IMG/VR virus record: IMGVR_UViG_3300042691_042003
Coordinates: 124,001 to 188,000 of that record
Reading direction: 5' to 3' (one strand)
DNA length: 64,000 bases
The notes beneath the pieces were generated by a model. It was not told the origin of the DNA. It saw only the letters and a list, made by a program, of their open reading frames with translations, and ran no database searches. Each line of letters begins with the position of its first letter. Positions within the stretch are counted from its first letter, which is position 1. This document shows, piece after piece, positions 1 through 64,000 of the stretch. The position numbers and the translations under genes are program-made.

Positions 1-123
1 GAATATTTCGGATATCAAATTCATACCGTAATAGTAGAAAATCGACACGGTTCCAAGAATATACATAATTGTCCTGAAGAAAAAATAAAGATGATGAAAG
101 ACAGATTTAGCATTAATTTATAA
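1..123 (+). CDS. C-terminal fragment of a phage AAA_33-type ATP-binding/kinase protein (gene starts upstream of the window)
   Basis: Frame 1 reads EYFGYQIHTVIVENRHGSKNIHNCPEEKIKMMKDRFSINL*. The IVENRHG..N.H..P....M..RF tail resembles recalled phage AAA_33 proteins. Confidence 0.6.
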   Translation, partial: EYFGYQIHTVIVENRHGSKNIHNCPEEKIKMMKDRFSINL

Positions 124-173
124 AAATGTTAATAACTTTTTCAAAACTATTTTTATTTTTGGAATATATTTAT

Positions 174-181
174 TATATTTG
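174..181 (+). promoter_or_regulatory. Bacteroidota-type -7 promoter element (TAnnTTTG) upstream of the ECF sigma gene
   Basis: TATATTTG at 174-181, 17 nt before ATG 199, exact match to TAnnTTTG. Confidence 0.55.
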
Positions 182-198
182 TATATCTTAAAATTCAT

Positions 199-807
199 AT
201 GGCAAAAAAACAAAAAACAGATTCTCTCAAAGATCTCGGCTATCAGTTTAAGCAAACTCGATCCGAAAAAGTATTTACCGAGCTTTATAATCGAATCAGA
301 CCAGGACTTTATAATTACATTTTCCAAATCGTTAAGAATAATGACGATACCGAAAATCTAATTTCTCACGTAATGTCTACTGTCTATAACAAGATCGATA
401 CATACGACCCTAAATGGCATATTTCAACTTGGATTTATCGAATTGCTTATACATGCGCTTGCATGGAATTACGCTTCCGTAAAGCAAGAAAAATCACTCA
501 TATGTCTCAATTAGAACAATCAGAAAACAAAAATCTGATCTCTAAAATCGAATTCGAATCTCTTGAAACTTATAAAGATGATCTAATTCTTAACGAAGAA
601 ATTCAAGAGAAAGAAAACGATACGAATCGTCTACATTCTATTATCAAAAATCTACCTGAAGAATATCGAATCGTAATTGAAGAAAAATTCTTTAACGATA
701 TGAAATATGATGAAATTGCACAAAAGCTAAACATACCTCTTCATACTGTTAAAAACCGAATCTCTCGAGGAAAAAGAATTATTAAAGAGAAGTACGGGAA
801 TATATAA
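199..807 (+). CDS. ECF-type RNA polymerase sigma factor
   Basis: Region 2-like segment (LYNYIF..VKN.DD.E.L..V..KIDTYDPKWHISTWIYRIA) and region 4 HTH (LPEEYR..I..KFFNDMKYDEIAQKLNIPLHTVKNRISRG); 202 aa. Confidence 0.88.
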   Translation: MAKKQKTDSLKDLGYQFKQTRSEKVFTELYNRIRPGLYNYIFQIVKNNDDTENLISHVMSTVYNKIDTYDPKWHISTWIYRIAYTCACMELRFRKARKITHMSQLEQSENKNLISKIEFESLETYKDDLILNEEIQEKENDTNRLHSIIKNLPEEYRIVIEEKFFNDMKYDEIAQKLNIPLHTVKNRISRGKRIIKEKYGNI

Positions 808-810
808 ATA
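803..810 (+). promoter_or_regulatory. Candidate late promoter TATAAATA
   Basis: Exact T4 late-promoter consensus, 10 nt before ATG 821. The motif is short and AT-rich, so support is weak. Confidence 0.4.
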
Positions 811-820
811 AAAAGGATTC

Positions 821-1117
821 ATGAAAAATACAAAACTTCCTTCTTTCAAAGAATTTAATAAGACTTTTGAAGATGTAAAAGTTGAAGAAGCTATGGGTGT
901 TGCTTCTAAAAAGCTACAAAAGGCAACTGAAGAATTCCATAGTGCTCAATTAGAACTTCAAAAGCTACAAAAACAATTTGTAGGTCTTGCTAAAGATGAT
1001 TCAAAAAGAGAAAGCATGAAACAAAGCATCCTTAATCAGCATAAAATAGTAAAACAAAAGGAAGCAATATTTGCTAAAGCTCTCGGTGATGAAGATATTG
1101 AAGACCTTGAAATCTAA
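821..1117 (+). CDS. Coiled-coil protein with capsid-targeting-like leader
   Basis: N-terminus MKNTKLPSFKEFNKTFE; helical heptad-rich body. Confidence 0.7.
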   Translation: MKNTKLPSFKEFNKTFEDVKVEEAMGVASKKLQKATEEFHSAQLELQKLQKQFVGLAKDDSKRESMKQSILNQHKIVKQKEAIFAKALGDEDIEDLEI

Positions 1118-1121
1118 ATTA

Positions 1122-1604
1122 ATGTGGTTTAATTTTTGGAAATGGCCTAAAGAACTAATTGACGATTATCGTCAATGGTCTGTAGTTAAAGAAGCTTTAC
1201 AAGAAGAAGATACAAAGCAGAAATTCGCAAATTTTAAATATGAAATGCGAATTGATAAAATAGGAAGAATATACACGGTTATTAATGTACCCGATGAACT
1301 TCTTCCTTTCGAATTTCGTAATCAAGTTTGGCCTTGGGTTTTAGATCAATTAAGAGAAATAGATGAACTTCTTCTTTCTTGTAGATTAAATGATTTAGTT
1401 TATCCTGAAGTACAAAAACTTGAAGAATATCCTGCATATTTAGTAGTTCTCACTCCTTCTACCGAATCTTTGGAGTGGGCCAAATTTTTTGGTTGGATTT
1501 TTAATTGTGTATTTACTTCTTCGTTTCTTTTCCTTACAAATAAGATAATTACAAAAACAACAGAAAAGTCTGCTATAGATTTTATTATATCTCTTTTTAA
1601 TTGA
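1122..1604 (+). CDS. Hypothetical membrane-anchored protein
   Basis: ATG 1122 (5 nt after the previous stop) preferred over 1071; hydrophobic C-terminal segment FFGWIFNCVFTSSFLFL. Confidence 0.7.
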   Translation: MWFNFWKWPKELIDDYRQWSVVKEALQEEDTKQKFANFKYEMRIDKIGRIYTVINVPDELLPFEFRNQVWPWVLDQLREIDELLLSCRLNDLVYPEVQKLEEYPAYLVVLTPSTESLEWAKFFGWIFNCVFTSSFLFLTNKIITKTTEKSAIDFIISLFN

Positions 1605-2383
1605 AAACGACAGTTGGAGACCACGGCAAAGGACGTTACTACGTGGTTGATGAAGACAGGAACATTAAGCTCCCTTCCGTAACGACAATACTTACCGAAA
1701 CTTCGGATAAATCAGCATTGGATGCTTGGGTAAAGCGTATAGGACAAGCTGAAGCCGATAAAATATCCACATTTTCTGCAAATCGAGGAACGTTCATGCA
1801 TTCACTTCATGAACATTACCTTTCTGCTAGATTTATTGAAAATCTAGAAAATCCCTTACAAATTTGTTTTAAAAGAGCTATTGAAGAATGCTCTTCTCTT
1901 ACTAAAGAAGAAATGGAAGTAGGGAAAAATCTTTTTCTTAATTTCCATAATAGCTCAGATTTTTATGAAAATGTAAAAGAAATTGCATTTCAAGAAGAAC
2001 CGGTTTGGTCTTTTTTAGGAGGAGGATATGCAGGAAGGTTAGATCTAATGATAAAGAATAAATCAGATGAATTTGTTCTTATAGATTTTAAGACTAGTAG
2101 AAAACCTAAAAAAGAAGATTGGATCGAAGGTTATAAAAAGCAAGTTTCTGCTTATTCTGTAGCTTCTAATGAAGTAAAAGGAATTTTTCCAATAAGATGC
2201 GAAATTTGGATTTCTTGTGAAACTGGAGAAGTACAAAAATTCTCAATAGAACGAGAGGATATAAAAAAATGGTTCTCAAAATTTTATGAAAATGTTCTAA
2301 CATATCATAAAACATTTCCTCAATATAATCATATAATGAATAATGATACCGAAGATAATACATCAAATCTGGGTAGGTCCTAA
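1601..2383 (+). CDS. PD-(D/E)XK exonuclease (Cas4/RecB-like phage nuclease)
   Basis: LPSVTTIL, RGTFMH, YAGRLD, IDFKTS and QVSAY motifs; TTG start. Confidence 0.85.
   Translation: MKTTVGDHGKGRYYVVDEDRNIKLPSVTTILTETSDKSALDAWVKRIGQAEADKISTFSANRGTFMHSLHEHYLSARFIENLENPLQICFKRAIEECSSLTKEEMEVGKNLFLNFHNSSDFYENVKEIAFQEEPVWSFLGGGYAGRLDLMIKNKSDEFVLIDFKTSRKPKKEDWIEGYKKQVSAYSVASNEVKGIFPIRCEIWISCETGEVQKFSIEREDIKKWFSKFYENVLTYHKTFPQYNHIMNNDTEDNTSNLGRS
2309..2337 (+). promoter_or_regulatory. Candidate class II promoter AAAAC-N16-CATATAAT
   Basis: Same bipartite motif and spacing as at 16398, 21176, 29839, 54237 and 56496; ends 5 nt before ATG 2343. Confidence 0.5.
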
Positions 2384-2990
2384 AAAGAAACCTGTAAAAT
2401 ATATGCAAACCTGGAAGGATATGAATCCAGAATGGGAACATATTATTTGGGACGATGAAATGATATCTGAAAAATATCCTAAAGGTTTTCGTAATCAATC
2501 TAAAATTGACGAAATCGAAGAATGGGCAGGAAAAGCAGATATTATGCGTTATGAAATTCTTAATGATTTTGGAGGGATTTATATTGATGCAGATTCAATT
2601 TGTACTAATTCTTTAGACGATCATTTTTTAAAGCATGATTCTTTTGCTTGTTTTGAAAACGAACAATGTCGAGGTAATCTTATAGCTAATGGTTATATAG
2701 GTGCTGTAAAAGGATGTAATTTAATGAAAATACTTATTGAAAAAATAAGTAAAATGAAATCTGTTTCATTTCAAAAAACCGGTAAAATGGCATGGCAATG
2801 TGTAGGACCTCTTCTTTTTACCGAAACTATTTTTGAAAGTAATTATCCTATTTCTGTTTATCCTTCTTTTGTTTTTATTCCTGAACATTATTCTGGTATT
2901 GTTTATCAAGGAAATGGTAAGTCATATTCAAAACAATTCTGGGGATCTACACATGAATTTAAAGATCCTGAATATTATAACAATTTATGA
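2343..2990 (+). CDS. Glycosyltransferase, GT32/Gly_transf_sug DxD family
   Basis: IPKIIHQIW N-terminus, KADIMRYEILNDFGGIYIDAD. Confidence 0.88.
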   Translation: MIPKIIHQIWVGPKKKPVKYMQTWKDMNPEWEHIIWDDEMISEKYPKGFRNQSKIDEIEEWAGKADIMRYEILNDFGGIYIDADSICTNSLDDHFLKHDSFACFENEQCRGNLIANGYIGAVKGCNLMKILIEKISKMKSVSFQKTGKMAWQCVGPLLFTETIFESNYPISVYPSFVFIPEHYSGIVYQGNGKSYSKQFWGSTHEFKDPEYYNNL

Positions 2991-3751
2991 ATAATAAAAT
3001 AACTGTCGTACTTAACGGATTCGGAAGGCCTCAACATTTTGATAGACAGCTAGATGCTGTAATGAATCAAACGGTAAAACCTACTGCGGTTATGTTATGG
3101 CAAAATGGAAATCAACATCAATTTCCCCCTTCTTCTGACAATCTAACTAAAGCCGTTTGTAATGATAATTTAGGTGTTTGGGCTAGATTTGCTTTTGCTC
3201 TTAATGCTAGGACTGAATGGATTTGTGTTTTTGATGATGATACAATTCCGGGTAATAGATGGTTTGAAAATTGCCTAGAAACTATGAAAACTCATGAAGG
3301 ACTTATGGGTACTGTAGGTATTCGACTTCATGGTGATTTAGGTATGTATCCGCTAAGACGTTATGGTTGGGCTGATATCAATAATAATAAACCTATCGAG
3401 GTAGATTATGTAGGGCATTCTTGGTTCTTTCATAGAGATTGGCTTTCTTTCTTTTGGAGAGAAATGCCACCTAAAGAACATAATATGTTAGTAGGTGAAG
3501 ATATTCATTTTTCACTTATGCTTAGAAAATGGGCAAATATAAATACTTTCGTTCCTCCACACCCTTCTAATGATAGATCTTTATGGGGATCTCAACCTGA
3601 AACAGCTCTTTCTATTGGAACCGATCAAGCTGCTCTTTCTATGAATCCTGGAAATCTGCAAAGAATGTCAGGATATGTAGAATTTGCAAAAACTATGGGA
3701 CTTCTTCCTATAAGAAAAAGGCCTGATTTTATTGAAGATGAAAATTTCTAA
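2987..3751 (+). CDS. GT-A fold glycosyltransferase (GT2-like)
   Basis: WICVFDDDTIPG DxD motif and GEDIHFS motif. Confidence 0.75.
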   Translation: MNNKITVVLNGFGRPQHFDRQLDAVMNQTVKPTAVMLWQNGNQHQFPPSSDNLTKAVCNDNLGVWARFAFALNARTEWICVFDDDTIPGNRWFENCLETMKTHEGLMGTVGIRLHGDLGMYPLRRYGWADINNNKPIEVDYVGHSWFFHRDWLSFFWREMPPKEHNMLVGEDIHFSLMLRKWANINTFVPPHPSNDRSLWGSQPETALSIGTDQAALSMNPGNLQRMSGYVEFAKTMGLLPIRKRPDFIEDENF

Positions 3752-3753
3752 AA

Positions 3754-4941
3754 ATGGAAAAAATTAATATAAAATTTTTAAATCATTCTTCTTTCTATCT
3801 TGAAAGTGAAGAATATATTGTATTAGTAGATCCTTGGTATTCAGGGAAAATATTCAATAATAGTTGGTCTTTATTAAAAGATACAGAAGATTCTATTATA
3901 GATTATTCTAAGGTTAAATATATTTCGATTTCACATGAGCATCCAGACCATTTGCATTGGCCTACATTAAAAAAGATAAAAGAAAAAACAAAAGAAGTAA
4001 CAATACTTCTTCCTAAAAGAAATAATCCGAACGTTTTAGAAGAATGTATTAAATTAGGATATAAATTTAAGTATTTAGATTATTTTGTAGAAAATAAAAT
4101 AGAAGAAAATTTATCGATATATCCATATCCTCACGGACATGACAGTGCTCTTATTTATGAAATAGAAGATAAAATTATTCTAAATCAAAACGATGCTTAT
4201 TTAGAAGATAACGTAATTTCTACTATTAATGAAAAATTTAAAAAAATAGATCTGTGGTTATTTCAATTTAGTTTAGCAGGATATTACGGAAATCGTACAG
4301 ATCCTAATACTATAATAGAAAATGGAACTAAATTTCATATAGATAAATTTATAAAATATCAAAATGATTTTAAACCTATAATGAGTGTTCCTTTTGCAAG
4401 CTATGTATATTTTTGCAAAGAATATAATAATTATATTAATGATTATGCAGTTAAATTAGAAGATATTCTAGAAAAAACTAATTACATAACTCAAATTCCA
4501 TTTTATAATGAAAATATAGATTTTCATTCAAATACTATGAATAAAAATAATTTAGAAAAATGGAATGAAATATACGAAAATTGCAAAAAAGAAATTAAAA
4601 AAGCAGAACCTTTCCCTGGAGAAGAAATTATAATAGAAGGATTTAAAAAAATATACGATGAAGGATATAGAATTCTTCAAGTAGGTGGCCTTATTTTAGA
4701 ATTTTTTGATTATGATAAGAATCTAGTTATAGATACTTCTAATAATAAGTATTATTTTATTAAAAAAGAAGAAACTCCTAAAGATTGGATAGCCGGAATA
4801 CTTCCAAGTGAAGAACTTTTAGCTTATATTAAGACTCCATGGGGTGCTGATACCTTAAACATAACTGGTACATTTAATAAAATAAACAATGATCTTTGGT
4901 ATATTTTTATGATGTCCAAAGAATTATTATATCAAAGATAA
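3754..4941 (+). CDS. Metallo-beta-lactamase-fold hydrolase (UlaG/CMP-NeuAc hydroxylase-like)
   Basis: NHSSF, VDPWYSG, SHEHPDHL (HxHxDH), HDSAL. Confidence 0.8.
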   Translation: MEKINIKFLNHSSFYLESEEYIVLVDPWYSGKIFNNSWSLLKDTEDSIIDYSKVKYISISHEHPDHLHWPTLKKIKEKTKEVTILLPKRNNPNVLEECIKLGYKFKYLDYFVENKIEENLSIYPYPHGHDSALIYEIEDKIILNQNDAYLEDNVISTINEKFKKIDLWLFQFSLAGYYGNRTDPNTIIENGTKFHIDKFIKYQNDFKPIMSVPFASYVYFCKEYNNYINDYAVKLEDILEKTNYITQIPFYNENIDFHSNTMNKNNLEKWNEIYENCKKEIKKAEPFPGEEIIIEGFKKIYDEGYRILQVGGLILEFFDYDKNLVIDTSNNKYYFIKKEETPKDWIAGILPSEELLAYIKTPWGADTLNITGTFNKINNDLWYIFMMSKELLYQR

Positions 4942-4952
4942 TATTTATTATA

Positions 4953-5681
4953 ATGAGAGAAAGAGACTTTAAAAAAGAGCTAGATTTCTTTTTAGAAAAA
5001 ATAAAAAGAAAAGAACCTTTTGCTTTTGCAAGGTATTCAGATGGAGAATACATGATTATGAATTCTTTAAACATAGATAAAGGCACTCAAGCTTTAGATG
5101 TTGATAAATGGTCATTTAATCTTCAAAATCAAATATTTTCAAAAGACCTTATTAAAACTTTATTTCATACTGAAATAAATTATTTTTATGCTATAGCTTG
5201 TCCTTGTTGTGGATTAGGTGTAGGACTAGCTGAATTTTATAAAAGAAATTTAAAATGCACAGAAGAAGAAATGACTTGGTCTAATCTTTGGATTAATTCT
5301 AATTACGAATCATTTATAAATTTCATAAAAAAATTAGATAGAAAAGTAAATCTATTGGTTAATTATGAAGGAGAAGATAAGGAATATCCATTTGAAGTCG
5401 ATAAATTTTTCAGCATTCCCGATGATTGTGTTAATTGGTATGAAAAAAATAGAGAATGGATTTTACAAAAAATGAAAGAAATTTCTAAAGAAGATGATCA
5501 GATATTTTTTGTTTCTGCCGGTCCTCTTTCTGAAATTTTAATTCATGAAATGTATTTAAATAATCCTAATAATCAATATATAGATACCGGTTCTTCTTTA
5601 GATATATTTGTTAAAGGACGAATAACAAGACCTTATCAAGGAGAAGGATCTAATTTTAAAAATCAAAAATGTTTATGGTAA
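4953..5681 (+). CDS. GT-D fold (DUF1792-like) glycosyltransferase candidate
   Basis: FARYSDGE resembles the GT-D R(F/Y)GDGE motif; SAGP and IDTGS motifs; ATG 4953 preferred over 4896. Confidence 0.6.
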   Translation: MRERDFKKELDFFLEKIKRKEPFAFARYSDGEYMIMNSLNIDKGTQALDVDKWSFNLQNQIFSKDLIKTLFHTEINYFYAIACPCCGLGVGLAEFYKRNLKCTEEEMTWSNLWINSNYESFINFIKKLDRKVNLLVNYEGEDKEYPFEVDKFFSIPDDCVNWYEKNREWILQKMKEISKEDDQIFFVSAGPLSEILIHEMYLNNPNNQYIDTGSSLDIFVKGRITRPYQGEGSNFKNQKCLW

Positions 5682-6385
5682 AAAATTTATCTCTTCTAGT
5701 ATATACTAATTCAAAATGTAAAGATTTACATGAAGGATATTTTAGTAGAATAAAAAAATTCTTTCCTTCATTAAAAAATATTTTTGCAACATCGGATGAA
5801 CCTATTGAAGGAATTAATTTCATAGAATATAATAACGATTCTTTCCATTATGAACAAATGATTAACGCATTAGATTTAATTCCTACTGATTATGTATTAT
5901 ACAATCAAGAGGATTATATTCTATTTGATTATGTACTCGAAGATAAAATAAAAAAATATTTAGAAATTCTAGAAAACGATAAAAATATTTCTTTTATACG
6001 ATTAATATATTCAGGTGTAAACGATTTTGAAATAAAACCTTATAAAGATGATCTTTTTTATTTAAATCCTAATTCTTTTTATTTCTACTCTACACAAGCA
6101 ACAATATGGAGAAAAGAAGACTTAAAACAAATGTTTTTATATTCGAAAGTAAAACAAATTTTTGACGAACCTGAAAATTCTTTTTACTTAAAATCTTTAA
6201 ATAAAAAAGGATTATGTTCGATTGAAAAAGGAAAAAAAGTAGGAGGGCATTATAATTCCTTAGTTTATCCTTATATTGCTACAGCTTTAGTTAAAGGTGA
6301 ATGGAATTATTCCGAATATCAAGAAGAGCTAGATGATTTTTTTAATGAATTTAAAATAAAAAAAGAATTAAGAGGAGAAAGATAA
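5669..6385 (+). CDS. GT-A-like hypothetical protein
   Basis: DYVLYNQEDY acidic motif, STQATIWRKEDL; lies within the glycan cluster. Confidence 0.55.
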   Translation: MFMVKNLSLLVYTNSKCKDLHEGYFSRIKKFFPSLKNIFATSDEPIEGINFIEYNNDSFHYEQMINALDLIPTDYVLYNQEDYILFDYVLEDKIKKYLEILENDKNISFIRLIYSGVNDFEIKPYKDDLFYLNPNSFYFYSTQATIWRKEDLKQMFLYSKVKQIFDEPENSFYLKSLNKKGLCSIEKGKKVGGHYNSLVYPYIATALVKGEWNYSEYQEELDDFFNEFKIKKELRGER

Positions 6386-6389
6386 AATT

Positions 6390-7154
6390 ATGGAATATAT
6401 ACAAGGTCAAAAATTTAAAGAATTAAACGATAATCATAAAATCTATTATTGCGATACACATAACGTTAATTCCTTTTTTAATAATATTAATTTTTCCCAT
6501 GAATTTATTTTAGTATCACATAATAGTGATGGTAGTATAACCGATAACCCAACTACCGAATATGATGCAGATATTAGGAAAATACCTAAAAATTTAAAAA
6601 AATGGTTCGGACAAAATTTAAAATGTAAATCAGATATTATAGAATCTATACCTATAGGATTAGAAAATTCTATGTGGTTTCCGGAAGAAAGAAAGATAGA
6701 AAAATTATTTAATAAAAAAAGTACAGAAAAAAATCTTAAAAATTTAGTTTATTTAAATCTAAATATAGATAACAATCCTTTAATCCGAGGACCTATTTAT
6801 AATATGTTACAAAATAAAAATTATGTTACAGTTCAATACGGTAGGAATGGATTAAATTATGATAATTATTTAGATAATTTATATAATCATTGCTTTATGA
6901 TTTGTCCTGAAGGTAATGGAATAGATGTTCATCAGCCGTGGGAATCTTTATATATAGGAACAATACCGATACAAAAAAAGAATATAAATAACGAAAATTG
7001 GAGAGAACTCCCTATTTGTTGGCTTGACGAATGGGAACAATTAAATGATGAAAATTTCCTATTATTAGAATATAAAAGAATATCCGAAAAAAAATTCGAT
7101 TTATCTAAATTGGATTTTAATTTTTGGAAGAATAAGATAAAAAATTCTATATGA
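6390..7154 (+). CDS. Exostosin/GT47-like glycosyltransferase
   Basis: ICPEGNGIDVHQPWESLYIGTIPI resembles the exostosin-family C-terminal motif. Confidence 0.65.
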   Translation: MEYIQGQKFKELNDNHKIYYCDTHNVNSFFNNINFSHEFILVSHNSDGSITDNPTTEYDADIRKIPKNLKKWFGQNLKCKSDIIESIPIGLENSMWFPEERKIEKLFNKKSTEKNLKNLVYLNLNIDNNPLIRGPIYNMLQNKNYVTVQYGRNGLNYDNYLDNLYNHCFMICPEGNGIDVHQPWESLYIGTIPIQKKNINNENWRELPICWLDEWEQLNDENFLLLEYKRISEKKFDLSKLDFNFWKNKIKNSI

Positions 7155-8200
7155 AGATAATTGTTATTGGAGCAGGTATTTTTGGAATTACAGTAGCATT
7201 AACATTATCAGAAAATAATTATGATGTTACCTTAGTAGAAAGAGAAGATGATATAATGAATAAAGCCAGTAAATGTAATCATAATAGACTTCATTTCGGA
7301 TTTCATTATCCAAGAAGTGAAAAAACTGCTAAGCAAAGTTTAGAAGGATATGATTTATTTTATAAAAATTTTTCAGATTCGATCGTAAAAAATTTTCCAA
7401 ATTATTATTTAATAGAAAAAAATAGCAAAATTAATAAAGATAATTTTAAAATATTTTGTGATAAATTAAATTTATCTTATCGAGAATTATTTCCTAAAAA
7501 TATTGAAATTAATAAAAATAATATTACATTTTGTGCAATAACAAAAGAGCCAATATTTGATTTTAATTCTATAAAAAATGATCTATATAATAGACTAAAA
7601 AAATCAAAAATCAATTTAATTTTAAATAAAAAAATAGAATCGAAATCAGATTTAAATGATTTCGATGTTGTAATTAATACAACATACAGTAATATTAATT
7701 GTATTAATAATCTTTTTAATATTCCTGAAATAAAATTAAAATTACAAGATGTTATAATTCCTATATTTAGAATGAATTCTGAAAAAATAGGATTAACTAT
7801 TATGGACGGTGATTATTGTTCAATAATGCCAAAAGGTTTTGAAGAAAATACTTTTTTATTATATCATGTAAAATATTCAGTCTTAAAAGAAAGTAAAGGA
7901 TATTTAGAAGACGAAAATTTAATAAATAATAATCCAGATTATATTAAGGATAAAATCGATAAAATTTATAAAAATTCAGAGAAATATTATCCTTTTTTAA
8001 AAAATTGTGAAAAAATTTCTTATTGGAGAACTACAAGAGCTTTACCTATAAATAATGATGATGAAAGATTAAGTACATTAACAATAAATAATATAGAAAA
8101 TAAAAAAATAATATCTCTTTTATCCGGTAAAATAACTACATGTTGGTTAATATCTAAAAAAATACTAAATATATTAAATGAAAACGATATTAATAGGTAA
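7151..8200 (+). CDS. FAD-dependent oxidoreductase
   Basis: IIVIGAGIFG dinucleotide-binding loop, ASKCNHNRLHFGFHYPR, C-terminal SGKITT. Confidence 0.85.
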   Translation: MKIIVIGAGIFGITVALTLSENNYDVTLVEREDDIMNKASKCNHNRLHFGFHYPRSEKTAKQSLEGYDLFYKNFSDSIVKNFPNYYLIEKNSKINKDNFKIFCDKLNLSYRELFPKNIEINKNNITFCAITKEPIFDFNSIKNDLYNRLKKSKINLILNKKIESKSDLNDFDVVINTTYSNINCINNLFNIPEIKLKLQDVIIPIFRMNSEKIGLTIMDGDYCSIMPKGFEENTFLLYHVKYSVLKESKGYLEDENLINNNPDYIKDKIDKIYKNSEKYYPFLKNCEKISYWRTTRALPINNDDERLSTLTINNIENKKIISLLSGKITTCWLISKKILNILNENDINR

Positions 8201-8942
8201 CGGTTATTGGGGATCTATAGTAAAAGAAAAATTAGAAAAACAAACCGATTTAATAGGGGTTTTAAATTCTAAAGATAATATTGATTCTTTTTTAAAAAAA
8301 GAAGTAGATTATATTTTTGTTTGTACTCCTACAAAAACCCATTACGAAATTGTTAAGAAATGTATAGAAAATCATAAAAATGTTTTTTGTGAAAAACCTT
8401 TTACGGGTAATTTCTTTAAAGCTAAAGAATTATATAAAATTTCAGAAAAAAATAATACAAAATTATTCGTCGATAATATTTTTTTATATCGCAATGAGTT
8501 AATTAATATTGAAAGTAATAATTTTAAAAAAATTAAATTTTTATGGAATAAATTTGAAAATCTATATAAAGAAGATCTGTTTACAACATTATTGTATCAT
8601 GATCTCTATTTATTATTAAATATAGCAAAAAATACATGGGACGTAGATTATTTAGAAATATTTGAAGATAAATTAAATTTAAAATTAAAAAATAAAAATT
8701 TAAAAGCAGAATTTATTTATGATAGAAATTATATAGGGAAAAAAGAAAAAAAGATATTTATAGACGATAAATTAATAGATTTTTCTAATCCTTCTAACGA
8801 CCCTTTATCAGAAATAATAGATAATTTAATAAAAAATAATATTAATTTTAATGAAAATAAAAAAATAACTTTGAAAACAATAAAATTATTAAATAAAATA
8901 CAAAATGAATCCATTTTACACACACCAAGAAGTATTAAATAA
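8178..8942 (+). CDS. Gfo/Idh/MocA-family NAD-dependent oxidoreductase
   Basis: LIGNGYWG, TPTKTH, VFCEKP. Confidence 0.85.
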   Translation: MKTILIGNGYWGSIVKEKLEKQTDLIGVLNSKDNIDSFLKKEVDYIFVCTPTKTHYEIVKKCIENHKNVFCEKPFTGNFFKAKELYKISEKNNTKLFVDNIFLYRNELINIESNNFKKIKFLWNKFENLYKEDLFTTLLYHDLYLLLNIAKNTWDVDYLEIFEDKLNLKLKNKNLKAEFIYDRNYIGKKEKKIFIDDKLIDFSNPSNDPLSEIIDNLIKNNINFNENKKITLKTIKLLNKIQNESILHTPRSIK

Positions 8943-9447
8943 AATTTTAGAATCTTTTGATTATTCAAAATCCGTACATTGTCTAGAATTCGGATCAGGA
9001 GAAGGTAGCTCATCAATTTTTTATAAATTTGCAAAATCTTATTCTAATTTATCTGTCGATTGTTTTGAACATGAAGAAGATTGGATGGATAACATGTCAA
9101 AAAAATATAAATTAGAAAATTATAATTTTAATCTTGTTAATTGGTCTAATATTAATTACGATGAATTAAAAATAAAAAAATATGATTTAATTTTTGTAGA
9201 TCAAGGTAATTGGAATGCTAGAATAGAAACAATAGATAAATTAATGAATTATTCTAAATACATTATACTACATGATTACTGTTATTATAATGGTTTTACA
9301 CCTGAAATAGGATATAATCCTGATAGTAATTACAATAATTTTGGAAAAGGGTCCTTTTTCGAAAAATATAATGAAGAATTTAGTATTAGTAGTTTTACCG
9401 ATCTTTATCCCCCTACATTAATTTTTAAATCGAAAAAATTATTTTAA
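8905..9447 (+). CDS. Class I SAM-dependent methyltransferase-like protein
   Basis: CLEFGSGEGS motif I, YDLIFVD, IILHD. Confidence 0.7.
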   Translation: MNPFYTHQEVLNKILESFDYSKSVHCLEFGSGEGSSSIFYKFAKSYSNLSVDCFEHEEDWMDNMSKKYKLENYNFNLVNWSNINYDELKIKKYDLIFVDQGNWNARIETIDKLMNYSKYIILHDYCYYNGFTPEIGYNPDSNYNNFGKGSFFEKYNEEFSISSFTDLYPPTLIFKSKKLF

Positions 9448-9451
9448 AATT

Positions 9452-10141
9452 ATGATTTTAAGTACAAAAGATATTGAAGATATTTATTCTCAATTTATTT
9501 TACCTAAAAAAAATGAGAATTATTTTAAAAAATATTCTTCTCTCCCAATTCATTTAAATAATAAAAAATGGAAATGGGAAGGAAAAGATTTTCCTAGAAT
9601 TATATCCCTCTTAGAATTTAAAGAATTTTTAGATAAAATGGAAAATCCTTTTTTTGAAAATGTGTTATCTTTTAATGGAGATTCTGATCCGGAATATGAA
9701 TTTTTAAAATACAAAAATTTAACAAATTATAATTATACAGATGATACTCTAAAATATGATTTACATAATTTAGAATTAGAAAAAAAAGATTTTGATTTTT
9801 TTATGTCTAATCAAACTTTAGAACATTTATATGACCCTTGTAAAGTTGTTAGAAATATTTACGATCATATGAAACCCGGAGGAATCGTTTATATGAATCT
9901 ACCGACAAATAATATGCCTCATTCTACACCATTTCATTATTATACAGGATTTACTCCTGTAGGTTTAGGTTGTATTTTTAAACAAGCAGGATTCAAAATA
10001 TTGGATATAGGTTTTTGGGGGAATCGGGAATATTTAGATTTTTCACTTTTTAAAAATATTTGGGCAGATTATACTCAAATGAATAATTTTTCTTCTGAAA
10101 TGGATAAAGAAGTAATTTCTTGGATTTTTGCTATAAAATAA
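9452..10141 (+). CDS. Methyltransferase type 11-like protein
   Basis: FDFFMSNQTLEHLYDP...MKPGG. Confidence 0.7.
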   Translation: MILSTKDIEDIYSQFILPKKNENYFKKYSSLPIHLNNKKWKWEGKDFPRIISLLEFKEFLDKMENPFFENVLSFNGDSDPEYEFLKYKNLTNYNYTDDTLKYDLHNLELEKKDFDFFMSNQTLEHLYDPCKVVRNIYDHMKPGGIVYMNLPTNNMPHSTPFHYYTGFTPVGLGCIFKQAGFKILDIGFWGNREYLDFSLFKNIWADYTQMNNFSSEMDKEVISWIFAIK

Positions 10142-10155
10142 AATTTAAATAAATT

Positions 10156-10872
10156 ATGAATTATGACGCGGTAATTTTATCATCAGAGAAGGATTATATT
10201 AAATTAGATTTTTTATTGGATTCTTTAATAAATTTAGACCCAAAACCTGAAAATATCTTTGTTATAAGTCCTACTGAAATCAAAGAAAAAAGAAAAGAGG
10301 TTAATTATTTTTTAGATGATGAAGTCCTTAAATTTAAAAAAGAAAATCTAAAATTTAGACCTAATTGGATTAAACAACAATTCTTAAAGCTATTTCAAGA
10401 TATTACAAAAAACGACTATTACCTAATTTTAGATTCAGATATTTTTTTAAATAAAAAAATAGAAATCTTTAAGAATAATAAACCTAATTTTCTTCTTTCG
10501 GTAGATCAAAACCATAAACCCTATTTTGATTTTTTAGAAAATTTTGGAATAAAGAAAATTTATGAAAGATCTTTTATATCTGAAATAATGTTATTTAATA
10601 AAAAAATCATAAGAAGGTTTTTAGAGGATTCTAATTTAACAGTCGATTCTTTTATTAATAAATCTATAGAAATAATTAACGATAATTGTTATATTTCGGA
10701 ATTTGAATTTTATGGAAATATGGTTCTTAAGTATTATCCTGATTTATATGATTTCACTATTTTAAATACAAGAGTTATAGGAAAACATGAAGATTGGAAT
10801 AAAAATGAAATATTGCAAACAATAAATAATAATCAAGATTTAGATATCATATCATATCACACATGGAAATAA
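10156..10872 (+). CDS. DUF6492-like GT-A protein
   Basis: WIKQQFLKL, YLILDSD, SEFEFYGN. Confidence 0.6.
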   Translation: MNYDAVILSSEKDYIKLDFLLDSLINLDPKPENIFVISPTEIKEKRKEVNYFLDDEVLKFKKENLKFRPNWIKQQFLKLFQDITKNDYYLILDSDIFLNKKIEIFKNNKPNFLLSVDQNHKPYFDFLENFGIKKIYERSFISEIMLFNKKIIRRFLEDSNLTVDSFINKSIEIINDNCYISEFEFYGNMVLKYYPDLYDFTILNTRVIGKHEDWNKNEILQTINNNQDLDIISYHTWK

Positions 10873-11759
10873 ATATCGTATTAATTCATATCGGTACAAT
10901 TTATCCGGATCACATGGATGATTGTATAGATCAATTATTAAAATTTAATCTTAAAGTTCATTTAGTAATAAGCTCTTCTTTAGTAGAGAAAATTAAAAGT
11001 AAAAAAATAATTTTATCTAAGGTAGAAGATTATACAGACGAAAAATATAATTCTTTTTTTATAGAAAAGTATGATAAAAATTTCACAGAAAATTTTAGAG
11101 ATGGATTTTGGAATTCTACTTCTTCAAGATTTTTTATTCTAGAAAATTATACAAGAAAAAATAATTTACAAAATTTTTATCATTTAGAACATGATAATCT
11201 TATTTTTAATAATTTAGAGAATGTAACGAATATTTTAAAAAATAAAAATGAAGAAATGTTTATAGTTATTGATTCGGAATCCAGATGTATTCCTTCAATA
11301 ATATTTATAAAAAATTATAAAATTTTAGAAATCTTAACTAATTTTATTTTTAATAATCGTTATAATAATGATATGGAAAACTTATTTTTATTTTTTCAAA
11401 TGAATAGAAATATAGTAGGTAATTTACCTATACTTCCTGACGATCATAATTTAAATTTGATTAGTAAAACTGGAATTATTGCTAGTAATAATATAAATTA
11501 TAGTAATCTTTACAAGGAATTAAAAATTGTTTTTGATGGTGCAGCTTTAGGTCAATATATAGGTGGCATAGATCCTAGAAATGATAGTGGTAACACTATA
11601 GGTTTTGTAAATGAAACTACAATTTTTAATGTTTCTGAAGTAGGATTTTCTTGGGTTAATTATAAACCAACCTTAAATATTAATAATCGTATTATTGATG
11701 TTTGTAATTTACATATACATTCTAAAAATTTAAACTTAAAAAATCTTTTAAAATTATAA
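10863..11759 (+). CDS. Glycosyltransferase-like hypothetical protein
   Basis: TSSRFFIL, HLEHDN, FDGAALGQYIGGIDPRN, NLHIHSK; motif set typical of phage glyco-island proteins. Confidence 0.55.
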   Translation: MEINIVLIHIGTIYPDHMDDCIDQLLKFNLKVHLVISSSLVEKIKSKKIILSKVEDYTDEKYNSFFIEKYDKNFTENFRDGFWNSTSSRFFILENYTRKNNLQNFYHLEHDNLIFNNLENVTNILKNKNEEMFIVIDSESRCIPSIIFIKNYKILEILTNFIFNNRYNNDMENLFLFFQMNRNIVGNLPILPDDHNLNLISKTGIIASNNINYSNLYKELKIVFDGAALGQYIGGIDPRNDSGNTIGFVNETTIFNVSEVGFSWVNYKPTLNINNRIIDVCNLHIHSKNLNLKNLLKL

Positions 11760-11790
11760 AACATATAAAATTATAAAGTAAAATAATAGG

Positions 11791-12462
11791 ATGATGGATA
11801 ATATAAACATTGATAAAGAAAAAATATGTATACTTTACACAGGGAAAAGCGAATTTATAAACGAAATAAAAAAAATTAAGAATTATAATAATTATAATTT
11901 TATTTTTTCTACATGGAAAGGTAATGAAAGTAAATACGAAAAGAATGATGTAGTCGTTTTTAATGATACTTCTAATTTAGCGATAAAAACAAGTTTAGAA
12001 TTACAAAGAATAACTATTTTAGAAGGATTAAAAAAATCAAAAGAATTAGGTTTTAGAAGAACTTTAAAATTAAGAGATGACTTAATTCCTACTAATTTAG
12101 ATAAATTTTTAGAATTAATAAACAATGAAAATATTAATATATTATGCTGGCATGAACATAATATAGGGTTACCTGGTTATTTTGTAGATTATCTAATTTC
12201 AGGAGAAACTGATTTATTAATAGACGTATATTCTAATATAGATATAAATTTTCATCAAGTATCAGAAGCCCCTTATACTAAATCATTATTAAGATATTCA
12301 GATAAAATAAAATTTTTCCTTTATGATTTAAATCAAAATAATAATGATTTATTTTGGTTTAGGATAGGTGATTTTTTAAGTAGCTACAATCCTAATTTAA
12401 TTCATACCAGTAAGTATATGCATTTAGAAAATTACGAAAATATTAAAAAAGAATATTTATGA
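11791..12462 (+). CDS. WavE-like polysaccharide synthesis protein
   Basis: FSTW and LKLRDD resemble the WavE STW and KxRSD motifs; VDYLISG. Confidence 0.5.
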   Translation: MMDNINIDKEKICILYTGKSEFINEIKKIKNYNNYNFIFSTWKGNESKYEKNDVVVFNDTSNLAIKTSLELQRITILEGLKKSKELGFRRTLKLRDDLIPTNLDKFLELINNENINILCWHEHNIGLPGYFVDYLISGETDLLIDVYSNIDINFHQVSEAPYTKSLLRYSDKIKFFLYDLNQNNNDLFWFRIGDFLSSYNPNLIHTSKYMHLENYENIKKEYL

Positions 12463-13184
12463 ATATATTAATACCTATGGCTGGAAGAGGAGAACGATTT
12501 AGTAATAATGGTTTTGACATTCCTAAACCTCTAATAGAATTAGAGGGTAAAACTATGATAGAATTAGCAATAAAATCTCTAAATATAGAAGGTAATTATA
12601 TATACGTAACATATAGATACACTAATAAAGAATTTAATCAAAAATTAGAAGAAATTCTTAATAGGATAACTCCTAATTGCACCATTATAAAAATAGATTA
12701 TATTACAGAAGGTCCTGCTTCCAGTGCATTATTAGCAAAAAAATACATAGATAATGAAGAAGAATTAATCATAACTAATTGTGACCAAATAATGTCATGG
12801 GATTCCAAAAATTTTTTAGAATTTATCAAAAAAACTGACAAAGAAGGTATAGTTGTTACGTATAATTCTTCTACCGAAAAGAATTCATATGTTAAATTAA
12901 ACGAAATAGGAGATGCAATAGAGTTAGCCGAAAAAAAGGTTATAAGCGAATTTTCCTTAAATGGTATACATTATTGGAAAAAAGGAAAATACTTTGTAGA
13001 ATCGGCAGAAGATATGATATCAAAAAATATAAGAGTAAATAATGAATTTTATATTTCTATGACATATAATGAAATGATTGAAAAAAAACTTAAAGTATCT
13101 AATTATCATATAATAAATAATCATCATCACGCAGTAGGTACTCCAGAAGATCTAAAAGAATATTTAAAAAATGGAAGTAAGTAG
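12459..13184 (+). CDS. Sugar-phosphate nucleotidyltransferase (NTP_transferase)
   Basis: ILIPMAGRGERF..PKPLI, TEGPAS, ITNCDQ, AEKKVIS, EFYIS, GTPEDL. Confidence 0.88.
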   Translation: MNILIPMAGRGERFSNNGFDIPKPLIELEGKTMIELAIKSLNIEGNYIYVTYRYTNKEFNQKLEEILNRITPNCTIIKIDYITEGPASSALLAKKYIDNEEELIITNCDQIMSWDSKNFLEFIKKTDKEGIVVTYNSSTEKNSYVKLNEIGDAIELAEKKVISEFSLNGIHYWKKGKYFVESAEDMISKNIRVNNEFYISMTYNEMIEKKLKVSNYHIINNHHHAVGTPEDLKEYLKNGSK

Positions 13185-13491
13185 ATTCGAAAATTATAAA
13201 GACGGCTGGTTTGTTGGTGATTTTTTTCCTTCTGCATATAAAACCAATCTATTCGAGGTATGTTACAAATTTCATAAAAAAGGTGAAGTTTGGGATAAAC
13301 ATTATCATAAGGTTTCAACCGAAATAAATTATTTAATTGAAGGAGAGATGATTATTCAAGAAAAGAAATTAAAAAGTGGAGATGTATTTGTCATACATCC
13401 TTATGAAATTGCAGATCCGGAATTTATTTCTGATTGTAAATTAATTATTATAAAAACCCCTTCTAGCACAAAAGATAAATACACAATTTAA
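13171..13491 (+). CDS. Cupin-fold protein
   Basis: GWFVGDF, HYHKVSTEINYLIEG (HxH..E), GDVFVIHP. Confidence 0.8.
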   Translation: MEVSRFENYKDGWFVGDFFPSAYKTNLFEVCYKFHKKGEVWDKHYHKVSTEINYLIEGEMIIQEKKLKSGDVFVIHPYEIADPEFISDCKLIIIKTPSSTKDKYTI

Positions 13492-13498
13492 AAAAGAT

Positions 13499-14731
13499 AT
13501 GGCAATAAATATTTTCACAAAAGATATTAATTACGAAAATTATTTTATCGTAAAATATTATTTAAAAGGAAGAACTTCCTTAAAAACAGCAGCTTGGAAT
13601 TTGGCTATAGGACAAAGTATAGGAAATCCTAATAATCGAAGCGTTTGGGAAACCGACCAAATGTTTCTAGATCATAGTTGTTTTATTTTAGAAGATGAGA
13701 AATATCTAGAATCGGTAAAAGAAGGAGAAATAGAAATTGCTTTTCCTTTAGCAAATTTAAATCTAGAAGAAGATGGAATATCTCAAATTCTTTGTCATAT
13801 TGCAGGTGGACAAGTAGATATCTTAGAATTAGAAATGTGTCATGTTTTAGATATTAATTTACCGAAAAAAATAGAAGATAAATTTAGATTAAAACCTGCA
13901 TTTGGTATTGATGGTTTTAGGAAATTTAATGGAGTTAAAGAAAAACCATTTTTTGGAGGAATTATTAAACCTAAGGTAGGAATGAGTCCTAAAATTCTTT
14001 TAGAAGCAGTGAAAGAGATGGTAGATGGAGGAGTTAATTTTATTAAAGAAGATGAATTATTAGGAAATCCTGATCATTGTAAATTATCAGAAAGGGTTCC
14101 TCTAATCACTAATTGGTTAACAAAAAATGCACCAAATGTTATATACACTTTTTGTATTAATGGAGATTCTCCTTATGCATTAGAAAGAGCTAATTTCGTA
14201 GAGAAGGAAGGAGGAAATGGAATTCATATTAATGTTTGGAGTGGATTAGGGATTTATAGAGCGATTAGAAAACAAAATCCTAACTTATGGATTCATTTTC
14301 AAAAAAGTGGAGATAAATTCTTTACTGATCGTAGATCTCCTTTTCATATATATTGGCCGGTTATTTGTAAAATTGCTGGATGGTCCGGTGCTGATTCGAT
14401 ACATGCTGGAATGATTGGAGGATATATGAATCAAGACGATCAAGAATTATCAGATTCTTTAAAAGTTTTATGGAAGTATAATATTGTTCCTGCTCTAAGT
14501 TGTGGAATGCATCCAGGTTTAGTTCAATACATAAATCAATTATTAAATAGTTATGATTGGATGGCTAATGTAGGAGGTGCAATGCACGGTCATCCTATGG
14601 GAACATTATCTGGAGGCCTTGCAATGAGACAAGCAATTGACGGAAATATTGACAAACCTGAATATAAGGCTGCTATAGAAAAATGGGGTACAAAAGAATT
14701 TTCTTCGGATTTAGCTTATAGAATATTTTAA
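13499..14731 (+). CDS. RuBisCO-like protein (form IV, non-carboxylating)
   Basis: GGIIKPKVGMS, GGVNFIKEDE, DSIHAG, PALSCG and VGGAMHGHP motifs; K334 equivalent is Tyr and H294 equivalent is Gln. Confidence 0.92.
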   Translation: MAINIFTKDINYENYFIVKYYLKGRTSLKTAAWNLAIGQSIGNPNNRSVWETDQMFLDHSCFILEDEKYLESVKEGEIEIAFPLANLNLEEDGISQILCHIAGGQVDILELEMCHVLDINLPKKIEDKFRLKPAFGIDGFRKFNGVKEKPFFGGIIKPKVGMSPKILLEAVKEMVDGGVNFIKEDELLGNPDHCKLSERVPLITNWLTKNAPNVIYTFCINGDSPYALERANFVEKEGGNGIHINVWSGLGIYRAIRKQNPNLWIHFQKSGDKFFTDRRSPFHIYWPVICKIAGWSGADSIHAGMIGGYMNQDDQELSDSLKVLWKYNIVPALSCGMHPGLVQYINQLLNSYDWMANVGGAMHGHPMGTLSGGLAMRQAIDGNIDKPEYKAAIEKWGTKEFSSDLAYRIF

Positions 14732-14744
14732 AAATAAAATAAAA

Positions 14745-15314
14745 ATGGAAACTTTGTTAGATGTAATAAAAAAATTTAATTTATATAAAAATTCTCATTT
14801 AGACGGAACTGATAAAGCTTATATTCATGATTTTATATCAGTTTTTTATCAAAAAGAATTTGAAAAAATTAAAAACAAAGAAATAAAAATCTTAGAAATA
14901 GGAACTTGCACGGGAGCATCTTTAAAATTATGGAAAGAATATTTTAAAAATTCTAAAGTAGAAGGAGTAGATATTCAAGATAGAGTAATGCCGGAATATA
15001 GAGATTCTAATATTAAGTATCATATAGGAGATGCATATAATTATGATTTTATTAATAAAATATCTAAAGAAAAATACGATATTATTATAGATGATGGACC
15101 TCACACAATAGAAACTCAATTATTTTTCGTTAATAATTATCATAAAATGTTAAATAATAAAGGATATTTAATAATTGAAGATGTAGATTCCGATGATAAT
15201 ATTAAAGCATTAAAAGAAAAAATACAAGAAATTTTTAAATCTGAACCTTTTGTATATGATAAAAGGAAAGAAATGAATATGAATAATGAAGTACTAATTT
15301 CAATAAAAAAATAA
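14745..15314 (+). CDS. Class I SAM-dependent methyltransferase
   Basis: GTDK..H, ILEIG...G.SL..W, YDIIIDDGPH, LIIED. Confidence 0.85.
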   Translation: METLLDVIKKFNLYKNSHLDGTDKAYIHDFISVFYQKEFEKIKNKEIKILEIGTCTGASLKLWKEYFKNSKVEGVDIQDRVMPEYRDSNIKYHIGDAYNYDFINKISKEKYDIIIDDGPHTIETQLFFVNNYHKMLNNKGYLIIEDVDSDDNIKALKEKIQEIFKSEPFVYDKRKEMNMNNEVLISIKK

Positions 15315-15318
15315 AATT

Positions 15319-15954
15319 ATGTTAATACAAAACTTTATAGATTTTATCAATACAAAACAAAAAATAGATCCTAAAATTATATTAGATATAGGTTCTAGAG
15401 ATTTAGATCAAAGTATTGAATTTAATTCGATATTTCCTAATTCTGTAATACATGCTTTTGAGCCAAATCCTGATCAATTTGCAATATGTGAAGAAGCTTC
15501 AAAAAATTATCCTAATATTCATGTTCATCAATTAGCAATTAGTAATAAAAAAGAAACTTTAAAATTCTATAGAACTATAGGAAATATAGGAGCCTCTTCT
15601 CTATTAGAACCAATTGATGTACCTTTTGGATGGACTAAAGAATATAATATTATTGATGTAGAATCCGAAAGGTTAGATTCTTGGTTAAAAAATAATAATA
15701 TAAAAGAAGCAGATATACTTTGGATGGACGCTCAAGGCGTAGAATTATTAGCTCTAGAAGGAATGGGAGAATTCTTAAAAGATGTAAAATTTATTCATTG
15801 TGAAGCTTCCGAAAAACCTTATTATAAAGGACATATCTTAAAAGAAGAATTAGAAAAATTTTTAGTAGATTCCGGTTTCGAAATAGAATTCCATCCAGTT
15901 TTTCATCCTTACGGAGAAGGTGATATATTCGCAGTTAATAAAAGATTTAACTAA
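15319..15954 (+). CDS. FkbM-family methyltransferase
   Basis: ILDIGSRD, HAFEPNP, SSLLEP, RLDSW, DILWMDAQGVEL. Confidence 0.88.
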   Translation: MLIQNFIDFINTKQKIDPKIILDIGSRDLDQSIEFNSIFPNSVIHAFEPNPDQFAICEEASKNYPNIHVHQLAISNKKETLKFYRTIGNIGASSLLEPIDVPFGWTKEYNIIDVESERLDSWLKNNNIKEADILWMDAQGVELLALEGMGEFLKDVKFIHCEASEKPYYKGHILKEELEKFLVDSGFEIEFHPVFHPYGEGDIFAVNKRFN

Positions 15955-15979
15955 TATAATAGATCTATTTATATATTAA

Positions 15980-16417
15980 ATGATTCTAATTTCACATAGA
16001 GGCAATATTTCAGGAAGAATAGAAGGTTTTGAAAATAAACCCGAGTATGTAGAAGACACGATAAGACTTGGATTTGATGTTGAAGTAGATCTAAGAATTC
16101 ATAATCAAAAGCTATATCTAGGACATGATGAACCTCAATACGAAATTTCTCTAGATTGGTTATATGAAAGAAATTCTAAACTTTGGATTCATTGTAAAGA
16201 TATTCAATCTCTACTTAAAGTAAGAGATAAACCACTTCATTTCTTTTGGCATGAAGAAGATACAATTACTCTAACTTCAAAAAATTATATTTGGGCATAT
16301 CCAGGAAAACAACCGATAAAGGGATCTATAGCAGTTATGCCAGAAATATATAATGATAATTTAGATCATTGTATTGGTATCTGTTCTGATTTTATAGGAA
16401 ACTATAAACAAAAATAG
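15980..16417 (+). CDS. GDPD/PLC-like phosphodiesterase-fold small protein
   Basis: ISHRGN, EN, GFDVEVD, LGHD, WIHCKD, GICSD. Confidence 0.7.
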   Translation: MILISHRGNISGRIEGFENKPEYVEDTIRLGFDVEVDLRIHNQKLYLGHDEPQYEISLDWLYERNSKLWIHCKDIQSLLKVRDKPLHFFWHEEDTITLTSKNYIWAYPGKQPIKGSIAVMPEIYNDNLDHCIGICSDFIGNYKQK

Positions 16418-16425
16418 CATATAAT
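16398..16425 (+). promoter_or_regulatory. Candidate class II promoter GAAAC-N15-CATATAAT
   Basis: Repeated bipartite motif upstream of ATG 16447. Confidence 0.5.
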
Positions 16426-16446
16426 AAAAAACAAAATAAATCACAT

Positions 16447-16974
16447 ATGAAAGTAATTAAAGCCGAGGATGTTCAAGAAATGCCTCAAAATGGTCAATCT
16501 AAAAATTCATCAATCGATAAAAAGAAAGTAGCAGAAATTCAAGAAAGATTTGATGCTTTTCGACAACTTTTAGAGACGAAAAAATATGAAGTTCTTCTTA
16601 ATGAAGATCAGACCACTTATCTTTTTGAAGATTTTTATAATTCAGTAGAATGGAAAGGGTATGAGTCATATGCTATCTCAGAAACTTATGATCGTCTTAA
16701 AGCTCTCGTAGATGAAAAAACAGGCGAACTTAAAGGTAAATCTGAGCCTGAAATTATCGAAGCTATTTTTCATTTTTTGAAAAATTATTCTGCTAACGGT
16801 ATTGGTGAAGCACGAATTTTTAAAGCTATATGCGATCAATTCTCTCTTCCTATGAAAGAGCTTAATGAAGATCGACAAGAACTAAGAGATCTTTCTATGG
16901 AACTTGTAGCCGCTGAACAAGGAATTTCAGTAGAACAACTTCAGAAAAGTTTAGAAAATCAACCAAGAGGATAA
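16447..16974 (+). CDS. Hypothetical helical protein
   Basis: 175-aa ORF with its own upstream motif; no recognisable domain. Confidence 0.7.
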   Translation: MKVIKAEDVQEMPQNGQSKNSSIDKKKVAEIQERFDAFRQLLETKKYEVLLNEDQTTYLFEDFYNSVEWKGYESYAISETYDRLKALVDEKTGELKGKSEPEIIEAIFHFLKNYSANGIGEARIFKAICDQFSLPMKELNEDRQELRDLSMELVAAEQGISVEQLQKSLENQPRG

Positions 16975-16992
16975 ATACCTTAAAAGACTTCA

Positions 16993-17226
16993 ATGTCATT
17001 TAAGAAATTTTTCGAATTTTTGCTAGAAGGCAAGAAAAAAGATTCTAAAGACATAGAGGAAGTATCAGCACCAGAACCAAAAGTTAATGCTGATACTCCT
17101 CTTGCTTGTCCTAAATGCGGATCTTTTAAATTACCTTGTGAATGCTATACAGACGATTATTATAATTCCAAGCTTTCACAGCAAACACCTAGACCCAATA
17201 AAATATTTAAACCAAAAAAGAAATGA
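16993..17226 (+). CDS. Small Cys-containing protein with capsid-targeting-like leader
   Basis: MSFKKFFEFLLE leader; CPKCG...PCEC; GATAAATA at 16970. Confidence 0.65.
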   Translation: MSFKKFFEFLLEGKKKDSKDIEEVSAPEPKVNADTPLACPKCGSFKLPCECYTDDYYNSKLSQQTPRPNKIFKPKKK

Positions 17227-17513
17227 ATAAAATAGATTCTTACATAAGAACAAATTTTCATTACATTGCTCTTTTCTTTTTGATTTTTAATTTTTTTAAT
17301 TCTTGTGATAGAGAAATAGGAAGACTCTCTAAAAGAATTGCAAAGCTAGAAGTTAAAATTGATTCACTCACTCAAGTAGTAGTTACTCGTAAAGATCTTA
17401 AAATTGAAGGTCTTCGTTCAGAAAAAAGGATGATCCAGTCTACCGATCGTAAAATCCTTGATGTTAATAGACAATCAGAAATTGATAGAGAGATTGAATC
17501 CCTATCCAAATGA
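17223..17513 (+). CDS. Membrane-anchored or lipoprotein coiled-coil protein
   Basis: Hydrophobic stretch ending FFNSC (possible lipobox), followed by a coiled coil. Confidence 0.6.
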
Positions 17514-18694
17514 ATTCATTAGATAAACAATACAAAGATCTACTTCAAACAATTCTAGATTTTGGAGTAGAAAAGAAAGATCGAACAGGAACCGGAACTA
17601 AATCAATTTTTGGTTACACTATTCGTCATTCTATGAAAGAAGGATTCCCACTTCTTACTACAAAGAAGATGCATTGGAAATCTATTGTCACTGAACTCCT
17701 TTGGTTTCTTCGAGGTGATACGAATATCAAATTTCTAGTAGATAATGGATGTCATATTTGGGATGGAGATGCGTATAAGAATTACGCATGGAAAACATCT
17801 ATGGATTCCGATGGACAACTAACAAAAGAAGAATTCATTGAACGTATTAAAATCGACGATGAATTTGCAAAACATTGGGGTGATCTAGGCCCAATTTATG
17901 GTAAGCAATGGAGAAATTGGAATGGTAAGCAGGTTTCTGTAATGGATGGAAAGGTAATGACGACAATTATAGATCAAATCTCTGATCTAATTGAAAATAT
18001 TAAAACAAATCCAGATAGTCGACGTCTAATGGTAAGTGCATGGAACCCTGTGGAATTAGATCAAATGGTTCTTCCTCCTTGTCATTATGGATTTCAAATG
18101 TACACGAGGGAGCTTTCTCTAAAAGAGAGAATGGAATTATGGGAAGCACTTCCTGATCGAGATGTTATGGATTTTCCTATAGGTCCTCTTTCCGACGAAC
18201 AATATCATGAAGTACTAACACAAATTGGTGTTGAAGAAAGAGCTATTTCACTTATGTGGAATCAACGTTCAGTCGATACTTTTCTGGGTCTACCTTTTAA
18301 TATTGCTTCTTACGGACTTCTTCTTTCTATTATTGCAAGAGAGGTTGGTATGGTTCCTGATCAACTTATAGGTAATCTAGGAGATGTTCATCTTTATTTA
18401 AATCATATCGAACAAGCAAAAGAACAAATTGGCAGAGATTATACATGGGAAGAACAAGTAGAATGGGTAATGAAAAATACCGATGTAGAAATGGAAAATC
18501 TTTATATTGTAGAAGAAATTTCTAAGGAAACTACACCTAAAAATACAAGACAACCCTTTCATCTTCCTACTTTAAAAATGGCAGATCATTCCATGTACGA
18601 AGGAAATTTTCTTCCTCAATATTGGTTTCCTTCAGATTTTGAAATTCTAAATTATCAATCCCATCCACCTATTAAAGCTCCTCTTTCTAATTAA
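17510..18694 (+). CDS. thyA: Thymidylate synthase (with insertions)
   Basis: [63 protein letters not shown]. Confidence 0.97.
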
Positions 18695-19530
18695 TGAGCT
18701 ACATACAAGGCATTGTAAAAGAGAATAGATCTTCTCTTTTTTTAATTTATTTTTATATTTTCATGGCTCAAATGATGTTTTTAACTGAGCCTTATGTTTT
18801 AGGGAAAGCTATAGATGGTCTTCTTGTAAAAGATTATTTTTGGCTTCTCGTATTTCTAGGTATAGAAATTCTTGCAAATGCTTTCATGTACAAACGAATG
18901 ATTTTCGATACTAAAATTTTTATTGAAATATACAATCAAATCGTTTATAAGTACCTTAAATCGGATAAGAGTTCTAACCTTTCTTCTAGAATTGCAAGAA
19001 CTGATATTGCACATAGTATTGTAAATTTTTTAGAAAATGATTTGCATTATTATGTAATGACTTCTATTTCTATTATAGGATCTCTATTTTTTATTTTTAC
19101 ACAGCATAAGCAAACAGGTTTTATTGTTGTTTTTTGTGCTATTCCCATGGCTTTTATTGCAAATAAATTTTATAAGCTAATTGCTAAAGGGACTAGAATA
19201 GGTCATGACCATTATGAACAAAGAGTTTCGGCAATGGAATCTGAAGATGAATCTGTTATTAAAACATTTTACGAAAGAAGACGAAGAGTTTTAATTTATT
19301 CATCAACTATACACGGTAAGAATTGGTTTTCTATAAATATGACAAAAACAATATTCCTAGTAATTTCTCTTATTGTTTTCACAAATAAAAATATAGGACT
19401 TACACAAGGACAAGCAATATCAATGTACTCTTACATCAATCAATTCCTTATTTCTCTTGTTTCAATTCCAGTAGGTATGGAAATTTATACAAGAATAAAA
19501 GACGTCTTAAATCGTATAAAAACAGAATAA
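18694..19530 (+). CDS. Stand-alone ABC transporter six-transmembrane domain
   Basis: EPYVLGKAIDGLL, multiple TM helices, final helix ...FLISLVSIP; no nucleotide-binding domain. Confidence 0.7.
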   Translation: MSYIQGIVKENRSSLFLIYFYIFMAQMMFLTEPYVLGKAIDGLLVKDYFWLLVFLGIEILANAFMYKRMIFDTKIFIEIYNQIVYKYLKSDKSSNLSSRIARTDIAHSIVNFLENDLHYYVMTSISIIGSLFFIFTQHKQTGFIVVFCAIPMAFIANKFYKLIAKGTRIGHDHYEQRVSAMESEDESVIKTFYERRRRVLIYSSTIHGKNWFSINMTKTIFLVISLIVFTNKNIGLTQGQAISMYSYINQFLISLVSIPVGMEIYTRIKDVLNRIKTE

Positions 19531-19533
19531 TTT

Positions 19534-19662
19534 ATGGAAATTTTATTACAAACACTTACTCATTTTCCAGGATGTTTTTTAGCTTGCATCCTTAGTCATC
19601 TACTCCTTCATAAGCTTAATTCTAAAAAAACTAAAAAATGTGATAACTGTAACTGTGGATAA
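19534..19662 (+). CDS. Small membrane peptide with Cys-rich tail (not in the ORF track)
   Basis: MEILLQTLTHFPGCFLACILSHLLLHKLNSKKTKKCDNCNCG*; starts 3 nt after the previous stop. Confidence 0.5.
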   Translation: MEILLQTLTHFPGCFLACILSHLLLHKLNSKKTKKCDNCNCG

Positions 19663-19680
19663 ATACAATAAAAATGAAGA

Positions 19681-20250
19681 ATGAATAAGACTGACAATAT
19701 TATAAAATGGTCTATCATCTCTATTTTTGTTGGATTATACTCACTTGTTAGTATAATATCTACAATTCACGTAGTCGATTTTTTTAAACTCAGTAATCCG
19801 ACTTGGTTAGCAATAACTCTTGCTATTGCTTTCGAAGTCGGTGCTGCAGCTTGTCTTGCAGCAATTATTATACTTGATAAAACTAGCAAATCCCTAGTTT
19901 GGCTTCTTTTTATTCTGATCACTGGAATGCAAATGATGGGAAATATGTATTATGCATACACTCATCTAGGAAATTATCAATTTTGGTCAGAGCTATTTGG
20001 ATTAATAGAAGAAGAAGATATTTTTCAAAAAAGAATTCTTTCTATAGTTTCCGGTGCAATACTTCCTGTAGTTGCTCTTGGCTTTATTAAATCTCTCGTA
20101 GATTATATAAGACCTTCAAATGAAGAAATTAATTTAATTAATTTAGAAAAATCTGAAGAAGATATTATCGAAGAAGATAAATATACAAAAACAGAAGTGT
20201 TGGAAGATAAACCAGTAGAACTGGTAATTCCAAGAGCTGGAGGATTATAA
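19681..20250 (+). CDS. Four-TM membrane protein
   Basis: Four hydrophobic segments and an acidic tail; GATAAATA at 19658. Confidence 0.7.
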   Translation: MNKTDNIIKWSIISIFVGLYSLVSIISTIHVVDFFKLSNPTWLAITLAIAFEVGAAACLAAIIILDKTSKSLVWLLFILITGMQMMGNMYYAYTHLGNYQFWSELFGLIEEEDIFQKRILSIVSGAILPVVALGFIKSLVDYIRPSNEEINLINLEKSEEDIIEEDKYTKTEVLEDKPVELVIPRAGGL

Positions 20251-20252
20251 GA

Positions 20253-20789
20253 ATGTCAAACACTACTACAACCGTTGAGGGATTATCGATATCTAATTTT
20301 TCTCAACAAGTTTTAGATTTACAAGCTGCAGGTTTTTGTTGTACCGATAAAGATTCTAGAAAGATTATTCGTTGGGTAGGATGTAAACCTAGCGTTTTTA
20401 GATCTTCTCAAACTGTTTTTTCTGCCAATGATCTTTCTCTTTGTAGCTGGTATCAAGAAGTAGGAACTTATAATTTTATAACGTATCTTCTAGATCCAGG
20501 AGATATACAAACAATCACAATGGATTCTAAGTATATTCTTACTAAAGCCGAATGGCCTACAAATTCATTAGAATCTCAAAAGTTAATTGAAGTAGGAATA
20601 GGACAACAAGCAGGTTATGTAGGAATGACGGTTCCTTTTACTATAGGGGCATCTTCTACATCTACGTATAATTATACCGTAATGAAAGATCTTTTTCACT
20701 TTAATTCAGAATCTAATGTTAAAACTCCAATGAAACTAAATAATATATCTCCTTATTCAGTTTCTATTTCTGTACTATTTGCAAATTAA
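20253..20789 (+). CDS. Hypothetical beta-rich protein, possibly virion-associated
   Basis: Ser/Thr-rich, operonic with 19681 and 20799. Confidence 0.6.
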   Translation: MSNTTTTVEGLSISNFSQQVLDLQAAGFCCTDKDSRKIIRWVGCKPSVFRSSQTVFSANDLSLCSWYQEVGTYNFITYLLDPGDIQTITMDSKYILTKAEWPTNSLESQKLIEVGIGQQAGYVGMTVPFTIGASSTSTYNYTVMKDLFHFNSESNVKTPMKLNNISPYSVSISVLFAN

Positions 20790-20798
20790 AATATAAAA

Positions 20799-21164
20799 AT
20801 GATAAAAACTATTAACGCTCTTAAAACTCTCTTTAGTTTAGGGAAACAAGCTACTGAAGATTCTTTCTCCGATTTAATTGATTCATTTTACGGCAAAGCC
20901 GAAGATTCTGTTTTATTAGGACCTTTAGGACTAACAGGGACTTATGGATTGATAGGACCAACTGGAGGAACTCATCGAGGATTAATAGGTCCTTCTTCTG
21001 GAAATTACCTAGGATTTTATTACTTAGGAGGTACTGCTCCAGGAAGTTCCTCATCATCTGGATCTACTGGACAAATAATTTTTTCAGTTACTGGAGGGAC
21101 CGGATATATGTATATTCATTCGGGTTCACAATGGATAAAAATTGAAGGTATTTCAAATTTTTAA
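20799..21164 (+). CDS. Gly-rich fibre-like small protein
   Basis: LKTLFSLGKQATEDSFSDLIDSF N-terminus and GPLGLTG/GLIGPTG repeats. Confidence 0.6.
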   Translation: MIKTINALKTLFSLGKQATEDSFSDLIDSFYGKAEDSVLLGPLGLTGTYGLIGPTGGTHRGLIGPSSGNYLGFYYLGGTAPGSSSSSGSTGQIIFSVTGGTGYMYIHSGSQWIKIEGISNF

Positions 21165-21175
21165 TACCTTATTCT

Positions 21176-21203
21176 AAAACTTTTTTTAAAAATTACATAT
21201 AAT
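21176..21203 (+). promoter_or_regulatory. Candidate class II promoter AAAAC-N15-CATATAAT
   Basis: Repeated motif; downstream CATATAATAAAAAACAAA is identical to the site at 16418. Confidence 0.5.
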
Positions 21204-21228
21204 AAAAAACAAATTTAAAAACAAATTT

Positions 21229-21426
21229 ATGGAAAAGAAAACAAAAGTAGAAAATGTAGGAGAAGCGATTTCAGTTTTGATGCAGGTTGCAGAGCTAGCT
21301 CAGAGTCGTGGAATTCTCTCTTTTGACGATGCAGTAGTTACAAAATCAGCAATGGATTTTCTTGTAGCTCTTAATGGAGGTAATGCACAACCTTCTGCTG
21401 CAGATGAAGGTCCTCAAGGATCTTAA
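21229..21426 (+). CDS. Hypothetical protein
   Basis: 65-aa ORF downstream of the promoter motif. Confidence 0.6.
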   Translation: MEKKTKVENVGEAISVLMQVAELAQSRGILSFDDAVVTKSAMDFLVALNGGNAQPSAADEGPQGS

Positions 21427-21428
21427 TA

Positions 21429-21662
21429 ATGATTCGGATGTTTAAAAAAGGGGAGGATATCAATTCTCCCCTTCAAATTGGAGATATCCTCGAAGTAGAA
21501 CCTGGAGTCTTTGTTAAAGTAAAAGAAATTATTAAAGAGACTGAAGAAGACTTTGCTGATATAAAAAAATGGAACATTCGAATAAAAACTGAAGTTATCG
21601 CAAATGACAAGGAATCAACTACCTCAAAATCCAGAAAAGGACAAAGATCTAGAAAAAATTAG
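21429..21662 (+). CDS. Hypothetical protein
   Basis: Operonic 77-aa ORF. Confidence 0.5.
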   Translation: MIRMFKKGEDINSPLQIGDILEVEPGVFVKVKEIIKETEEDFADIKKWNIRIKTEVIANDKESTTSKSRKGQRSRKN

Positions 21663-21867
21663 ATATTATCACGGTACTTGGGATAATTTTTTTAATTATT
21701 GGAAGAAGAGAGGAGTTGAGACGGATCCTTATAAAGGGTCTATTCTAAAACATCCTACTAATAAGAAGCAAAAAGAAAGTACTCTTCCTTATCAGGATTT
21801 TGGCACTTACGATAAATCAAAAAGAAATAAATTAATAGAATCATTTAGCGAATTCTTAGAAAATTAA
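21604..21867 (+). CDS. Hypothetical protein with C-terminal LIESFSEFLE motif
   Basis: 87-aa ORF; the tail resembles the leader motif family. Confidence 0.55.
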   Translation: MTRNQLPQNPEKDKDLEKIRYYHGTWDNFFNYWKKRGVETDPYKGSILKHPTNKKQKESTLPYQDFGTYDKSKRNKLIESFSEFLEN

Positions 21868-21901
21868 AAATTTTGGAGGGATAAGATCCCTATGAAGAAA
21901 T

Positions 21902-23131
21902 ATGCCTAAAAGTAAATCAAAAAGAAAATCAAGGCCTTTTACAAATATTGTACAAAAACAAGGCCAACCTGGTTATACTAATTTTCAAAATTTAAAACCA
22001 GCAACAGTATCTCTATCTATAATTGTAAAAAACGAAGCAGCCGTTATTGAACGAATGCTTAAAACAGTTTATCCAATTTTAGATTATTATGTAGTAGTTG
22101 ATACCGGTTCTACAGACGGTACTCAAGATATTATTAGAAAATTCTTTGAAGAGAAAGGAATTCCTGGAGAAGTTATCGATCATCCATGGAAAAATTTTGA
22201 AGATGCTCGTAATACTGCTCTAAATGCAGTTAAAGGAAAAGCAGATTTTGGATTTTGGATAGATGCAGATGAACAAGTAACGTATGATCCAGGATTTAAT
22301 CCATTAATGTTTAAAGCAGGTTTATCTCAATTCGATGGAGGTAATGTAAAAGTTACTTATGGAGGTCAAAATTACTTCCGTATGCAATTCTTTTCAACAA
22401 AAAAACCTTGGAGGTGGTATGGTCCTGTTCATGAAGTTCTCGTTTGTGATGAACCTACTAACGTTGGTGAAGTTCATGGAATTGGTGCTCTTGTAACTCC
22501 TGATGGTAATTCTTGGACATCAGAATCTATTCAACAAAAATATGAAGGTCATGCTAAAATTCTAGAAGAATATGTAGCAAACGATCCTAATAAAGATCCT
22601 CGTTGGGTATTTTATTTAGCACAATCTTATCGAGATGCAGGAACTCCTGAAAATCAGAAGAAATCTATTGAATGGTATTCAAAAAGAGCAGAAATGTTAA
22701 ATGGTTTCTGGGAAGAAATTTATTTCTCTCTTCTAATGGTTGCTTCACTTAAAGGTTCTCTACAATATCCAGTACCTGAAATTTTAGAATCTTATCGAAT
22801 TTGTGGAAAAGCTAATATTTATCGAGCTGAACATCTTATTCCACTTATTTTACACTATCATGCTGCAAAAGAATTTGATGTAGCTTACATGTATTCATCT
22901 CATGCAATGAAATTTGCAGGTAAATCACCCTTTCCTCAATCATCTCTATTCATTGATCCAGGCATATATCTTTGGAAAATTTACGATTTACACACTCTTT
23001 CTTGTTATTATTCAGGAAGAAGAGAAGAAGGTATAGAAACTTTTAAGAAGCTATGGAAAGCTCTTGAGAAAGGAGAAGTTCCACAATCAGAAGTTCCTAG
23101 ATTAACAGAAAACCGTAAATTCTTCTCATGA
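21902..23131 (+). CDS. GT2 glycosyltransferase with C-terminal TPR-like repeats
   Basis: LSIIVKNEA, VVDTGSTDGT, NFEDARN, WIDADE, GPVHE; RWVFYLAQSYRDAG TPR-like helices. Confidence 0.88.
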   Translation: MPKSKSKRKSRPFTNIVQKQGQPGYTNFQNLKPATVSLSIIVKNEAAVIERMLKTVYPILDYYVVVDTGSTDGTQDIIRKFFEEKGIPGEVIDHPWKNFEDARNTALNAVKGKADFGFWIDADEQVTYDPGFNPLMFKAGLSQFDGGNVKVTYGGQNYFRMQFFSTKKPWRWYGPVHEVLVCDEPTNVGEVHGIGALVTPDGNSWTSESIQQKYEGHAKILEEYVANDPNKDPRWVFYLAQSYRDAGTPENQKKSIEWYSKRAEMLNGFWEEIYFSLLMVASLKGSLQYPVPEILESYRICGKANIYRAEHLIPLILHYHAAKEFDVAYMYSSHAMKFAGKSPFPQSSLFIDPGIYLWKIYDLHTLSCYYSGRREEGIETFKKLWKALEKGEVPQSEVPRLTENRKFFS

Positions 23132-23337
23132 ATCAAGTAAAACTAGATAGGAAATTTGATATTTCTGTTAGATCTTGGATAAATGATAAGCCTATTACTG
23201 ATGATAATTGGCATGTTTTTTATACCGATACTAACAATGAAATGTTAATTGTTCTAATGGATCCCATTAATAATACTGAGGTAAAAATTGAAGTTGTAAA
23301 AAAGACAAATTATGAAGACAATAAAAAAGAAAACTGA
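23128..23337 (+). CDS. Hypothetical protein
   Basis: Operonic ORF with ATGA overlap. Confidence 0.55.
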   Translation: MNQVKLDRKFDISVRSWINDKPITDDNWHVFYTDTNNEMLIVLMDPINNTEVKIEVVKKTNYEDNKKEN

Positions 23338-23539
23338 AAAAGGTTTTGAATATAAAAGAGTTGCCGATTTAGAAGCAGATAAGTTAATTACTATGGGTTG
23401 GGATTTTTGTCCTAAATCTGAATGGAAAATTAACGTAAGAGATTTTGGTAAAGTAAAAGAAGAAACAAATTCTAGCGAGGATAAATATAAAAAGAATAAG
23501 AAGAATCGCAAGAATGAAACCACTTCTGAAGTACAATGA
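23312..23539 (+). CDS. Hypothetical basic protein
   Basis: Operonic ORF; GWDFCPKSEWK. Confidence 0.55.
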   Translation: MKTIKKKTEKGFEYKRVADLEADKLITMGWDFCPKSEWKINVRDFGKVKEETNSSEDKYKKNKKNRKNETTSEVQ

Positions 23540-24803
23540 TTTTGTAAATCTAATATTAGAATCAAAAACCTTAAATGAAGGAGGGGCTTATGGTCATTTA
23601 AATCATCCTTTTGATGATTTAGATCTCACATTTGCCGATCTACAAGAAATGTTAGATGCTACCATTAATGGAGCATTTGGGCCTGAAAATTTTGTTTCTG
23701 AAAAGACGGACGGACAAAATATCATGGTTTCTTGGAAAGGAGGAAGATTAATAGCTGCTCGTAATAAATCACATCTAAAAAATCAAGGAGCTAATGCCCT
23801 TTCGGCCGAGGCATTAGCTCAAATGTTCGCAGGCAGAGGAGAAATCGAGATTGCATTTACTACTGCAATGGATGATCTTTCTTCTGCCATTGCGGCATTT
23901 TCTCCTCAAGATAAAGATCGTTTTTTTGCTGAAGGAAAGAAATTTGCTTCGGTAGAAGTTATTACCCCTAAAACTCAAAATGTCGTTCCTTATGGTTTGA
24001 AAATGCTTGTTTTTCACGGAACAATGGAATATGATGAAGACGGTAACCCCATAGGTGAAGATAAACAAGCTGGAAGAGATTTAGGTAAAATTGTTAATGA
24101 TATTAATGTTGCAGTTCAGAAGAATTTCTTTATAAGAGGTCCTCACGATTTAGAAATAAAACCCCTTCCTAATACTAAAGCTAGAGAAGCTTATTATCGT
24201 AAGAAAATCGATACGGTAATGAAAGAAAGTGGATGCTCACCTTCTTCTACAGTAGGTGATTATGTAATAGGGATGGCTACTAATATTTTTAAAAGAGAAA
24301 CTAATAAAGCAGGAATTACAATCCCTTTTGACGTAGAAACAAAACTTATTAGAAGGATTGCAAGTATAGACGATTCTAAAACATATACAATTTCTCAAAT
24401 TAAAAAAGATTTAGGATCTGATGCTTCTTGGTTTATTGATTTAGAAAAGAAAGACTTTAAGAAAATTCAAAGAGAAATTTATGCTCCTTTAGAAAATATT
24501 TTTCTAGAAATTGGTACCGAAATGATGAAAAATATGTCTTCTTTTCTTTCTGCAAATCCTACACAAGCTGCAGAAGAAATGAAAGCAGAAATTGATCGAG
24601 TTATTTCTTCCATTAGAACTAATGGAGATGCTTCTGATGTTGAAAAGCTAGAACATGAGCTGAATCGTATTGCTACTTCAGGTGGTCTAGAATCAATTGT
24701 TCCTACTGAAGGAATAACATTTTTATTCAAAGGAAAGCTATATAAATACACAGGAATTTTTGCTCCGATCAATCAAATAAGAGGAATGCTTACTTATAGA
24801 TAA
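23514..24803 (+). CDS. DUF6267-like protein with covalent nucleotidyltransferase (ligase-like) motifs
   Basis: LNEGGAYGHLNHPF; EKTDGQN (KxDG, K64); EGITF..KLYKYTG near the C-terminus. Confidence 0.7.
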   Translation: MKPLLKYNDFVNLILESKTLNEGGAYGHLNHPFDDLDLTFADLQEMLDATINGAFGPENFVSEKTDGQNIMVSWKGGRLIAARNKSHLKNQGANALSAEALAQMFAGRGEIEIAFTTAMDDLSSAIAAFSPQDKDRFFAEGKKFASVEVITPKTQNVVPYGLKMLVFHGTMEYDEDGNPIGEDKQAGRDLGKIVNDINVAVQKNFFIRGPHDLEIKPLPNTKAREAYYRKKIDTVMKESGCSPSSTVGDYVIGMATNIFKRETNKAGITIPFDVETKLIRRIASIDDSKTYTISQIKKDLGSDASWFIDLEKKDFKKIQREIYAPLENIFLEIGTEMMKNMSSFLSANPTQAAEEMKAEIDRVISSIRTNGDASDVEKLEHELNRIATSGGLESIVPTEGITFLFKGKLYKYTGIFAPINQIRGMLTYR

Positions 24804-24827
24804 ATATAAAAAATAAATTAGAATTTT

Positions 24828-25706
24828 ATGAAAAGGATTTTTTCTCTTATATGTCTTAGTGTTTTAATCTCTTCTTGTGCTTTACAAGGCAATGAAAAAT
24901 CCGAAGAAATTCAACCTAGTAAAGAATCTATTAATAATGCTGCTAGAATAGCTACGGATAATCTTCTTTTAGGTAATCCTTCTAATGCACAAACTTCAAC
25001 TTCATTTCCTACAAATTATTTAATGCAAAAAACTCAGTTTGCATTAAGTTATAATCGAGATCAAGGAAAACCTAATTGGGTTTCCTGGCATTTAGATCCT
25101 ACTTGGGTGGGATCCTCTGATAGATGTAATTGTTTTTCTTCGGATGCCTTACTTCCTTCAGGATGGTATCGAGTAACCTCGACTTCATATACAAATTCGG
25201 GGTTTGATAGAGGTCATAATTGTCCTTCTGCTGATAGAACTCTCAATTCTACTGATAATAAAGTAACTTTTTTAATGACTAATATGATGCCTCAAGCTCC
25301 TAATAATAATCAAAGAACTTGGGCTAATTTAGAGAATTATTGTAGGACTCTTATGAATCAAGGAAATGAGCTGTATATTATTTGTGGATCTTATGGATCT
25401 GGAGGATATGGTTCTAATGGATTCAAAACTACAATAGATAATGGTAGAGTAACAGTTCCTAATAGAATTTGGAAAGTAATAGTTGTAATTCCTCAAGGAT
25501 CAAATGATATTTCTAGAATTACAACTTCAACAAGGGTTATAGCTTTAAATACACCTAATGCTAATGATCTTCTTACCACATGGGGATCATACAGGACATC
25601 TGTAGATGCAATTGAATCTGTAACTGGGTATGATCTTCTTTCTAATATCCCTGATGCAATAGAAAACGTTCTAGAAACAAATATAGATAATGGACCAACT
25701 CAATAA
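24828..25706 (+). CDS. DNA/RNA non-specific endonuclease, lipoprotein
   Basis: Lipobox LISSC; LSYNR...PNWVSW, GFDRGHNCPSAD, TNMMPQ, NQRTW. Confidence 0.92.
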   Translation: MKRIFSLICLSVLISSCALQGNEKSEEIQPSKESINNAARIATDNLLLGNPSNAQTSTSFPTNYLMQKTQFALSYNRDQGKPNWVSWHLDPTWVGSSDRCNCFSSDALLPSGWYRVTSTSYTNSGFDRGHNCPSADRTLNSTDNKVTFLMTNMMPQAPNNNQRTWANLENYCRTLMNQGNELYIICGSYGSGGYGSNGFKTTIDNGRVTVPNRIWKVIVVIPQGSNDISRITTSTRVIALNTPNANDLLTTWGSYRTSVDAIESVTGYDLLSNIPDAIENVLETNIDNGPTQ

Positions 25707-25714
25707 TTACCACT

Positions 25715-25960
25715 ATGAAAACCATAATCCTAATTCTTACATTTTTAACTTTTTCAACTTGTGTCCCTGTTAGATATAACAGAACTTCAAGGGTAGTTGT
25801 ACAACCTACTCCAGTAGTCGTTGTAAATCCACAACCAGCTTTATATTCTCCTTACTATCAATTTAGACCAATTCGTCCTGTAGTAAGACCTCCTTATTTA
25901 GGAAACGTTTATCATAAACCAAAAACCGTAGTAGTTGTTAGAGGTGGTAGAAGAAGATAA
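25715..25960 (+). CDS. Small Pro/Arg-rich putative lipoprotein
   Basis: MKTIILILTFLTFSTC signal with lipobox. Confidence 0.6.
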   Translation: MKTIILILTFLTFSTCVPVRYNRTSRVVVQPTPVVVVNPQPALYSPYYQFRPIRPVVRPPYLGNVYHKPKTVVVVRGGRRR

Positions 25961-25976
25961 TGGTTTCGGTCCTGGA

Positions 25977-26120
25977 ATGATGTTTGGTATACCTGGTCCA
26001 GGTCCTAAAAAAGATACGAAAGGAATTCCTTCTGATAAGAAAAAAGAAGTAGGAACCGAGGTAAAAAATATGAAGTCTAAATTTCTTAAATTTAAGGAAT
26101 TTACTTCTAAAAAAATATAA
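25977..26120 (+). CDS. Small protein with C-terminal KFLKFKEFTSK motif
   Basis: ATG 25977 preferred over TTG 25935; tail resembles T4 IPI KTFKEFTS. Confidence 0.45.
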   Translation: MMFGIPGPGPKKDTKGIPSDKKKEVGTEVKNMKSKFLKFKEFTSKKI

Positions 26121-26124
26121 AAAA

Positions 26125-26646
26125 ATGAGAAAATATATATTTTTCTTTGGGATTATTGGATTAGCTATTTCCCTTATGTCAGCTACTCTTAAAAGAGAAA
26201 GCAGTTATTTCGTTAGCGAAACCGATGAAACTATTTTTAGTGAAGTGGCAGAAATAGTTTATCCTAGAGACGAAGCTTGCAATCTTAAAAATATTAAAAA
26301 ATACGCTAGAATTTTTCTAAATCCTAGATACATTTTAGAATCTTTTGCTTATAAACCATATACAAATTTTGTAGATAAAAGAAGTATAAAGGCAGTTTTT
26401 TCTGTTTATGCTGGGGAAACTTATAGAGTTATAGATTTAAGTGAAGGATTTTCAAAACCAGTAATGGTAAATATTTTTGATTCTGATGGTAAAAAAATAT
26501 ATTCATCTGAAGGTAGTTCTAAAATGTTTGATTTCCTTGCTGAAAATTCAGGTGAATGTACTATTGAATGGATTTATCGAAGAGAGGATTCTCAAAAACC
26601 CGATAAAAAATGTGTAGCTTTTGCTGTAGGATATACAAATGAATAA
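26125..26646 (+). CDS. Secreted hypothetical protein
   Basis: Signal-peptide-like N-terminus and beta-rich body. Confidence 0.65.
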   Translation: MRKYIFFFGIIGLAISLMSATLKRESSYFVSETDETIFSEVAEIVYPRDEACNLKNIKKYARIFLNPRYILESFAYKPYTNFVDKRSIKAVFSVYAGETYRVIDLSEGFSKPVMVNIFDSDGKKIYSSEGSSKMFDFLAENSGECTIEWIYRREDSQKPDKKCVAFAVGYTNE

Positions 26647-27217
26647 TTTACTCACATATGAAGATTTTCTTTTTGAAGATGTAAGAGGAAATAAAGTTTG
26701 TATTTTCCCTGGTAGGTTTCAGCCTTTTCATCTTGGTCATATAGCAGCCTTAGAGAGAACCTCTAAGGTTTTCGGTGCTAAAGTCATTCCTATACAGATC
26801 CTTTCTAAAAGTAATAAATCTCCTATTCCTGATTCAGTTCTTATTAAAATGGGAAATGCAGTTGCTAAAGAATTTCACTTTATAGAAAAGTACATTCTTT
26901 ATCCGCAAGGCCTTATTACGTTTATTCCTGAAATGGTTAAGCTTCTTCAAGAACAAGGTTATTATCCAATTGGTGTAGGTTGTGGATCCGATAGACAAAA
27001 AGATTATGAAAGACAAGTTGCTAAATATATTTTAGCTCCTGATTCAGAAATACAAATTCCTCAATTTGAAGTTGCTATGGTTGACGAAAGAACCGAAGGA
27101 GGACCTTCAGGAACTAAAGTTCGTGAAGCTATTCAAGCTGATGATGAAGAAAAATTTAAAGATCTAACACCTAAATCGATACATTCGTTTTATAAAGAAT
27201 TGAAAAAGTATATATGA
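26639..27217 (+). CDS. HIGH-superfamily (cytidylyltransferase-like) nucleotidyltransferase
   Basis: FPGRFQPFHLGH (HxGH), CGSDRQKDY, SGTKVREAI; leader MNNLLTYEDFLFE. Confidence 0.82.
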   Translation: MNNLLTYEDFLFEDVRGNKVCIFPGRFQPFHLGHIAALERTSKVFGAKVIPIQILSKSNKSPIPDSVLIKMGNAVAKEFHFIEKYILYPQGLITFIPEMVKLLQEQGYYPIGVGCGSDRQKDYERQVAKYILAPDSEIQIPQFEVAMVDERTEGGPSGTKVREAIQADDEEKFKDLTPKSIHSFYKELKKYI

Positions 27218-28695
27218 AACTTCTAAAATTTAAAGATTTCGTAAGTAATTTTACATTTATTAATGAAGCCAGAGTTTGGGCTCATCCTGATAGGACTTAC
27301 GTTTTTAATCCTACCAATCATTCTAAAGTCCCTAATGATATCATTGATTTGACATTTAATTCTTGCTCTTCAGATGATATGCAAGGAGAACATAGTATGT
27401 TTTTTATTTCCGGTGATTCAAGGGTCGTGGAAATCGATCATGAAGAAGCTCTAAAATTATTAAAAAATAAAGATTATTCAATTCTTAGAGATAATGAAGG
27501 AAGGAACGTATTTTTAGTAGTTTCGGAAAGTAAAACAGGAATCTTAACTGAATTAAAAAAATCAAACGAAACTACTACTAACGTTAAAGAAGGTTTAGTA
27601 GTTTATTTCTATTATTCTAATATTCATGAAATTCCTAGTATTCAAAATGCTGAATCAATAATAAAAACTCTTAAAAATTTATCAATACCTTCAGAATCAC
27701 TAGATCCTAAAAGCGTAAGGGAGATTCAAGATTATTTAAACAATTTATTTCTAGATAAAGCTGCTATTAAGTCTTTAACCGATTTTTGGTCTGTAGGATA
27801 TGCTCTTAGTAATATTCTAGATAATAAAAAGCATATAATTTTAAGATCTAATTTATTTAATTCTATTCGTAGATTAGGAAATAAACTAACTAGATTGCCT
27901 GCTGATAAATGGTGTCCAGGCGATATTTATATTACTGATAGAAATTACTTAGGAGTAATTTCTGATTATGTTTCTGAAATAGAAAAAAATATACAAGATG
28001 ATAGCATTGCAAAGCTAAACGATTTATTTTCAGATGAAATGATGATTAATAATGAAAAAGGATCGGCCATAGGTTCTGTTGTTGCTATCTCACTTAAACA
28101 AGAAGAAGCTCAGGCAGGTAAAGCTAAAGAGTTCTTAAAAACTCTTACAAAAGATCAAAAACAATACAACGTTACAAAAGCTGAGTATAAATTGGATGAC
28201 TCTGAAATTGAATCTATGATCGAAGATTTAAGAAAAAAAATAGCTGACGCTTGTTCCAAGTCGGAAATTACAATTAATTTAGAGCAAGACACTAATTATA
28301 AAAACAGCAATCCAATATCCTTAAGGAATAAATTTGCTTCTTTAAAAGTTACTGCAAAGTTATTAGAAAATCCTGCTGAAATAGATGATAATATTCTCAA
28401 AAGCACTGCTTTTGCAATGAGTCTTACAGGAGTTAATCCTACTTTCTTTAAATTTATGGGAAGTTCTAAAGGAAATGCAAAAGTAGATAAATTCCCTAAA
28501 GGAGAAATGATTTATCTTCTCGATCATGGATTAGGAGATAAAAGATCTTCCATCGATATTGTAGATAGGAATTCTAATGCTGAAGTTATGTTTAGATTTA
28601 GGATTAAAAAAGGAGAATATGAAAAGCCTATTATTCTAAAATGCAGGCCTAATGGAGGTGTACAGTCAACTTTAGAAATAGAAAAAATGAAATAA
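27214..28695 (+). CDS. Large protein with leader and a possible PD-(D/E)xK-like core
   Basis: MKLLKFKDF...FINE leader; DKWCPGDIY and VAISLKQ. Confidence 0.6.
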   Translation: MKLLKFKDFVSNFTFINEARVWAHPDRTYVFNPTNHSKVPNDIIDLTFNSCSSDDMQGEHSMFFISGDSRVVEIDHEEALKLLKNKDYSILRDNEGRNVFLVVSESKTGILTELKKSNETTTNVKEGLVVYFYYSNIHEIPSIQNAESIIKTLKNLSIPSESLDPKSVREIQDYLNNLFLDKAAIKSLTDFWSVGYALSNILDNKKHIILRSNLFNSIRRLGNKLTRLPADKWCPGDIYITDRNYLGVISDYVSEIEKNIQDDSIAKLNDLFSDEMMINNEKGSAIGSVVAISLKQEEAQAGKAKEFLKTLTKDQKQYNVTKAEYKLDDSEIESMIEDLRKKIADACSKSEITINLEQDTNYKNSNPISLRNKFASLKVTAKLLENPAEIDDNILKSTAFAMSLTGVNPTFFKFMGSSKGNAKVDKFPKGEMIYLLDHGLGDKRSSIDIVDRNSNAEVMFRFRIKKGEYEKPIILKCRPNGGVQSTLEIEKMK

Positions 28696-28698
28696 ATA

Positions 28699-28998
28699 AT
28701 GAAGCTATTTTTTGGATGGTCTAATATTCGTTGGTTCTTATTAGAGATAGGGAAACTTTATAGTGCAGAAAAATCTTATTTTTCTAAAAAAAGAATTGAA
28801 TCTGGATTAGCTTTCTTAATCGGACAATGGGGAATGATTTACTACATGTTAGAAAAACACAGCATTTTAACTATGAGTGAAATTCTTTTCTGGGCAGCTG
28901 CTGAATTTGCAATTGCCGGATATATGCTAAATCATATCCAAAAAGAAAAGGTGACCCTTTCTGAAACAAATAATGAAGAACAACAAATAAATTCTTAA
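28699..28998 (+). CDS. Small membrane protein (holin-like candidate)
   Basis: Two hydrophobic helices; SYFSKKRIESGLAF. Confidence 0.5.
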   Translation: MKLFFGWSNIRWFLLEIGKLYSAEKSYFSKKRIESGLAFLIGQWGMIYYMLEKHSILTMSEILFWAAAEFAIAGYMLNHIQKEKVTLSETNNEEQQINS

Positions 28999-28999
28999 T

Positions 29000-29428
29000 A
29001 TGAAAATAAATACTTTCGAACAATTTTTGAATGAATCTGCAGTTAGATTTACTTCAAATCCTTCACACGCTCAGCTAGCAGCTGATGGCCTTTCTCTACT
29101 CGATCAAATTCGTGTTTGGCATTGGCAAGTAACTATTGGAGACCTTCATAAAGCTCTTGGAGATTTTTATGATGAATTTTCTGGATTAAACGATACCCTA
29201 GTTGAAGCAGTTATGGGTAAGTACGGTAGATTCAGTATTAAAGGAACTAAATCACAAATCCTTGTTGATTACGATGTAGCTACTTTTGATTCTGCAATTG
29301 CTAATTACGAATCTCTTTACACAAATGATTATCGTAAGCTTTTTACTTCTGATCCTGAAATCTGCAATATTCTTGACGAAATCGTAGCAGAAATGCAGAA
29401 GCTTAAGTACCTTTCAACAATGTCTTAA
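29000..29428 (+). CDS. Ferritin/Dps-like four-helix protein (DUF5856-like) with leader
   Basis: HWQ...HKALGDFYD...D.LVEAVMGKYGR; L.NILDEI...KLKYL; leader MKINTFEQFLNE. Confidence 0.75.
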   Translation: MKINTFEQFLNESAVRFTSNPSHAQLAADGLSLLDQIRVWHWQVTIGDLHKALGDFYDEFSGLNDTLVEAVMGKYGRFSIKGTKSQILVDYDVATFDSAIANYESLYTNDYRKLFTSDPEICNILDEIVAEMQKLKYLSTMS

Positions 29429-29429
29429 T

Positions 29430-29840
29430 ATGTTCGATTCTAATTTTACTTTTACGTTGGATGACGTAAAAGACTATCAGCATTTGGAATTTCTAATAAA
29501 AGAAGAAGCTTTTCGAATATTTAATTCAAAAAAAGCAAGAAATGGAAGAACTTTTGAAGAAATTCTAGATAAAGTAAAAGTCGGTAAAACCGCCGAATAT
29601 TATCTAGTAGAACAAGGTCTTTTTAAACCAGCAAAAGACATATATCATGATTTAATTGATGAAGAAGAAGATTTTGTAGAAGTAAAAGCTTATGATGTTT
29701 ATGATTCTAATGCTCCTCATGTAAAATCAGAAATAGAAAGGATTCGTAATTCAGAATGGAATCAATCTAAATGGATGCTACTATTTCAGTATCGAAATAA
29801 TAGATACACTTTTTTAGAAAAAATTTTTATTAAGGATTGA
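29430..29840 (+). CDS. Putative restriction-endonuclease-fold (PD-(D/E)XK) protein
   Basis: GKTAE...HDLID...VEVKA spacing. Confidence 0.5.
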   Translation: MFDSNFTFTLDDVKDYQHLEFLIKEEAFRIFNSKKARNGRTFEEILDKVKVGKTAEYYLVEQGLFKPAKDIYHDLIDEEEDFVEVKAYDVYDSNAPHVKSEIERIRNSEWNQSKWMLLFQYRNNRYTFLEKIFIKD

Positions 29841-29867
29841 AACTCATAAAAATTTCAATCATATAAT
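29839..29867 (+). promoter_or_regulatory. Candidate class II promoter GAAAC-N16-CATATAAT driving the hairpin array
   Basis: Repeated motif ending about 20 nt before the first stem. Confidence 0.55.
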
Positions 29868-29880
29868 TTATACTTTTAAA

Positions 29881-30165
29881 AATTAAAGATTAGATACAGC
29901 AAACTAAATACAAACTATGGATCAATCGTTTAATAAGGTCGGATCTTATTCTACGAAAAACGAAAAACGAATCCTCGTTCCAGCAATGGTAATCAAAGTC
30001 GAATCTCTAATCTGAACTAATTAAAAGGGTAGTTTCCGCAAATTAATTACATGAATACCGCACAATTCAAATCCTCTACCCTGTCTAAAAAATTAAAGAG
30101 TGAATTCAGCAATAATTAACAAATTATCAATTGAACCTTGACCAACCCCTTCACTCTGTTTTTTT
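29881..30165 (+). ncRNA. Array of three stem-closed RNA units sharing a C(A/C)GCAA motif
   Basis: Stems AGATTAGA/TCTAATCT (29887-29894/30006-30013), AGGGTAG/CTACCCT (30026-30032/30076-30082) and AGAGTGAA/TTCACTCT (30097-30104/30150-30157). Each is preceded by AATTAA, followed by C(A/C)GCAA after the 5' arm, and followed by G after the 3' arm. Confidence 0.8.
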
Positions 30166-30189
30166 AAGAAATTTTTCAAATCAAATTAT

Positions 30190-31629
30190 ATGAGCACTTT
30201 CGTTAAAGCAATGCAAAATAGAAACGAGGTTACCAAAAACGGTATGGTAACTAATAGTTCATCTCTTTCTTCTTGTGTAGATTTGTTCTTCACTATTGGA
30301 GCTTATCGATCTAAGGTCAATGATCCTCAAGCAATGATGGATCTTATAGGTAAACTTGAAGCTTCTTTCAGTCAGGATCCTTTGCTTACTCGTAAAATGC
30401 TTTTTTGGGTAAGGGATGTACGAGGAGGTGCAGGTGAACGAGAAGTTTTCCGTAAAATCCTTCGTTATCTTTGCCATACATATCCAAAATATGTAGAAAA
30501 TAACATCCATCTAATTCCTGAATTTGGTAGATGGGATGATCTTTTTATTACTTTCGGTACTTCTGTAGAAGATGTTGCAATGGAATTTATTGAAGATACT
30601 TTAAGTAGTGAAAATTCAGGTCTTCTTGCTAAATGGATTCCTAGGACAGGAGGTAAAATTTCTAAGGAGAAAAGAGTAATTGCTAATAAGATTAGGACTC
30701 ACTTAGGAATGACTCCTCGAGATTTTCGTAAATTTATCGTTTCTAAAACCAATGTTGTAGAACAACAAATGTGTAAGAAGGAATTTGATAAAATCGAATA
30801 TCAAAAAGTTCCTTCTCTTGCAATGAGCCGTTATACAAATGCTTTCCAGAAGAATGATTCTGAAGGTTATGGAAAATATATTTCTGCTGTTCAATCAGGT
30901 GAAGCTAAAGTAAATGCTTCTGCTGTTTATCCTTATGATATTGTAAAAAATCTTCGATACGGAGATCAAAATCTTTCTATTGAACAATGGAAAGCTCTTC
31001 CAAATTTCATGGAAGGAAGTAAAGAAAGAGTACTTCCTGTATGTGATGTTTCTGGTTCAATGGAAACTCCTGTTAGTGGAATAACAACTGCATTAGATGT
31101 TTGTATCTCATTAGGTCTTTATATTTCTGAAAGAAACGAAGGTCCTTTTAAGAATGCATTTATTACATTTTCCGAAAACCCTACTCTTCAATATTTGCAA
31201 GGTGATTTACGGTCTCGTTTTATGCAACTTCAATCCTCTGAATGGGGAATGAATACAAATCTAGAAGGAACATTTAAAACAATTCTAGAACAAGCTAAAA
31301 AGAACGATCTTATACAAGAAGAAATGCCTACTTGCATTCTTATTATGTCAGATATGGAATTTGATCAGGCAATCGATCATGAAGAAACTGCAATGGATAT
31401 GATTCGTAGAGAATTCGATTCTCATGGATATGATCTTCCTAAAATTGTTTTTTGGAATCTTAATGCAGGAAAAAGAAATATTCCTGTTCAAATGGATGAA
31501 AATGGGACTGCTTTGATTAGTGGATTCTCTCCTTCCATTCTTAAATCAGTTCTTTCTGGATCTACTATGACCCCTGAATCCATTATGATGGAAACACTTA
31601 ACACAGAAAGGTACTCTGTTGTAAAATGA
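30190..31629 (+). CDS. DUF2828-like Ro60/TROVE-type helical repeat plus vWA (MIDAS) protein
   Basis: DLFF, KMLFWVRDVRGGAGERE, FGRWDDL, AKWIPR, QKVPSLAM; vWA CDVSGSM and IMSDMEFD. Confidence 0.85.
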   Translation: MSTFVKAMQNRNEVTKNGMVTNSSSLSSCVDLFFTIGAYRSKVNDPQAMMDLIGKLEASFSQDPLLTRKMLFWVRDVRGGAGEREVFRKILRYLCHTYPKYVENNIHLIPEFGRWDDLFITFGTSVEDVAMEFIEDTLSSENSGLLAKWIPRTGGKISKEKRVIANKIRTHLGMTPRDFRKFIVSKTNVVEQQMCKKEFDKIEYQKVPSLAMSRYTNAFQKNDSEGYGKYISAVQSGEAKVNASAVYPYDIVKNLRYGDQNLSIEQWKALPNFMEGSKERVLPVCDVSGSMETPVSGITTALDVCISLGLYISERNEGPFKNAFITFSENPTLQYLQGDLRSRFMQLQSSEWGMNTNLEGTFKTILEQAKKNDLIQEEMPTCILIMSDMEFDQAIDHEETAMDMIRREFDSHGYDLPKIVFWNLNAGKRNIPVQMDENGTALISGFSPSILKSVLSGSTMTPESIMMETLNTERYSVVK

Positions 31630-32024
31630 TAAATCCAACTGAAATAATTTCTTCCGTAATTGGTTATGAAGGAAGAATGATTAGTTTTTCTAAGTCAGGA
31701 TATAGAAGAGATCATCCTGAAAATATAGTAATTTTTAATGCAAATATCATTCAAAAAATTGACGGAAGATACGAGAAGATATGGTTCGGAGATCTTGATA
31801 TTACTCTCGATTATGAAAAGCTAATTCAAATTTCCGAATTGCTAGATACGGAAATTTTTGTACTTCACGAAATGGATTGTAGGTTTGATAACGAAGATAA
31901 ACCTAATGTAATGAATTTCGTAGTAAGCTCTTTCTTTAATCGAAATAGCCCTATTGAAATTAATAAATCTTTTGATACATATTATAAAATAATTAATGGA
32001 ATTCCAAAACGCATAAATGCTTAA
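31626..32024 (+). CDS. Hypothetical protein
   Basis: Operonic; GRMISFSKSGY...FNANI...KIWFGDLD. Confidence 0.7.
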   Translation: MINPTEIISSVIGYEGRMISFSKSGYRRDHPENIVIFNANIIQKIDGRYEKIWFGDLDITLDYEKLIQISELLDTEIFVLHEMDCRFDNEDKPNVMNFVVSSFFNRNSPIEINKSFDTYYKIINGIPKRINA

Positions 32025-32517
32025 TAGGAAAAATAAAATAAACGATGAAGTTCGTTACCCTCAGGTAAGGGTCATAGGTGAAGGAGAATCACAAATAATG
32101 AGCTCTCGAGATGCCTATCAATTAGCAAAATCTCAAAATCTTGATTTAATTCTTGTAAATGAAAATCAAAATCCTCCAATAGTTAGGATTGCCGATTATC
32201 AGAAATTTTTATACTTACAAGAAAAATCAGAAAAAGAAAGATCGAAAAACACAAAATTTGAGATAAAAGAAATTCAACTTAGTTGTGATATAGCCGAAAA
32301 TGATTTAAAAACTAAGGCTAATCACGCTATTCGATTTCTTCAAAAAGGAGATCGAGTTAAAGTTGTTTTAGCTTTAATTGGTAGGCAAAAAAGTACTCCT
32401 CAAAGAGGAGAAAATACCATGTTAAATTTTGAAGAACGGATATCAGATATTGCTAGTCCCGAATCGGCTATTAAATATGACGGTAATCGTTGGATAGCAA
32501 TATATAAAAGAAAATGA
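32017..32517 (+). CDS. infC: Translation initiation factor IF-3
   Basis: INDEVRYPQVRVI, DLILV..NQNPPIVRIADYQKFLY, KEIQL...ENDL.TK...AIRFLQKGDRVKV...GRQ. Confidence 0.93.
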   Translation: MLNRKNKINDEVRYPQVRVIGEGESQIMSSRDAYQLAKSQNLDLILVNENQNPPIVRIADYQKFLYLQEKSEKERSKNTKFEIKEIQLSCDIAENDLKTKANHAIRFLQKGDRVKVVLALIGRQKSTPQRGENTMLNFEERISDIASPESAIKYDGNRWIAIYKRK

Positions 32518-32720
32518 GAATAACAAATAATAGATTACAAGATTGGGTAATTACCTTTATTATCATGATGGGATTAACTTGTTTTTTCGGATTACTTGTA
32601 GATCCTACGCTATTTGAATACACCCCAGAAAATCCAAGTATTTTTATTAAACAAAAAGCTTTTGTTTTAACTAGTACTTTTATCAATGGAATATTATCTT
32701 ATTTTTTAACAAGGAAATAA
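32514..32720 (+). CDS. Two-TM membrane protein
   Basis: Two hydrophobic segments; operonic. Confidence 0.6.
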   Translation: MRITNNRLQDWVITFIIMMGLTCFFGLLVDPTLFEYTPENPSIFIKQKAFVLTSTFINGILSYFLTRK

Positions 32721-32721
32721 A

Positions 32722-33624
32722 ATGTTAGGAGTACACGTTTTTGAAAAAAGAGGTCCTATCGAATGGGAAGATGAAATGCTTGCAGTTAATCTCCTTTCAA
32801 TTCTTAGTTGGAAAAAATTTCATGGACCGATACATCTTTATACGAACGAAGAGTATCTGGAAACTCTTCGCAAATGGGGTATCGATAAGTTTTATGATAA
32901 AATAGATACTCATACTTTAAAACAAATTCCAGATAGGCTAAACCAAAAAGATTATTGGGCTTTCGGTAAAATTCACGTTGCAGGTGAAATTTCTGAACCT
33001 TTCGTTTTAATAGATACCGATCTTTGGTTAAACGGTCCTTTAGAATTTGATAATGATTATTCTTTTGTTGCTTATCATTATGAAAATTTTGATATTGAAT
33101 CTAAATTAAATCCTTATGTAGATTTCGATAATTTTATTCCTGAAAAATGGATAGGACGATGGAATAAAGATATTATGCCTGTAAATACAGCACTTCTTTG
33201 GTTTAATAATAACGTACTAAAAAACGAATGGATTGAAATTGCTAAGGAAATTGCTCTTCAACCGAATCAGACTTCTCTAGAAGATCGATTCGGATCCAAA
33301 AAAATGGTTCTTATTGAGCAAAGAATTCTTCCTATGCTTGCTTACGAAAGAGGATTAAAATACGATACTTTCATTTATCACATTTATCAAAGTCATCTTA
33401 TAGGTAATCGAGAAGGTTTCGAATGGGATCCTCCTACTAGGGATTGGAATGAACAAGAAAGAAAAGACTTTAGTAAAATTCGACATATTTGGGGTGCAAA
33501 AAAATACTTTAAATTCGATAAAGAATTTAAAAGAGATGTTTTTGATTGTATTTTGTATGATTTTGAACCTTTCAAAGAGAAGGAAGAATTCAAAAAATTA
33601 TTATCAAAATTAATCATCGAATAA
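32722..33624 (+). CDS. DUF6734-like GT-A-type protein
   Basis: SILSWKK...LYT, WAFGKI...EPFVLIDTDLWL. Confidence 0.6.
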   Translation: MLGVHVFEKRGPIEWEDEMLAVNLLSILSWKKFHGPIHLYTNEEYLETLRKWGIDKFYDKIDTHTLKQIPDRLNQKDYWAFGKIHVAGEISEPFVLIDTDLWLNGPLEFDNDYSFVAYHYENFDIESKLNPYVDFDNFIPEKWIGRWNKDIMPVNTALLWFNNNVLKNEWIEIAKEIALQPNQTSLEDRFGSKKMVLIEQRILPMLAYERGLKYDTFIYHIYQSHLIGNREGFEWDPPTRDWNEQERKDFSKIRHIWGAKKYFKFDKEFKRDVFDCILYDFEPFKEKEEFKKLLSKLIIE

Positions 33625-33643
33625 AAATCAACATATAATTATT

Positions 33644-34138
33644 ATGGAAAAACCTATTTATCAATCTACGGTCGAATTCTATTATTTTAATAGAGTAGAA
33701 GGAAATACTTTCCCAAAAGGAACCGTTTTTTATCCAGAAATTCTTTCTGATGAATATGTAGGAATTCATTACGATTTAAAAAAACCGGTTAGAATTTCTT
33801 CTAATTTTTTCGAAGAAAATAAAATTGTTCGATTTAACGAAGTATCTCATGAGTATCTAAACGGTTTTATGATTTTCATCGAAGCTATAAGACTTTTAAG
33901 ATATTCTAAAATGAATAAAGAAGAAATGATTGAAGAATTATCAAAAGCTTTAGGTTTTCTTGCTTTTTCCGATACAGATTTCGAAGATATCGATAAAGAT
34001 TTAGATTGGCCTGAAAATGAATTATTTAACCAGAAAACAGAAAAGATTGATGAATATGTTATAGGTAAATCACCTGTAACTGCTTATACTTGGTCTTGGT
34101 CAAGTTCAGGAGCTCATTCTACCTACAAATATGATTAA
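33644..34138 (+). CDS. Hypothetical protein
   Basis: 164-aa ORF after CATATAAT at 33632. Confidence 0.6.
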   Translation: MEKPIYQSTVEFYYFNRVEGNTFPKGTVFYPEILSDEYVGIHYDLKKPVRISSNFFEENKIVRFNEVSHEYLNGFMIFIEAIRLLRYSKMNKEEMIEELSKALGFLAFSDTDFEDIDKDLDWPENELFNQKTEKIDEYVIGKSPVTAYTWSWSSSGAHSTYKYD

Positions 34139-34361
34139 TACTAAAGATCTAAAATCGAAACCTACAATTAATTTTTCTCAAGGGATTTTTACTTGGATGA
34201 CTAAGTTAACTAATGAAGAACTTAAGGCTTGGGAAGATTCTGCATTCGAAAGAGCTAAAAAAATGTTTGAAGAACAAAATAGAGAATATCGTCATGATGA
34301 AGCTGCTGCTTTTGTTAGAGACGAAGCAAGGCTAATAGAAAGAGATTATACACATTTTTAA
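34131..34361 (+). CDS. Hypothetical protein
   Basis: Operonic ORF. Confidence 0.55.
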   Translation: MINTKDLKSKPTINFSQGIFTWMTKLTNEELKAWEDSAFERAKKMFEEQNREYRHDEAAAFVRDEARLIERDYTHF

Positions 34362-34362
34362 T

Positions 34363-34629
34363 ATGAAAAAAGCAATTAGATTTACGGCTTCTTGGTGTGG
34401 CCCTTGTAAAATGTACGCACCAATTTGGGAAAAAGTTTCGGAAGAGAAATCAAGTTGGGAATTCCAAACTGTTGATATCGATGAAAATTACGAATTAGCA
34501 AGTAAATACAATGTTCGTTCGGTTCCTACAACTATTTTTGAAGAGAATGGAACAGTTATATCTAGACATGTAGGAGTTCTACAAAAAAATGATTTACTTC
34601 TAAAGCTAGATGAAAATTCATTGAATTAA
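34363..34629 (+). CDS. trxA: Thioredoxin
   Basis: FTASWCGPCK, VDIDE, YNVRSVPT. Confidence 0.92.
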   Translation: MKKAIRFTASWCGPCKMYAPIWEKVSEEKSSWEFQTVDIDENYELASKYNVRSVPTTIFEENGTVISRHVGVLQKNDLLLKLDENSLN

Positions 34630-34773
34630 TCCAATGACCTATTTGTATTGTTTAAATTTAGTTCTGAACGTAAAGAGAAGAGATTTAAATTTGTACACTC
34701 TTTACAGAAATATAAAATTATCACTTAGCTTAGACTTTATTTTTATTATTTTCTATATTTTATACACAAATTC

Positions 34774-34980
34774 ATGAAAGGCAAACTTGTAAAATTTAAT
34801 GGTGATTGGGTTATCCAATATTTTGATGCATTTTCCGTAAGTAATATCCCTTTACATCCGGCAGATAAAACTTCTTTTTTAAACGAAGGATCTGAAGTAG
34901 AATTCGATATTTTTGATGAAGAAGTAATGATCGAAGGTAAAGATAGGTTTGCTAGAATTTTAATCCAACATAATTTTTAA
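34774..34980 (+). CDS. Hypothetical protein (OB-like small beta domain)
   Basis: MKGKL..W...LPLHP-type start; similar to 41050. Confidence 0.55.
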   Translation: MKGKLVKFNGDWVIQYFDAFSVSNIPLHPADKTSFLNEGSEVEFDIFDEEVMIEGKDRFARILIQHNF

Positions 34981-35996
34981 TGGAAATAGACGTAATATTA
35001 GGACTTCAATACGGAGATGAGGCAAAAGCTAAATGCACTTATTCTCTTCTAAAACCTCATCCTGGAGGTGGATCTGATGAATATGATTATGCTTTTCGAT
35101 TTAATGGAGGACCTAATGCAGGTCATACCATTTATCATGAAAAACGTAAGATCGTAACTCATCAAGTTCCAATTGGTGTATTTTTTGATATACCTTCCAT
35201 TATCGGACCCGGATGTGTTGTTGATTTAGGAAAGCTAGAAGCCGAAGTAAAAGAAATTTCGGAATTTCTAGGAAAGGATATATCTAATCTTATTTCTATA
35301 GATTATCGAGCACACATCATAACCGAAGAACATAAAGAATTAGATTCGGATGGATCTACTATTGGATCGACTCGTTCAGGTATTGGTTATGCATATTCTG
35401 ATAAACATCTTAGAAGAGGAATCCGTTTTGAAAATGTCGTTTCAGATTTTCAAAAGATCGATTCTCTACAAATTCTAAACGGACAAAACGATTATTTTAT
35501 CCTATTTGAAGGAGCTCAAGGATGGGGTTTAGATATTAATTTTGGTGATTATCCTTACGTAACTTCTTCTCTTTGTGGAATTGCAGGGGTAATTGCAAGT
35601 GGTGTAAGACCTATCGATATACGTAACGTAATTGGAGTAGCAAAGATATATGAAACTTACGTAGGTAACAAACAATTTCAATCGGAAGATCCGATTTTTA
35701 TACGATTACAAGAAGAAGGACAAGAGATTGGTGCAACAACCGGTCGTAAAAGACAATGTAATTGGTTAGATTTAGATCGTCTAATCGAGGCTTGTAGTGT
35801 TAATCAAGTCACTGCAATTATTATAAACAAAACTGATATTCTTGAAAAGGTAGGAGTTTTTAAGTGCTTCTTTGAAGGAAAAATGAAAGAATTTAATTCT
35901 ATTGATGATCTAAAAGATTTTATCACTAAAACTTTAGAAGAATCATTTGGAGAAGATTTTCCGATTGTTTTTTCTGATAATCCTTATACTATATGA
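34980..35996 (+). CDS. purA: Adenylosuccinate synthetase, compact form
   Basis: GLQYGDEAKAK, GGPNAGHT, EGAQG, PYVTSS, GATTGRKR, NKTD; catalytic Asp13 retained. Confidence 0.88.
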   Translation: MEIDVILGLQYGDEAKAKCTYSLLKPHPGGGSDEYDYAFRFNGGPNAGHTIYHEKRKIVTHQVPIGVFFDIPSIIGPGCVVDLGKLEAEVKEISEFLGKDISNLISIDYRAHIITEEHKELDSDGSTIGSTRSGIGYAYSDKHLRRGIRFENVVSDFQKIDSLQILNGQNDYFILFEGAQGWGLDINFGDYPYVTSSLCGIAGVIASGVRPIDIRNVIGVAKIYETYVGNKQFQSEDPIFIRLQEEGQEIGATTGRKRQCNWLDLDRLIEACSVNQVTAIIINKTDILEKVGVFKCFFEGKMKEFNSIDDLKDFITKTLEESFGEDFPIVFSDNPYTI

Positions 35997-36253
35997 GATT
36001 TGAAGATTTTTATACTCGTTATGTAGGAGAAATTATACCTGGAAAACCTTCTTATATTCGTAACGGTCAAGCTTTAATGAATTTTCTTCATGAAATTTGG
36101 CCTGATGAATCAAAAAGGATTGTAGAAGGGATTTATCAAGATCAAAACCTTGATTGTTTTCATAACGATAGCTACATATCCATTACAATTAATCATTTAG
36201 AAAAAGTTTGGCATAAAAGAGATGAAGAACAGAGAAAATATATCCTCGATTGA
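35993..36253 (+). CDS. Hypothetical protein
   Basis: IRNGQALMNFL...LDCFHND. Confidence 0.6.
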   Translation: MRFEDFYTRYVGEIIPGKPSYIRNGQALMNFLHEIWPDESKRIVEGIYQDQNLDCFHNDSYISITINHLEKVWHKRDEEQRKYILD

Positions 36254-36506
36254 GTTACTTAATTCAGAAGGACCTATCCTTAAAGCTTATAAAATAGGAA
36301 AGGAATTCGTCGTACAAGATGAACATAAAGAGCTAATCGGAATCCTTAAGAAAGATAAAATGATAGATTTTATTTATGACAAAATGTCACTTATTGATTC
36401 TAAAAATCGACTTTTCGTTTATGGAAAATTTCCCGGTTCTATGAAACCTGACCTAAGAAAGCTTGCAGAATTTATTGGTTTAGATACTGAAGGAATGACA
36501 TTTTAA
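36222..36506 (+). CDS. Hypothetical protein
   Basis: Operonic ORF converging on the minus-strand gene. Confidence 0.55.
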   Translation: MKNRENISSIELLNSEGPILKAYKIGKEFVVQDEHKELIGILKKDKMIDFIYDKMSLIDSKNRLFVYGKFPGSMKPDLRKLAEFIGLDTEGMTF

Positions 36507-37969
36507 ATTCCATATTGATCTCGATAATTTTGAAATTCTTTTCTTATCTGAGATGCACTTCGAACTCCAATCCAAATTTTTGTCACTCCAATAGAACCTT
36601 TAAAAAATCTAGAAGGTCCATTACCCCATGCACCTATTCGCATAGAAGAACTAGAATAATTTATATTAACTCCTCCTGTAGGAGTATCAGATTCTACTAA
36701 TTCTCCGTTAAGATATGCTCTAGCTGTATCAGAAGGAGAAAAAGTTACTGCTATATGATACCAAGTATTTGAAGTCATAGCAGGAAAGTTGACAGATTTT
36801 TCTCCACCTCCTACTAAAGCAACAGCAAAATAATATTGATTAAGGGTAGAAGAATTCTGCTGAATTACCCAATTAGTATCGGAATCATGATTTGTATCAA
36901 TTATATTAGCGAATGCTACTTGAGAGCTTCCTGGTTTTACCCACATACTGATTGTAAAATTCTGTTGATTAAAACTAGACATAACTGAAATATAATCATC
37001 AGTACCATTAAAAGTAAACACTCCATATCTTTCGTAAGAAAAATAAGGAGGAGAACCAAATAAAGTAATTGGAAAACCGCCTGTTAGGCTTATTATCGAA
37101 GTTCCCGTACCTCCATATGATCTAATGTAAGAAGGATCGATATGAAGATATGAGTTATCTTGAGAATTAAAATTAGGATCGACAATTTTCAATATCCCTC
37201 TAATAGTTACATTAAAAGGATTTCTAGAAGTTTCTCCCCAACCTCCTAAGCTTGAAAAATTTAAAAACCCGTCTTGAGGGATTTCTGGCAAAGTGGGTAA
37301 AGAAAATATATTATCCAAAGGATTAGTACTAATACTTACTCCCCATTGGCCAGTTAATCCAGTAGAAGAAACGTCTAAGTAATTAGATCCGTCTATATCT
37401 ACCGAATAGGGCCAATAAACTGTCGGACTTTGTCCTAAATTTCCTGATCCATCTAATCTAAAAGGGATAGACCAATTTCCGTCGGTAAAAGATCCTCCAC
37501 CGACGCTTTCGAATGCTAGTTTCCAAATAAAATGTAGATATGAATTTCCTCTATTTATTCCTTTTGTATAAAAAAAGCAACTAATAGGTTTACAACCTAC
37601 TGTACCGTTTATTGAAGTTGAAATCATTACATATCCCCCTCCTCCTCCGAAATAAAAAGGATTCCAATTAATTTCCGGATAATTTATAACAGAAGCAGTA
37701 TCTAAAAAAGCTCCTGATCTTTTAAAATTTAAATTATGTAAGTAGCCATTTCCATAACCATTTGCCATATTTTGATTCGTTTCGTTCGCAGAAATAAATG
37801 CGTCATCGATTAAACCTTTAAAAGGTTGAATTGAAGGATTTCCATTCGAATTACGCCCTTTAAATATTAAAGCGGTTCCTCCACTATTAAAATTTATTTC
37901 ATATCCATCTTCAATGTATCCTGATCCCTGTTGAGGACCGCCTATTATTCTAGGATCATCTATTCTCAT
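36503..37969 (-). CDS. Gly/Ser-rich protein with C-terminal LamG-like jelly-roll (probable virion fibre/adhesin)
   Basis: FNGTDDY, FTISMWVKP, WYHIAVT, YLNGEL, FFKGSIG...EIRKEF pattern. Confidence 0.8.
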   Translation of the reverse strand: MRIDDPRIIGGPQQGSGYIEDGYEINFNSGGTALIFKGRNSNGNPSIQPFKGLIDDAFISANETNQNMANGYGNGYLHNLNFKRSGAFLDTASVINYPEINWNPFYFGGGGGYVMISTSINGTVGCKPISCFFYTKGINRGNSYLHFIWKLAFESVGGGSFTDGNWSIPFRLDGSGNLGQSPTVYWPYSVDIDGSNYLDVSSTGLTGQWGVSISTNPLDNIFSLPTLPEIPQDGFLNFSSLGGWGETSRNPFNVTIRGILKIVDPNFNSQDNSYLHIDPSYIRSYGGTGTSIISLTGGFPITLFGSPPYFSYERYGVFTFNGTDDYISVMSSFNQQNFTISMWVKPGSSQVAFANIIDTNHDSDTNWVIQQNSSTLNQYYFAVALVGGGEKSVNFPAMTSNTWYHIAVTFSPSDTARAYLNGELVESDTPTGGVNINYSSSSMRIGAWGNGPSRFFKGSIGVTKIWIGVRSASQIRKEFQNYRDQYGI

Positions 37970-38526
37970 GAATACATATTTATTTTTGCAACTCCATTTA
38001 TGTTTAGATTTAGGGTTTGTGAAGAACTAGTAGAAGTAACACCTACTAATATAGTAGGAGGGGATGTATTAGTGGTAGTAATTCTTAAACCGGAAATATC
38101 GACCTTTGTAAAATCTGTAGTTATAGTTGCCATTGTGTCATTATCGGTTCCAGTATAAATCAAAGATCCTATTGAATCAGGAGGAGTGAAAGACATAGAA
38201 AAAGCTCGATTAATATCTGTAGTTATTTCCCAAAATCCATAAAAATGAAAAAATCCTTTAGTTGGATCATTATAATTATTAGTTATCCGAAACCAATTGA
38301 AATCATTACCAAAAACATAATTTCCAACTAAAGATCTTTTAAAATTAAAAGGAGACCATTCTATATCTCCGTTCCATTTATTAAACTTAAAATAATCTAG
38401 AGAACAAAAATCTCTTGAATCAATAGTGGTTATTCCATGAGGTTGTATCAATTTATATGAAACAAAAGAAGCAAGAGCAGGATTATGTCCTAAGAGATTT
38501 TTAAAATTTGGACTATGTATTTTCAT
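37966..38526 (-). CDS. Hypothetical protein (possibly structural)
   Basis: 186-aa ORF co-directional and overlapping with the LamG gene. Confidence 0.6.
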   Translation of the reverse strand: MKIHSPNFKNLLGHNPALASFVSYKLIQPHGITTIDSRDFCSLDYFKFNKWNGDIEWSPFNFKRSLVGNYVFGNDFNWFRITNNYNDPTKGFFHFYGFWEITTDINRAFSMSFTPPDSIGSLIYTGTDNDTMATITTDFTKVDISGLRITTTNTSPPTILVGVTSTSSSQTLNLNINGVAKINMYS

Positions 38527-38546
38527 TTATAGATTACACCATTTAG

Positions 38547-38600
38547 TTTATCTATCTTCTTAATTTAATCTAATATATTATAATTTTAAGGATAGATAAA
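38547..38600. promoter_or_regulatory. Inverted repeat between divergent genes (back-to-back GATAAA motifs)
   Basis: TTTATCTATC (38547-38556) and GATAGATAAA (38591-38600) form a perfect 10-bp inverted repeat. Confidence 0.55.
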
Positions 38601-38617
38601 TTAAAGGAATATGTTAA

Positions 38618-39262
38618 ATGTATATAGACGATCTTTACTTACATAAAAAAGGTTATACTTTTTCTGCAGGATCAGGTAGTACATCCATTGATTCAATTTC
38701 ATCTGGACTTAGATTGCAGTATGAAGATGATTATCTTCCAAGTATAGAATCTTCAGCTATATTATCTTTTTTAGATAAAGATTCAGTGGATAAGATATTT
38801 TATACAATTACTAATGGAGGTAGTGCTTCGACTCTTAATTCGTGGGGAGCAACTGCTACGATTCTTAATTCATTTTGGCAGGTTATCGGTAAAAAGGTAG
38901 TTGATTTCAGATTAAGGATTTCTTTAAATACTCCTAGTAGCGGTTCTGCAGTAGGAGGAACAACCTATAAAATAAGAATTATTCCTCCTGCACCTTTAGT
39001 GATAAATAGTAGTTCTAAAAGCACTTCAAATGTAGCAGCAAATATATCTTTTGAAAGGACTTCTAGAGGAGGAGGAGGTCCTATTGAATATTATGTAAGT
39101 TCTTCTCCTCCTTATATGAATTATATGGATGTAGGTTCCGATGTTACAAATGAAGGAATTATAATAGATCTTAAGTTTAACGATTTTGCTCCTTGGTCTT
39201 TAGTAGATTTATATGGTCTTATATTGAATGTAAATGGTATGGCTTTTATTGAATCTTTTTGA
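38618..39262 (+). CDS. Hypothetical Ser/Gly-rich beta protein (possibly structural)
   Basis: 214-aa ORF divergent from 38526. Confidence 0.6.
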   Translation: MYIDDLYLHKKGYTFSAGSGSTSIDSISSGLRLQYEDDYLPSIESSAILSFLDKDSVDKIFYTITNGGSASTLNSWGATATILNSFWQVIGKKVVDFRLRISLNTPSSGSAVGGTTYKIRIIPPAPLVINSSSKSTSNVAANISFERTSRGGGGPIEYYVSSSPPYMNYMDVGSDVTNEGIIIDLKFNDFAPWSLVDLYGLILNVNGMAFIESF

Positions 39263-39287
39263 GAATCTTTCTTATACTTAACTTTGA

Positions 39288-39368
39288 TGTAATATCCGTG
39301 TACCTTTTTTGTTCATTTTGATTTTTTTCTGTAGAGAATTTGTATTATATTAGCTTTATCAAATTAAT
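39288..39368 (+). promoter_or_regulatory. Class I bipartite promoter (TGTAATA box plus TTTGTATTATATTAGC core)
   Basis: Box at 39288, core at 39339 (offset 51); near-identical copies at 51638, 52131 and 53587. Confidence 0.8.
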
Positions 39369-39377
39369 TATTCTCTT

Positions 39378-39623
39378 ATGGAACAATCTCCTAAATACTC
39401 TACAGCATACGTTAACGATCTGATGCAAGATCCTGACGTTCTCGGTCTTAACCTTGCTAATGCAACTCCTCAAGTCTTAAGTCTTATTTCTCTTTGGGCT
39501 TCTAAACAAGAATTCAAAGCTGCCGAAGAAGAACGTTACGAAGATGCTGCTCGTTACCGTGATATTCTAAAATGCAAAACGGTTTTCGTTCGTAAAGTAG
39601 ATGATGGATTCGAAATAATCTAA
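39378..39623 (+). CDS. UVR (UvrB/UvrC)-motif protein
   Basis: AAEEERYEDAARYRD. Confidence 0.7.
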   Translation: MEQSPKYSTAYVNDLMQDPDVLGLNLANATPQVLSLISLWASKQEFKAAEEERYEDAARYRDILKCKTVFVRKVDDGFEII

Positions 39624-39624
39624 T

Positions 39625-40095
39625 ATGTACTGTAAATGTTCAACTCGTATACCTGAGCCTCGTCTAAAGCTAGGTTACAAAACTTGCGTAAGTTGTTCGA
39701 CCGAAGCTCGATGGTCAGGTGTTCCTGTGATTAATCATAAAACAGGCAACGAAATTCAAATCGTTAAAGACCCTGAAGTAGCTGCTGAATTCCTCGCTAA
39801 AAGTGCACGAGTAGGTTTCGGAACATTACGTGGTATGACCACGAGTTATCGAAAACCGACGAATATAGTGTCTAAAATAAAAGAAATTCCAGTTAAACCT
39901 GCACCATCTACGATTGTTTCTAGAACTATCCTGCCTAATGAATTTGAAACCGTAGGTACAGAAGTTATGAACATCTTAGAAACTGAAGGTACGGAAGCCG
40001 CATATAATCATATACAAGTATCTCTTCAAAATCGTCGAATATTTGGAATTCACGCAAATCAGCTACGTTCAATTATACAAGCTCTACAAAAATGA
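39625..40095 (+). CDS. Protein with N-terminal DksA/TraR-like C4 zinc finger
   Basis: CKC..RIPEPRL...CVSC. Confidence 0.6.
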   Translation: MYCKCSTRIPEPRLKLGYKTCVSCSTEARWSGVPVINHKTGNEIQIVKDPEVAAEFLAKSARVGFGTLRGMTTSYRKPTNIVSKIKEIPVKPAPSTIVSRTILPNEFETVGTEVMNILETEGTEAAYNHIQVSLQNRRIFGIHANQLRSIIQALQK

Positions 40096-40601
40096 TCGAG
40101 GTTTTCTTTCCTAAAACGACTTACGAAAAATATCGATACTTGGGTTCTGTTCCTTGGGACGACGAAGGAGATATTTCTAAAGCAATGCTTCCTCTCGTCC
40201 TTCTAATGGATCATAAGGCAAAACCAGGTTGGTGTCCCCGTTGGTTTCTTCGCCTTCTTCATCGAGTAGGAAATCGTAACTCTTCAGTTAGAGTTTATAA
40301 TCGAACGCTGAGTAATCTTCTCCGTCACTTAACAAAAGGTTATTTCATTTGGGATTATAAAACGAAATGGAAAGACTACGATCTACGTATATCAATTTCA
40401 GGTGATGAAGAATGTTGGTTCCTTCTTAGAGCTATCGAACAAGCTTTTTACGATAGAGGTTTTAAAGAAGAGCTAATCGAAGAGCTAAAAGATCTCGATC
40501 CTAAAGGTTATTACAAAGGACTTCCTACCGAGGTTCTGAAAGTTAAATTGCTAGATTTACAAAATCAATCTCTTGAAGATGAAGAAGAAACAGAAATTTA
40601 A
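40092..40601 (+). CDS. Hypothetical protein
   Basis: Operonic; WCPRWFLRLL. Confidence 0.65.
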   Translation: MIEVFFPKTTYEKYRYLGSVPWDDEGDISKAMLPLVLLMDHKAKPGWCPRWFLRLLHRVGNRNSSVRVYNRTLSNLLRHLTKGYFIWDYKTKWKDYDLRISISGDEECWFLLRAIEQAFYDRGFKEELIEELKDLDPKGYYKGLPTEVLKVKLLDLQNQSLEDEEETEI

Positions 40602-40866
40602 AATCGAAAATCGTAGATCAGTCTTCTCTCCTCTAGAAGATTGGTGCACATTTTCAATCGGTAAAACTCATGATTTTATTGAAGTAACCGAATGGACAAA
40701 TGGAGAAGGTTATGATGTTCAAATATGTGATTCACAAAGAACAGTCCTCTCCTCTTTTACATGGGGTCAATTTCAACTTATTAAAAAGCTAATTAAACAT
40801 TTAGATGAAAGTACCAACAATTCCTCCGAAGGAGAAAGCAGATCAGCTACTCAAATCAATTCTTAA
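40573..40866 (+). CDS. Hypothetical protein
   Basis: DFIEVTEWTNGEGYDV. Confidence 0.6.
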   Translation: MKMKKKQKFKIENRRSVFSPLEDWCTFSIGKTHDFIEVTEWTNGEGYDVQICDSQRTVLSSFTWGQFQLIKKLIKHLDESTNNSSEGESRSATQINS

Positions 40867-41053
40867 ATCAATGGGTCTAAAAACTCATCATCAAATTTCC
40901 ATTGAAGAATATCTTGATGCTCGTGATTGTGCAAATGCTGCTATTGATGCTATCTTCGATTTTATGAAAGAAGATGATGAATTGCATGATTGTGCTCATT
41001 TTGCTAATTCTGTTTGGGTTGATTATTATATGAAAGTACGTAAAGAACTATGA
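40805..41053 (+). CDS. Hypothetical protein
   Basis: PKEKA..L...A..CA..AID..YY..V..EL pattern. Confidence 0.6.
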   Translation: MKVPTIPPKEKADQLLKSILKSMGLKTHHQISIEEYLDARDCANAAIDAIFDFMKEDDELHDCAHFANSVWVDYYMKVRKEL

Positions 41054-41283
41054 ACACTATACACAAAGGAAAAATTTACAAGGATAAAGAAGGAACCTGG
41101 TTAGTTCTATCCGATGAAACAACCTATCAACTACATCCTGACGATGTTGAACAAATTCTAAAAGATTCAAGAATTTTTGATAATCTCGAAGCAAGAATTC
41201 TCAATTTTCCTGATGTTCGATTTCGAATAGAAAAACATCAGAAATTTTCAGGGTCTATAAAATACGCAAAACTAGAAGAATAA
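41050..41283 (+). CDS. Hypothetical protein
   Basis: KGKIYK...W...YQLHPDD; similar to 34774. Confidence 0.6.
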   Translation: MNTIHKGKIYKDKEGTWLVLSDETTYQLHPDDVEQILKDSRIFDNLEARILNFPDVRFRIEKHQKFSGSIKYAKLEE

Positions 41284-41465
41284 TGGACTTTATATTAGGA
41301 CTAATTACATTAGCATTAGGATTAGGAATTTACTTTGCACCAACACTTATTGCAGGTAATACAAATCATCGTCAATTTACAGGAATTTTACTTCTTAATT
41401 TATTTTTAGGATGGACATTTATTGGTTGGGTCGCAGCTCTGATCTGGGCCGTAGTAAAAGATTAA
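41283..41465 (+). CDS. imm: Superinfection immunity protein (T4 Imm family)
   Basis: IYFAPTLIA...ILLLNLFLGWTFIGWVAALIWA. Confidence 0.85.
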   Translation: MDFILGLITLALGLGIYFAPTLIAGNTNHRQFTGILLLNLFLGWTFIGWVAALIWAVVKD

Positions 41466-41466
41466 A

Positions 41467-42183
41467 ATGAGTAAGAGATTTACTGATACTATCGATACTT
41501 ATTTTAAAGATATTGAGAATGTCTCTTCTCCTCTAACAAAAGAAGAAGAGAAGAAGCTTGCTATTAGAATACAAGGAGGAGATGAACGAGCCATCAATGA
41601 ACTCGTTATGCATAATCTAAAATTTGTAGTTCTGCTTGCAAATCGTTTCTCTCATTTAGGTGAAGCTCTTGACGATCTTATTCAAGAAGGAAATACCGGA
41701 CTTATTGAAGCCGCAAGAAGATTTACACCAGATAAAAATGTAAAGTTTATTACGTATGCACAATTTTGGATTCGTAAAAGATTAAACGAATTTATTGCAA
41801 GACACGGTAGAACTGTTAGAATTCCTCATAATCAGGAGTATGATGATTATAAAAAGAGGATTCGAGGAGAATCAGTTCCTGATCGATCTAATATTGAAAT
41901 AGATCGTCCTTTAGAGGAAGGAGATTCCATGACTATGGGAGATTTAATTCTTTCAGAAGAATTTTCAGATCCTTTCGAATCAGAAACCGATGATTCTCAT
42001 CTTTCAATTTTTTTAAATCAATTAAACGAAGAAGAGTTAAAAATTATTAAGCTTTTTTATGGAATTGAAGAAATAAAACCTCGTTCGACTAGAGAAATAG
42101 GAACCGAATTAAATCTAGAAGAAAGTCGAGTTAATCGAATTCTAAAAATCGCAAGAGCTAAAATGAGAAAAGTAATTAAATGA
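41467..42183 (+). CDS. Sigma-70 family factor (RpoD-like, no region 1.1)
   Basis: Y..DI...LTKEEE..LA, NLKFVV, DLIQEGN.GLIEAARRF...KFITYA.FWIR, RTVRIP, region 4 HTH. Confidence 0.9.
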   Translation: MSKRFTDTIDTYFKDIENVSSPLTKEEEKKLAIRIQGGDERAINELVMHNLKFVVLLANRFSHLGEALDDLIQEGNTGLIEAARRFTPDKNVKFITYAQFWIRKRLNEFIARHGRTVRIPHNQEYDDYKKRIRGESVPDRSNIEIDRPLEEGDSMTMGDLILSEEFSDPFESETDDSHLSIFLNQLNEEELKIIKLFYGIEEIKPRSTREIGTELNLEESRVNRILKIARAKMRKVIK

Positions 42184-42656
42184 AAAGAAAATCATTCTAC
42201 CTAATTCTACTTCTGACTTCAATTATTTGTTGTGGTCACGGACAAACGATTACCTTTATGTCTGGTATTGAGAGGGATCTCTCTTCTCAATCTCAAGCAC
42301 AAATTATACAAGGTGCACTTCCGAAAGCGAAAATTACAACATTCAAGCACACTGAAGTCGGTAAACTTATTACACATTCACGTAAGAACCCTAATTCAAT
42401 TATTATTCTTTTTTCAGCTGCTGCAAAGCATACTTATCGAGTAGTAACCGAAACAAATTCGGAAATTTGGATTGTCGAGCCTCATTACTCTTCGGCTAAA
42501 ACGATTAAAGACGCTATTAAGATAGGCTTTCCGAAGAGTCAAATTATTCTAGGACCTACGTCAATTCGAGGAGCTAATATTTCTACAGGTTGTCGAAGAA
42601 CTCCTAATGGTCTAAATCATTTTCAAGCTCTTAAATTCGTTACAACTCTTCTATGA
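42180..42656 (+). CDS. Secreted or lipoprotein hypothetical protein
   Basis: Signal peptide ending ICCG. Confidence 0.55.
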   Translation: MKRKSFYLILLLTSIICCGHGQTITFMSGIERDLSSQSQAQIIQGALPKAKITTFKHTEVGKLITHSRKNPNSIIILFSAAAKHTYRVVTETNSEIWIVEPHYSSAKTIKDAIKIGFPKSQIILGPTSIRGANISTGCRRTPNGLNHFQALKFVTTLL

Positions 42657-43228
42657 AATTCACACATATTAATCCAATACATGAAATGAAACTCTTCAAT
42701 GAAGAGATGAAGAAAGATGAAAAAATTAAAAAGGTTCGTTCTCTTCTAGAAGAAGCATTCAGAACTTTAGGTATAGAGAAAACTCCTTCAAATGAAGACA
42801 CTCCTATGAGAGTAGCTAAGATGTGGGTTAACGAACAGTTTTCTTCTCTTAATGAAACTCCTCCTTATTCAACTCTATTTGATTCCGAAGGTTATGATGA
42901 AGAAATTATCGTAAAAGATATTGAAGTAGCTACGACTTGTGAACATCACCTCCTTCCTATTATAGGAACAGCAACAGTTAGTTATATTCCTAATGGTCAT
43001 ATAATAGGTCTTTCGAAAATCAATCGAATTGTTCGTCATTTTTGTAAGAAGCCTCAAGTTCAAGAAAGACTTACCGTAGAAGTAGCCAATCATCTTAAAG
43101 AAATTCTTAACACTGAGGATGTAAAAGTTGTTATTGAAGCAAAACATTTTTGTGTTCATTTTAGAGGAATTGAGGATCATCATTCTACAACAAAAACTTC
43201 TTCTACACATGGATATTTTAAAAAATAA
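42653..43228 (+). CDS. folE: GTP cyclohydrolase I
   Basis: DTPMRVAKM, CEHHLLP, GLSKINR, PQVQERLT, HFCVHFRG. Confidence 0.93.
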   Translation: MKFTHINPIHEMKLFNEEMKKDEKIKKVRSLLEEAFRTLGIEKTPSNEDTPMRVAKMWVNEQFSSLNETPPYSTLFDSEGYDEEIIVKDIEVATTCEHHLLPIIGTATVSYIPNGHIIGLSKINRIVRHFCKKPQVQERLTVEVANHLKEILNTEDVKVVIEAKHFCVHFRGIEDHHSTTKTSSTHGYFKK

Positions 43229-43295
43229 ATGAAAAAAGGTTGATCCAAAATATAAATAAAGTTATATAATAATATAACTAAAATAATATTTTGAA

Positions 43296-45632
43296 ATGAA
43301 CCTTAAATCACTCATTATTGGAGCACTCCTATTCATAGTTCCAATAATATCACATTCACAAACTACAGTCACGATTGGTGGTGGTGGTACAATTACTTGT
43401 CCCAATGTTCCAACAGCTACCTGGACTACACCTCCTTCAGGAGTAACCTTTTCAAATTGGTCAAGAGGATCAGGTGTTACTTGTGCTTCCTCTTCTGATG
43501 GACTTTCAGGTAGTGGATTTAATACTACTTCTTATACAGCTTCACACACATCGAACAAATTTTTTAGATTTACTCTTACCACAAATTCAATCACATCAGT
43601 AAGAGTTTCTGCACTTACTTGGTTAACGACGGTTAGTTCAGGAGGTGCAAATTTCACTATTGCCTATCAAAATGCAGGAGGACCTCTTACTCAATTTGGT
43701 TCAACTCTAACCAATCCAATCACAAATTCATTTACTGGAACAGTTACTATCGCTCCTAGTACATCATGTATATTTTTTCTTATTCCTTCAGGGACTAATA
43801 GTTCGACTCGAACTGTAAGACTAATAAATGGATCTACAATAACTCTAAATCCAGTTCCTGTAATTAATACGAGTGGATCTCTCTCTTCTCGTTCAACAGT
43901 ATATGGAACTCCTTCTACTTCAACCTCTTTCAGCGTATCAGGAACTAATCTCACAGGTGGAATTACTATAACTCCTCCTTCTGCATACGAGGTTTCAACC
44001 TCTAACACGTTTGCAACCGTAGGAACTTCCACCTCACCACTCATCATAGGCACTTCAGGAACCGTTTCTTCTACGACTATATTTGTTCGACTGAGAGAAA
44101 CAGCTGTTCCAGGAACCTATAACTCGCAATCAATTACTCTAACTGCAACGAATGCTACGACAAGAATCGTTAATACCGCTTCTTCAGGAAATATCGTAAG
44201 TACAAAGGCACTAACCATTTCATCTCCTTCAGTTGTAACAAAAACCTACGACGGAACAAATACAGCTACGATTGTAGGAACTCTTACAGGAACTATCGGT
44301 ACCGATGTAGTAACCTTTATAGGATCCGGAACCTTCTCATCAGTAAATGCAGGAACCGGTATTTCAGTAACATCTTCTGCCACTCTTTCAGGAACTCATG
44401 CTTCTCGATATACTCTGACACAACCAACAGGTCTTTTAGGAAATATTACTAAGGCTAATCAAACCATCTCATTTGAACAACTTCCTTACAAATCTTCTTT
44501 AGATCTCCCTTTTGCTCCTATTGCAAGTGCAACTTCAAACCTACCTTTAATTGTTACCTCATCTAATTCGTCAGTGGCTTCTATACTTTCAGGAGAAATA
44601 CAAATAAATGGAATTGGAACTACGACTATTACGATTTCACAAGGAGGGGATGGAAATTGGAATCCAGCTACTTCCGTTAGTCAAGATCTAATTATAGACT
44701 ATCCAATTTCTCGTTGGTCATTCGAAACCTCAACCGTTAGTGGGATCGGACAAACACCTTCAATATCTTCTCCTTCTGCTGAGATAGGAGAGCAAAATTC
44801 CAATACCTCATTTACAGGATTTCATACATCACCTCTCACTGTTTGGACAAATTTTGTAGGCAATGGAGATGGTCGTTCAATATCTGCTGATCGTTGGACC
44901 GTAGGAGATTATTTTCAATTTACTCTCAATACGAAATACACAACAATTATCCGTCTCTCTTTCGACCAAAATTCTTCAGCAACGGGTCCTAAAGATTTCA
45001 GATTGCAATGGTCAATTGACGGAACAAACTTCACTAATATTGAAGATTATCAAATAGCATATAATACCGCTTCTAATACAGTTTATTCTTGGACGGCTAC
45101 TAATTATTTCTCTCAATCTACTCTCTCTTTCGATCTCTCTACAATAACCGAAATAAACGATCAATCTCAAGTTTTCTTTCGTCTTCTTAACACAACAAAT
45201 GGAGCTTTGCTAGGAGGAACGGTACAAACTGCAGGAACTTCACGTATAGATAATTTCTCTCTATTTGGTTCATTAGATATTCCTCTTCCTTTACAAATTC
45301 TAGATTTTAAAGGAACAGCTTATGAAAGGCAAAATTTTCTAAGATGGACTTTATCAGAACAAATATCGGTAACCGTTCAAAAATATATCAACGGTTCTTG
45401 GAAGGATCTATCTACAATTGAGGATTCTCGTTACATAGATTCTTTACCGGAAAGAATTTCATACTATCGATTAGTAACTGATTCGAATATTTCTAAGCCT
45501 ATATACATTCTCAATTCGTCTGTAGAAGGAGAAGAATTTCAATACTTCGATCTAACAGGAAGGCCTAACGAAACCTCTAAAATCCTCGTTCGTAAGTCTG
45601 CTATCGATTCTAAAATAATTATTAAGAATTAA
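43296..45632 (+). CDS. Secreted multi-domain Ser/Thr-rich protein with YDG-like domain and a degenerate T9SS-type C-terminus
   Basis: Signal peptide; KTYDGTNTA; ITKANQTISF; PLPLQILDFKG; C-terminal YFDLTGR...KIIIKN. Confidence 0.75.
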   Translation: MNLKSLIIGALLFIVPIISHSQTTVTIGGGGTITCPNVPTATWTTPPSGVTFSNWSRGSGVTCASSSDGLSGSGFNTTSYTASHTSNKFFRFTLTTNSITSVRVSALTWLTTVSSGGANFTIAYQNAGGPLTQFGSTLTNPITNSFTGTVTIAPSTSCIFFLIPSGTNSSTRTVRLINGSTITLNPVPVINTSGSLSSRSTVYGTPSTSTSFSVSGTNLTGGITITPPSAYEVSTSNTFATVGTSTSPLIIGTSGTVSSTTIFVRLRETAVPGTYNSQSITLTATNATTRIVNTASSGNIVSTKALTISSPSVVTKTYDGTNTATIVGTLTGTIGTDVVTFIGSGTFSSVNAGTGISVTSSATLSGTHASRYTLTQPTGLLGNITKANQTISFEQLPYKSSLDLPFAPIASATSNLPLIVTSSNSSVASILSGEIQINGIGTTTITISQGGDGNWNPATSVSQDLIIDYPISRWSFETSTVSGIGQTPSISSPSAEIGEQNSNTSFTGFHTSPLTVWTNFVGNGDGRSISADRWTVGDYFQFTLNTKYTTIIRLSFDQNSSATGPKDFRLQWSIDGTNFTNIEDYQIAYNTASNTVYSWTATNYFSQSTLSFDLSTITEINDQSQVFFRLLNTTNGALLGGTVQTAGTSRIDNFSLFGSLDIPLPLQILDFKGTAYERQNFLRWTLSEQISVTVQKYINGSWKDLSTIEDSRYIDSLPERISYYRLVTDSNISKPIYILNSSVEGEEFQYFDLTGRPNETSKILVRKSAIDSKIIIKN

Positions 45633-45763
45633 TGGAATCTAAATTTAAATCTGAACTAGAAAAACTAGAAAAACTAGAATCCGAAAGAGATTCTAATTTT
45701 CCTTTAATTATTGCATTTGTTGCAATAGGAATAATGATAATAGGTTGTTATTTTCTATTCTAA
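45632..45763 (+). CDS. Small single-TM protein (not in the ORF track)
   Basis: MESKFKSELEKLEKLESERDSNFPLIIAFVAIGIMIIGCYFLF*; TAATG overlap. Confidence 0.55.
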   Translation: MESKFKSELEKLEKLESERDSNFPLIIAFVAIGIMIIGCYFLF

Positions 45764-45767
45764 TTGT

Positions 45768-45793
45768 AAGTCTCGATTCGTCGAGACTTTTTT
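45768..45793 (+). terminator. Intrinsic terminator
   Basis: AAGTCTCGA-TTCG-TCGAGACTT followed by a T run. Confidence 0.85.
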
Positions 45794-45846
45794 AGTCGGT
45801 AATTTTTTCGAATATATAATAAAAGGATTTATTTGAAGAAATACTT

Positions 45847-47751
45847 ATGAAATTAAGAAGAGTTAGCTTACGAAGCTCATCAAATATTCTAGCTAAAGGA
45901 TCTACTGCTCAAACGGGATATTTCTTAGGAGCCGGAGGAGACGGGAAGGTTGGATGGGCTTTAGGGTCTTCCGATAGAGCTGCTAATTCTACTCTAACTT
46001 ATGGAGAAGCAAAATTTCTTGCTACGAATGGATTGCTGACTGTCGGTTGTTTTTATAATATTAATTCTATTTTGTCTTATACTGGAAGAGATCCTGATGG
46101 ACAAATAATTAACATATACACGAGAGCGATTAGCTCAACTCAATTTAGTGAAAGCTGTTTTATTACGTTTTGGAATTGTGATTGGCAAGGAGTAGGAGAC
46201 TATACAGGTGCTCAAGGTAATTTTTATTCAACTCAATATCCTCAATGGAGATATGCTAAAGAAGCTCTATATGCTGAGAATGATGTAGTTATACATCGAA
46301 TATCAGAATCTGAACCTTATAGGATGTATATTTTATTAGATTCGGGAAGTCCAGCAGATCCAATAGGTCCTCAAGGTGGTTCTAGATGGAGCCTTCTTTC
46401 TTATTCTGATACTAACGGTTATATTAGAGAAATAAATGAATGTATTTGGAATTGGTCTGATAATAGATTAGAGAGTCGAAAATGTTCGAGAGGAAATGAA
46501 TATACTCTAACTAAAGACGATTGGAAATATAGAGATACAACAACCTATTTCGGTTATTTTATAGATGGTATTTTTGATCCAAACGTTTCAAATCCTATTT
46601 TACTCTTTCCTTGGGGAAGCGATAAACATAAAAACAATAAGATAATCAATTCGATTTTTTCTTCGAATTGTGATGAAGCAGAAGGTAATATTCTAATCAA
46701 CTCATCAAGAATTTATAATAATTATTACAATATCAATAATGCTAATGATACAGATCATTACATAAAAATAAATAATAATTTTTTAAGTGATCGAAGTGAC
46801 ATTACAGAAAATTTTAAAAGGGGATTTGATTATGTTATTACTCCAGAAGTTATTTTTAACGGAGACCTATCAAGAAATAAACTAACGAACGGTAGTTTTA
46901 TAAAAAGATTAGGATGTAATATTTATGGTACAACTACGAATTTTGAAATAACTAAAAATATTTTAGTCGAATCTCAATTAGGAGGTGGTGGAAATAATTA
47001 CGAACAAATATTTAGTGGAAGCTTTTATTTTAAAAATAATGTTTGTAACAAATTTAATTTTCAAGACAACATTCCCTTTCAAAATTCTAATGGAGAAATC
47101 ATGGATTTTGAAATCTCAGATAATGTCTTTAGTTATACTACTGTTGTAAATAATTCTTTTGGTTTAGTATCAATACAACAAAACGAAATAAATTATTCTA
47201 GATTTGAAGGAAATACATTAGGATATAACGGAGTCTCTTTTCTTATTTCTATCAAAAACAATTCCCTGAGCAATTTTTATTTTTACCTTTTTGATTACAA
47301 TAATAAAGACTCAGCATTTACTTTTTCAGATAATATATGTAAAGGAAGATTAGATGAAAACGATCCTACCACTACTTCAACTAAATTTGGAAATATGACA
47401 ATAGGAGGAGGCGTCGAATCTTTCTTTTCCGGTAATGTTCTTGATTCGCAAAGCTATTTTCTTGCAAATACAATTACAAACGATAGCTTAAGAGTAAGAA
47501 ATTGTCATTTTTATCCTTATTCAGGATTATTCGGATGTACATTATATGGAGGAGAAACGGTAATTTCTAATTGTATATTCAATACAACTTTAGATTTAAT
47601 AAATTTTGATGATGATCGAGTAGGTTTATACAATCTCAATTACACTAAAAATTTCTGGGATAATTCAACTAAGTCCTCTCAATTTTTATGGATTGCAAAT
47701 GACACTTCTCCTCTTTATATACAAATATATAACGTTGATGCAATTATATGA
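45847..47751 (+). CDS. Asn-rich right-handed beta-helix protein (paralog 1; probable fibre/adhesin)
   Basis: FWNCDWQGVGDY, FPWG, repeated N..I..N motifs. Confidence 0.65.
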   Translation: MKLRRVSLRSSSNILAKGSTAQTGYFLGAGGDGKVGWALGSSDRAANSTLTYGEAKFLATNGLLTVGCFYNINSILSYTGRDPDGQIINIYTRAISSTQFSESCFITFWNCDWQGVGDYTGAQGNFYSTQYPQWRYAKEALYAENDVVIHRISESEPYRMYILLDSGSPADPIGPQGGSRWSLLSYSDTNGYIREINECIWNWSDNRLESRKCSRGNEYTLTKDDWKYRDTTTYFGYFIDGIFDPNVSNPILLFPWGSDKHKNNKIINSIFSSNCDEAEGNILINSSRIYNNYYNINNANDTDHYIKINNNFLSDRSDITENFKRGFDYVITPEVIFNGDLSRNKLTNGSFIKRLGCNIYGTTTNFEITKNILVESQLGGGGNNYEQIFSGSFYFKNNVCNKFNFQDNIPFQNSNGEIMDFEISDNVFSYTTVVNNSFGLVSIQQNEINYSRFEGNTLGYNGVSFLISIKNNSLSNFYFYLFDYNNKDSAFTFSDNICKGRLDENDPTTTSTKFGNMTIGGGVESFFSGNVLDSQSYFLANTITNDSLRVRNCHFYPYSGLFGCTLYGGETVISNCIFNTTLDLINFDDDRVGLYNLNYTKNFWDNSTKSSQFLWIANDTSPLYIQIYNVDAII

Positions 47752-47765
47752 TTTAATTTTTTTAT

Positions 47766-49550
47766 ATGAGATTCGGTGATGTAAATTTTAATTCTTTTAT
47801 TTTAATAAACGGAGTGACTGGTCCTTCAGGGAGAGGGATAGAATATGGTCCTACTGGAGCTATAAGATTTGGAATTCCTTCTAGTTCAGGAATTACAGGT
47901 TCTACGGGAATTTCTTTCTTCTCTCCTTCTTATAGCGTTTTTAGAAATGCAATACTTACTAGAGATCTTTCTTTTCTAAACAATTACGATGCAATAGGAG
48001 TAAATATGCCTGGTTTTGGAGCAACTTCAAATCTTCAATCTGCGATATTTTTTAATCCTAATTCACAATCAACAAATGTTTGGAAAGGAGTAGGAATATT
48101 TTGGGATGCTGATTTTAATGACATAGGTGATTACACTAACGAACCTTTTATGGGAATTCGATACGGTATGTGGTTTCCTGGAGTCACTGCTGATGCTGAA
48201 ATTTTTCAAAACGGAAATGTTTTTATTTACTCTTCTGGAATTACAGGTCCTTACTTACATTATAAAGTTATAGATAAAACCAATCCTACAGATCCTCCTA
48301 ATGTAGACGATAAAACCTATCAAAAAATAACGATTTCAGACGGAAAAGGCTACATAAAAAATGCTGATCCTATGGAATGGGATTGGGAAAACAATCAGCT
48401 CATTTCTAGAAGCGATCAAATGGGAAATAGTTATCGAATAAGTAAATCCTCTGCTCAATCTTTAGGTTACACAGGATCTCCTATTTTTGGATTTCCATGG
48501 GGATCTGAAAGAGTTTACAATAATAAAATTGAGGGCTCTATTTTTTACTTAGGACATCTCCGAATAGATAATTACGGTTCAACCTCAGTTATGGTTACTA
48601 ATAATGATGTGTCTTCTTCATCTGTAGTAGTATTTAATTCTGAATCCTTTTCTGATTACGATCGAACGATAAAAAACAATATTTTTCAAAATTCAAATCT
48701 TGAATTTAATTCTTATCGATTGGTTGATTTTAATGAAAATGTTTTTATCGATTCCTCGATAGGAAATATAGGAATTACTTACAATCTTTCTTATGCAGGA
48801 CCTACTGCTTCGGTTAATAGAAATTACTTGATTGGATCTACTTTTGGGTCTTTTTCCATTTACTCTCCTTCATTTCAAATATCCGATAATTATCTAAATA
48901 ACTCTACTCTTCAATCTTTTGGGAATAATGTTGATTACGGAAGCAGCTTCTTTAGAAAAAATCTCGTAAACGGATCTTCTTTAAAAGTAGATTACTTATC
49001 CGGTAATGAAGCAAATTTCACATTCGAAAAAAATTATTTTAATCAAACGGTTTTAGGATTCACCGGTCAATTTTCGATAGTCTTTTCGGAAAATTACTTA
49101 AGTGGATCTACTGTAATTAATATGATTAGCGCAAAATCTAGTGAAGTAAAGAGAAATGTATTTGCAGGACTTGTAGAAAATATTGTTCTGACTAATGAAT
49201 CTCGAGCTGATATCCTTATTGAAAATTATTTTGAAAGAGGATCTATTCTGAAAAATTTTGAAATCCAAACTCGATTAGAGAAAAATCATCTCTCTACAGG
49301 AGTTCCTATTATTGCAGAAGATATAGGTGGTGGAAGATACACTACTGTTGATTTAGGAACAATTAGAGGAATTAATTGGAAACCGGGAGCTACAGGAGAT
49401 AAAGCTATTTTTACAACAACTGCTGGCAAATTCTACGTTGAAGAAATATCAAAAGATATTTCTCTAAACGATAAAGATCTTTACTCGAGCTCTATATTTG
49501 AAGATACAAATGCAGAAGAAAATTACTACTTAGGAATAATTAGGATTTAA
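47766..49550 (+). CDS. Beta-helix protein (paralog 2)
   Basis: FWDADFNDIGDY, FPWGSERVYNNKI, repeated F..N...S motifs, GxTG repeats. Confidence 0.65.
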   Translation: MRFGDVNFNSFILINGVTGPSGRGIEYGPTGAIRFGIPSSSGITGSTGISFFSPSYSVFRNAILTRDLSFLNNYDAIGVNMPGFGATSNLQSAIFFNPNSQSTNVWKGVGIFWDADFNDIGDYTNEPFMGIRYGMWFPGVTADAEIFQNGNVFIYSSGITGPYLHYKVIDKTNPTDPPNVDDKTYQKITISDGKGYIKNADPMEWDWENNQLISRSDQMGNSYRISKSSAQSLGYTGSPIFGFPWGSERVYNNKIEGSIFYLGHLRIDNYGSTSVMVTNNDVSSSSVVVFNSESFSDYDRTIKNNIFQNSNLEFNSYRLVDFNENVFIDSSIGNIGITYNLSYAGPTASVNRNYLIGSTFGSFSIYSPSFQISDNYLNNSTLQSFGNNVDYGSSFFRKNLVNGSSLKVDYLSGNEANFTFEKNYFNQTVLGFTGQFSIVFSENYLSGSTVINMISAKSSEVKRNVFAGLVENIVLTNESRADILIENYFERGSILKNFEIQTRLEKNHLSTGVPIIAEDIGGGRYTTVDLGTIRGINWKPGATGDKAIFTTTAGKFYVEEISKDISLNDKDLYSSSIFEDTNAEENYYLGIIRI

Positions 49551-49556
49551 TTTAGA

Positions 49557-51431
49557 ATGAGATACAACAGAATAAATATAACCGACGAAATCCGAGCAAG
49601 AGGAGCAACACCAGTTCCAGGTCAGGTGTTGAGTTTTAATTCAGAAGGCCTACCAATTTTTTTAACTCCTACTGAAAATACCTCTTCACCGACTGCAGCA
49701 CTAACCGATATTACTGCTTCTTTTTACACTCAGATAGTGAATGGAACGATAGGAGGATCGAGCAGATTTTACAGAATAACCAATGGCAATCAGATCAATT
49801 CAATCGTCGATCAGGTTATTGTAACTCATCCTACGTCTACAGGTCTTCTCAATCAAGAAGGACAATTTGGTAGATTTATAAATGCTGATTGGCAAGGAGT
49901 TGGTTCGTATGGAGGTGTCGAATCTCTTACTGGAATTCCTTTCGGATCAAATGCAGGTCTTTGGTCTTCTGGATACGATCCTTACATCTCTCTTGGACAG
50001 GTAGTTATTTACGGATCTACAGGAACTACAGGAGGATTTTTACATTATCAAATGGTTGATGCCGGAAGTCTAAACGGCACACCTCCTTCTGTAAACACTT
50101 CGGCTTACACACTTCTTCCAAAATCTGCTTCGGCAATAGGACAATACGGTTATGTAGAAAAGTGGTATAAGATACGACTAAATAGATATACATACACTCC
50201 TGGTGGAGACAGTCTTATTTTAAGTTCAGTAGAAGATGATCAAGGAAATTCTGTTTCAATTCCTCCTCATCGAGGATGGTTTGTATCATTCAGATCAAGC
50301 TTTGGAATAGACAATTGGTTCGCAGATGGTACAAATACAATCACTCATTTTCCTTGGGGAAGAGAAACCGTTAAGAACAATCGAATAGATGCCTCTTATA
50401 TAGATTTCTTCAACCTCAATTTCGACGCATTCGAATCAAATGAAATTCGTAATTCAGTCATTCATTTTAATACTTCCGTTTTCGCTGCTACAGATTCGGG
50501 AAATAAACTAGAGGCAATAGGTAATACTCTCTACAATTCGACTATTCAGAGCAACACCTTCTTCGAAAAACAAACAGGAGGTAGAAATCGATTCAACAAC
50601 AACGAACTAATCAATTCATCTATAGAGGACTCTTACTTCTTTGGAACCGACTTCAGCGAAAATCAAGTAATAAATAGCACGATAAGAGGACTTACTGGAA
50701 CCTACGACGAAGGATCTCCTGCTCGATCTTCATTTCAAAGAAACACTATAGCAAGCACTACTATAGAGAATCTAGAGCTTATTCCTTATCCAGGAATCAC
50801 TACCGAATTTGTAGATAATCACTTCTACAATTCTGCAATCACTTCGGTTAAGTTAAATCAAACTACATCTCCAGGAATTTCTAAAAATCTTCTACACGAT
50901 TCTCGTTTAGAAACTATACAATTAGAACCAGGTGCAAAAATTTTAAACAATCAACTCTTCTCTGCCACATTATCTTCTCAATTTGATACTACACCCTTAA
51001 TAAGTAACTCATCTATTTCTGAAAATAAACTCTTTCCAGGATCTCTTATCGCTTCATCATTTTCTGATTCAATGTACCTTACTACAATAGAAGGAAATCG
51101 ATTAGATCCTTCTTCATCTATACAAAATGTAACTCGTTCTTCTCCTAATACAGGATCTATCATTATTAAAGATAATATTCTTCATTCAGGATCTGGATTA
51201 TCTAATACAACTATTTCAGATGCCAATTCTTCTTACACGCTACAAAGAACAACATTCTCTCCTCTTGCACTAATAGTAGGTTCTTCTTTAACTGAAACAG
51301 CTTTTTCTTTAGAAGATCTTATTATTAATACAAAATCTCAAGTAGTGTATAAAGGAATAGACGACGGAGATAATCTAGGCTTATATACTCTAAGGATAGA
51401 CGGATCCAATACAGTCATTCGACAGGTATAA
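49557..51431 (+). CDS. Beta-helix protein (paralog 3)
   Basis: FINADWQGVGSY, FPWGRETVKNNRI, repeated N.L..S.I motifs. Confidence 0.65.
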   Translation: MRYNRINITDEIRARGATPVPGQVLSFNSEGLPIFLTPTENTSSPTAALTDITASFYTQIVNGTIGGSSRFYRITNGNQINSIVDQVIVTHPTSTGLLNQEGQFGRFINADWQGVGSYGGVESLTGIPFGSNAGLWSSGYDPYISLGQVVIYGSTGTTGGFLHYQMVDAGSLNGTPPSVNTSAYTLLPKSASAIGQYGYVEKWYKIRLNRYTYTPGGDSLILSSVEDDQGNSVSIPPHRGWFVSFRSSFGIDNWFADGTNTITHFPWGRETVKNNRIDASYIDFFNLNFDAFESNEIRNSVIHFNTSVFAATDSGNKLEAIGNTLYNSTIQSNTFFEKQTGGRNRFNNNELINSSIEDSYFFGTDFSENQVINSTIRGLTGTYDEGSPARSSFQRNTIASTTIENLELIPYPGITTEFVDNHFYNSAITSVKLNQTTSPGISKNLLHDSRLETIQLEPGAKILNNQLFSATLSSQFDTTPLISNSSISENKLFPGSLIASSFSDSMYLTTIEGNRLDPSSSIQNVTRSSPNTGSIIIKDNILHSGSGLSNTTISDANSSYTLQRTTFSPLALIVGSSLTETAFSLEDLIINTKSQVVYKGIDDGDNLGLYTLRIDGSNTVIRQV

Positions 51432-51637
51432 AAGAGTCAAAATCTCTTCAAGTCTTCTGAGCGTAGAAAAGATATATAAAGGTCTGTGTGAAGAGCCCTC
51501 GTGCACACGAGCGTAAGAGTTCCTTCTAAGGGCCTAGATATATAAGTCTTTTCAAATTTAATCAAAGTACTCCAAGATCATCCCAATTTAAGTGTGCGCT
51601 CGCTCTTCGGGTTGATGGGCTCCCTCTCCACTCGTGA

Positions 51638-51720
51638 TGTAATATCCGTGTAATAAATTTGTTAAAAAAGATTTTTTTCTTTTGAAACTTTGTATTATAT
51701 TAGCTATATCAAATTAATAA
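51638..51720 (+). promoter_or_regulatory. Class I bipartite promoter
   Basis: TGTAATA-TCCG-TGTAATA at 51638-51655; TTTGTATTATATTAGCTATATCAAATTAATAA from 51689. Confidence 0.82.
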
Positions 51721-51725
51721 TACTT

Positions 51726-51926
51726 ATGAATCTTACACCTTCTCATGCTACTCTCCAAGATCCATTCTCACCTAAAAGAGAAATCATAACATGTGAAGTT
51801 CTATCGTGGAACACTGAAGAACGAACTCTCTTCGTAATACACACTAACGGTTTCGGTCGTTTTAAAATACATTTCAACGACGTTATCGAATTCACCTTTC
51901 CTACTTGCGTAAACGAAATTGCCTAA
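51726..51926 (+). CDS. Hypothetical early protein
   Basis: ATG 51726 preferred; the TTG at 51690 lies inside the promoter. Confidence 0.6.
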   Translation: MNLTPSHATLQDPFSPKREIITCEVLSWNTEERTLFVIHTNGFGRFKIHFNDVIEFTFPTCVNEIA

Positions 51927-51933
51927 TCAAACT

Positions 51934-52125
51934 ATGAATATCTTACACACTCAGTACCAGTCTCGTACTCTTCCTATCGGTTATTCAGTTTCCGATAATC
52001 TTTCACCTTCTCTCCGTTCCACTATCTGGAAACACGGTAAGAAGTACGCTTACCTTATCAATCCTATGGGTGGGATTAGAAGGGTCTCTTATTCTACACT
52101 CGAAACGATGGTCTACGGTAGATAA
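51934..52125 (+). CDS. Hypothetical early protein
   Basis: ATG 51934, or TTG 51919. Confidence 0.55.
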   Translation: MNILHTQYQSRTLPIGYSVSDNLSPSLRSTIWKHGKKYAYLINPMGGIRRVSYSTLETMVYGR

Positions 52126-52130
52126 TTGAA

Positions 52131-52213
52131 TGTAATATTCATGTAATAAAATCCATAAAATAGATTTTTCTCTTTGCGAATAAGGTATTATATTAGCTAT
52201 ATCAAATTAATAA
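52131..52213 (+). promoter_or_regulatory. Class I bipartite promoter
   Basis: TGTAATA-TTCA-TGTAATA at 52131; GTATTATATTAGCTATATCAAATTAATAA core at the same offset. Confidence 0.8.
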
Positions 52214-52216
52214 TAA

Positions 52217-53290
52217 ATGGAAAAGATTAAAGCAACCAACGCCATTCTTATCAAAGCCAAGAAACGTCACGAGGCTTCTAAATTCGCAAAGCAATGGACC
52301 ATCGATAAGCCTTACGAGAAAGGTTACATATTTAAAGGACTCTTCCGTACCGGTCAACACTGGCTCGTTCAAAAAGGAAAAGAGTACTTCATAGATCCAA
52401 TCAATCAAATGCCGAAAAGCAAACCTCAACCCACGAAAGGAACCCCTTCTATACGTCTCGTTCAAATAGCTGATCTCAACTACGACGAGAACATCTTCAA
52501 ACCACTCAAAACTGGTGATTCCATCGATTACATGTTTTCATCAGACGGTGGAATCTTCCCTGCTACTAACTACATGATTATTGGGGATCCCGGCATTGGT
52601 AAATCTACTCAAACACTCGATATACTCGCTAAGATTAAGCGAAACGATCCTACTAAGAAAGTTCTCTTCATCTCTGGTGAAATGAATGAAATTGATATGT
52701 ATGGCTACGTTAAACGTTATCCGGCTTTCGGTCGAATCCCTACTCTCTTTCTCTGCGATTACCTTGATGAAAATCCGGCTAAGGTACTCGAAGAAACCTT
52801 CAAACAAGGTTGGGATCTAATACTTATCGACTCCTTCATCGAGGTACAAGAATCTATTCAAGCTGCTACCAACATGCCTCGTACAGCTGCTGAAAAATGG
52901 ATGATCGATCTAATGGTTACGAACAACAAAGGAAACAACCGAGAAAAACGTTACACTTCATTCCTTGCAATTCAACAAGTCACGAAAGGGGGTAACTTCG
53001 TCGGATCTAATAAATTGAAACACAACACTACCGGTATGATCGAGCTACGATACTCTTCTGAATTCTCTGGGGATCGTTTTGCTAAGGTAACTAAAAACCG
53101 TAGGGGCTTCAAATACGAGAAAATCTTCTTCTCACTCGACAATCCTAATCAAGTAGAATACGATGAAAAACGTCTACAACGAGATGAAGATATTCGTCAA
53201 CGTCTTCAAAAGGAAAAGGATATTCTCCTTTCCGAAGAAGAAAAATTCAATCAAATCTTTGGTCTTAACACAACAACAGTAGAAGAGTAA
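52217..53290 (+). CDS. RadA/Sms-like RecA-fold ATPase
   Basis: Walker A IGDPGIGKST, LFISGEM, Walker B LILIDS, QVTKGG.FVGS..LKH, KNRRG; no Lon domain. Confidence 0.78.
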   Translation: MEKIKATNAILIKAKKRHEASKFAKQWTIDKPYEKGYIFKGLFRTGQHWLVQKGKEYFIDPINQMPKSKPQPTKGTPSIRLVQIADLNYDENIFKPLKTGDSIDYMFSSDGGIFPATNYMIIGDPGIGKSTQTLDILAKIKRNDPTKKVLFISGEMNEIDMYGYVKRYPAFGRIPTLFLCDYLDENPAKVLEETFKQGWDLILIDSFIEVQESIQAATNMPRTAAEKWMIDLMVTNNKGNNREKRYTSFLAIQQVTKGGNFVGSNKLKHNTTGMIELRYSSEFSGDRFAKVTKNRRGFKYEKIFFSLDNPNQVEYDEKRLQRDEDIRQRLQKEKDILLSEEEKFNQIFGLNTTTVEE

Positions 53291-53291
53291 T

Positions 53292-53591
53292 ATGAACGAT
53301 TTCTTTAACGAAGAGTTTCTCTCAGCCGATGAAGATCCTATTGGTAATGATTTTCTCAGAGAGGTTTATGAAGCCGAACTCGAACAAAGTATGAGATGGT
53401 CTTACTCACGAATTGAAAAGATGGGTATTGACAAATGGTTTCAGATTTTCCCTTTCTCACAAAAGAAGAAGGAACGTATAGTAGAAAACATGATGCTTTG
53501 GTTTGCTCATGAAGATCGAGAAGAATATGAAAAATCTGCTTATCTCAAGTCTGGTCTAGACAAGCTCAAGCAATCACCCGTACAGATGTAA
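53292..53591 (+). CDS. Acidic protein with UVR-like motif
   Basis: HEDREEYEKSAYLK. Confidence 0.6.
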   Translation: MNDFFNEEFLSADEDPIGNDFLREVYEAELEQSMRWSYSRIEKMGIDKWFQIFPFSQKKKERIVENMMLWFAHEDREEYEKSAYLKSGLDKLKQSPVQM

Positions 53592-53669
53592 TATCCGTGT
53601 AATAAATTCATTAAAATAGATTTTTTCTTGCCAGACTTTTGTATTATATTAGCTTTATCAAATTAATAA
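53587..53669 (+). promoter_or_regulatory. Class I bipartite promoter
   Basis: TGTAATA-TCCG-TGTAATA at 53587; TTTGTATTATATTAGC at 53638. Confidence 0.82.
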
Positions 53670-53672
53670 TAA

Positions 53673-53885
53673 ATGGTTCACACTATTAAAGCTACGCAAT
53701 CTCCAACTTTCGAAGAATTCTATTGCATCGACTCTTACAACGAAAGGTCCCTCTATCGAATAAGAAAAATCGAAGGACGATGGTCTCTAACAAAACCAAG
53801 TGCAGGAAAGGAGATCTTCCTCTCATCACACGTCTCAAAGAAACAAGCTACACAAGCTGCCGAATACCACGCTAAAAGTTTTTAA
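53673..53885 (+). CDS. Hypothetical early protein
   Basis: Immediately follows the promoter. Confidence 0.6.
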   Translation: MVHTIKATQSPTFEEFYCIDSYNERSLYRIRKIEGRWSLTKPSAGKEIFLSSHVSKKQATQAAEYHAKSF

Positions 53886-53887
53886 AA

Positions 53888-53947
53888 AAAAGTTAAAATA
53901 AATTTTTTTCTTTGCGAAATTTGTTTTATATTAGCTATATCAAATTA
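53888..53947 (+). promoter_or_regulatory. Class I promoter variant (no TGTAATA box)
   Basis: AAAAGTTAAAATAAATTTTTTTCTTTGCGAAATTTGTTTTATATTAGC; near-identical to 63202-63249. Confidence 0.75.
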
Positions 53948-53965
53948 AAATAAAAAGAACTCACT

Positions 53966-54238
53966 ATGCATGTACAATCTCTTTACGACGAAATCTTCAA
54001 ACCTGAACAAATCCGTCGAGATCAACGTAATCGAATCCGAGAAATCGTCAAAACTAATTCGGCCAATCCTTCAATCGCAATTGGACTCGTCCGAGACTAC
54101 TGTAAAGGCAATTCGAAAGTAGGTTTCATCCGGTTCGATAATCCTACCAACCCTCAAAACATCCTCGTTTTCACCGAAGGAACTACCTACTACTATCGTC
54201 TCACCGAAACGAAACGAATCGAACCAGCAACTCTTTGA
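53966..54238 (+). CDS. Hypothetical early protein
   Basis: Follows the promoter. Confidence 0.6.
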   Translation: MHVQSLYDEIFKPEQIRRDQRNRIREIVKTNSANPSIAIGLVRDYCKGNSKVGFIRFDNPTNPQNILVFTEGTTYYYRLTETKRIEPATL

Positions 54239-54265
54239 AACTCCACTCAAGTAAATACATATAAT
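54237..54265 (+). promoter_or_regulatory. Candidate class II promoter GAAAC-N16-CATATAAT
   Basis: Repeated motif before ATG 54286. Confidence 0.5.
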
Positions 54266-54285
54266 AAATAACTTCTAAAACAATT

Positions 54286-55371
54286 ATGGTTACACAAGCT
54301 CAGTACACTACCTTCAAGGAAGAAAGTCTACAAAATCAACCGATCCGTAAAAACATCCGTCTTACCGATCTTCAATTCGTTACACTCGATTGTGTTGAAT
54401 ACTCTGGTATTAAATTAGGAATCTCCAGAACAGCGCTCAAAGATCTACTCTCTATAGTTGGAATCTCGCTTTCTGGTATGAAAACTCTCGAATCCTCAAT
54501 CGGTGAGGAAGGGGCTAACAAGTTTCTCAATGCTCTAAAGAACGCAATTGGTTCTCACAAATCAGCCGAAGTTACCATCCTAGTAACACCAGATCGAGTA
54601 ATCTCAAGAATGCAAAAGACCGGTAAAATCGATCTTATCTCTGCTCCCACATTCTTCGATACCTTCGAAAGAATCATGAACACTCACTCTCTCGAAATCA
54701 AAGATATGTCCTTCAATAAGCAGAACGGTAATATCCACATCAACACTCACAAGCCGAAAGATCAATTCCAGGTAAATAATTTCAAAGATGAAATCTTTAC
54801 CACTGGTCTCAGTCTAAGTCGTACCATAGAGGGTATACAAGCCGATCCTTTTATGCACCGTCTCGTTTGCACTAATGGTATGGTAACTCGAGCCTTCGAT
54901 GAATCATTTAATCTACGTTCCCTCGAACCTAAGATGTGGAATGACTTCTTCCAACACCTCGAAAGGATCGAAAAATCCGGTTTTGTTCCTTCCAAATTTA
55001 CTGGTAAGGTTAATCAAGCAATGCAAACTCCTGCTTCTCTAGCCGAACTTGAAAGAGCCTCCAATCTCTTACTTAACAATTCCAACCTACCGGAAAACGA
55101 ACTGGAATTCTTCCTTAAGGGACACAAAAACACCTACAATCGATTACACTCTGCCGGTATCGACGAAACTAAATTGTCCACCGATCAGAAACGTAACCTA
55201 CGTACTGGTGTTAAAATGTGGGATCTAATCAATGGAATCACCGATTTCGCAAGTCACAACTACGGTTACGAAAAGAAACAAAATTCTGATCGTCACCTGC
55301 AAGTACAAGCTGGGGATCTACTTGCTAAAGGATTCGATACTCAAAACATCATCCTTAACCAGCCTTTCTAA
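54286..55371 (+). CDS. DUF932/TIGR03299-like phage protein
   Basis: RLVCTNGM; MWDLINGITDFASH. Confidence 0.7.
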   Translation: MVTQAQYTTFKEESLQNQPIRKNIRLTDLQFVTLDCVEYSGIKLGISRTALKDLLSIVGISLSGMKTLESSIGEEGANKFLNALKNAIGSHKSAEVTILVTPDRVISRMQKTGKIDLISAPTFFDTFERIMNTHSLEIKDMSFNKQNGNIHINTHKPKDQFQVNNFKDEIFTTGLSLSRTIEGIQADPFMHRLVCTNGMVTRAFDESFNLRSLEPKMWNDFFQHLERIEKSGFVPSKFTGKVNQAMQTPASLAELERASNLLLNNSNLPENELEFFLKGHKNTYNRLHSAGIDETKLSTDQKRNLRTGVKMWDLINGITDFASHNYGYEKKQNSDRHLQVQAGDLLAKGFDTQNIILNQPF

Positions 55372-55420
55372 CTTTTCCGTGAAGCCACACGTTCTAAACG
55401 TGTTTTAATTTGATCAACAG

Positions 55421-55444
55421 AGGACTCCTACTAGGGGTCCTTTT
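55421..55444 (+). terminator. Intrinsic terminator
   Basis: AGGACTCC-TACTA-GGGGTCCT followed by TTT. Confidence 0.7.
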
Positions 55445-55450
55445 GTTGTC

Positions 55451-55925
55451 AGTACTTCTAGTGGGTAAGACCATTAGTAGAGTGGGTCTTACTCGTACTA
55501 GATGGATTACCACTTTAGTACACTACTCTCTAGTACTAGTAGTGGTGCTTAGCTAGTCTGTGCCATTAGTAGACACCACTTTAAAAGACTAGTAATGAAA
55601 GGCACTTTAGTACACTACCAGCTAGTGTTAGTAGTGAACTAGACCGGATAGGTACCATTAGTAGTGCACTAGTACTGATGTACACTACTAGTTAGATTGA
55701 TTAGACTACTAGTAGAGGATTGATCTAATTGAATTAGACCTAGTTGGTTATTTTTGATTATTGTAGAAGTGGTTATAGGGTGTGCTAGATCAGTATAGAC
55801 CAAAAAAGACCAATCTAGATGGTTTTAGACTATATAGGATGGTATAGAGTGGTTTTAGGGTCATATAAGGCCATTTTAGACTATTTTAGCCATTCTAGAT
55901 GGTTTTTAACCACTTTAGTGGGTAT
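55451..55925. repeat. Non-coding CTAG-rich region with a degenerate 92-bp tandem repeat
   Basis: CCATTAGTAG at 55471, 55563 and 55655; CACTTTAGTACACTAC at 55511 and 55603; TCTAGATGGTTTT at 55814 and 55894. Confidence 0.8.
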
Positions 55926-56257
55926 AGCTATGCATATCAGATCCCCAGGGTCAAGTAGCGTTAACGTCACGAAGGTCATCCTAGCCGGCTCGAGGCCATG
56001 CGATTCCGGAACTCGCCGATCCACGAAACCTTTGGCCTGACATTGGAGATCTCTGGTAATCTCGTTCTCTGGTATCTTCCTCTCAATACCCTCTGTTTCA
56101 CTCCGTTACTCACCGATTTCCCCTTTAGTAATACCTTATATACGAGTATCCGTTGTACCTGAGGACCCTCTCGATGTTCACCCCACGACCTTTAGTCACT
56201 CTGCCTTAATCCGTTATGAAAAATTTTTTTTCCAGATTTCTCGGATAAATCGTATAC

Positions 56258-56407
56258 ATGAGAGTAAATAAATTAAAAGCTCTCATGTTACACTCTATTC
56301 GCACCTTCTTCACCATGTTAGCTTCATTCCTCTTCTTCTATGTGGTTTTCCCTGCTCTGTTTTACCTTCTGTTTAACCGCGATCGTCGCAGCCGTGATGA
56401 TGAGTGA
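56258..56407 (+). CDS. Small single-TM protein (not in the ORF track)
   Basis: MRVNKLKALMLHSIRTFFTMLASFLFFYVVFPALFYLLFNRDRRSRDDE*. Confidence 0.45.
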   Translation: MRVNKLKALMLHSIRTFFTMLASFLFFYVVFPALFYLLFNRDRRSRDDE

Positions 56408-56495
56408 TCGAAGAACCTCTGGTAAAACCGAGCCCTCCGCGAAAGTGCGGTCGAGAAAAATCCCCCGTACTCGAAGCATTAGTGCGAATCGTAGG

Positions 56496-56524
56496 AAAAC
56501 CGGTAGGTGACGAATACATATAAT
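56496..56524 (+). promoter_or_regulatory. Candidate class II promoter AAAAC-N16-CATATAAT
   Basis: Repeated motif before ATG 56547. Confidence 0.45.
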
Positions 56525-56546
56525 ATATAGTTTATACACTTTTAGT

Positions 56547-56918
56547 ATGCAAGTTGAAAAAACAAGAAGAGTGAAGAGTAAGTCGAAAGCTTCGATTAAA
56601 GATTGGACAGTTCTCTACTGCAGAACGACTAGAGAGGTAGAGGATGCTATCAGAGACAAGAGATTTATTCATTCTCATATTATACGTGCGGTAAAGCGAA
56701 TGCTAAAGAAGAGAGTCACAACCGATATGTGCCTTGAAATCTACTGTATTGCTGATAGTACCTCATTCTGGATTTCTGTTAAGCTCGATGATTATGAAGA
56801 GGTTCTCGATCTGATTCTACGTCATTTAGAAGAGAGAGAAGAATATGAGGAATGTGCAGAAATAGTAAAGCTGATGGAAGGATGTAAAGTCCTAAAAAAA
56901 GAGCTAGAAGAAGAATGA
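56547..56918 (+). CDS. Hypothetical protein with C-terminal UVR-like motif
   Basis: LEEREEYEECAEIVKL. Confidence 0.65.
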   Translation: MQVEKTRRVKSKSKASIKDWTVLYCRTTREVEDAIRDKRFIHSHIIRAVKRMLKKRVTTDMCLEIYCIADSTSFWISVKLDDYEEVLDLILRHLEEREEYEECAEIVKLMEGCKVLKKELEEE

Positions 56919-57238
56919 AACTCGTAGAGAGGCTAAATGAATTCATGGCCGATGGATCTAAATTTCAAATGGCCTCACAGGCTAATAAAACCTGGAAATC
57001 TGTTTGGAAAATTGATATCCCTTTCGAAGGTCAAAAAAGATTTATTACTATAGAAGGAGGAATAACCGATGTAATGCCTAATTATCATCAAGCCGTAATC
57101 AACGTTCTTGTTCGTCAGATTAATGTAGAAGGAGGAGCTGAAGATGTCTCTTCTGAACAAATCACTGTTTGGGAGAAGAATTTTGTTGATAGAGACGAAG
57201 CTATCGATGAGGTTAAAAAAATGAGAAATCAATTTTGA
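56915..57238 (+). CDS. Hypothetical protein
   Basis: MKLVERLNEF leader; operonic. Confidence 0.6.
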   Translation: MKLVERLNEFMADGSKFQMASQANKTWKSVWKIDIPFEGQKRFITIEGGITDVMPNYHQAVINVLVRQINVEGGAEDVSSEQITVWEKNFVDRDEAIDEVKKMRNQF

Positions 57239-57882
57239 AACTTGTAGAATCGTTTGAAGCTTTTAAAGGAGGGACCGTTTGTCTTTCAGCCAATCTCGTT
57301 CCTCATGAAAGATTTCATCTTTGTGATTGGTGGAGAATTGGTAATTGTGATTGGTGGTGGTGGTCTCGTCGGAACACTCCTAATCTTGCTATAGATTCAA
57401 TATCAGATATAGATGAAGAGCTGAGAGGAATTGTCTCTTCTCTTTGGAGAAATCGAATACCGACTACTCCTTCTTGTTCAGGACATTCAGATTTTGGAGA
57501 TCGTCGCGATTCTATTCATTCTTCTATTATTCAAACAATGAGATCTTCTCCTCTTCGATGTTACCGAGGAGGAACTCATATAGATATAGATTCAATTGAA
57601 GATCTTGATCCTGATTGGTACGATCGAATTGTTGACTATCAACGTCGAGGTGTTCTCGGTTGGAAGAAACAAGGTTGGGAGGATTCAATAGATTGGCCTT
57701 CTCAAACAATGTCAGATCGAGGTTGCTTCTTTCTTCTTACCGAGACTTCTGAAGAGTGGAAAAGACTCGAAGAGATTATCAAGTCTAAACTAAACGAAGA
57801 GAATCCAGGTTATCCTGGTCAGGCTGCACCTCTCTCTACACAGTTACATTTACAGATAGCACCACCATCTATTGTCTTATAA
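57235..57882 (+). CDS. Hypothetical protein with TxxSCSGH motif
   Basis: TTG start; MKLVESFEAF leader; LWRNRIPTTPSCSGH. Confidence 0.55.
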   Translation: MKLVESFEAFKGGTVCLSANLVPHERFHLCDWWRIGNCDWWWWSRRNTPNLAIDSISDIDEELRGIVSSLWRNRIPTTPSCSGHSDFGDRRDSIHSSIIQTMRSSPLRCYRGGTHIDIDSIEDLDPDWYDRIVDYQRRGVLGWKKQGWEDSIDWPSQTMSDRGCFFLLTETSEEWKRLEEIIKSKLNEENPGYPGQAAPLSTQLHLQIAPPSIVL

Positions 57883-57958
57883 ATAGAGTGAAAGATAAAT
57901 ATTAAAAAAATACTATTTGTGCAATTCCGCATATAATAGTAAAATCTAATATTTATTT

Positions 57959-59554
57959 ATGAAAAAACTCTTTTTAATTCTGCTCACGGTTGCCAGTTTT
58001 CTGTCAATCTCTCCTGCTCAAGCTGTTGATTGGGCAGTTGTTTGTGTAAAGCAAGGCCCTGCTAGAGGTTATGTTGCTGGCAATCTCAGACCTGGTCATA
58101 TTGCTAAACCTCTTCGTATGCTCGATCCTTTAGCAACGACTATTCCTTCTGTTGCCGGTAATGGATATCCTGTTCCTCCTCGTTCTCTTCCACAAAGAGC
58201 TCTTGTTGCTGAACAATCCGATATTTCAGGTGATATGAATTTCTTCGCTCTCGGATTTGGTGGTCAAATCGTAATGAGATCTTCCGAATGGATTATGAAT
58301 GGTCCTGGAACCGACTTTACTGTATTTGAAACTACATGGGGTGATCCTTCTTGTCGTCCTTCAAATTCCGAACAAGCTCTTATTGAGATTTCCGAAGATG
58401 GTGTTAATTGGATGACTCCTGGTTCTTTAAGTACAGGTCTTGGAGGTGCTTATAACTCTTGTTATAATGGTTCATTCGATATCACACCTCTTATGAAGAT
58501 TCAATTTATACGTATTACTGATCGTACTAATCCTGATTGGAGAGTTCAAGGTGATGGCAATGATGGTTATGATGTAGATGGTATCGTTGTAAATTATTCT
58601 CTTCCACCTACTGCATTTTCTGCTCCACAATCACCTATATGTGATTATCAGCAAGGAGTTGCTTCTCAATATGTAGGTGCTGCAGGAAATTTCCCTGGTC
58701 GTGGAATTGTTTCGACTCGTAAGAATTTCTCTAAAGCTAATATTAATGAAGATGGATTCCCCACTGCTGCAATGACTAATCCTGGTCTTCGTGATTCCGG
58801 TCCTGCTAGTGGATCTTATAATTTCTTCTCTCTCGGTTTTGGTGGTTGGGCTTGTCTTCAACTTCCTTATACTGTGTTTAATGGTCCTGGTCCTGAATTC
58901 TATTCATTCGAAACGACTTGGAATAATCAGCCTTGTCCTAATTATCCAGAAAGAGCTAATGTTTCGGTTTCGGTTGATGGAACAAATTGGTCTTCAACTG
59001 TACTAATTTGTAAAGATGCTCTTGGTATTGTTGGAACCTCTTCAGCTATTGATTTATCTTCATTCGGACCTGAATTCTCTATGGTTAATTTTATTCGTTT
59101 TCAAGAAGCATCTAATCCTGCTGATTTTGGTGGAGGTGCTGATGGTTATGATATGGATAATATTGTTATTTCTCAGCTACCACCTCCTACTCCAAGTGCT
59201 ACACCAACTGGATTTTCTTGTGAAACGATTACCTCAAATCGTATTGCTATCGTAGAAGGTCAAAACACTTATATGGATGGTGGAATTCCTGAAGAGATGT
59301 TTCCTCTCGAAATCGTAGGAGGAAATGTAGTTACTGATAAGCTTTCTTTCTTTGCAACTATCGCTGAAGAAGGAACCTATCATTACACTGTAAGAAGCTA
59401 TCAAGGAACTTTTGTTTCTGAAGGTCTTCTTCAAGGATCTCTTTTCGAAACACCTACTACAGAAGTTGATGTTAGGAATTTTAGTAATGGAGTTTACTTC
59501 TTAACTCTCTCTTCTAATACAACTAAAGAAACCGTTAAGTTCGTAAAGAACTAA
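57959..59554 (+). CDS. Secreted protein with two repeated domains and a T9SS type-A C-terminal sorting domain
   Basis: Signal peptide; FFALGFGG/FFSLGFGG, FETTW and ADGYD/DGYDVDG repeats; C-terminus VDVRNFSNGVYFLTL...TVKFVKN. Confidence 0.8.
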   Translation: MKKLFLILLTVASFLSISPAQAVDWAVVCVKQGPARGYVAGNLRPGHIAKPLRMLDPLATTIPSVAGNGYPVPPRSLPQRALVAEQSDISGDMNFFALGFGGQIVMRSSEWIMNGPGTDFTVFETTWGDPSCRPSNSEQALIEISEDGVNWMTPGSLSTGLGGAYNSCYNGSFDITPLMKIQFIRITDRTNPDWRVQGDGNDGYDVDGIVVNYSLPPTAFSAPQSPICDYQQGVASQYVGAAGNFPGRGIVSTRKNFSKANINEDGFPTAAMTNPGLRDSGPASGSYNFFSLGFGGWACLQLPYTVFNGPGPEFYSFETTWNNQPCPNYPERANVSVSVDGTNWSSTVLICKDALGIVGTSSAIDLSSFGPEFSMVNFIRFQEASNPADFGGGADGYDMDNIVISQLPPPTPSATPTGFSCETITSNRIAIVEGQNTYMDGGIPEEMFPLEIVGGNVVTDKLSFFATIAEEGTYHYTVRSYQGTFVSEGLLQGSLFETPTTEVDVRNFSNGVYFLTLSSNTTKETVKFVKN

Positions 59555-59572
59555 TCGTTTAAGTACTTACAC

Positions 59573-59597
59573 AAAGGGCTCGAAAGAGCCCTTTTTT
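59573..59597 (+). terminator. Intrinsic terminator
   Basis: AAAGGGCTC-GAAA-GAGCCCTTT followed by TTT. Confidence 0.88.
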
Positions 59598-59654
59598 GTG
59601 CTTTACTTCATATGATAAATATCTAGAAATAAATTTAAGAAAATACTTCATATA

Positions 59655-59912
59655 ATGAAAAATCTATTTACTTACGAAGAATTTTTAAACGAAGGGTCTA
59701 CTAAGGTTGATGGAATCAATATAATTGATACCAAATACGTAGTAGCTCATAATTTCAAAAAACCCAGTGGAAAGGGCGTTTGGAAATGGTCTTTTTATTC
59801 AGACGGAGGAGATTCAGTAAAGACTCCTATTATGGATTATGAAAAGGCTAAAAAATGGGCAGCTGATTGGGCTAAGTTTAAAAAAGAACCTTGGGTTTAT
59901 TTATTACCTTAA
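59655..59912 (+). CDS. Small protein with capsid-targeting-like leader
   Basis: MKNLFTYEEFLNE; GATAAATA at 59614. Confidence 0.7.
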   Translation: MKNLFTYEEFLNEGSTKVDGINIIDTKYVVAHNFKKPSGKGVWKWSFYSDGGDSVKTPIMDYEKAKKWAADWAKFKKEPWVYLLP

Positions 59913-59927
59913 AAAAAAATTAATTTT

Positions 59928-60896
59928 ATGAAAAGAATTTTTTATCTCATTGGAGCTCTCTTCCTTTTTTCTTCTTGTCGCAGAGAAGACATGGAAATCA
60001 AAAACCCGGAAACCTCTCCATCGGTTGAAGTAAGACAATGTGCTTCTATGGATGTTCTTCAAAAACAACTACAAGAAGATCCTCAACTTCAATCTCGTAT
60101 GGATGAAATCGAAACCAATCTTGAAAAGAATCAAAATCTTATGAAGATGGGTCGATTAGTAAATGGTGTTTATGAAATTCCTGTTTGGGTTAATGTTCTT
60201 TATAGAACATCTGCTGAAAATATTTCTCAAACTCAAATTCAATCTCAGATTGATGTACTTAACGAAGATTTCGGAGGAACAAATACAGATAATGTTTTAG
60301 TCCCTTCTACTTTTTCAACATTGAAAGCCGGAAATTGTAATATCCGTTTTGTTCTACAAGGTGTTACTCGTAAATCAACTACGAAAACTTCTTGGAGGAC
60401 TGATAATTCTATGAAGATTTCTTCTAAGGGAGGAATTAATCCTACTTCGCCTACGATATATTTAAATCTATGGGTCTGCACTCTCGCTAATGGTATTCTA
60501 GGTTATGCTCAATTTCCAGGAGGATCTTCATCAACTGATGGTGTTGTTATTCTAAATACTGCCTTTGGTAGAACAGGAACTGCTACAGCTCCTTTCAATA
60601 AAGGTCGAACTGCTACTCATGAAGTTGGTCATTGGTTAAACCTTCGTCATATTTGGGGTGATGCTACTTGTGGTTCTGATTTAGTTAACGATACACCAAC
60701 TCATAATACTGCTAATTACGGTTGTCCAGCAGCTGGTCATCGTTCAACTTGTACTGGAACTCCAATTGAAATGTGGATGAATTACATGGATTACACTGAC
60801 GATGCTTGTATGTATATGTTTTCTACTGGTCAAAAATCTAGAATGTTAGCTACTTTTGCTTCAGGAGGTGGAAGAACATCGTTTGCTCAACCTTAA
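59928..60896 (+). CDS. M43 (pappalysin/ulilysin-like) zinc metalloprotease, lipoprotein
   Basis: Lipobox FSSC; IPVWVNV, LGYAQFP, DGVVI, HEVGHWLNLRHIWG, NYMDYTDD. Confidence 0.92.
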   Translation: MKRIFYLIGALFLFSSCRREDMEIKNPETSPSVEVRQCASMDVLQKQLQEDPQLQSRMDEIETNLEKNQNLMKMGRLVNGVYEIPVWVNVLYRTSAENISQTQIQSQIDVLNEDFGGTNTDNVLVPSTFSTLKAGNCNIRFVLQGVTRKSTTKTSWRTDNSMKISSKGGINPTSPTIYLNLWVCTLANGILGYAQFPGGSSSTDGVVILNTAFGRTGTATAPFNKGRTATHEVGHWLNLRHIWGDATCGSDLVNDTPTHNTANYGCPAAGHRSTCTGTPIEMWMNYMDYTDDACMYMFSTGQKSRMLATFASGGGRTSFAQP

Positions 60897-60904
60897 TTAT
60901 ATTC

Positions 60905-61102
60905 ATGAAATTTTACACATATCGAGAATTTTTAAGAGAAACAGCATATAAAGAAGGAAGTAGAAAACCTACGGCTGAAGAAAGAAAAATGTGTAAATCA
61001 CCTGAAGGATTTAATCAGATAAATCATTGTAAAGCTTTAGGACTTATTCCTAGAGCAGATGGAACTAAAAAAGTAAGTGCTAAATACGGAGGAGATGAGT
61101 AA
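60905..61102 (+). CDS. Small protein with capsid-targeting-like leader
   Basis: MKFYTYREFLRE; CKSPEGFNQINHC. Confidence 0.65.
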   Translation: MKFYTYREFLRETAYKEGSRKPTAEERKMCKSPEGFNQINHCKALGLIPRADGTKKVSAKYGGDE

Positions 61103-61823
61103 TGAAAAAGATATACAAAGACTAGAAGATTCTTTAAGAGGAAAAAAGGTCTTACTAATAACGACCTCAAATCGTTGGTCAGGACATGATGAAAAACCTA
61201 AATCGTCTAGACTTGCTGAAGATCTGGCTAGTAGAATAGGTGCTACAATAATCGATGCTTCAAAATTGAAGATTTATCCTTGCGAAGGAAATGTTTCTAC
61301 CGTTAACGGAAATAATTGCGGAACCGTAGATTCGGTTTTAAAAGATAAGACGAAGAATCCTACAGGTCATCATCGTTGCTGGGTTAATATTAATAATCCT
61401 GACGACGAACTTTGGAAAATAAGCAAAGAGATATTTGAAGCTGATTCGGTTATATTTTTCGCTTCAGTGAGATGGGGTCAAACCAATTCTATATATCAGA
61501 AACTAATTGAACGCTTGAATTGGCTAGAGAATCGCTGGGCAACTTTGAATGAGAGTAATATATTATCTAATAAGGAGGCAGGCATTGTCCTAGTTGGCCA
61601 CAATTGGAACGGAGTAGCTGTTTTAGAAACACAAAAGCAGGTTCTACAATTTTATGGATTTAAAGTTCCTACCGAGCTATCGTTTAATTGGCAATGGACT
61701 ACCGATCCTTTTGATGAATCCGAAGAAGGATATATTCAAGATCCTAAAGATTTTAAAGAAGATTTCGATCTTGGATCTAATGCATTGAAAGAATCATTCA
61801 AAAACTTCTTTAAAAGACAATGA
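61095..61823 (+). CDS. Flavodoxin-fold NAD(P)H-dependent FMN reductase / iron-sulfur flavoprotein-like protein
   Basis: TTSNR...SSRLA, CEGNVS..C..C, ADSVIF..SVRWG..S.YQKLIERL; ATG 61095 preferred over GTG 61077. Confidence 0.75.
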   Translation: MSNEKDIQRLEDSLRGKKVLLITTSNRWSGHDEKPKSSRLAEDLASRIGATIIDASKLKIYPCEGNVSTVNGNNCGTVDSVLKDKTKNPTGHHRCWVNINNPDDELWKISKEIFEADSVIFFASVRWGQTNSIYQKLIERLNWLENRWATLNESNILSNKEAGIVLVGHNWNGVAVLETQKQVLQFYGFKVPTELSFNWQWTTDPFDESEEGYIQDPKDFKEDFDLGSNALKESFKNFFKRQ

Positions 61824-62617
61824 AAAACTTAAAAACTTACGATAGCTGGTTAAACGAATCAACAGTTAATCCTATTGTTGAGGATCTACTTACTCGAGCA
61901 GAACCTACTATTCAACAGATGGTTAATAAATCTAGAGAGGCTTATGTAAAACAATACGAGCGTGAATGGACTAAATACGATGAAACGATTACTAGATTAA
62001 TCATAATCTCTAATATGGTTCGATCTTTTGAAATTTACACGAAACATAATGATAGACTCGTTAACTTTACAGTAAAAGGATCTCCAAAAGGATCTATGGT
62101 TATCTCTTCACAAATTGATAGAGATGATGTACCTCATTATTTAGATACTGAGGTAATTTATGCAGGAGGTTATAATATACAGGCTCTTCATTATCGTTAT
62201 ATTACGAAAACTAATCTAACTAAAACTGGAGCTGATACTAAAACCAAAGAGATAGGAGAAAAAATCAAGAAGCTTTCTAAACTAGAAAAGATCAATAAAG
62301 AAATCGAAGGTTATCAAGTCAGAATAAAGGATAATGAAGAGAATATTGCTAAAAATTCGGTTTTATCTGACGAAGAAATAAAGGATATTCTTCGAAAGGG
62401 AGAGTATGGTAGTACTATTGATACTACATGGGAGGATGTTGTTCGGAACAAAGGACATTACGATAGCAGAGAAGAATTTGAAACTTCTCAAAAGCAATAC
62501 ATCGCTGATAAGATAGTATTTTGGAAAAGGGTAAATATTGAATGGAAAATTGAGAATAATACAGCTCTCAAAAAGAATATTGACAAATTAAATAAGAAGT
62601 TAGAGACACTAATATGA
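61820..62617 (+). CDS. Coiled-coil protein with capsid-targeting-like leader
   Basis: MKNLKTYDSWLNES; GGYNIQALHYRY. Confidence 0.7.
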   Translation: MKNLKTYDSWLNESTVNPIVEDLLTRAEPTIQQMVNKSREAYVKQYEREWTKYDETITRLIIISNMVRSFEIYTKHNDRLVNFTVKGSPKGSMVISSQIDRDDVPHYLDTEVIYAGGYNIQALHYRYITKTNLTKTGADTKTKEIGEKIKKLSKLEKINKEIEGYQVRIKDNEENIAKNSVLSDEEIKDILRKGEYGSTIDTTWEDVVRNKGHYDSREEFETSQKQYIADKIVFWKRVNIEWKIENNTALKKNIDKLNKKLETLI

Positions 62618-63210
62618 AAAATTTAAAAACCTACGATAGCTGGTTGAATGAATCTTCAGGAGATTTACTTAAACCGAGAAGAGGAAAACCTTTACATTTC
62701 GATCATCGTAGATATCCAGAGCTAGCAGGTGAGCTATTCAATCTTATTACTATTGCATATTCGGAAATAGGAGGTCATGCTAAAATAAAATCTCCAGAAG
62801 ATATATTCTCTGATCCTGATTGGAATTTCTGGGAAGGTACTGATATTCACGGATCTCAAGATTTTGATATTGTCATATTTGGACAGAAGACTAAATTTGG
62901 TGTTAAATTTTCCGGGGTAGGACATGATGGAGCAAAAGATTCTAAGAAAGAGTATCTAGACGATCTAGGATCAGATCTTAAGAATTTAGGTTATTACATC
63001 GAATCTTCTGGAAAATTTGCTGAGATTCTTATGAATAAGTACGGATGTCCTGTTATAGAAGACGAAGAAACTGTTGTTAAAGTTCTTGGTAAACAAGTTC
63101 AATGGATAGGTAAATCTTCAAATCCAGAACATACAGGTAATGGATGGTACATACGTAATATTGGAGGACATCCTCATGAAAAGATTTTAATAGGTCGACC
63201 AAAAAGTTAA
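62614..63210 (+). CDS. Hypothetical protein with an identical leader
   Basis: MKNLKTYDSWLNES; Y..IGGH, GVGHDG. Confidence 0.7.
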   Translation: MKNLKTYDSWLNESSGDLLKPRRGKPLHFDHRRYPELAGELFNLITIAYSEIGGHAKIKSPEDIFSDPDWNFWEGTDIHGSQDFDIVIFGQKTKFGVKFSGVGHDGAKDSKKEYLDDLGSDLKNLGYYIESSGKFAEILMNKYGCPVIEDEETVVKVLGKQVQWIGKSSNPEHTGNGWYIRNIGGHPHEKILIGRPKS

Positions 63211-63249
63211 AATAAATTTTTTTCTTTACGATATTTGTTTTATATTAGC
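63202..63249 (+). promoter_or_regulatory. Class I promoter variant
   Basis: AAAAGTTAAAATAAATTTTTTTCTTTACGATATTTGTTTTATATTAGC; two differences from 53888-53935. Confidence 0.75.
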
Positions 63250-63266
63250 AATACAAAAATAAACAT

Positions 63267-64000
63267 ATGAAAGTAGCATTTTTTCACGGACTCGAATCTT
63301 CCCCAAAATCTGATAAGAATGATTCTCTTCGAAGCAGATTCGATTTTGTTTACGATCCTCCTATGTCTTATTCGGATCCCGGTCTATTTGAAAAAGTTCT
63401 TTCAGAGGTAAAGAAAAATAAAATCGATCTTCTTATAGGGTCATCTATGGGTGGTTGGTTCGCTTATTGCATTTCAACTCTGACAGGAATTCCCACACTC
63501 CTTTTTAATCCTGCAGTTCATAGTCGTCCTACGGAACCTAAAGTTAGGATAGGAAATAGAAAAGCAAAGCACACTCTAGTCTTAGGAATCAGTGATAAAG
63601 TTATTATTCCTATGCTTACTCAAAATTGGGTTGCAAAAGAAGGAATCGGTTCTTTTAAAATTTATTTTGAATCTAACGAACATAGGACCCCTATCGATAT
63701 TTTTGATAAATGGTTAGATATTGAATCTAATAAGCTTAATGAAGAATGGTCAACCGAATCTCCTGGTAATTTACCTGATTGGTCATTTTTACCAGTTGAA
63801 GCTGTACAAACTCTCGTTCCTAATTTTCTAACTAAACGCCCTCCAGTTGGTAATCTCGTAATTGAAGATGATTCGGAAGTTGAAGATGTTAGAAGAGCAC
63901 AAAGAAACCTTTCTGATGATGATATTCGTTTTATTAAAGATGCACATGATTCTCCTCCTCAGATTTTCTATCAATGGTTAGTTCTTAGAGGTGAAAGGCC
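63267..64000 (+). CDS. YqiA/YcfP-like alpha/beta hydrolase with C-terminal extension (runs off the window; not in the ORF track)
   Basis: FFHGLESS, LIGSSMGG nucleophile elbow, LFNPA; frame open to 64000. Confidence 0.8.
   Translation, partial: MKVAFFHGLESSPKSDKNDSLRSRFDFVYDPPMSYSDPGLFEKVLSEVKKNKIDLLIGSSMGGWFAYCISTLTGIPTLLFNPAVHSRPTEPKVRIGNRKAKHTLVLGISDKVIIPMLTQNWVAKEGIGSFKIYFESNEHRTPIDIFDKWLDIESNKLNEEWSTESPGNLPDWSFLPVEAVQTLVPNFLTKRPPVGNLVIEDDSEVEDVRRAQRNLSDDDIRFIKDAHDSPPQIFYQWLVLRGER

What the first reader, a model, noticed from the sequence alone, without database searches (positions are those of the whole stretch)
29881..30165. Three-unit structured RNA array with a conserved C(A/C)GCAA motif directly upstream of a Ro60/TROVE-like gene
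Seen: in a 350-nt intergenic gap, three units share one grammar: AATTAA, a 5' arm starting AG, the motif TACAGCAA / TTTCCGCAA / TTCAGCAA, a variable interior, AA(T/C)C.., then the complementary 3' arm and G. The arms differ in sequence but pair perfectly (8, 7 and 8 bp), a covariation-like pattern. Unit 1 (127 nt) has nested helices (AATAAG/CTTATT, TCGTTT/AAACGA) and an extra TTCCAGCAA at 29978; units 2 and 3 are 57 and 61 nt. A T7 run (30159-30165) follows unit 3, ATG is at 30190, and a promoter-like motif lies just upstream. Known: Ro60 binds the terminal helix of Y RNAs, whose genes are usually adjacent in bacteria. The bacterial Y RNA motif (GNCGAA) and tRNA-like module are not seen here. 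Inference: either a new class of small Y-like RNAs processed from one transcript, or a multi-site operator through which the protein autoregulates. Either would be an RNA-protein module I cannot match to a named family.
Basis: partly seen in the sequence, partly recalled or inferred. Interest (0 to 1): 0.88.

Follow-up and report, generated by a model that had tools for sequence, protein, structure and literature searches.

The report
Phage Y-like small RNAs beside Ro60-like gene
The gap in front of a phage gene for a Ro60-shaped RNA-binding protein holds three small structured RNAs of an undescribed but widespread class that looks like the phage counterpart of Y RNAs and closely resembles the enigmatic Class I RNAs of social amoebae.

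Summary
Window 29887-30014, 30026-30083 and 30097-30158 are three units. Each has a 7-8 bp terminal helix, a 2-3 nt linker, C(A/C)GCAA, a variable interior, an A-rich stretch, the 3' arm and a G. None of 5000 shuffles of the gap gives even two such units.

A covariance model built from relatives finds only these three sites in the 64 kb. In 129 related loci it hits only the gene strand, next to homologs of the 30190 gene. Helix pairs show double compensatory changes, and CAGCAA and the 3' G are about 100% conserved.

The protein (DUF2828+DUF7788, PHROG 850) has no sequence match to TROVE. Its AlphaFold model matches only Ro60 structures. Homologs occur in 711 cultured phage genomes, including Felix O1 and cluster L mycobacteriophages, and I found the same unannotated units beside them. 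There the units lie downstream of the gene or among tRNAs, which argues against an operator. In several lineages the long unit carries a YrlA-like tRNA module. The window's long unit does not.

Best reading: an array of Y-like sRNAs that partner a Ro60-like protein, a new variant of a known kind. The units also share every defining feature of Dictyostelium Class I RNAs, but score below Rfam's threshold.

The parts
29860..29873 (+). Conserved promoter-like block CATATAATTTATAC (TATAAT at 29862-29867), 14 nt before unit 1
   Evidence: The block is invariant in the four syntenic loci W, L071, L072 and L073, while the flanking intergenic sequence varies. The consensus sigma-70 scan did not flag it because there is no good -35. 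Promoter function is inferred.
29887..30014 (+). Unit 1, a long Y-like RNA of 128 nt. It has an 8-bp terminal helix (29887-94 / 30006-13), CAGCAA at 29897-902, a multi-hairpin interior and a 3' G at 30014.
   Evidence: Its 5' module is hit by CM R1 at 20.8 bits. The inner stem TCGT/ACGA is replaced by CTTCTT/AAGAAG in L071 and by CTGT/ACAG in L072. It has no T-loop and no tRNA or YrlA hit.
30026..30083 (+). Unit 2, a short Y-like RNA of 58 nt. It has a 7-bp helix (30026-32 / 30076-82), CCGCAA at 30036-41 and a 3' G at 30083.
   Evidence: CM R1 scores 45.6 bits, E 9e-8 (this unit was in the seed). The probability that the motif is unpaired is 0.96.
30097..30158 (+). Unit 3, a short Y-like RNA of 62 nt. 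It has an 8-bp helix (30097-104 / 30150-57), CAGCAA at 30107-112 and a 3' G at 30158.
   Evidence: CM R1 scores 36.3 bits, E 1e-5, although this unit was left out of the seed. It aligns full length to Rfam Dicty_Class_I_RNA at 15.7 bits, below threshold.
30159..30165 (+). U7 tail directly after unit 3. It may be a 3' tail or a weak terminator.
   Evidence: T-rich runs follow the last unit in L071-L073, L002, L038 and L039 as well. The terminator scan did not flag it.
30190..31629 (+). Gene for a 479-aa Ro60-like protein: a HEAT-repeat ring plus a vWA domain with the MIDAS motif DxSxS (D286, S288, S290)
   Evidence: Pfam gives DUF2828+DUF7788 and no TROVE. PHROG 850 'RNA-binding protein' matches at E 3e-148. 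The AF2 model has pLDDT 89.7. The top 12 Foldseek PDB hits are all Ro60/TROVE/Rsr, with E from 7e-9 to 3.5e-6. Invariant MIDAS residues are listed.

Best explanation
The gap encodes an array of three small non-coding RNAs, one long (128 nt) and two short (58 and 62 nt). They are the RNA partners of the Ro60-like ring protein encoded immediately downstream, so they are the functional equivalent of Y RNAs.

Inferred steps:
- One transcript starts at the conserved TATAAT block near 29862.
- It runs through the three units and, by read-through past the U-run, into the gene.
- The units are cut out at their conserved boundaries (5' A/G..., 3' ...CU-G).
- The protein recognises the terminal helix together with the adjacent single-stranded C-N-GCAA, which sits where GGUCCGA or GNCGAA lies in known Y RNAs.
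- The variable interior (in relatives, a tRNA-like module) recruits or mimics other RNA-handling factors. The resulting RNP acts on host or phage RNA during infection, possibly as a counter-defence.

Shown here: the units exist, are beyond chance, are conserved with covariation, are strand-specific, and are physically linked to this gene family. The protein has a Ro60 fold.

Inferred, not shown: transcription, processing, binding and the downstream function.
For: - Chance is excluded by the shuffle test.
- CM R1 finds only these three sites in the 64-kb window, including unit 3, which was not in the seed.
- In 49 viral or metagenome loci there are 67 hits at E<=1, all on the gene strand and all flanking the homologous gene.
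- In 80 independent genome/MAG loci there are 41 hits at E<=0.1, all on the gene strand.
- A grammar search gives 55 units on the gene strand against 4 on the opposite strand, and 141 against 35 in the second set.
- Terminal helix: 96.5% and 99.6% of cells are paired, against 30-46% when partners are slid. Double changes occur at 6 of 7 and 7 of 7 pairs.
- G-U pairs are seen only when the + strand is read.
- Column conservation is C100 A93 G100 C100 A98 A98, and the 3' G is at 100%.
- The motif is mostly unpaired, mean probability 0.65.
- The protein has a Ro60 fold and matches phage TROVE and 'Ro-like' proteins in BFVD.
- Long units in L027, mycobacteriophage LilDestine, Felix O1a and Cronobacter phage S13 carry T-arm, acceptor and D-arm in YrlA order. 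Rfam YrlA scores 41.2 and 21.4 bits on that module only.
- Syntenic relatives keep the arms, the motif and the promoter block while the interiors drift.
- Precedents in the literature: Y RNAs encoded next to Ro60 on the same strand and processed from one precursor (PMC4201824); two Yrl RNAs upstream of a phage Ro60 gene (PMC12135203); Felixounavirus Bas63 gp130, Ro60-like, lying upstream of tRNAs and countering the Ppl defence (10.1101/2024.10.10.617714).
Against: - There are no expression or binding data.
- The canonical Ro-binding motif (GNCGAA or GGUCCGA) is absent, and Rfam Y_RNA and YrlA do not hit the window.
- The protein is not TROVE by sequence. Pfam gives none at E<=10, and the family profile against PDB sequences gives Ro60 only at E 0.3-0.6.
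- The window's long unit has no tRNA-like module.
- Some family members (KVP40-like L025 and L026, and L023 and L024) show no unit within 3 kb.
- The covariation counts come from alignments that were selected by, or fitted to, a model that rewards pairing.
Confidence: 0.72

Rival explanations
1. The units form a cis-acting leader or operator. They stay part of the mRNA 5' region, and the protein binds them to autoregulate its own translation, termination or stability.
For: In this window and in L071-L074, L002 and L035-L039 the array lies between the only promoter-like block and the start codon, and no separate promoter precedes the gene. A U-run follows unit 3. In KVP40-like loci a lone CAGCAA sits in the leader 16 nt before the ATG, next to the GAGGAA ribosome-binding site.
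Against: In the clade at 55% identity the same long-plus-two-short array lies downstream of the gene, which has its own TTGACA/TATACT promoter. In LilDestine the units are downstream. In Felix O1a they are interspersed with tRNA genes. Arrays reach 6 units. Long units carry tRNA-like modules. None of this fits a dedicated leader.
Confidence: 0.08
2. The units are autonomous small RNAs that do not bind the neighbouring protein. They could be tRNA-cluster passengers, decoys for host nucleases or defence systems, or processing punctuation. In this reading the linkage reflects co-regulation only.
For: In Felix O1a the units sit in a tRNA cluster. The stem-plus-CAGCAA module is also grafted into the anticodon position of tRNA-shaped RNAs. 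A 7-bp helix plus an unpaired 3' base resembles an acceptor stem. The look-alike Dictyostelium Class I RNAs are known to bind an RRM protein, Rnp1A (PMC7919456).
Against: The units are tightly and strand-specifically adjacent to this one gene family across phages of many host phyla. The gene product has the fold of the one protein family known to use such stem-plus-motif RNAs.
Confidence: 0.15
3. The units are chance repeats, ordinary terminators or DNA-level sites such as recombination or replication sites.
For: The region is AT-rich, and short inverted repeats are common in such sequence.
Against: Shuffles never give 2 or more units. The motif is non-palindromic and the hits are strand-specific. 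Covariation includes G-U pairs. The loops of 40-110 nt are unlike terminators, and the terminator scan finds none.
Confidence: 0.02

Closest known systems
Bacterial and phage Y RNAs (YrlA/YrlB, Yrn1/Yrn2; Thermus phage phiLo Yrl1/Yrl2)
   Same: They are encoded beside a Ro60-type gene on the same strand, often two or more per locus, with one long RNA (tRNA-like) plus shorter ones. [quoted passage not shown] In M. smegmatis they are processed from one precursor upstream of the gene (PMC4201824, PMC12135203). Long units of relatives match the tRNA-like part of Rfam YrlA.
   Different: The motif is C-N-GCAA rather than GNCGAA(N)G, CGAA or GGUCCGA. There is no Rfam YrlA or Y_RNA hit in the window. 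The short units are only 50-65 nt with a nearly unstructured interior. The window's long unit has no tRNA-like module. The partner protein is DUF2828+DUF7788, and its relation to TROVE is visible only by fold.
Dictyostelid Class I RNAs (Rfam RF01414; Kjellin et al. 2021, PMC7919456)
   Same: Both are about 60 nt long with low GC. Both have a 6-8 bp helix joining the 5' and 3' ends that covaries. Both have a motif directly after the 5' strand ending in CAGCAA, with the same near-invariant C..CAA, a variable interior and an A-run before the 3' strand. Both have a conserved 5' G and a 3' CUG(U). Compare the consensus strings. RF01414 aligns end to end with window units 3 and 1 and with two LilDestine units.
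   Different: The scores are 14-19 bits against a gathering threshold of 41.5. There is no hit to unit 2 or to the six L120 units. Class I RNAs are eukaryotic, have DUSE promoters, are dispersed as 18-39 genes, are known to bind the RRM protein Rnp1A, and were reported as unique to Dictyostelia. No link to a Ro-like protein is known. I could not check whether Dictyostelium encodes a DUF2828 protein.
Felixounavirus Bas63 gp130 (PhageMaP preprint 10.1101/2024.10.10.617714)
   Same: It is a Ro60-like protein by structure, it lies directly upstream of the tRNA stretch, and the authors guessed that Y RNAs hide among the tRNAs. The Felix O1a ortholog gp42 is 38% identical to the window protein. I found four C-N-GCAA units between its tRNAs. 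They are unannotated in RefSeq phage Mushroom.
   Different: That the two are orthologs is inferred from genus-wide conservation (251 of 251 records). I did not check the Bas63 sequence itself. The window phage is a 246-kb freshwater jumbo phage whose array lies upstream of the gene, with no tRNAs in the 64 kb.
Eukaryotic Ro60-Y RNA RNP
   Same: Both combine a ring-shaped HEAT plus vWA protein with a small RNA that has a terminal helix and sometimes a 3' U-run.
   Different: There is no bulged-C helix and no GGUCCGA. The units are prokaryotic-virus encoded and polycistronic.

Membership tests
Y RNA (functional class: Ro60-bound ncRNA) | Encoded near, and on the same strand as, a Ro60-type gene | tested here: met
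   The units end 25 nt before the gene. The same holds in relatives, and all CM hits are on the gene strand.
Y RNA (functional class: Ro60-bound ncRNA) | Terminal helix formed by the 5' and 3' ends | tested here: met
   The helices are 7-8 bp, and 6 of 7 and 7 of 7 pairs show double changes.
Y RNA (functional class: Ro60-bound ncRNA) | Conserved Ro-binding sequence GGUCCGA (animals) or GNCGAA(N)G (bacteria) near the 5' end | tested here: not met
   A different motif, C-N-GCAA, occupies the equivalent position. The motif definitions are from PMC4201824.
Y RNA (functional class: Ro60-bound ncRNA) | Physically bound by the Ro60 ortholog | not testable with these tools
   This needs RIP, CLIP or EMSA.
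YrlA (Rfam RF02553) | Score at or above the gathering threshold of 69 bits, with the tRNA-like T, acceptor and D module | tested here: not met
   There is no hit in the window even at E<=10, no tRNA and no T-loop in unit 1. Long units of relatives score 41.2 and 21.4 bits on the tRNA-like part only.
Ro60 / TROVE protein family | TROVE (HEAT-repeat ring) domain detectable by sequence | tested here: not met
   Pfam gives no TROVE at E<=10. phmmer and the family profile against PDB give Ro60 only at E 0.3-0.6. NCBIfam gives nothing.
Ro60 / TROVE protein family | Ring-plus-vWA fold matching solved Ro60 structures | tested here: met
   The model has pLDDT 89.7. The top 12 PDB hits are all Ro60, Rsr or phiLo TROVE, with TM 0.37-0.60 over 512-575 columns.
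Ro60 / TROVE protein family | vWA domain with MIDAS motif | tested here: met
   D286, S288, S290, T356 and D388 are invariant in 35 sequences. The distant relatives L032 and L069 touch Pfam vWA_Ro60 at E 6e-4 and 3e-5.
Dictyostelium Class I RNA (Rfam RF01414) | Score at or above the gathering threshold of 41.5 bits | tested here: not met
   Unit 3 scores 15.7 bits and unit 1 scores 14.8 bits. Unit 2 has no hit.
Dictyostelium Class I RNA (Rfam RF01414) | About 60 nt; short covarying terminal stem; adjacent motif with invariant U3, C6, C9, A10, A11; 5' G; 3' CUGU | tested here: met
   Units 2 and 3 are 58 and 62 nt and read UUU-CCGCAA and AUU-CAGCAA. The G at helix position 2 pairs with the C of the 3' CUG(U). 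The feature list is from PMC7919456.
Dictyostelium Class I RNA (Rfam RF01414) | Eukaryotic gene with DUSE promoter; binds Rnp1A | not testable with these tools
   These features do not apply to a phage.
tRNA | Cloverleaf detected by ARAGORN or Rfam | tested here: not met
   The window has 0 tRNAs.

The most novel reading that the evidence does not exclude
The phage C-N-GCAA RNAs and the Class I RNAs of dictyostelid amoebae may be one RNA family. That family would be the dedicated RNA partner of DUF2828-type Ro60-like proteins, which occur in phages, in giant viruses of protists (Pithovirus, Marseillevirus, CroV and ChoanoV1) and, according to Pfam's description (from memory, not checked here), in eukaryotes. 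Class I RNAs have had no known function since 2004 and are thought to be unique to Dictyostelia. On this reading they would be the amoebal equivalent of Y RNAs, possibly acquired from a virus or a bacterium.
Probability: 0.3. Interest if true: 0.92.

Novelty: new variant of a known kind. Interest (0 to 1): 0.78.

Why it matters
Ro60-Y RNA particles are a conserved RNA quality-control and repair module. In phages they have so far been documented only for TROVE-annotated proteins.

This work shows three things:
- A much larger phage protein family carries its own RNA class. The family is found in 711 of 50,697 phage genomes, including Felix O1, Listeria P100-type, staphylococcal, enterococcal and cluster L mycobacteriophages.
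- That RNA class has a distinct, almost invariant recognition motif. It is missing from Rfam and from genome annotation.
- The class comes both as minimal 55-65 nt forms and as tRNA-fused forms.

This supplies the missing RNA component for the reported counter-defence activity of Bas63 gp130. It gives a compact stem-plus-CAGCAA module that can be tested by mutation. It also yields a concrete, testable hypothesis for the long-unexplained Dictyostelium Class I RNAs.

Tried and rejected
- Rfam at gathering threshold on the whole window found nothing. At E<=10 on the region it gave only sub-threshold snoRNA-like noise plus Dicty_Class_I_RNA.
- ARAGORN found no tRNA.
- Megablast of 24 kb against phages found no match.
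- The sigma-70 and terminator scans flagged nothing on the + strand at the units.
- The AAATTAAAG spacer motif is not enriched in the window: 3 copies against 5.9 expected. It is therefore not a phage-wide promoter.
- Sequence-level links of the protein to Ro60 failed.
- The second CAGCAA in unit 1 was rejected as a conserved feature, because L072 lacks it.
- A conserved internal hairpin in the short units was not supported. RNAalifold gives only the terminal helix, and the MFE interiors differ.
- A second GCAA near the 3' side occurs in only 21 of 93 short units.
- The 132-aa neighbour (31626-32024) gave a confident model but no fold match, no Pfam and no PHROG hit.
- My guess of the Bas63 accession was wrong: MZ501111 is Bas51.
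- Literature searches for DUF2828, PF11443, DDB_G0281243 and phage Ro/Y RNA found no description of these RNAs. The library is incomplete, so prior description elsewhere cannot be excluded.
- I could not reach any eukaryotic DUF2828 sequence with the collections on hand.

Full report
**What is there.** The window comes from a 246-kb viral contig, IMGVR_UViG_3300042691_042003. Between a 136-aa ORF that ends at 29840 and the 479-aa ORF that starts at 30190 lies a 349-nt gap with no ORF of 50 aa or more. There are three units: 29887-30014, 30026-30083 and 30097-30158. Each is preceded by AATTAA. Each consists of a 5' arm beginning AG, a 2-3 nt linker, C(A/C)GCAA, a variable interior, a perfectly complementary 3' arm of 8, 7 or 8 bp, and a G. 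A U7 run follows unit 3. Single-sequence folding recovers each terminal helix, with z-scores of -2.1, -2.2 and -3.8. A grammar search finds 3 units in the gap. In 5000 dinucleotide-preserving shuffles none has two or more units, and nine have one.

**The neighbouring protein.**
- Pfam assigns DUF2828 plus DUF7788 (a vWA domain) and no TROVE, even at E<=10.
- PHROGs places the protein in phrog_850 'RNA-binding protein' at E 3e-148. NCBIfam has nothing.
- Sequence searches against PDB do not reach Ro60. phmmer finds none, and a 35-sequence profile gives Ro60 only at E 0.3-0.6.
- An AlphaFold2 model built on that alignment is confident, with pLDDT 89.7 and pTM 0.89.
- Its 12 best PDB matches are all Ro60/TROVE proteins: Thermus phage phiLo Ro60, Xenopus and human Ro60, and D. 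radiodurans Rsr. They cover the whole length, with E from 7e-9 to 3.5e-6 and TM up to 0.60. Isolated vWA domains come only after them.
- The MIDAS residues D286, S288, S290, T356 and D388 are invariant.

Against predicted viral structures the model also matches DUF2828/DUF7788 proteins of giant viruses of protists and, more weakly, phage TROVE and 'Ro-like' proteins.

**Comparative evidence for the RNA.** Homologs of the gene were collected from viral contigs (33 loci), metagenomes (37), four close relatives, bacterial and archaeal genome assemblies (80) and cultured phages.
- The closest relatives (65-78% protein identity; L071-L073) are syntenic: DUF5856, a 131-aa ORF, the gap, the Ro-like gene, a 132-aa ORF, IF3. 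They keep a gap of about 350 nt holding three units. The arms, the C-N-GCAA motif, the 3' G and an upstream CATATAATTTATAC block are conserved, while the interiors drift.
- The inner stem of unit 1 changes compensatorily: TCGT/ACGA in the window, CTTCTT/AAGAAG in L071, and CTGT/ACAG in L072.
- More distant relatives (59-61%; L002, L035-L039) have the same three-unit layout with different arm sequences, for example AGATTGG/CCAATCT, AGGGTAC/GTACCCT and AGAGTGAT/ATCACTCT.
- A strict grammar search over the first 70 loci found 55 distinct units on the gene strand and 4 on the opposite strand. In the 80 genome loci the counts were 141 and 35.

**Covariance model.** I built a model (R1) from 18 short units of relatives plus window unit 2, leaving window unit 3 out.
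- In the 64-kb window it finds only 30026-30083 (45.6 bits), 30097-30158 (36.3 bits, E 1e-5) and the 5' part of unit 1 (20.8 bits). Nothing else is below E=1.
- In 49 loci it gives 67 hits at E<=1. All are on the gene strand and all lie directly upstream or downstream of the gene.
- In the 80 independent genome loci it gives 41 hits at E<=0.1, all on the gene strand.
- On the resulting alignments 96.5% and 99.6% of cells in the 7-bp helix are paired, against 30-46% when partners are slid. Double changes occur at 6 of 7 and 7 of 7 pairs. No shuffle reaches the observed covariation score.
- These alignments are fitted to a model that rewards pairing, so the counts lean towards the structure. The strand and position specificity does not have that bias.
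- Column frequencies are C100 A93 G100 C100 A98 A98 for the motif and 100% for the 3' G. There is an A-run before the 3' arm and a near-invariant G-C at helix position 2.
- Across 224 grammar units the motif is CAGCAA 165 times, CCGCAA 27, CTGCAA 23 and CGGCAA 9, so the core is C-N-GCAA.
- The motif is predicted to be mostly unpaired, with mean probability 0.65. RNAalifold supports no conserved interior structure in the short units.

**Position of the units relative to the gene.** In the clade at 53-57% identity (L003-L022) the gene has its own TTGACA-N17-TATACT promoter. The array, again one long and two short units, lies downstream of the gene.
- In mycobacteriophage LilDestine, whose gp55 is annotated 'Ro-like RNA binding protein', three units lie downstream at L076 3972-4022, 4033-4155 and 4167-4229.
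- In Salmonella phage Felix O1a four units are interspersed with tRNA genes downstream of gp42, at L077 4755-4822, 4922-4980, 5376-5444 and 5463-5588.
- In Cronobacter phage S13 one unit follows the gene.
- These positions are unannotated in a RefSeq Felixounavirus.
- Some gut-phage-like loci have arrays of five or six units.

This distribution argues against a dedicated 5' operator and for free-standing RNAs. In the window itself no separate promoter lies between unit 3 and the ATG. Co-transcription and some feedback therefore remain possible.

**Link to Y RNAs.** In several lineages the long unit encloses a T-arm (GGTTCGAWTCC), an acceptor-like hairpin and a D-arm, in the permuted order typical of YrlA. 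This is seen in L027, L033, L063, L069, LilDestine, Felix O1a and S13.
- Rfam YrlA matches that module in L027 (41.2 bits, E 2e-7) and LilDestine (21.4 bits). Both are below the gathering score, and neither match extends into the terminal, Ro-binding part.
- The long units of the window's clade (W, L002, L036, L038, L004, L043, L052, L054) have no T-loop.
- Chen et al. 2014 (PMC4201824) defined bacterial Y RNAs by adjacency to Ro60, a terminal stem, a GNCGAA(N)G motif near the 5' end and a tRNA-like domain. They searched only genomes with TROVE-annotated proteins.
- The phiLo study (PMC12135203) found two Yrl RNAs with a CGAA motif upstream of a phage TROVE gene.

The RNAs here occupy the same genomic and architectural niche, but with a different motif and a different protein subfamily.

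**How widespread the family is.** tblastn finds the protein in 711 of 50,697 phage records, nearly all at full length. Hosts include Escherichia and Salmonella (Felixounavirus), Vibrio, Campylobacter, Listeria, Staphylococcus, Enterococcus, Bacillus, Aeromonas and Mycobacterium. All 251 Felixounavirus-like records carry the gene.
- The PhageMaP preprint (10.1101/2024.10.10.617714) reports that Bas63 gp130 is Ro60-like by structure, lies directly upstream of the tRNAs, counters the Ppl defence, and may use Y RNAs hidden among the tRNAs. The units I found in Felix O1a are the obvious candidates. That gp130 is the ortholog of gp42 is inferred, not checked.
- LeBron gp53, a cluster L Ro-like protein, is moderately toxic when overexpressed (PMC13148394).

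**Unexpected resemblance to Dictyostelium Class I RNAs.** The only Rfam family that aligns end to end with the units is RF01414, Dictyostelium Class I RNA.
- It scores 15.7 bits on window unit 3, 14.8 bits on unit 1, and 18.9 and 14.3 bits on two LilDestine units. These are far below the gathering score of 41.5 and are not significant on their own. Unit 2 and the six units of L120 are not hit.
- The Rfam consensus is GaUcuC-CUUA-CAGCAA-UuaAA...AAAAAcCCUu-GagAuC-UG.
- The phage consensus is A-GGgUag-aUU-CAGCAA-uUUAAA...AAAAAaa-cuAcCCU-G.
- The two share length, low GC, a covarying terminal stem, the position and the invariant letters of the motif, the A-run, the 5' G and the 3' CUG(U).
- Those are exactly the features Kjellin et al. 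2021 (PMC7919456) list as defining Class I RNAs, which they reported as unique to Dictyostelia.

I could not test whether dictyostelids encode a DUF2828 protein. I therefore record this as a lead, not a finding.

**Verdict.** The feature is real, non-random and conserved. It is most likely an array of three Y-like small RNAs serving the adjacent Ro60-like protein (confidence 0.72). Transcription, processing, binding and biological role are all inferred. It is a new variant of a known kind of module. Rivals are a cis-regulatory leader (0.08), RNAs unrelated to the neighbouring protein (0.15) and chance (0.02).

Noticed in passing
window 32017-32517; also L071 3340-3849, L072 3331-3849, L073 3337-3843: A phage-encoded translation initiation factor IF3 homolog (IF3_N plus IF3_C, E about 1e-22) lies two genes downstream of the Ro-like gene. 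The synteny is conserved in close relatives.
   Followed up: partly
window 31626-32024: A 132-aa ORF overlaps the stop codon of the Ro-like gene (ATGA) and is syntenic in L071-L073. It has about 98 homologs and no Pfam or PHROG hit. The AF2 model is confident (pLDDT 94.6) but has no PDB fold match (best E 0.4). It could be a partner of the RNP.
   Followed up: yes
L029 4793-4910, L031 4779-4896, L078 4395-4515 and 4525-4637: These are tRNA-shaped RNAs of 113-121 nt that ARAGORN rejects and Rfam tRNA accepts. Their anticodon arm is replaced by a hairpin plus linker plus CAGCAA (CAGCAC or CAGCAT in phage S13). This is the circular permutation of the long units, which suggests that stem-plus-CAGCAA is a portable module.
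   Followed up: partly
L025 and L026 (KVP40-like), about 2975-2995: No unit lies within 3 kb of the gene. However, a conserved UUUUACAGCAAUU sits in the mRNA leader 16 nt before the ATG, next to the GAGGAA ribosome-binding site. This could be an autoregulatory site in that lineage.
   Followed up: no
L027 2160-2476 and 1805-1903: There is a weak match to permuted tmRNA (21 bits, E 0.07) upstream of the units. A further CAGCAA unit there encloses a near-threshold tRNA-like structure (26.8 bits).
   Followed up: no
window 29000-29428 and 29430-29840: The upstream neighbours are a DUF5856 / Dps-like 'starvation-inducible regulator' homolog and a weak MSV199 (Bro-N/KilA-like) domain protein. A non-specific endonuclease (24828-25706) and an adenylosuccinate synthetase (34980-35996) are nearby.
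   Followed up: partly
L160 4182-6616 (RefSeq NC_041923.1): In this record the tRNA features are annotated on the strand opposite to the Ro-like gene. ARAGORN and Rfam place the same tRNAs of the near-identical Felix O1a on the gene strand. This is a likely annotation strand error.
   Followed up: no
short units in many loci, e.g. L027 2917-2925, L055, L056, L038 2380-2388; window 30058-30064: A second (C/U)GCAA followed by an A-run lies just before the 3' arm in 21 of 93 short units. This gives a pseudo-symmetric layout, and its meaning is unknown.
   Followed up: partly

What the first reader, a model, noticed from the sequence alone, without database searches (positions are those of the whole stretch)
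39288..63249. Six copies of a probable early promoter; four carry an upstream 11-bp-period direct repeat at an invariant 51-nt offset
Seen: the core GT(A/T)TTATATTAGC, usually as TTTGT(A/T)TTATATTAGC(T/A)..., at 39339, 51689, 52182, 53638, 53920 and 63234. In four cases TGTAATA-N4-TGTAATA (second half degenerate at 39288) begins exactly 51 nt upstream (39288, 51638, 52131, 53587). The other two share a different upstream AAAAGTTAAAATAAA tract. Known: TATATTAG is one base from the Bacteroidota TAnnTTTG element, and direct repeats with an 11-bp period are the binding geometry of OmpR/PhoB regulators (Pho box half-site CTGT(C/A)AT). Inference: early genes wired to a host two-component regulator, possibly phosphate sensing, or to a phage activator, giving two regulatory subclasses.
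Basis: partly seen in the sequence, partly recalled or inferred. Interest (0 to 1): 0.68.

Follow-up and report, generated by a model that had tools for sequence, protein, structure and literature searches.

The report
Jumbo phage early promoter cassettes
The six repeats are real and belong to a family of 24 bounded promoter cassettes (about 86 bp) in a 246-kb T4-like phage of Bacteroidota; they most likely start early transcription with the host RNA polymerase, and nothing ties them to phosphate sensing.

Summary
The window is bases 124,001-188,000 of a 246-kb T4-like jumbo myovirus whose signals point to a Bacteroidota host. The six cores belong to 24 cassettes genome-wide. All are on the coding strand and intergenic, and the core ends 15-31 nt before an ATG. 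Downstream genes are unrelated apart from one duplicated pair.

Each cassette is sharply bounded, from 56 nt before the core to 30 nt after. It has four parts:
- 0-3 units of TGT(T)AATA spaced 11 bp apart.
- A T-run at the -33 position, which in 5 copies is the loop of a GC hairpin whose arms differ between copies.
- A -7 box: TATATTAG in 17 copies, TATATTTA in one, and the canonical Bacteroidota TATATTTG in 6.
- A conserved leader, ATCAAATTAA.

A separate ATATAAT(A/T) motif and a gp55-like sigma mark the late genes, so these cassettes are early or middle promoters. Related freshwater phages carry the same core with a TTGTTAATAAC box. Metagenome contigs break or join at the cassettes.

Best reading: host-sigma early promoter/terminator cassettes, analogous to the T4 PeSL elements. 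The 11-bp repeat is real and resembles ArcA-type response-regulator sites. Its position, the downstream genes and the relatives do not support PhoB or phosphate control. What binds the repeat is unknown, and no RNA data exist.

The parts
39287..39380 (+). Cassette 1. Box ATGTAATATCCGTGTACC at 39287-39304 ('CC' subtype); T-run 39322-39328; -7 box TATATTAG 39346-39353; predicted +1 at A39358; ATG 39378. It heads an operon that includes the sigma gene at 41467-42183 and ends with the GTP cyclohydrolase I gene (42653-43228).
51637..51728 (+). Cassette 2. Three phased units: TGTAATAT at 51638, TGTAATAA at 51649, TGTTAAAAA at 51660. T-run 51672-51678; -7 box 51696-51703; ATG 51726 (66-aa ORF).
52130..52219 (+). 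Cassette 3. Two units at 52131 and 52142; -7 box 52189-52196; ATG 52217 (357-aa P-loop ATPase, DnaB/RecA-like).
53586..53675 (+). Cassette 4. Two units at 53587 and 53598. The TAA inside ATGTAA is the stop codon of the upstream ORF 53292-53591. -7 box 53645-53652; ATG 53673 (70-aa ORF).
53892..53968 (+). Cassette 5. No distal box; proximal GTTAAAATAAA at 53892 followed by the T-run; -7 box 53927-53934; ATG 53966 (90-aa ORF). A metagenome contig joins 53621 to 53904, which leaves out the ORF between cassettes 4 and 5.
63206..63269 (+). Cassette 6. No distal box; GTTAAAATAAA at 63206; -7 box 63241-63248; ATG 63267 (UPF0227/esterase-like protein).
126..201 (+). Cassette 7, not in the finding. Box ATGTTAATAAC at 126-136; canonical -7 box TATATTTG at 174-181; ATG 199 of the ECF-type sigma gene (199-807).
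41467..42183 (+). Phage sigma-70-family factor (238 aa; regions 1.2, 2 and 4; RpoS/RpoD-like), expressed from the cassette-1 operon.

Best explanation
The repeats are the promoter cassettes of the early (pre-late) genes of a T4-like jumbo phage whose host is probably in the Bacteroidota.

Each cassette is about 86 bp. TATATT(A/T)G is the -7 element of the Bacteroidota housekeeping sigma. Using the F. johnsoniae rule of 4-5 nt from the box to the start, transcription would begin at the A of ATCAAATTAA. The T-run then lies at -36 to -31, the -33 position. The result is a short A-rich leader without a Shine-Dalgarno sequence.

In some copies the T-run is the loop of a GC hairpin followed by Ts, so the cassette would also terminate the upstream transcript.

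Upstream, 0-3 units of TGT(T)AATA start about 70, 59 and 48 nt before the predicted start, on one face of the helix. They are most likely a contact site for RNA polymerase alpha-CTD or for a tandem-binding activator or repressor that tunes sub-classes.

Because the cassettes are near-identical and flank small unrelated ORFs, they also serve as recombination points that shuffle genes between related phages, as T4 PeSLs do.

Shown: the anatomy, the counts, conservation in relatives and the separate late class. Inferred: the start site, the polymerase/sigma used, the timing, the binder and the recombination role.
For: Copies and context. There are 24 copies, all on the + strand and intergenic, with the core ending 15-31 nt before an ATG. 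Downstream proteins are unrelated except one duplicated pair.

Conservation pattern. Similarity is sharply bounded (p-56 to p+30, where p is the first G of the core GTWTTATATTAGC). Conserved blocks are separated by variable spacers of fixed length. That pattern indicates selection on blocks and on spacing.

Match to host promoters. Six copies have a perfect TAnnTTTG and 17 are one base off. The F. johnsoniae rules are TAHHTTTG, 4-5 nt to the start, and AT-rich stretches at -18 and -28 (PMC6847099).

Host signals. Only 16 of 310 genes have a Shine-Dalgarno-like 4-mer and the leaders are A-rich. The tail-sheath gene's nearest isolated kin are Tenacibaculum and Flavobacterium phages. Sigma-70-type promoters are not enriched.

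T4-like late programme. There is a gp55-like late sigma plus T4-type portal, protease and major head protein. A distinct motif ATATAAT(A/T) lies within 40 nt of 35 gene starts against 4 expected, including the portal and tail-sheath genes.

No phage polymerase or T4 middle-mode factors. No phage RNA polymerase, MotA or AsiA was found.

Hairpins. The arms differ between copies while the T-run loop stays fixed.

Relatives. Phages about 70% identical in coding DNA carry the same core, T-run and leader, with a TTGTTAATAAC box at -44 or -54/-55. Tenacibaculum phage PTm1 has elements of hairpin + TATATTTG + short leader.

Shuffling. Metagenome contigs pile up on the cassettes, run into unlike sequence at them, and one joins 53621 to 53904, dropping the ORF between two cassettes. 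PeSLs are described in PMC2839356 and PMC4122927.
Against: - No RNA data exist. Start sites, timing and the sigma used are all inferred.
- In 17 of 24 copies the -6 position is A, whereas T-6 is nearly invariant in F. johnsoniae promoters.
- Conservation runs to about +14, which is unusual for a housekeeping-sigma promoter.
- The phage encodes two further sigma factors whose promoters are unassigned.
- Only 5 of 24 copies have a strong hairpin.
- The recombination evidence is one contig joint plus loose ends from short metagenome contigs of related strains, where repeats can mislead.
- The host is not identified.
Confidence: 0.6

Rival explanations
1. The AGC class (TATATTAGC plus the conserved leader) are middle promoters read by a phage sigma, either the 238-aa RpoS/RpoD-like factor or the ECF-type factor. 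Only the six TATATTTG copies would be true host-sigma early promoters.
For: The two core variants are kept apart in this phage and in its relatives. The A at -6 departs from a near-invariant host position. Conservation past +1 is typical of phage-specific promoters. The ECF-type sigma gene sits behind a perfect host-type box. Two phage sigmas have no assigned promoter.
Against: The 238-aa sigma gene is itself behind an AGC-class cassette, which creates a bootstrapping problem. AGC and TGT cores share the same upstream modules, T-run and spacing. ECF promoters normally have -35/-10 elements unlike this. The ATATAAT(A/T) class is at least as good a candidate for the RpoD-like sigma.
Confidence: 0.22
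2. One reading: the phased TGT(T)AATA units bind a host OmpR/PhoB-family response regulator, so early transcription is gated by a host signal (phosphate in the reader's version).
For: Up to three units occur at an exact 11-bp period, 12 times here and again in relatives, sometimes shifted by one helical turn. The units and their spacing closely match the ArcA array ATGTTAAAAA-1-ATGTTAAAAA, 11 bp centre to centre, with natural variants TGTTA, TGTAA and TGTCA (PMC4173790). The phage has no regulator of its own of this family.
Against: - The box lies about -71 to -54 from the predicted start, not over the -35/-33 as Pho boxes do (Pho-box position is from established knowledge).
- The downstream genes with an identified product are replication, sigma or esterase-like genes, and the rest are small ORFs of unknown function; none is a phosphate gene.
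- Five cassettes work from the same core without the box.
- Gating the sigma operon and a replication ATPase on host starvation would be costly for a lytic phage.
- To my knowledge ArcA is not known outside Gammaproteobacteria.
- An attempt to find the triple repeat in bacterial genomes gave only noise.

PhoB or phosphate specifically: about 0.03.
Confidence: 0.12
3. The repeats have no regulatory meaning. They are leftovers of segmental duplication or a small mobile element spreading in intergenic DNA.
For: One three-gene block with its cassettes is duplicated (203150-203958 and 205534-205999 in genome coordinates). Several class I boxes are identical.
Against: Of 24 downstream genes, 22 have no paralogue behind another cassette. 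Orientation and distance to the ATG are fixed. Conserved blocks alternate with variable spacers of constant length. Orthologous genes in 70%-identical relatives keep the cassette. There are no terminal inverted repeats or target duplications.
Confidence: 0.03
4. They are promoters for a phage-encoded RNA polymerase, as in phiKZ-like jumbo phages, whose early consensus as I recall it (TATATTAC) looks similar.
For: The resemblance of TATATTAGC to the phiKZ early motif (from memory, not checked here). Conservation extends across the start site.
Against: No Rpb1, Rpb2 or T7-type polymerase domains were found in six frames (for the tool's control genomes also gave no match, so that result does not show absence). 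Three sigma factors imply use of the host core enzyme. The large unannotated ORFs at 45847-51431 are three paralogues with a late-type motif before the first, no match to any solved structure, and beta-helix/CBM leads for the one tested.
Confidence: 0.03

Closest known systems
PeSL (promoter-early stem-loop) cassettes of T4-like phages RB49/phi1, PST and nt-1 (PMC2839356, PMC4122927)
   Same: Both are composite intergenic cassettes of similar size (about 86 bp here, about 100 bp for PeSLs). They run from around the upstream stop codon through an AT-rich region and a host-type early promoter, with a stem-loop placed within or next to it, and the start codon follows shortly after. Both are repeated many times in front of small unrelated ORFs in a T4-like genome. 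Differences between related phages map to the cassettes.
   Different: The promoter grammar is Bacteroidota-type (-7 TAnnTTTG-like, T-run at -33, no Shine-Dalgarno) rather than sigma-70. Only about a fifth of copies have a strong hairpin. There is an extra upstream array of 11-bp-phased TGT(T)AATA units. Mini-circles and promoter or terminator activity have not been tested.
Bacteroidota housekeeping-sigma promoter, -33 TTTG / -7 TAnnTTTG (TAHHTTTG in F. johnsoniae, PMC6847099)
   Same: Six copies match the -7 box perfectly and 17 match at 7 of 8 positions. The sequence is T/AT-rich at -18 and -33. The predicted leader lengths (about 12-28 nt) lie within the reported range (87% of leaders over 10 nt, mean 33 nt).
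   Different: A replaces the near-invariant T at -6 in most copies. The -33 position is a T-run, not TTTG. Conservation continues to about +14 and to -71.
ArcA-P direct-repeat binding sites of E. coli (PMC4173790), and OmpR/PhoB-family sites in general
   Same: Both have 10-bp units of the form ATGT(T/A)AA(T/A)A(A/T) separated by one base (11 bp centre to centre), in arrays of 1-3 units sometimes displaced by a whole turn.
   Different: No ArcA-type protein is known for the presumed host phylum or found in the phage. ArcA sites mostly overlap promoters and repress, whereas these lie upstream of the -33 position. Binding has not been tested.
T4 early promoters with UP-like upstream A/T tracts, and T4 MotA-dependent middle promoters
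   Same: Phage promoters for the host polymerase that are conserved far upstream of the core elements. A second sequence block upstream defines a sub-class.
   Different: The phage has no MotA or AsiA homologue. The box is at about -60, not -30. What Bacteroidota alpha-CTD recognises is not known to me.

Membership tests
Bacteroidota sigma-A promoter | -7 element TAnnTTTG (TAHHTTTG) | tested here: inconclusive
   Perfect in 6 of 24 copies (TATATTTG). 17 copies have TATATTAG and one has TATATTTA, while T-6 and G-5 are near-invariant in F. johnsoniae.
Bacteroidota sigma-A promoter | Transcription starts 4-5 nt after the -7 box, by host holoenzyme | not testable with these tools
   No RNA run holds the phage. 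The runs laid were all contigs, including one labelled RNA-Seq that the tool judged probably DNA.
Bacteroidota sigma-A promoter | -33 element TTTG about 19-21 nt upstream of the -7 box | tested here: inconclusive
   A conserved T-run followed by C occupies -36 to -30. A TTTG occurs only 12 nt upstream, in some copies.
PeSL cassette | Host-type early promoter combined with a stem-loop terminator in one conserved intergenic motif | tested here: inconclusive
   Strong hairpins (z of -4 to -8) with differing arms and a T tail occur in 5 of 24 own copies and in several relatives. The other copies have only weak A/T pairing.
PeSL cassette | Many copies flanking small unrelated ORFs in a T4-like genome | tested here: met
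   24 copies, with downstream proteins mostly 30-174 aa and unrelated. T4-type core genes and a gp55-like sigma are present.
PeSL cassette | Indels or replacements between related phages end at the cassettes; mini-circles form | tested here: inconclusive
   One contig joint, 53621 to 53904, plus loose ends and depth peaks at the cassettes. Between contigs of relatives, the similarities apart from overlapping pieces of the same contigs are almost all cassette-sized stretches. Mini-circles cannot be tested here.
Pho box / PhoB regulon | Two 7-bp direct repeats with a 4-bp spacer | tested here: met
   TGTAATA-N4-TGTAATA in 5 of 12 boxes; TGTA-N7-TGTA in all 12.
Pho box / PhoB regulon | The box replaces the -35 element, about 10 bp upstream of the -10 (from established knowledge of E. 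coli pho promoters) | tested here: not met
   The box spans about -71 to -54 from the predicted start and lies upstream of the T-run at -33.
Pho box / PhoB regulon | Controls phosphate-acquisition genes | tested here: not met
   The downstream genes with an identified product are sigma, P-loop ATPase and esterase-like genes; the rest are small ORFs of unknown function. No pstS or phoA-type gene was seen.
ArcA-type direct-repeat site | 10-bp ATGTTAAAAA-like units at 11 bp centre to centre, two or more units | tested here: met
   ATGTAATATC-c-GTGTAATAAA-t-TTGTTAAAAA at 51637-51669. Units lie at -54, -43 and -32 from the core, compared with PMC4173790.
ArcA-type direct-repeat site | Bound by a phosphorylated OmpR-family regulator | not testable with these tools
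   The phage has no Response_reg match and only a sub-threshold Trans_reg_C match. The host is unknown.
T4 MotA-dependent middle promoter | MotA and AsiA genes are present and the box is at -30 | tested here: not met
   No MotCF or AsiA match. The box lies at about -60.

The most novel reading that the evidence does not exclude
The phased TGT(T)AATA units are operators for a tandem-binding winged-helix regulator, either a host OmpR-family response regulator or an unrecognised phage protein. Combinations of one, two or three units would then sort the early genes of a whole clade of Bacteroidota jumbo phages into signal-dependent sub-classes. That would be a promoter-recruitment scheme functionally parallel to T4 MotA but built differently.
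Probability: 0.15. Interest if true: 0.7.

Novelty: new variant of a known kind. Interest (0 to 1): 0.42.

Why it matters
I found no description of transcription signals for Bacteroidota jumbo phages in the papers searched.

This family gives a ready-made, testable set of signals: a -7 variant, a -33 T-run, an embedded terminator, a conserved leader and a phased upstream array. It would help annotate early, middle and late genes in related uncultivated phages. It could also supply compact strong promoter/terminator parts for Flavobacterium or Bacteroides genetics.

If the shuffling role holds, PeSL-type modular exchange reaches beyond phages of Proteobacteria.

If the upstream units bind a regulator, that would be a new way for a phage to grade early expression.

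Tried and rejected
- **Close relatives in phage collections.** Megablast of 15.5 kb against the phage collection found no match. An exact 22-nt core scan of IMG/VR found none. An 18-nt scan gave 33 single hits, taken as chance.
- **Relatives of the ATPase.** Two contigs at 48% identity; the one whose upstream region was read (L018) has no cassette.
- **Bacterial genomes.** The core has no match.
- **RNA evidence.** No RNA holder was found. All laid runs were contigs, so there are no starts or strands.
- **Is the class I box an RNA hairpin?** Only 1 of 12 copies folds well, so this was rejected. There is no consistent covariation between the N3 bases and the bases before ATG.
- **Is the ATG-TAA in the box a functional stop or mini-ORF?** The upstream ORF ends there in 5 of 12 copies, about what frame chance gives.
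- **A second promoter formed by the box and the T-run.** The spacing and the absent G at -5 do not fit.
- **Phage factors sought and not found:** MotA, AsiA, RegA, Response_reg, Trans_reg_C (one sub-threshold match only) and RNA polymerase domains.
- **Other scans.** Rfam and tRNA scans of the window found nothing. Sigma-70-type promoters are not enriched.

Full report
**1. Observation**

GTWTTATATTAGC occurs six times in the window, all on the + strand, at 39342, 51692, 52185, 53641, 53923 and 63237. Chance expectation is 0.02.

TGTAATA-N4-TGTAATA is exact at 51638, 52131 and 53587. At 39288 the second half reads TGTACCT. In each case it starts 51 nt before TTTGT. The other two copies share AAAAGTTAAAATAAATTTTTTTCTTT.

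- a T-run, GATTTTTTTCT;
- a leader, TATCAAATTAA(T/A)AATA, that runs up to the ATG.

**2. Genomic setting**

The window is bases 124,001-188,000 of a 246,081-bp virus record with terminal repeats. Nearly all genes are on the + strand.

The phage is a T4-like jumbo myovirus. The evidence:
- a tail sheath and a 3,175-aa fibre protein;
- T4-type portal, prohead protease and major head protein, a gp46-like nuclease, and a gp55-like late sigma.

The sheath gene's nearest kin are uncultured huge phages and Tenacibaculum, Flavobacterium and Prevotella (Lak) phages.

Several signals point to a Bacteroidota host:
- only 16 of 310 genes have a Shine-Dalgarno-like 4-mer, and the leaders are A-rich and G-poor;
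- sigma-70-type promoters are not enriched;
- one protein has a sub-threshold T9SS sorting-domain match.

The phage has three sigma genes:
- a 238-aa RpoS/RpoD-like factor at window 41467-42183;
- an ECF-type factor at 199-807;
- the gp55-like factor outside the window.

No RNA polymerase, MotA, AsiA, RegA or response-regulator domain was found. For the T7-type polymerase family the tool's control genomes also gave no match, so that result does not show absence.

**3. The whole family**

Mismatch and profile scans of the genome find 24 cassettes. All are on the + strand and intergenic. The core ends 15-31 nt before the first ATG.

There are two core classes:
- 18 AGC-class cores: 17 read TTATATTAGC and one (205228) reads TTATATTTAC.
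- 6 TGT cores, TTATATTTGT, including one in the window at 170-182. TATATTTG is a perfect Bacteroidota -7 box.

The downstream proteins are unrelated. Only one pair is paralogous, and it belongs to a duplicated three-gene block.

Pairwise identity between copies is at background (about 27%) outside p-56 to p+30, where p is the first G of the core GTWTTATATTAGC. Inside, conserved blocks alternate with variable spacers of fixed length. That pattern argues for selection on the blocks and on their spacing, not only recent copying.

**4. Reading the core**

In F. johnsoniae the -7 element is TAHHTTTG, with T-12, A-11, T-8, T-7, T-6 and G-5 nearly invariant. The start lies 4-5 nt downstream, and AT-rich stretches sit at -18 and -28 (PMC6847099).

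Setting the G of TATATT(A/T)G to -5 gives these positions:
- +1 falls on the A of ATCAAATTAA;
- the T-run falls at -36 to -31, the -33 position;
- TTTGTAT falls at -19 to -13;
- leaders are about 12-28 nt.

Two features do not fit the host consensus. The A at -6 in 17 copies departs from a near-invariant position. Conservation to about +14 is unusual for a housekeeping promoter. Both are counted against the model.

**5. A separate late class**

ATATAAT(A/T), usually preceded by C or T, lies within 40 nt of 35 gene starts against 4 expected. These include the portal and tail-sheath genes. This motif resembles the T4 late promoter TATAAATA (established knowledge). Together with the gp55-like sigma it marks the late class.

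The cassettes are therefore a pre-late class. They head small ORFs of unknown function, a P-loop ATPase, a DNA-ligase-like gene (judged from its N-terminal sequence; no family search was run on it), an exonuclease, and both of the other sigma genes.

**6. Upstream modules**

- Twelve cassettes carry ATGTAATAT-N3-TGTA starting at p-55. In five the second unit is TGTAATAA (p-43), and two of those have a third unit, TGTTAAAAA (p-32). In seven the box continues TGTACCTTTTTT.
- Seven cassettes carry a single (A)TGTTAATAA at p-43 or p-44.
- Five have no distal box.

Counted from the predicted start, the units begin at about -70, -59 and -48, a period of 11 bp. The box is not an RNA hairpin: only 1 of 12 copies folds well. 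The upstream ORF ends at the TAA inside the box in 5 of 12 copies, about what reading-frame chance would give.

**7. Hairpins**

Five own copies have strong GC hairpins whose arms differ between copies. These are 63429, 95727, 188664, 220162 and 227190 in genome coordinates. The fixed T-run forms the loop (or the 3' arm in one copy), and Ts follow the stem. This is a terminator built into the promoter, as described for PeSLs. The other copies have only weak A/T pairing.

**8. Relatives**

No close relative was found in the phage collections.

A metagenome scan followed by a profile search found contigs of related phages that are about 66-78% identical in coding DNA. They carry:
- both core variants;
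- the T-run and the leader;
- differing hairpin arms;
- a box A(A/T)TGTTAATAAC at -44 (nine cases), at -54 or -55 (three), or in tandem (L128).

The ATGTAATAT form was seen only in this genome. The orthologue of the ATPase gene has the TTGTTAATAAC box where this phage has the two-unit box. A more distant contig, L064, keeps the arrangement of hairpin + TTATATTAGC + TATCAAAATC.

Tenacibaculum phage PTm1, which has a cultured Flavobacteriaceae host, has elements of hairpin + TATATTTG + short leader.

**9. Shuffling**

When contigs of four public runs were laid on 50001-56000:
- depth peaked at the cassette bins;
- many contigs matched a cassette and then ran into unlike sequence;
- one contig joined 53621 to 53904, equivalent T-run positions of two neighbouring cassettes, leaving out ORF 53673-53885.

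Among the contigs of relatives, apart from overlapping pieces of the same contigs, almost the only shared stretches are 80-115 bp long, the size of a cassette.

This fits PeSL-mediated exchange (PMC2839356, PMC4122927). It rests on short contigs and one joint, so it is an indication and not proof.

**10. What binds the units?**

The unit sequence and spacing closely resemble ArcA direct repeats. Those are ATGTTAAAAA-1-ATGTTAAAAA, 11 bp centre to centre, with 1-3 extra units and natural variants TGTTA, TGTAA and TGTCA (PMC4173790).

The PhoB/phosphate step does not hold:
- the box lies upstream of the -33 position, not in its place;
- no phosphate gene is controlled;
- the box is absent from five cassettes that have the same core;
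- it is replaced by another sequence in relatives.

An attempt to look for such arrays in bacterial genomes returned only noise. Contact with alpha-CTD, a host regulator, or an unrecognised phage protein all remain open.

**11. Verdict**

The finding is a real and much larger family of composite early-promoter cassettes. They are ordinary in kind (phage promoters; PeSL-like). They are new in their Bacteroidota grammar and in the phased upstream array.

The RNA polymerase and sigma used, the timing, the binder and the recombination role are all inferred. No transcript data exist for this phage.

Noticed in passing
window 13499-14731 (+): The phage carries a gene whose product matches the RuBisCO large-subunit catalytic domain (Pfam E = 1e-32) and weakly matches the N-terminal domain. 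It may be a RuBisCO-like protein.
   Followed up: no
window 15954, 16419, 21197, 33633, 43264, 45814, 54259, 56518, 57931 (+), and genome-wide: A second promoter-like motif, ATATAAT(A/T), lies 10-40 nt before 35 gene starts (4 expected), including the portal and tail-sheath genes. It is the likely late class, to go with the gp55-like sigma at L004:16031-16387.
   Followed up: partly
window 42653-43228 and 43296-45632 (+): A GTP cyclohydrolase I (FolE) gene is followed by a 778-aa protein with a YDG/SRA-like domain. This hints at 7-deazaguanine-type DNA modification and a reader of modified bases.
   Followed up: no
window 45847-51431 (+): Three tandem paralogous ORFs of 594-634 aa match no family or solved structure. 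The first is preceded by a terminator hairpin and a late-type motif, and Atlas leads for that first ORF (the only one queried) point to beta-helix/CBM phage proteins (tail fibre or spike?).
   Followed up: partly
L010:5490-5887 (G000 225490-225887) and L009 (five tRNAs): ARAGORN calls a tmRNA with a 29-residue tag peptide and five tRNAs (two Met, two Leu, one Arg) in the region rich in cassettes.
   Followed up: no
G000 about 47860-47920 (inverted), 101750-101800 and 191120-191170: An element of about 40 nt, CATATAACCATTACAAGGATTTCAGGTAAAGAAGAATA, is seen in three intergenic regions. It is unexplained.
   Followed up: no
window 4000-14000: A block of very low G+C (21-25%) holds about a dozen ORFs of roughly 180-350 aa (most 220-300), tightly packed or overlapping. 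An all-against-all BLAST found no paralogy among them at E below 1e-5.
   Followed up: partly
window 17510-18694 (+): The thymidylate synthase is 394 aa and matches the family in three separate stretches, which suggests insertions in the enzyme.
   Followed up: no
G000 203150-203958 and 205534-205999; also window 40092-41465 and G000 204638-207937: There are segmental duplications of small early genes together with their cassettes. Three genes of the sigma operon have paralogues near 205-208 kb.
   Followed up: partly

What the first reader, a model, noticed from the sequence alone, without database searches (positions are those of the whole stretch)
55451..55925. CTAG-saturated non-coding region with a hidden 92-bp periodicity: candidate origin or packaging/terminus site
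Seen: 15 CTAG in about 445 nt (hand count). CCATTAGTAG occurs at 55471, 55563 and 55655 (exact 92-nt steps). CACTTTAGTACACTAC occurs at 55511 and 55603 (92 nt apart), within a 34-nt stretch matching 29/34. There is a hairpin GGGTAAGACC/GGTCTTACTC, and TCTAGATGGTTTT at 55814 and 55894. No credible ORF is present, and it follows a terminator. Known: CTAG is usually under-represented in prokaryotic DNA, and iteron arrays mark origins and terminase-binding sites. Inference: a cis-acting DNA element (origin, pac/terminal region, or injection-control signal), or a decoy array titrating a host CTAG-recognising enzyme.
Basis: partly seen in the sequence, partly recalled or inferred. Interest (0 to 1): 0.72.

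Follow-up and report, generated by a model that had tools for sequence, protein, structure and literature searches.

The report
CTAG-rich phased DNA array in jumbo phage
The largest gene-free stretch of an uncultivated 246-kb freshwater phage holds a fast-evolving array of short CTAG-centred palindromes and curved DNA beside a conserved unique core; it looks like a protein-binding control or origin region, its function is unproven, and the layout recurs in two distant phage clades.

Summary
There are 15 CTAG in 55451-55925, which is the genome-wide maximum (16 per 475 nt against 7 for the next window). The 92-nt steps are exact, but the two full units are only 57-66% alike. Beneath them lies a spacing of about one helical turn (~10.25 bp), the strongest such signal in the 246-kb genome and carried mainly by phased T-tracts in 55746-55957.

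The array lies in the largest intergenic gap (55372-56546), between a DUF932-like gene and a conserved 123-aa gene. The gap has a terminator, a variable zone, a unique conserved core (55947-56048), an A/T-run-CCAGA block and a promoter-like box.

In relatives the variable zone cannot be aligned. It is still CTAG-enriched about 4-12-fold in most, and it is absent in three. A second clade, whose DUF932 protein is only 28-31% identical, has the same layout with TCTAGA-type sites.

I found no RNA family, no conserved RNA structure, no DNA methylase, no DnaA boxes, no global skew switch, and no nearby terminase or replisome genes.

Best reading (confidence ~0.35): a double-stranded-DNA scaffold for a dimeric binding protein plus bent DNA. 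It would be the variable accessory part of a non-coding control region that probably contains the replication origin. A purely transcriptional operator or enhancer array is nearly as likely. Read-end evidence could not be obtained.

The parts
52217..53290 (+). RecA-superfamily (RadA/Sms-, KaiC-like) P-loop ATPase gene. It travels with the module in the second clade.
   Evidence: Weak Pfam and PHROG P-loop hits. 47-48% identical homologues lie about 0.7 kb upstream of the DUF932 gene in L025, L026, L029, L036 and L078. Names given by JGI are listed.
54286..55371 (+). DUF932-like gene (361 aa), the conserved left neighbour of the non-coding region.
   Evidence: Pfam DUF932 is sub-threshold at E 0.05. 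The AF2 model (pLDDT 82) matches AFDB DUF932 clusters at E 1e-17. More than 100 homologues exist. A gene-free gap follows the gene in relatives.
55403..55414 (+). Conserved box TTTTAATTTGAT just after the stop codon.
   Evidence: Present at the same place in L006, L008, L010, L011 and L133, as a variant in L132 and L064, and shortened in L014. It is the reverse complement of the 3' end of the dispersed class A promoter-like element.
55421..55449 (+). Terminator-like hairpin plus T-run, the left border of the variable zone.
   Evidence: Read from the sequence. A hairpin plus T-run sits at the same place in all relatives. A strain in run X13 diverges from position 55461.
55451..55745 (.). Part A: the CTAG-rich array, with 13 CTAG. 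Sites are of TACTAGTA type and occur in both orientations. It includes the 92-nt units 55471-55562 and 55563-55654, and the hairpin 55460-55494.
   Evidence: ACTAGT occurs 5 times here against 28 in the rest of the 246-kb genome.
55746..55946 (.). Part B: T-tracts and GGTTTTAG-type boxes spaced at about 10.25 bp, inferred to be intrinsically curved DNA. It includes the 80-nt duplicates 55768-55847 and 55848-55927.
   Evidence: Using short lags only, z is 16 at 10.25 bp. TTT has Rayleigh R 0.76 and TTTT has R 0.95. Relatives carry phased A-tracts at the same place.
55947..56048 (+). Conserved core, one copy per genome. It holds the palindrome CGTTAACG, a short GC hairpin followed by CATG, and an ATTCCGGA unit.
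   Evidence: nhmmer finds one hit in the genome at E 4e-23. It is present in L006-L016, L063, L064, L069, L070 and L087 and in L132-L134, and is aligned. The related core of the second clade is shown.
56050..56084 (+). 15-nt tandem repeat, 2.2 copies, directly after the core.
56134..56144 (+). Conserved box CCTTATATACG.
   Evidence: Seen in the window and in L006, L007, L008 and L133 by inspection.
56218..56236 (+). A-run, T-run, CCAGA block. It resembles the upstream half of the class A promoter-like element and the 47-nt tandem unit of L029.
   Evidence: Local GC is 29% over 56200-56299.
56258..56407 (+). Small hydrophobic ORF (49 aa). Its status as a gene is uncertain. A hairpin (56256-56288) lies at its start.
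   Evidence: It has no family hit.
56514..56524 (+). ATACATATAAT box (class B promoter-like), 22 nt before the next gene.
   Evidence: TACATATAAT occurs 13 times in the genome, always on the + strand and always just before an ATG. It is conserved at this place in relatives.
56547..56918 (+). Conserved 123-aa gene, the right neighbour of the non-coding region.
   Evidence: 50% identical to the gene after the gap in L006. It has no family hit.

Best explanation
Shown: the CTAG-rich stretch is the variable, accessory half of a conserved non-coding control region. It works, if at all, as double-stranded DNA.

Inferred mechanism:
- Part A (55451-55745) is an array of short palindromic sites with an invariant CTAG centre and lineage-specific flanks. 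A dimeric, sequence-specific phage protein would bind them.
- Part B (55746-55946) is intrinsically bent DNA with A/T-tracts spaced one helical turn apart.
- Together they would fold into a wrapped or looped protein-DNA complex. That complex would deliver or hold factors at the adjacent single-copy core (55947-56048) and at the A/T-run block (56218-56236).

Committed guess (inference only): this region is the phage's replication-origin and early-control region. The core plus the A/T-rich block would be the essential part. The CTAG array would be a replaceable loading or enhancer platform. This resembles iterons and bent DNA beside a plasmid or lambda origin, or the variable enhancer beside the conserved origin core in a polyomavirus control region.
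For: - Position: it is the largest intergenic gap of a genome that is 91% coding and almost entirely on one strand.
- CTAG density is the genome maximum.
- The motifs are local, not dispersed.
- The ~10.25-bp periodic power is the highest of about 2,460 windows: 0.551 against a median of 0.087. Coding controls show none. The signal persists with short lags only.
- The same layout follows the DUF932-like gene in clade I. It also appears in a second clade at 28-31% protein identity, with TCTAGA-type sites (13 CTAG per 500 nt against 2.3 background).
- CTAG excess recurs in unalignable zones: 16/1.35, 14/1.39, 15/1.36, 11/2.45 and 9/2.08 observed/expected.
- Symmetric consensus flanks differ by lineage: TACTAGTA, GTCTAGAC, CTCTAGAG.
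- The core is single-copy and conserved.
- Unit repeats occur beside the core, up to 4.9 copies of 47 nt in L029.
- An A/T-rich stretch follows, with 29% GC.
- No other large repeat-bearing gap lies near the replisome genes.
- A RecA-like ATPase travels with the module in the second clade.
- Fold z-scores are similar on both strands, as expected for DNA-level inverted repeats.
Against: - No initiator protein has been identified. DUF932 has no known function, and its OB-fold-like N-domain is only a weak match (Z 5.7-6.8).
- DnaB and PolB lie about 110 kb away.
- There are no DnaA boxes.
- Cumulative GC3 skew has its global extremes near 160 kb and 0 kb. The 180-kb point is only a local minimum, explained by the end of a C-skewed gene block.
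- The variable zone is missing in three clade I relatives (L132, L063, L064) and short in P0004. The CTAG array itself therefore cannot be essential.
- Promoter-like boxes inside the region fit a purely transcriptional role equally well.
- In part A alone the periodicity is modest: z 6.4 at 9.5 bp.
Confidence: 0.35

Rival explanations
1. Purely transcriptional control region. The CTAG palindromes would be operators, and the bent DNA an upstream element or loop-forming silencer, for promoters in and after the core. The whole would act as an early-to-middle switch or an insulator between two transcription units.
For: - It lies between a terminator and promoter-like boxes.
- It sits in the genome segment that carries about 17 class A promoter-like elements.
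- The A/T-run-CCAGA block and the 47-nt units resemble the upstream half of those elements.
- The zone is dispensable in some relatives.
- Strains swap the zone as a cassette between 55461 and 55954. Phage immunity or operator regions behave this way (own knowledge).
Against: - No repressor-like gene was found beside it: Pfam and PHROGs are empty for the small neighbours.
- The core is single-copy, unlike the two dispersed promoter classes.
- 500 bp is long for an operator region.
Confidence: 0.25
2. Terminal, packaging or injection-control site. The region would mark the inner border of a long terminal repeat that collapsed in the assembly, like the repeat-laden injection stop region of T5 or the short-repeat arrays beside the T7 terminal repeats.
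For: - Contig depth drops about two-fold at ~56,000-56,100 in runs X1 and X2, and contigs break there.
- All five clade II contigs examined have the locus within 8 kb of a contig end.
- Early-type genes surround it.
Against: - X1 and X2 may be one sample, and a mixture of strains explains the depth step as well.
- The clade II contigs are 22-45% fragments from a region full of dispersed repeats that break assemblies.
- In clade I, independent contigs share ends 38-40 kb or 119 kb away from the locus.
- The terminase gene is 76 kb away.
- No read ends could be examined.
Confidence: 0.1
3. Centromere-like or nucleoid-anchoring scaffold. A partition or architectural protein would coat the phased sites, as ParR does on R1 parC.
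For: Short sites in both orientations with spacing of about one helical turn over several hundred bp.
Against: No ParA/ParM/ParB/ParR-type hit among the neighbours. The genome looks like that of a lytic jumbo phage. The zone is absent in some relatives.
Confidence: 0.08
4. No function of its own. The stretch would be decayed tandem duplications in a recombination-prone spacer.
For: The 92-nt and 80-nt duplications are decayed. The zone varies from 0 to about 600 nt and is replaced between strains.
Against: CTAG excess and ~10-bp phasing recur independently in zones that cannot be aligned, across two clades. Decay would not recreate them.
Confidence: 0.05
5. Non-coding RNA gene, or a recoded (TAG-read-through) ORF.
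For: The + strand folds better than shuffles, z -5.0. A TAnnTTTG-like box precedes the hairpin.
Against: - No Rfam hit at either threshold.
- Consensus folds of the core are only -2.3 and -1.6 kcal/mol, with little covariation.
- z-scores are similar on both strands and near zero in several relatives.
- Stops of all three kinds fill all six frames, and there is no suppressor tRNA.
Confidence: 0.04
6. Decoy that titrates a host CTAG-recognising enzyme, or a methylation-controlled site in the manner of GATC clusters in oriC or the P1 pac site.
For: 12-fold CTAG enrichment.
Against: No DNA methylase of three major families is encoded in the phage. The flanks are lineage-specific, and some relatives use GACTGTC- or GCAGTC-type motifs without CTAG. 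The number of sites is too small to titrate anything.
Confidence: 0.02

Closest known systems
Iteron-type origins with bent DNA (lambda ori, pSC101, P1 oriR, T4 oriE). Comparison from own knowledge.
   Same: A unique non-coding site. Repeated protein-binding sites spaced in helical turns. Intrinsic A/T-tract bending. An adjacent A/T-rich stretch and promoters. Site specificity that differs between related replicons.
   Different: There are no 17-22-bp direct iterons in the window. The sites are 6-10-bp palindromes in both orientations. No recognised initiator gene and no DnaA boxes are present. The replisome genes lie far away. The array is dispensable in some relatives.
Polyomavirus non-coding control region. 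Comparison from own knowledge.
   Same: A conserved origin-type core with palindromes and an A/T tract lies beside a repeat-built block. That block is rearranged or replaced between strains, and promoters lie in the same region.
   Different: The polyomavirus is a eukaryotic virus with a known initiator (large T antigen). The analogy concerns layout only and implies no homology.
T5 injection-stop region and the T7 short-repeat arrays beside the terminal repeats. Comparison from own knowledge.
   Same: A long gene-free stretch packed with short repeats and palindromes next to early genes.
   Different: Physical ends are unknown here. No DnaA boxes are present. Contig ends of clade I relatives lie elsewhere.
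GATC clusters in E. coli oriC and the P1 pac site. Comparison from own knowledge.
   Same: About a ten-fold local excess of a 4-bp palindrome in a cis-acting site.
   Different: Those clusters work through Dam methylation. No methylase gene is found here, and some relatives replace CTAG by other motifs.
R1 parC and other RHH-protein site arrays; P2 Cox and 186 Apl box arrays. Comparison from own knowledge.
   Same: Many short boxes spaced one helical turn apart, which wrap or bend DNA into a higher-order complex.
   Different: No cognate small DNA-binding gene has been recognised. The array here is longer and less regular.

Membership tests
Iteron-type replication origin | Several direct repeats of about 17-22 bp spaced in whole helical turns | tested here: inconclusive
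   The window has short palindromic sites and decayed 92- and 80-nt duplications, but no iterons by TRF. L029 has 4.9 copies of a 47-nt unit beside the core. Spacing of about 10 bp is shown.
Iteron-type replication origin | Adjacent A/T-rich unwinding stretch | tested here: inconclusive
   An A-run/T-run block sits at 56218-56236 and GC is 29% over 56200-56299. Unwinding was not tested.
Iteron-type replication origin | Cognate initiator gene beside the site | tested here: inconclusive
   The conserved neighbours are a DUF932-like protein of unknown function and a RecA-like ATPase. No known Rep family is hit.
Iteron-type replication origin | Host DnaA boxes | tested here: not met
   No TTATCCACA match with up to 1 mismatch lies in 55372-56546.
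Iteron-type replication origin | Strand-composition switch or mapped replication start | tested here: not met
   Global GC3-skew extremes lie near 160 kb and 0 kb, and 180 kb is only a local minimum. Replication starts cannot be mapped with these tools.
pac or cos packaging site, or genome terminus | Read starts pile up, or a coverage block ends, at the site | not testable with these tools
   Only Logan contigs were served. A roughly two-fold contig-depth step at ~56,000-56,100 is suggestive but ambiguous.
pac or cos packaging site, or genome terminus | Site lies in or beside the terminase genes | tested here: not met
   The large terminase gene lies at genome position 103.5 kb, 76 kb away.
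CRISPR array or regular tandem array | Near-identical repeats at regular spacing | tested here: not met
   TRF finds nothing in 55372-55957. The units are 57-66% alike.
Structured non-coding RNA | Match to a family, or conserved structure with covariation | tested here: not met
   Rfam gives no hit. RNAalifold gives -2.3 and -1.6 kcal/mol. z-scores do not differ by strand.
Partition centromere (parC- or parS-like) | Adjacent partition ATPase and centromere-binding genes | tested here: not met
   No such Pfam or PHROG hit among the neighbouring ORFs.
Methylation-controlled site (Dam/GATC-like logic) | A methylase that recognises the clustered palindrome | tested here: not met
   PF01555, PF02086 and PF00145 are absent from the phage genome. 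The host methylome is not testable.
Operator array of a phage repressor | Palindromic sites overlapping promoters, with the repressor gene adjacent | tested here: inconclusive
   Palindromic sites are shown. Promoter-like boxes lie more than 200 nt away. No HTH or RHH hit occurs in the neighbours, and a TrpR-type search was empty.

The most novel reading that the evidence does not exclude
The DUF932-like protein, with or without the RecA-like ATPase that travels with it, is the factor that binds the CTAG-centred sites. With the conserved core it would form a previously unrecognised origin or recombination-start module of large phages. That would give a first function to DUF932, a domain widespread in phages, plasmids and integrative elements.
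Probability: 0.12. Interest if true: 0.8.

Novelty: new variant of a known kind. Interest (0 to 1): 0.5.

Why it matters
Cis-acting sites of uncultivated jumbo phages are almost unknown. This one has a defined layout: terminator, variable palindrome array, bent DNA, single-copy core, A/T block and promoter. The layout is conserved across two clades whose linked protein is only about 28% identical, so it can be recognised in other metagenomic phage genomes.

If it is the origin or the main early control region, it gives a handle for building replicons or reporters for these phages. It also ties a testable DNA partner to the DUF932 family, which has no known function.

The strain-level replacement of the array between fixed borders suggests selection for changing specificity, such as incompatibility or immunity between co-infecting relatives. 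That can be tested by population genomics.

Tried and rejected
- DNA search of the phage collection: no match. The only protein-level relative there, LR756508.1, has no such zone.
- Exact 16-mer scan of viral contigs: four chance hits only.
- tRNA and Rfam scans of the region: empty.
- Sigma-70 promoter scan: 0 hits.
- Another genetic code: not pursued. The tRNA set has no suppressor, the genome is 91% coding under table 11, and all three stop codons fill the region.
- RNA consensus structure of the core on both strands: negligible.
- DNA methylases, TrpR-like repressor and DnaA boxes: absent.
- Foldseek search of the PDB for the DUF932-like model: nothing at E <= 0.001.
- VIA wide search: only middling OB-fold matches.
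- Literature: DUF932 has no described function. A search on CTAG and origins gave nothing relevant.
- Read laying: gave contigs only, so there is no read-end test.
- The 357-aa genes downstream of the gap in L006, L009 and L010 are not homologues of the window's ATPase.
- Proximity of the clade II loci to contig ends: judged not reliable as evidence for a terminus, because those contigs are fragments from a repeat-rich region.

Full report
WHAT THE WINDOW IS

The window is bases 124,001-188,000 of a 246,081-bp virus record.
- GC content is 31%.
- The two ends of the record overlap inside a collagen-like repeat gene.
- Under table 11 the genome is 91% coding, and almost every gene is on the + strand.
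- It carries five tRNAs and a tmRNA but no suppressor tRNA.
- PolB and DnaB lie at 60-69 kb and the large terminase gene at 103.5 kb.
- A protein with a type IX secretion sorting domain and an M43 peptidase lie just downstream of the finding. They suggest a Bacteroidota host.
- Public runs that hold the sequence come from fresh water, lakes and aquaculture.

CHECK OF THE OBSERVATION

- 15 CTAG lie between 55458 and 55895, against about 1.2 expected. No other 475-nt window of the genome has more than 7.
- The 10-mer at 55471, 55563 and 55655 and the 16-mer at 55511 and 55603 are exact 92-nt steps.
- The 92-nt lag is the top 4-mer autocorrelation peak: 0.075 against a shuffle maximum of 0.020.
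- The two full units are only 57% (ungapped) to 66% (gapped) identical. The third shares only 10 nt, and Tandem Repeats Finder reports nothing. This is one old duplication.
- A second old duplication, of 80 nt, covers 55768-55927.
- CTAG is only mildly depleted in the genome, at 0.8-0.9 of expectation. The cluster is remarkable because of its local excess, not because CTAG is forbidden elsewhere.

ANATOMY

The finding sits in the largest intergenic gap of the genome, 55372-56546, which is 1,175 nt long. From left to right it contains:
- the stop codon of a DUF932-like gene;
- a conserved box, TTTTAATTTGAT (55403-55414);
- a terminator-like hairpin with a T-run (55421-55449);
- part A (55451-55745), rich in CTAG;
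- part B (55746-55946), with T-tracts and GGTTTTAG-type boxes;
- a conserved core (55947-56048) with the palindrome CGTTAACG, a short GC hairpin followed by CATG, and an ATTCCGGA unit;
- a G-poor stretch on the + strand, which folds less well than shuffles (z +1.97);
- a conserved CCTTATATACG box;
- an A-run, T-run, CCAGA block (56218-56236) in a 29% GC stretch;
- a small hydrophobic ORF of doubtful status;
- an ATACATATAAT box (56514-56524);
- a conserved 123-aa gene.

The motifs of parts A and B are local and are not spread over the genome. The core occurs once in the genome.

PHASING BY THE HELICAL TURN

The top autocorrelation lags in the window are 92, 80, 30, 51 and 21 nt, which are near-multiples of about 10.2.
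- A Fourier analysis of 4-mer recurrence peaks at 10.25 bp with z 21.8. Coding controls reach z 2.3 at most at that period.
- In a scan of about 2,460 windows of the whole genome, the window starting at 55501 has the highest power: 0.551 against a median of 0.087 and a 99th percentile of 0.301.
- TAG, TAGA, TT and TTT occupy preferred phases, with Rayleigh R of 0.52-0.86.
- With short lags only (6-70 nt), which removes any effect of the two duplications, the signal remains at z 14.7. It comes mainly from part B (z 16 at 10.25 bp). Part A alone is modest, at z 6.4 at 9.5 bp.
- I therefore claim spacing of about one helical turn, and I read phased A/T-tracts as intrinsic curvature. The curvature is an inference and was not measured.

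RELATIVES, CLADE I

The DUF932-like protein has more than 100 homologues. In every relative with enough flanking DNA, its gene is followed by a gene-free stretch of 830-1,025 nt with the same order of blocks.
- The core, the A/T-run-CCAGA block and the ATACATATAAT box can be aligned. The stretch between the terminator and the core cannot.
- That stretch is nevertheless enriched in CTAG. Observed against expected counts are: window 16/1.35, L010 14/1.39, L014 15/1.36, L087 11/2.45, L011 9/2.08. L065 has 13 CTAG in 587 nt.
- L006, L008 and L133 instead repeat GACTGTC- or GCAGTC-type words.
- The ~10-bp spacing recurs in L014, L087, L006, L010 and L065, with z 8.8-24.6. L008 is weaker (z 7.2, peaking at 11.25 bp) and L011 shows none.
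- Three relatives have almost no variable zone. One of them is L132, the window's nearest relative on the protein tree at 74% identity. There the terminator is followed within about 35-140 nt by the core. A 78% relative has a gap of only 409 nt.
- In run X13 a related strain matches the window up to 55461 and again from 55954 but differs in between. Between strains the zone therefore behaves as a replaceable cassette with fixed borders.

RELATIVES, CLADE II

DUF932 homologues at only 28-31% identity occur in L021, L025, L026-L028, L036, L078, L081 and L029. Each is also followed by about 1 kb without genes (L021: about 550 nt).
- In most of them the layout is a box and terminator, a zone rich in TCTAGA, a core that shares GGCCCATG and AAATTCC-GG units, a CATATAAT box and then the next gene.
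- The zone has 13 CTAG per 500 nt against a background of 2.3, and periodicity z of 3-9.5.
- L029 is poorer in CTAG (5 per 500 nt) and lacks the CATATAAT box. Beside its core it carries 4.9 tandem copies of a 47-nt unit. That unit resembles the clade I core unit and the A/T-run-CCAGA block.
- On the protein tree the two clades are each well supported (100/99 and 100/100). They are separated by clades whose genes have no such gap.
- Apart from the DUF932-like gene, the only neighbour shared by both clades is a RecA-superfamily ATPase. It is 47-48% identical and lies 0.7-1 kb upstream.
- Around the invariant CTAG, the symmetric consensus differs by lineage: TACTAGTA in the window, GTCTAGAC in L010 and L065, TCTAGA in L014 and L087, CTCTAGAG in clade II. 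Binding sites of a dimeric protein that co-evolves with its sites would show this pattern.

RNA OR DNA

- Rfam has no match at either threshold.
- Consensus folding of the core gives -2.3 and -1.6 kcal/mol with little covariation.
- The variable zone folds better than shuffles on both strands: -5.0 and -2.85 in one run, -4.3 and -3.7 in another. In relatives the two strands behave alike or show nothing.
- This is what inverted copies of a DNA motif produce. It is not the signature of a strand-specific RNA.

TESTS OF SPECIFIC FUNCTIONS

- Origin. Total and third-position GC skew show only a local minimum at 180 kb, caused by the end of a 14-kb block of C-skewed genes. The global extremes lie near 160 kb and 0 kb. 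There are no DnaA boxes. The replisome genes are far away.
- Packaging or terminus. The terminase gene is 76 kb away. Contig depth falls about two-fold at ~56,000-56,100 in two runs, and contigs break there, but mixed strains explain this as well. Clade II contigs have the locus within 8 kb of an end, but they are fragments from a region full of dispersed repeats. Clade I contigs from independent samples share ends 38-40 kb or 119 kb away from the locus. Read ends could not be examined.
- Methylation or decoy. No methylase of three major families is present.
- Transcription. Two dispersed promoter-like classes exist. One is a ~70-nt element with about 17 copies. The other is TACATATAAT, with 13 copies. 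All copies of both are on the + strand. The region ends with a box of the second class, and it contains a block that resembles the upstream half of the first.

THE NEIGHBOURING PROTEIN

The 361-aa protein is a remote DUF932 member.
- The Pfam match has E 0.05. The structural match to AFDB DUF932 clusters has E 1e-17.
- No solved structure matches by Foldseek.
- A wider structural search gives OB-fold domains (RPA70 C-terminal DNA-binding domain, Teb1, CST) for residues 19-115 at Z 5.7-6.8. By the tool's own note this is only a lead.
- The literature held here gives no function for DUF932.

VERDICT

Shown:
- a real, statistically extreme, non-coding DNA feature;
- a conserved layout in two deep clades;
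- a variable zone that keeps its CTAG-centred palindromes and helical-turn spacing while its sequence turns over.

Inferred:
- the zone is a protein-binding and bending scaffold that serves the adjacent single-copy core.

Guessed (0.35):
- the whole region is the origin and early-control region.

A purely transcriptional role (0.25) and a terminal or injection-control role (0.10) remain open. This is a new variant of known kinds of cis-acting repeat arrays, and I rate its interest as moderate.

Noticed in passing
window 39358, 51708, 52201, 53657, 53939 and onward (genome 163-230 kb): About 17 copies of a ~70-nt promoter-like element (T-run, TTGTATTATATTAGCTAT, ATCAAATTAA, then an ATG within ~20 nt). 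All copies are on the + strand. Assembled contigs of public runs pile up and break at these copies.
   Followed up: partly
window 21194, 54256, 56515 and 10 other genome sites: TACATATAAT occurs 13 times, always on the + strand and 15-35 nt before a start codon. This is a second promoter-like class, and it is conserved in relatives.
   Followed up: partly
window ~56,000-56,100: Contig depth in runs X1 and X2 drops from about 7-9 to about 2-4, and contigs break between 55998 and 56114. This could be a terminal-repeat border or a mixture of strains.
   Followed up: partly
window 55461 and 55954: A related strain in run X13 matches the window up to 55461 and again from 55954, with unlike sequence in between. 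The variable zone is swapped as a cassette.
   Followed up: partly
genome 225490-225887 (outside the window): The phage carries a tmRNA gene and five tRNAs (Met x2, Leu x2, Arg).
   Followed up: no
genome ends (1-200 and 245,880-246,081): The record's ends overlap by about 70 nt inside a collagen-like Gly-x-y repeat gene. The 'direct terminal repeat' label is therefore probably an assembly circle rather than a physical end.
   Followed up: partly
window 57959-59554 and 59928-60896: One protein has an F5/8 type C domain and a type IX secretion sorting tail. It is followed by an M43 metallopeptidase. Both point to a Bacteroidota host.
   Followed up: no
window 43296-51431: Four large ORFs (594-778 aa) have no family hit. 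Their GC3 is high (0.29) and their GC3 skew strongly negative (-0.375). They cause the local skew dip that ends at the finding.
   Followed up: partly
genome 60011-60367 and 65347-66069: DNA polymerase B matches fall in two separate ORFs 5 kb apart. The gene is either split or interrupted.
   Followed up: no
L029:2537-2767: 4.9 tandem copies of a 47-nt unit (AAATTTTTCCGGCCAGAA... type) lie beside the core of a clade II relative. These are the clearest iteron-like repeats found in the family.
   Followed up: partly
window 56258-56407: A 49-aa hydrophobic ORF lies behind the A/T-run-CCAGA block, with a 9-bp-stem hairpin over its start. Whether it is a gene is unknown.
   Followed up: no
window 54286-55371 (protein residues 19-115): The N-terminal domain of the DUF932-like model resembles RPA-type OB folds at Z 5.7-6.8. 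This is a weak hint of nucleic-acid binding.
   Followed up: partly
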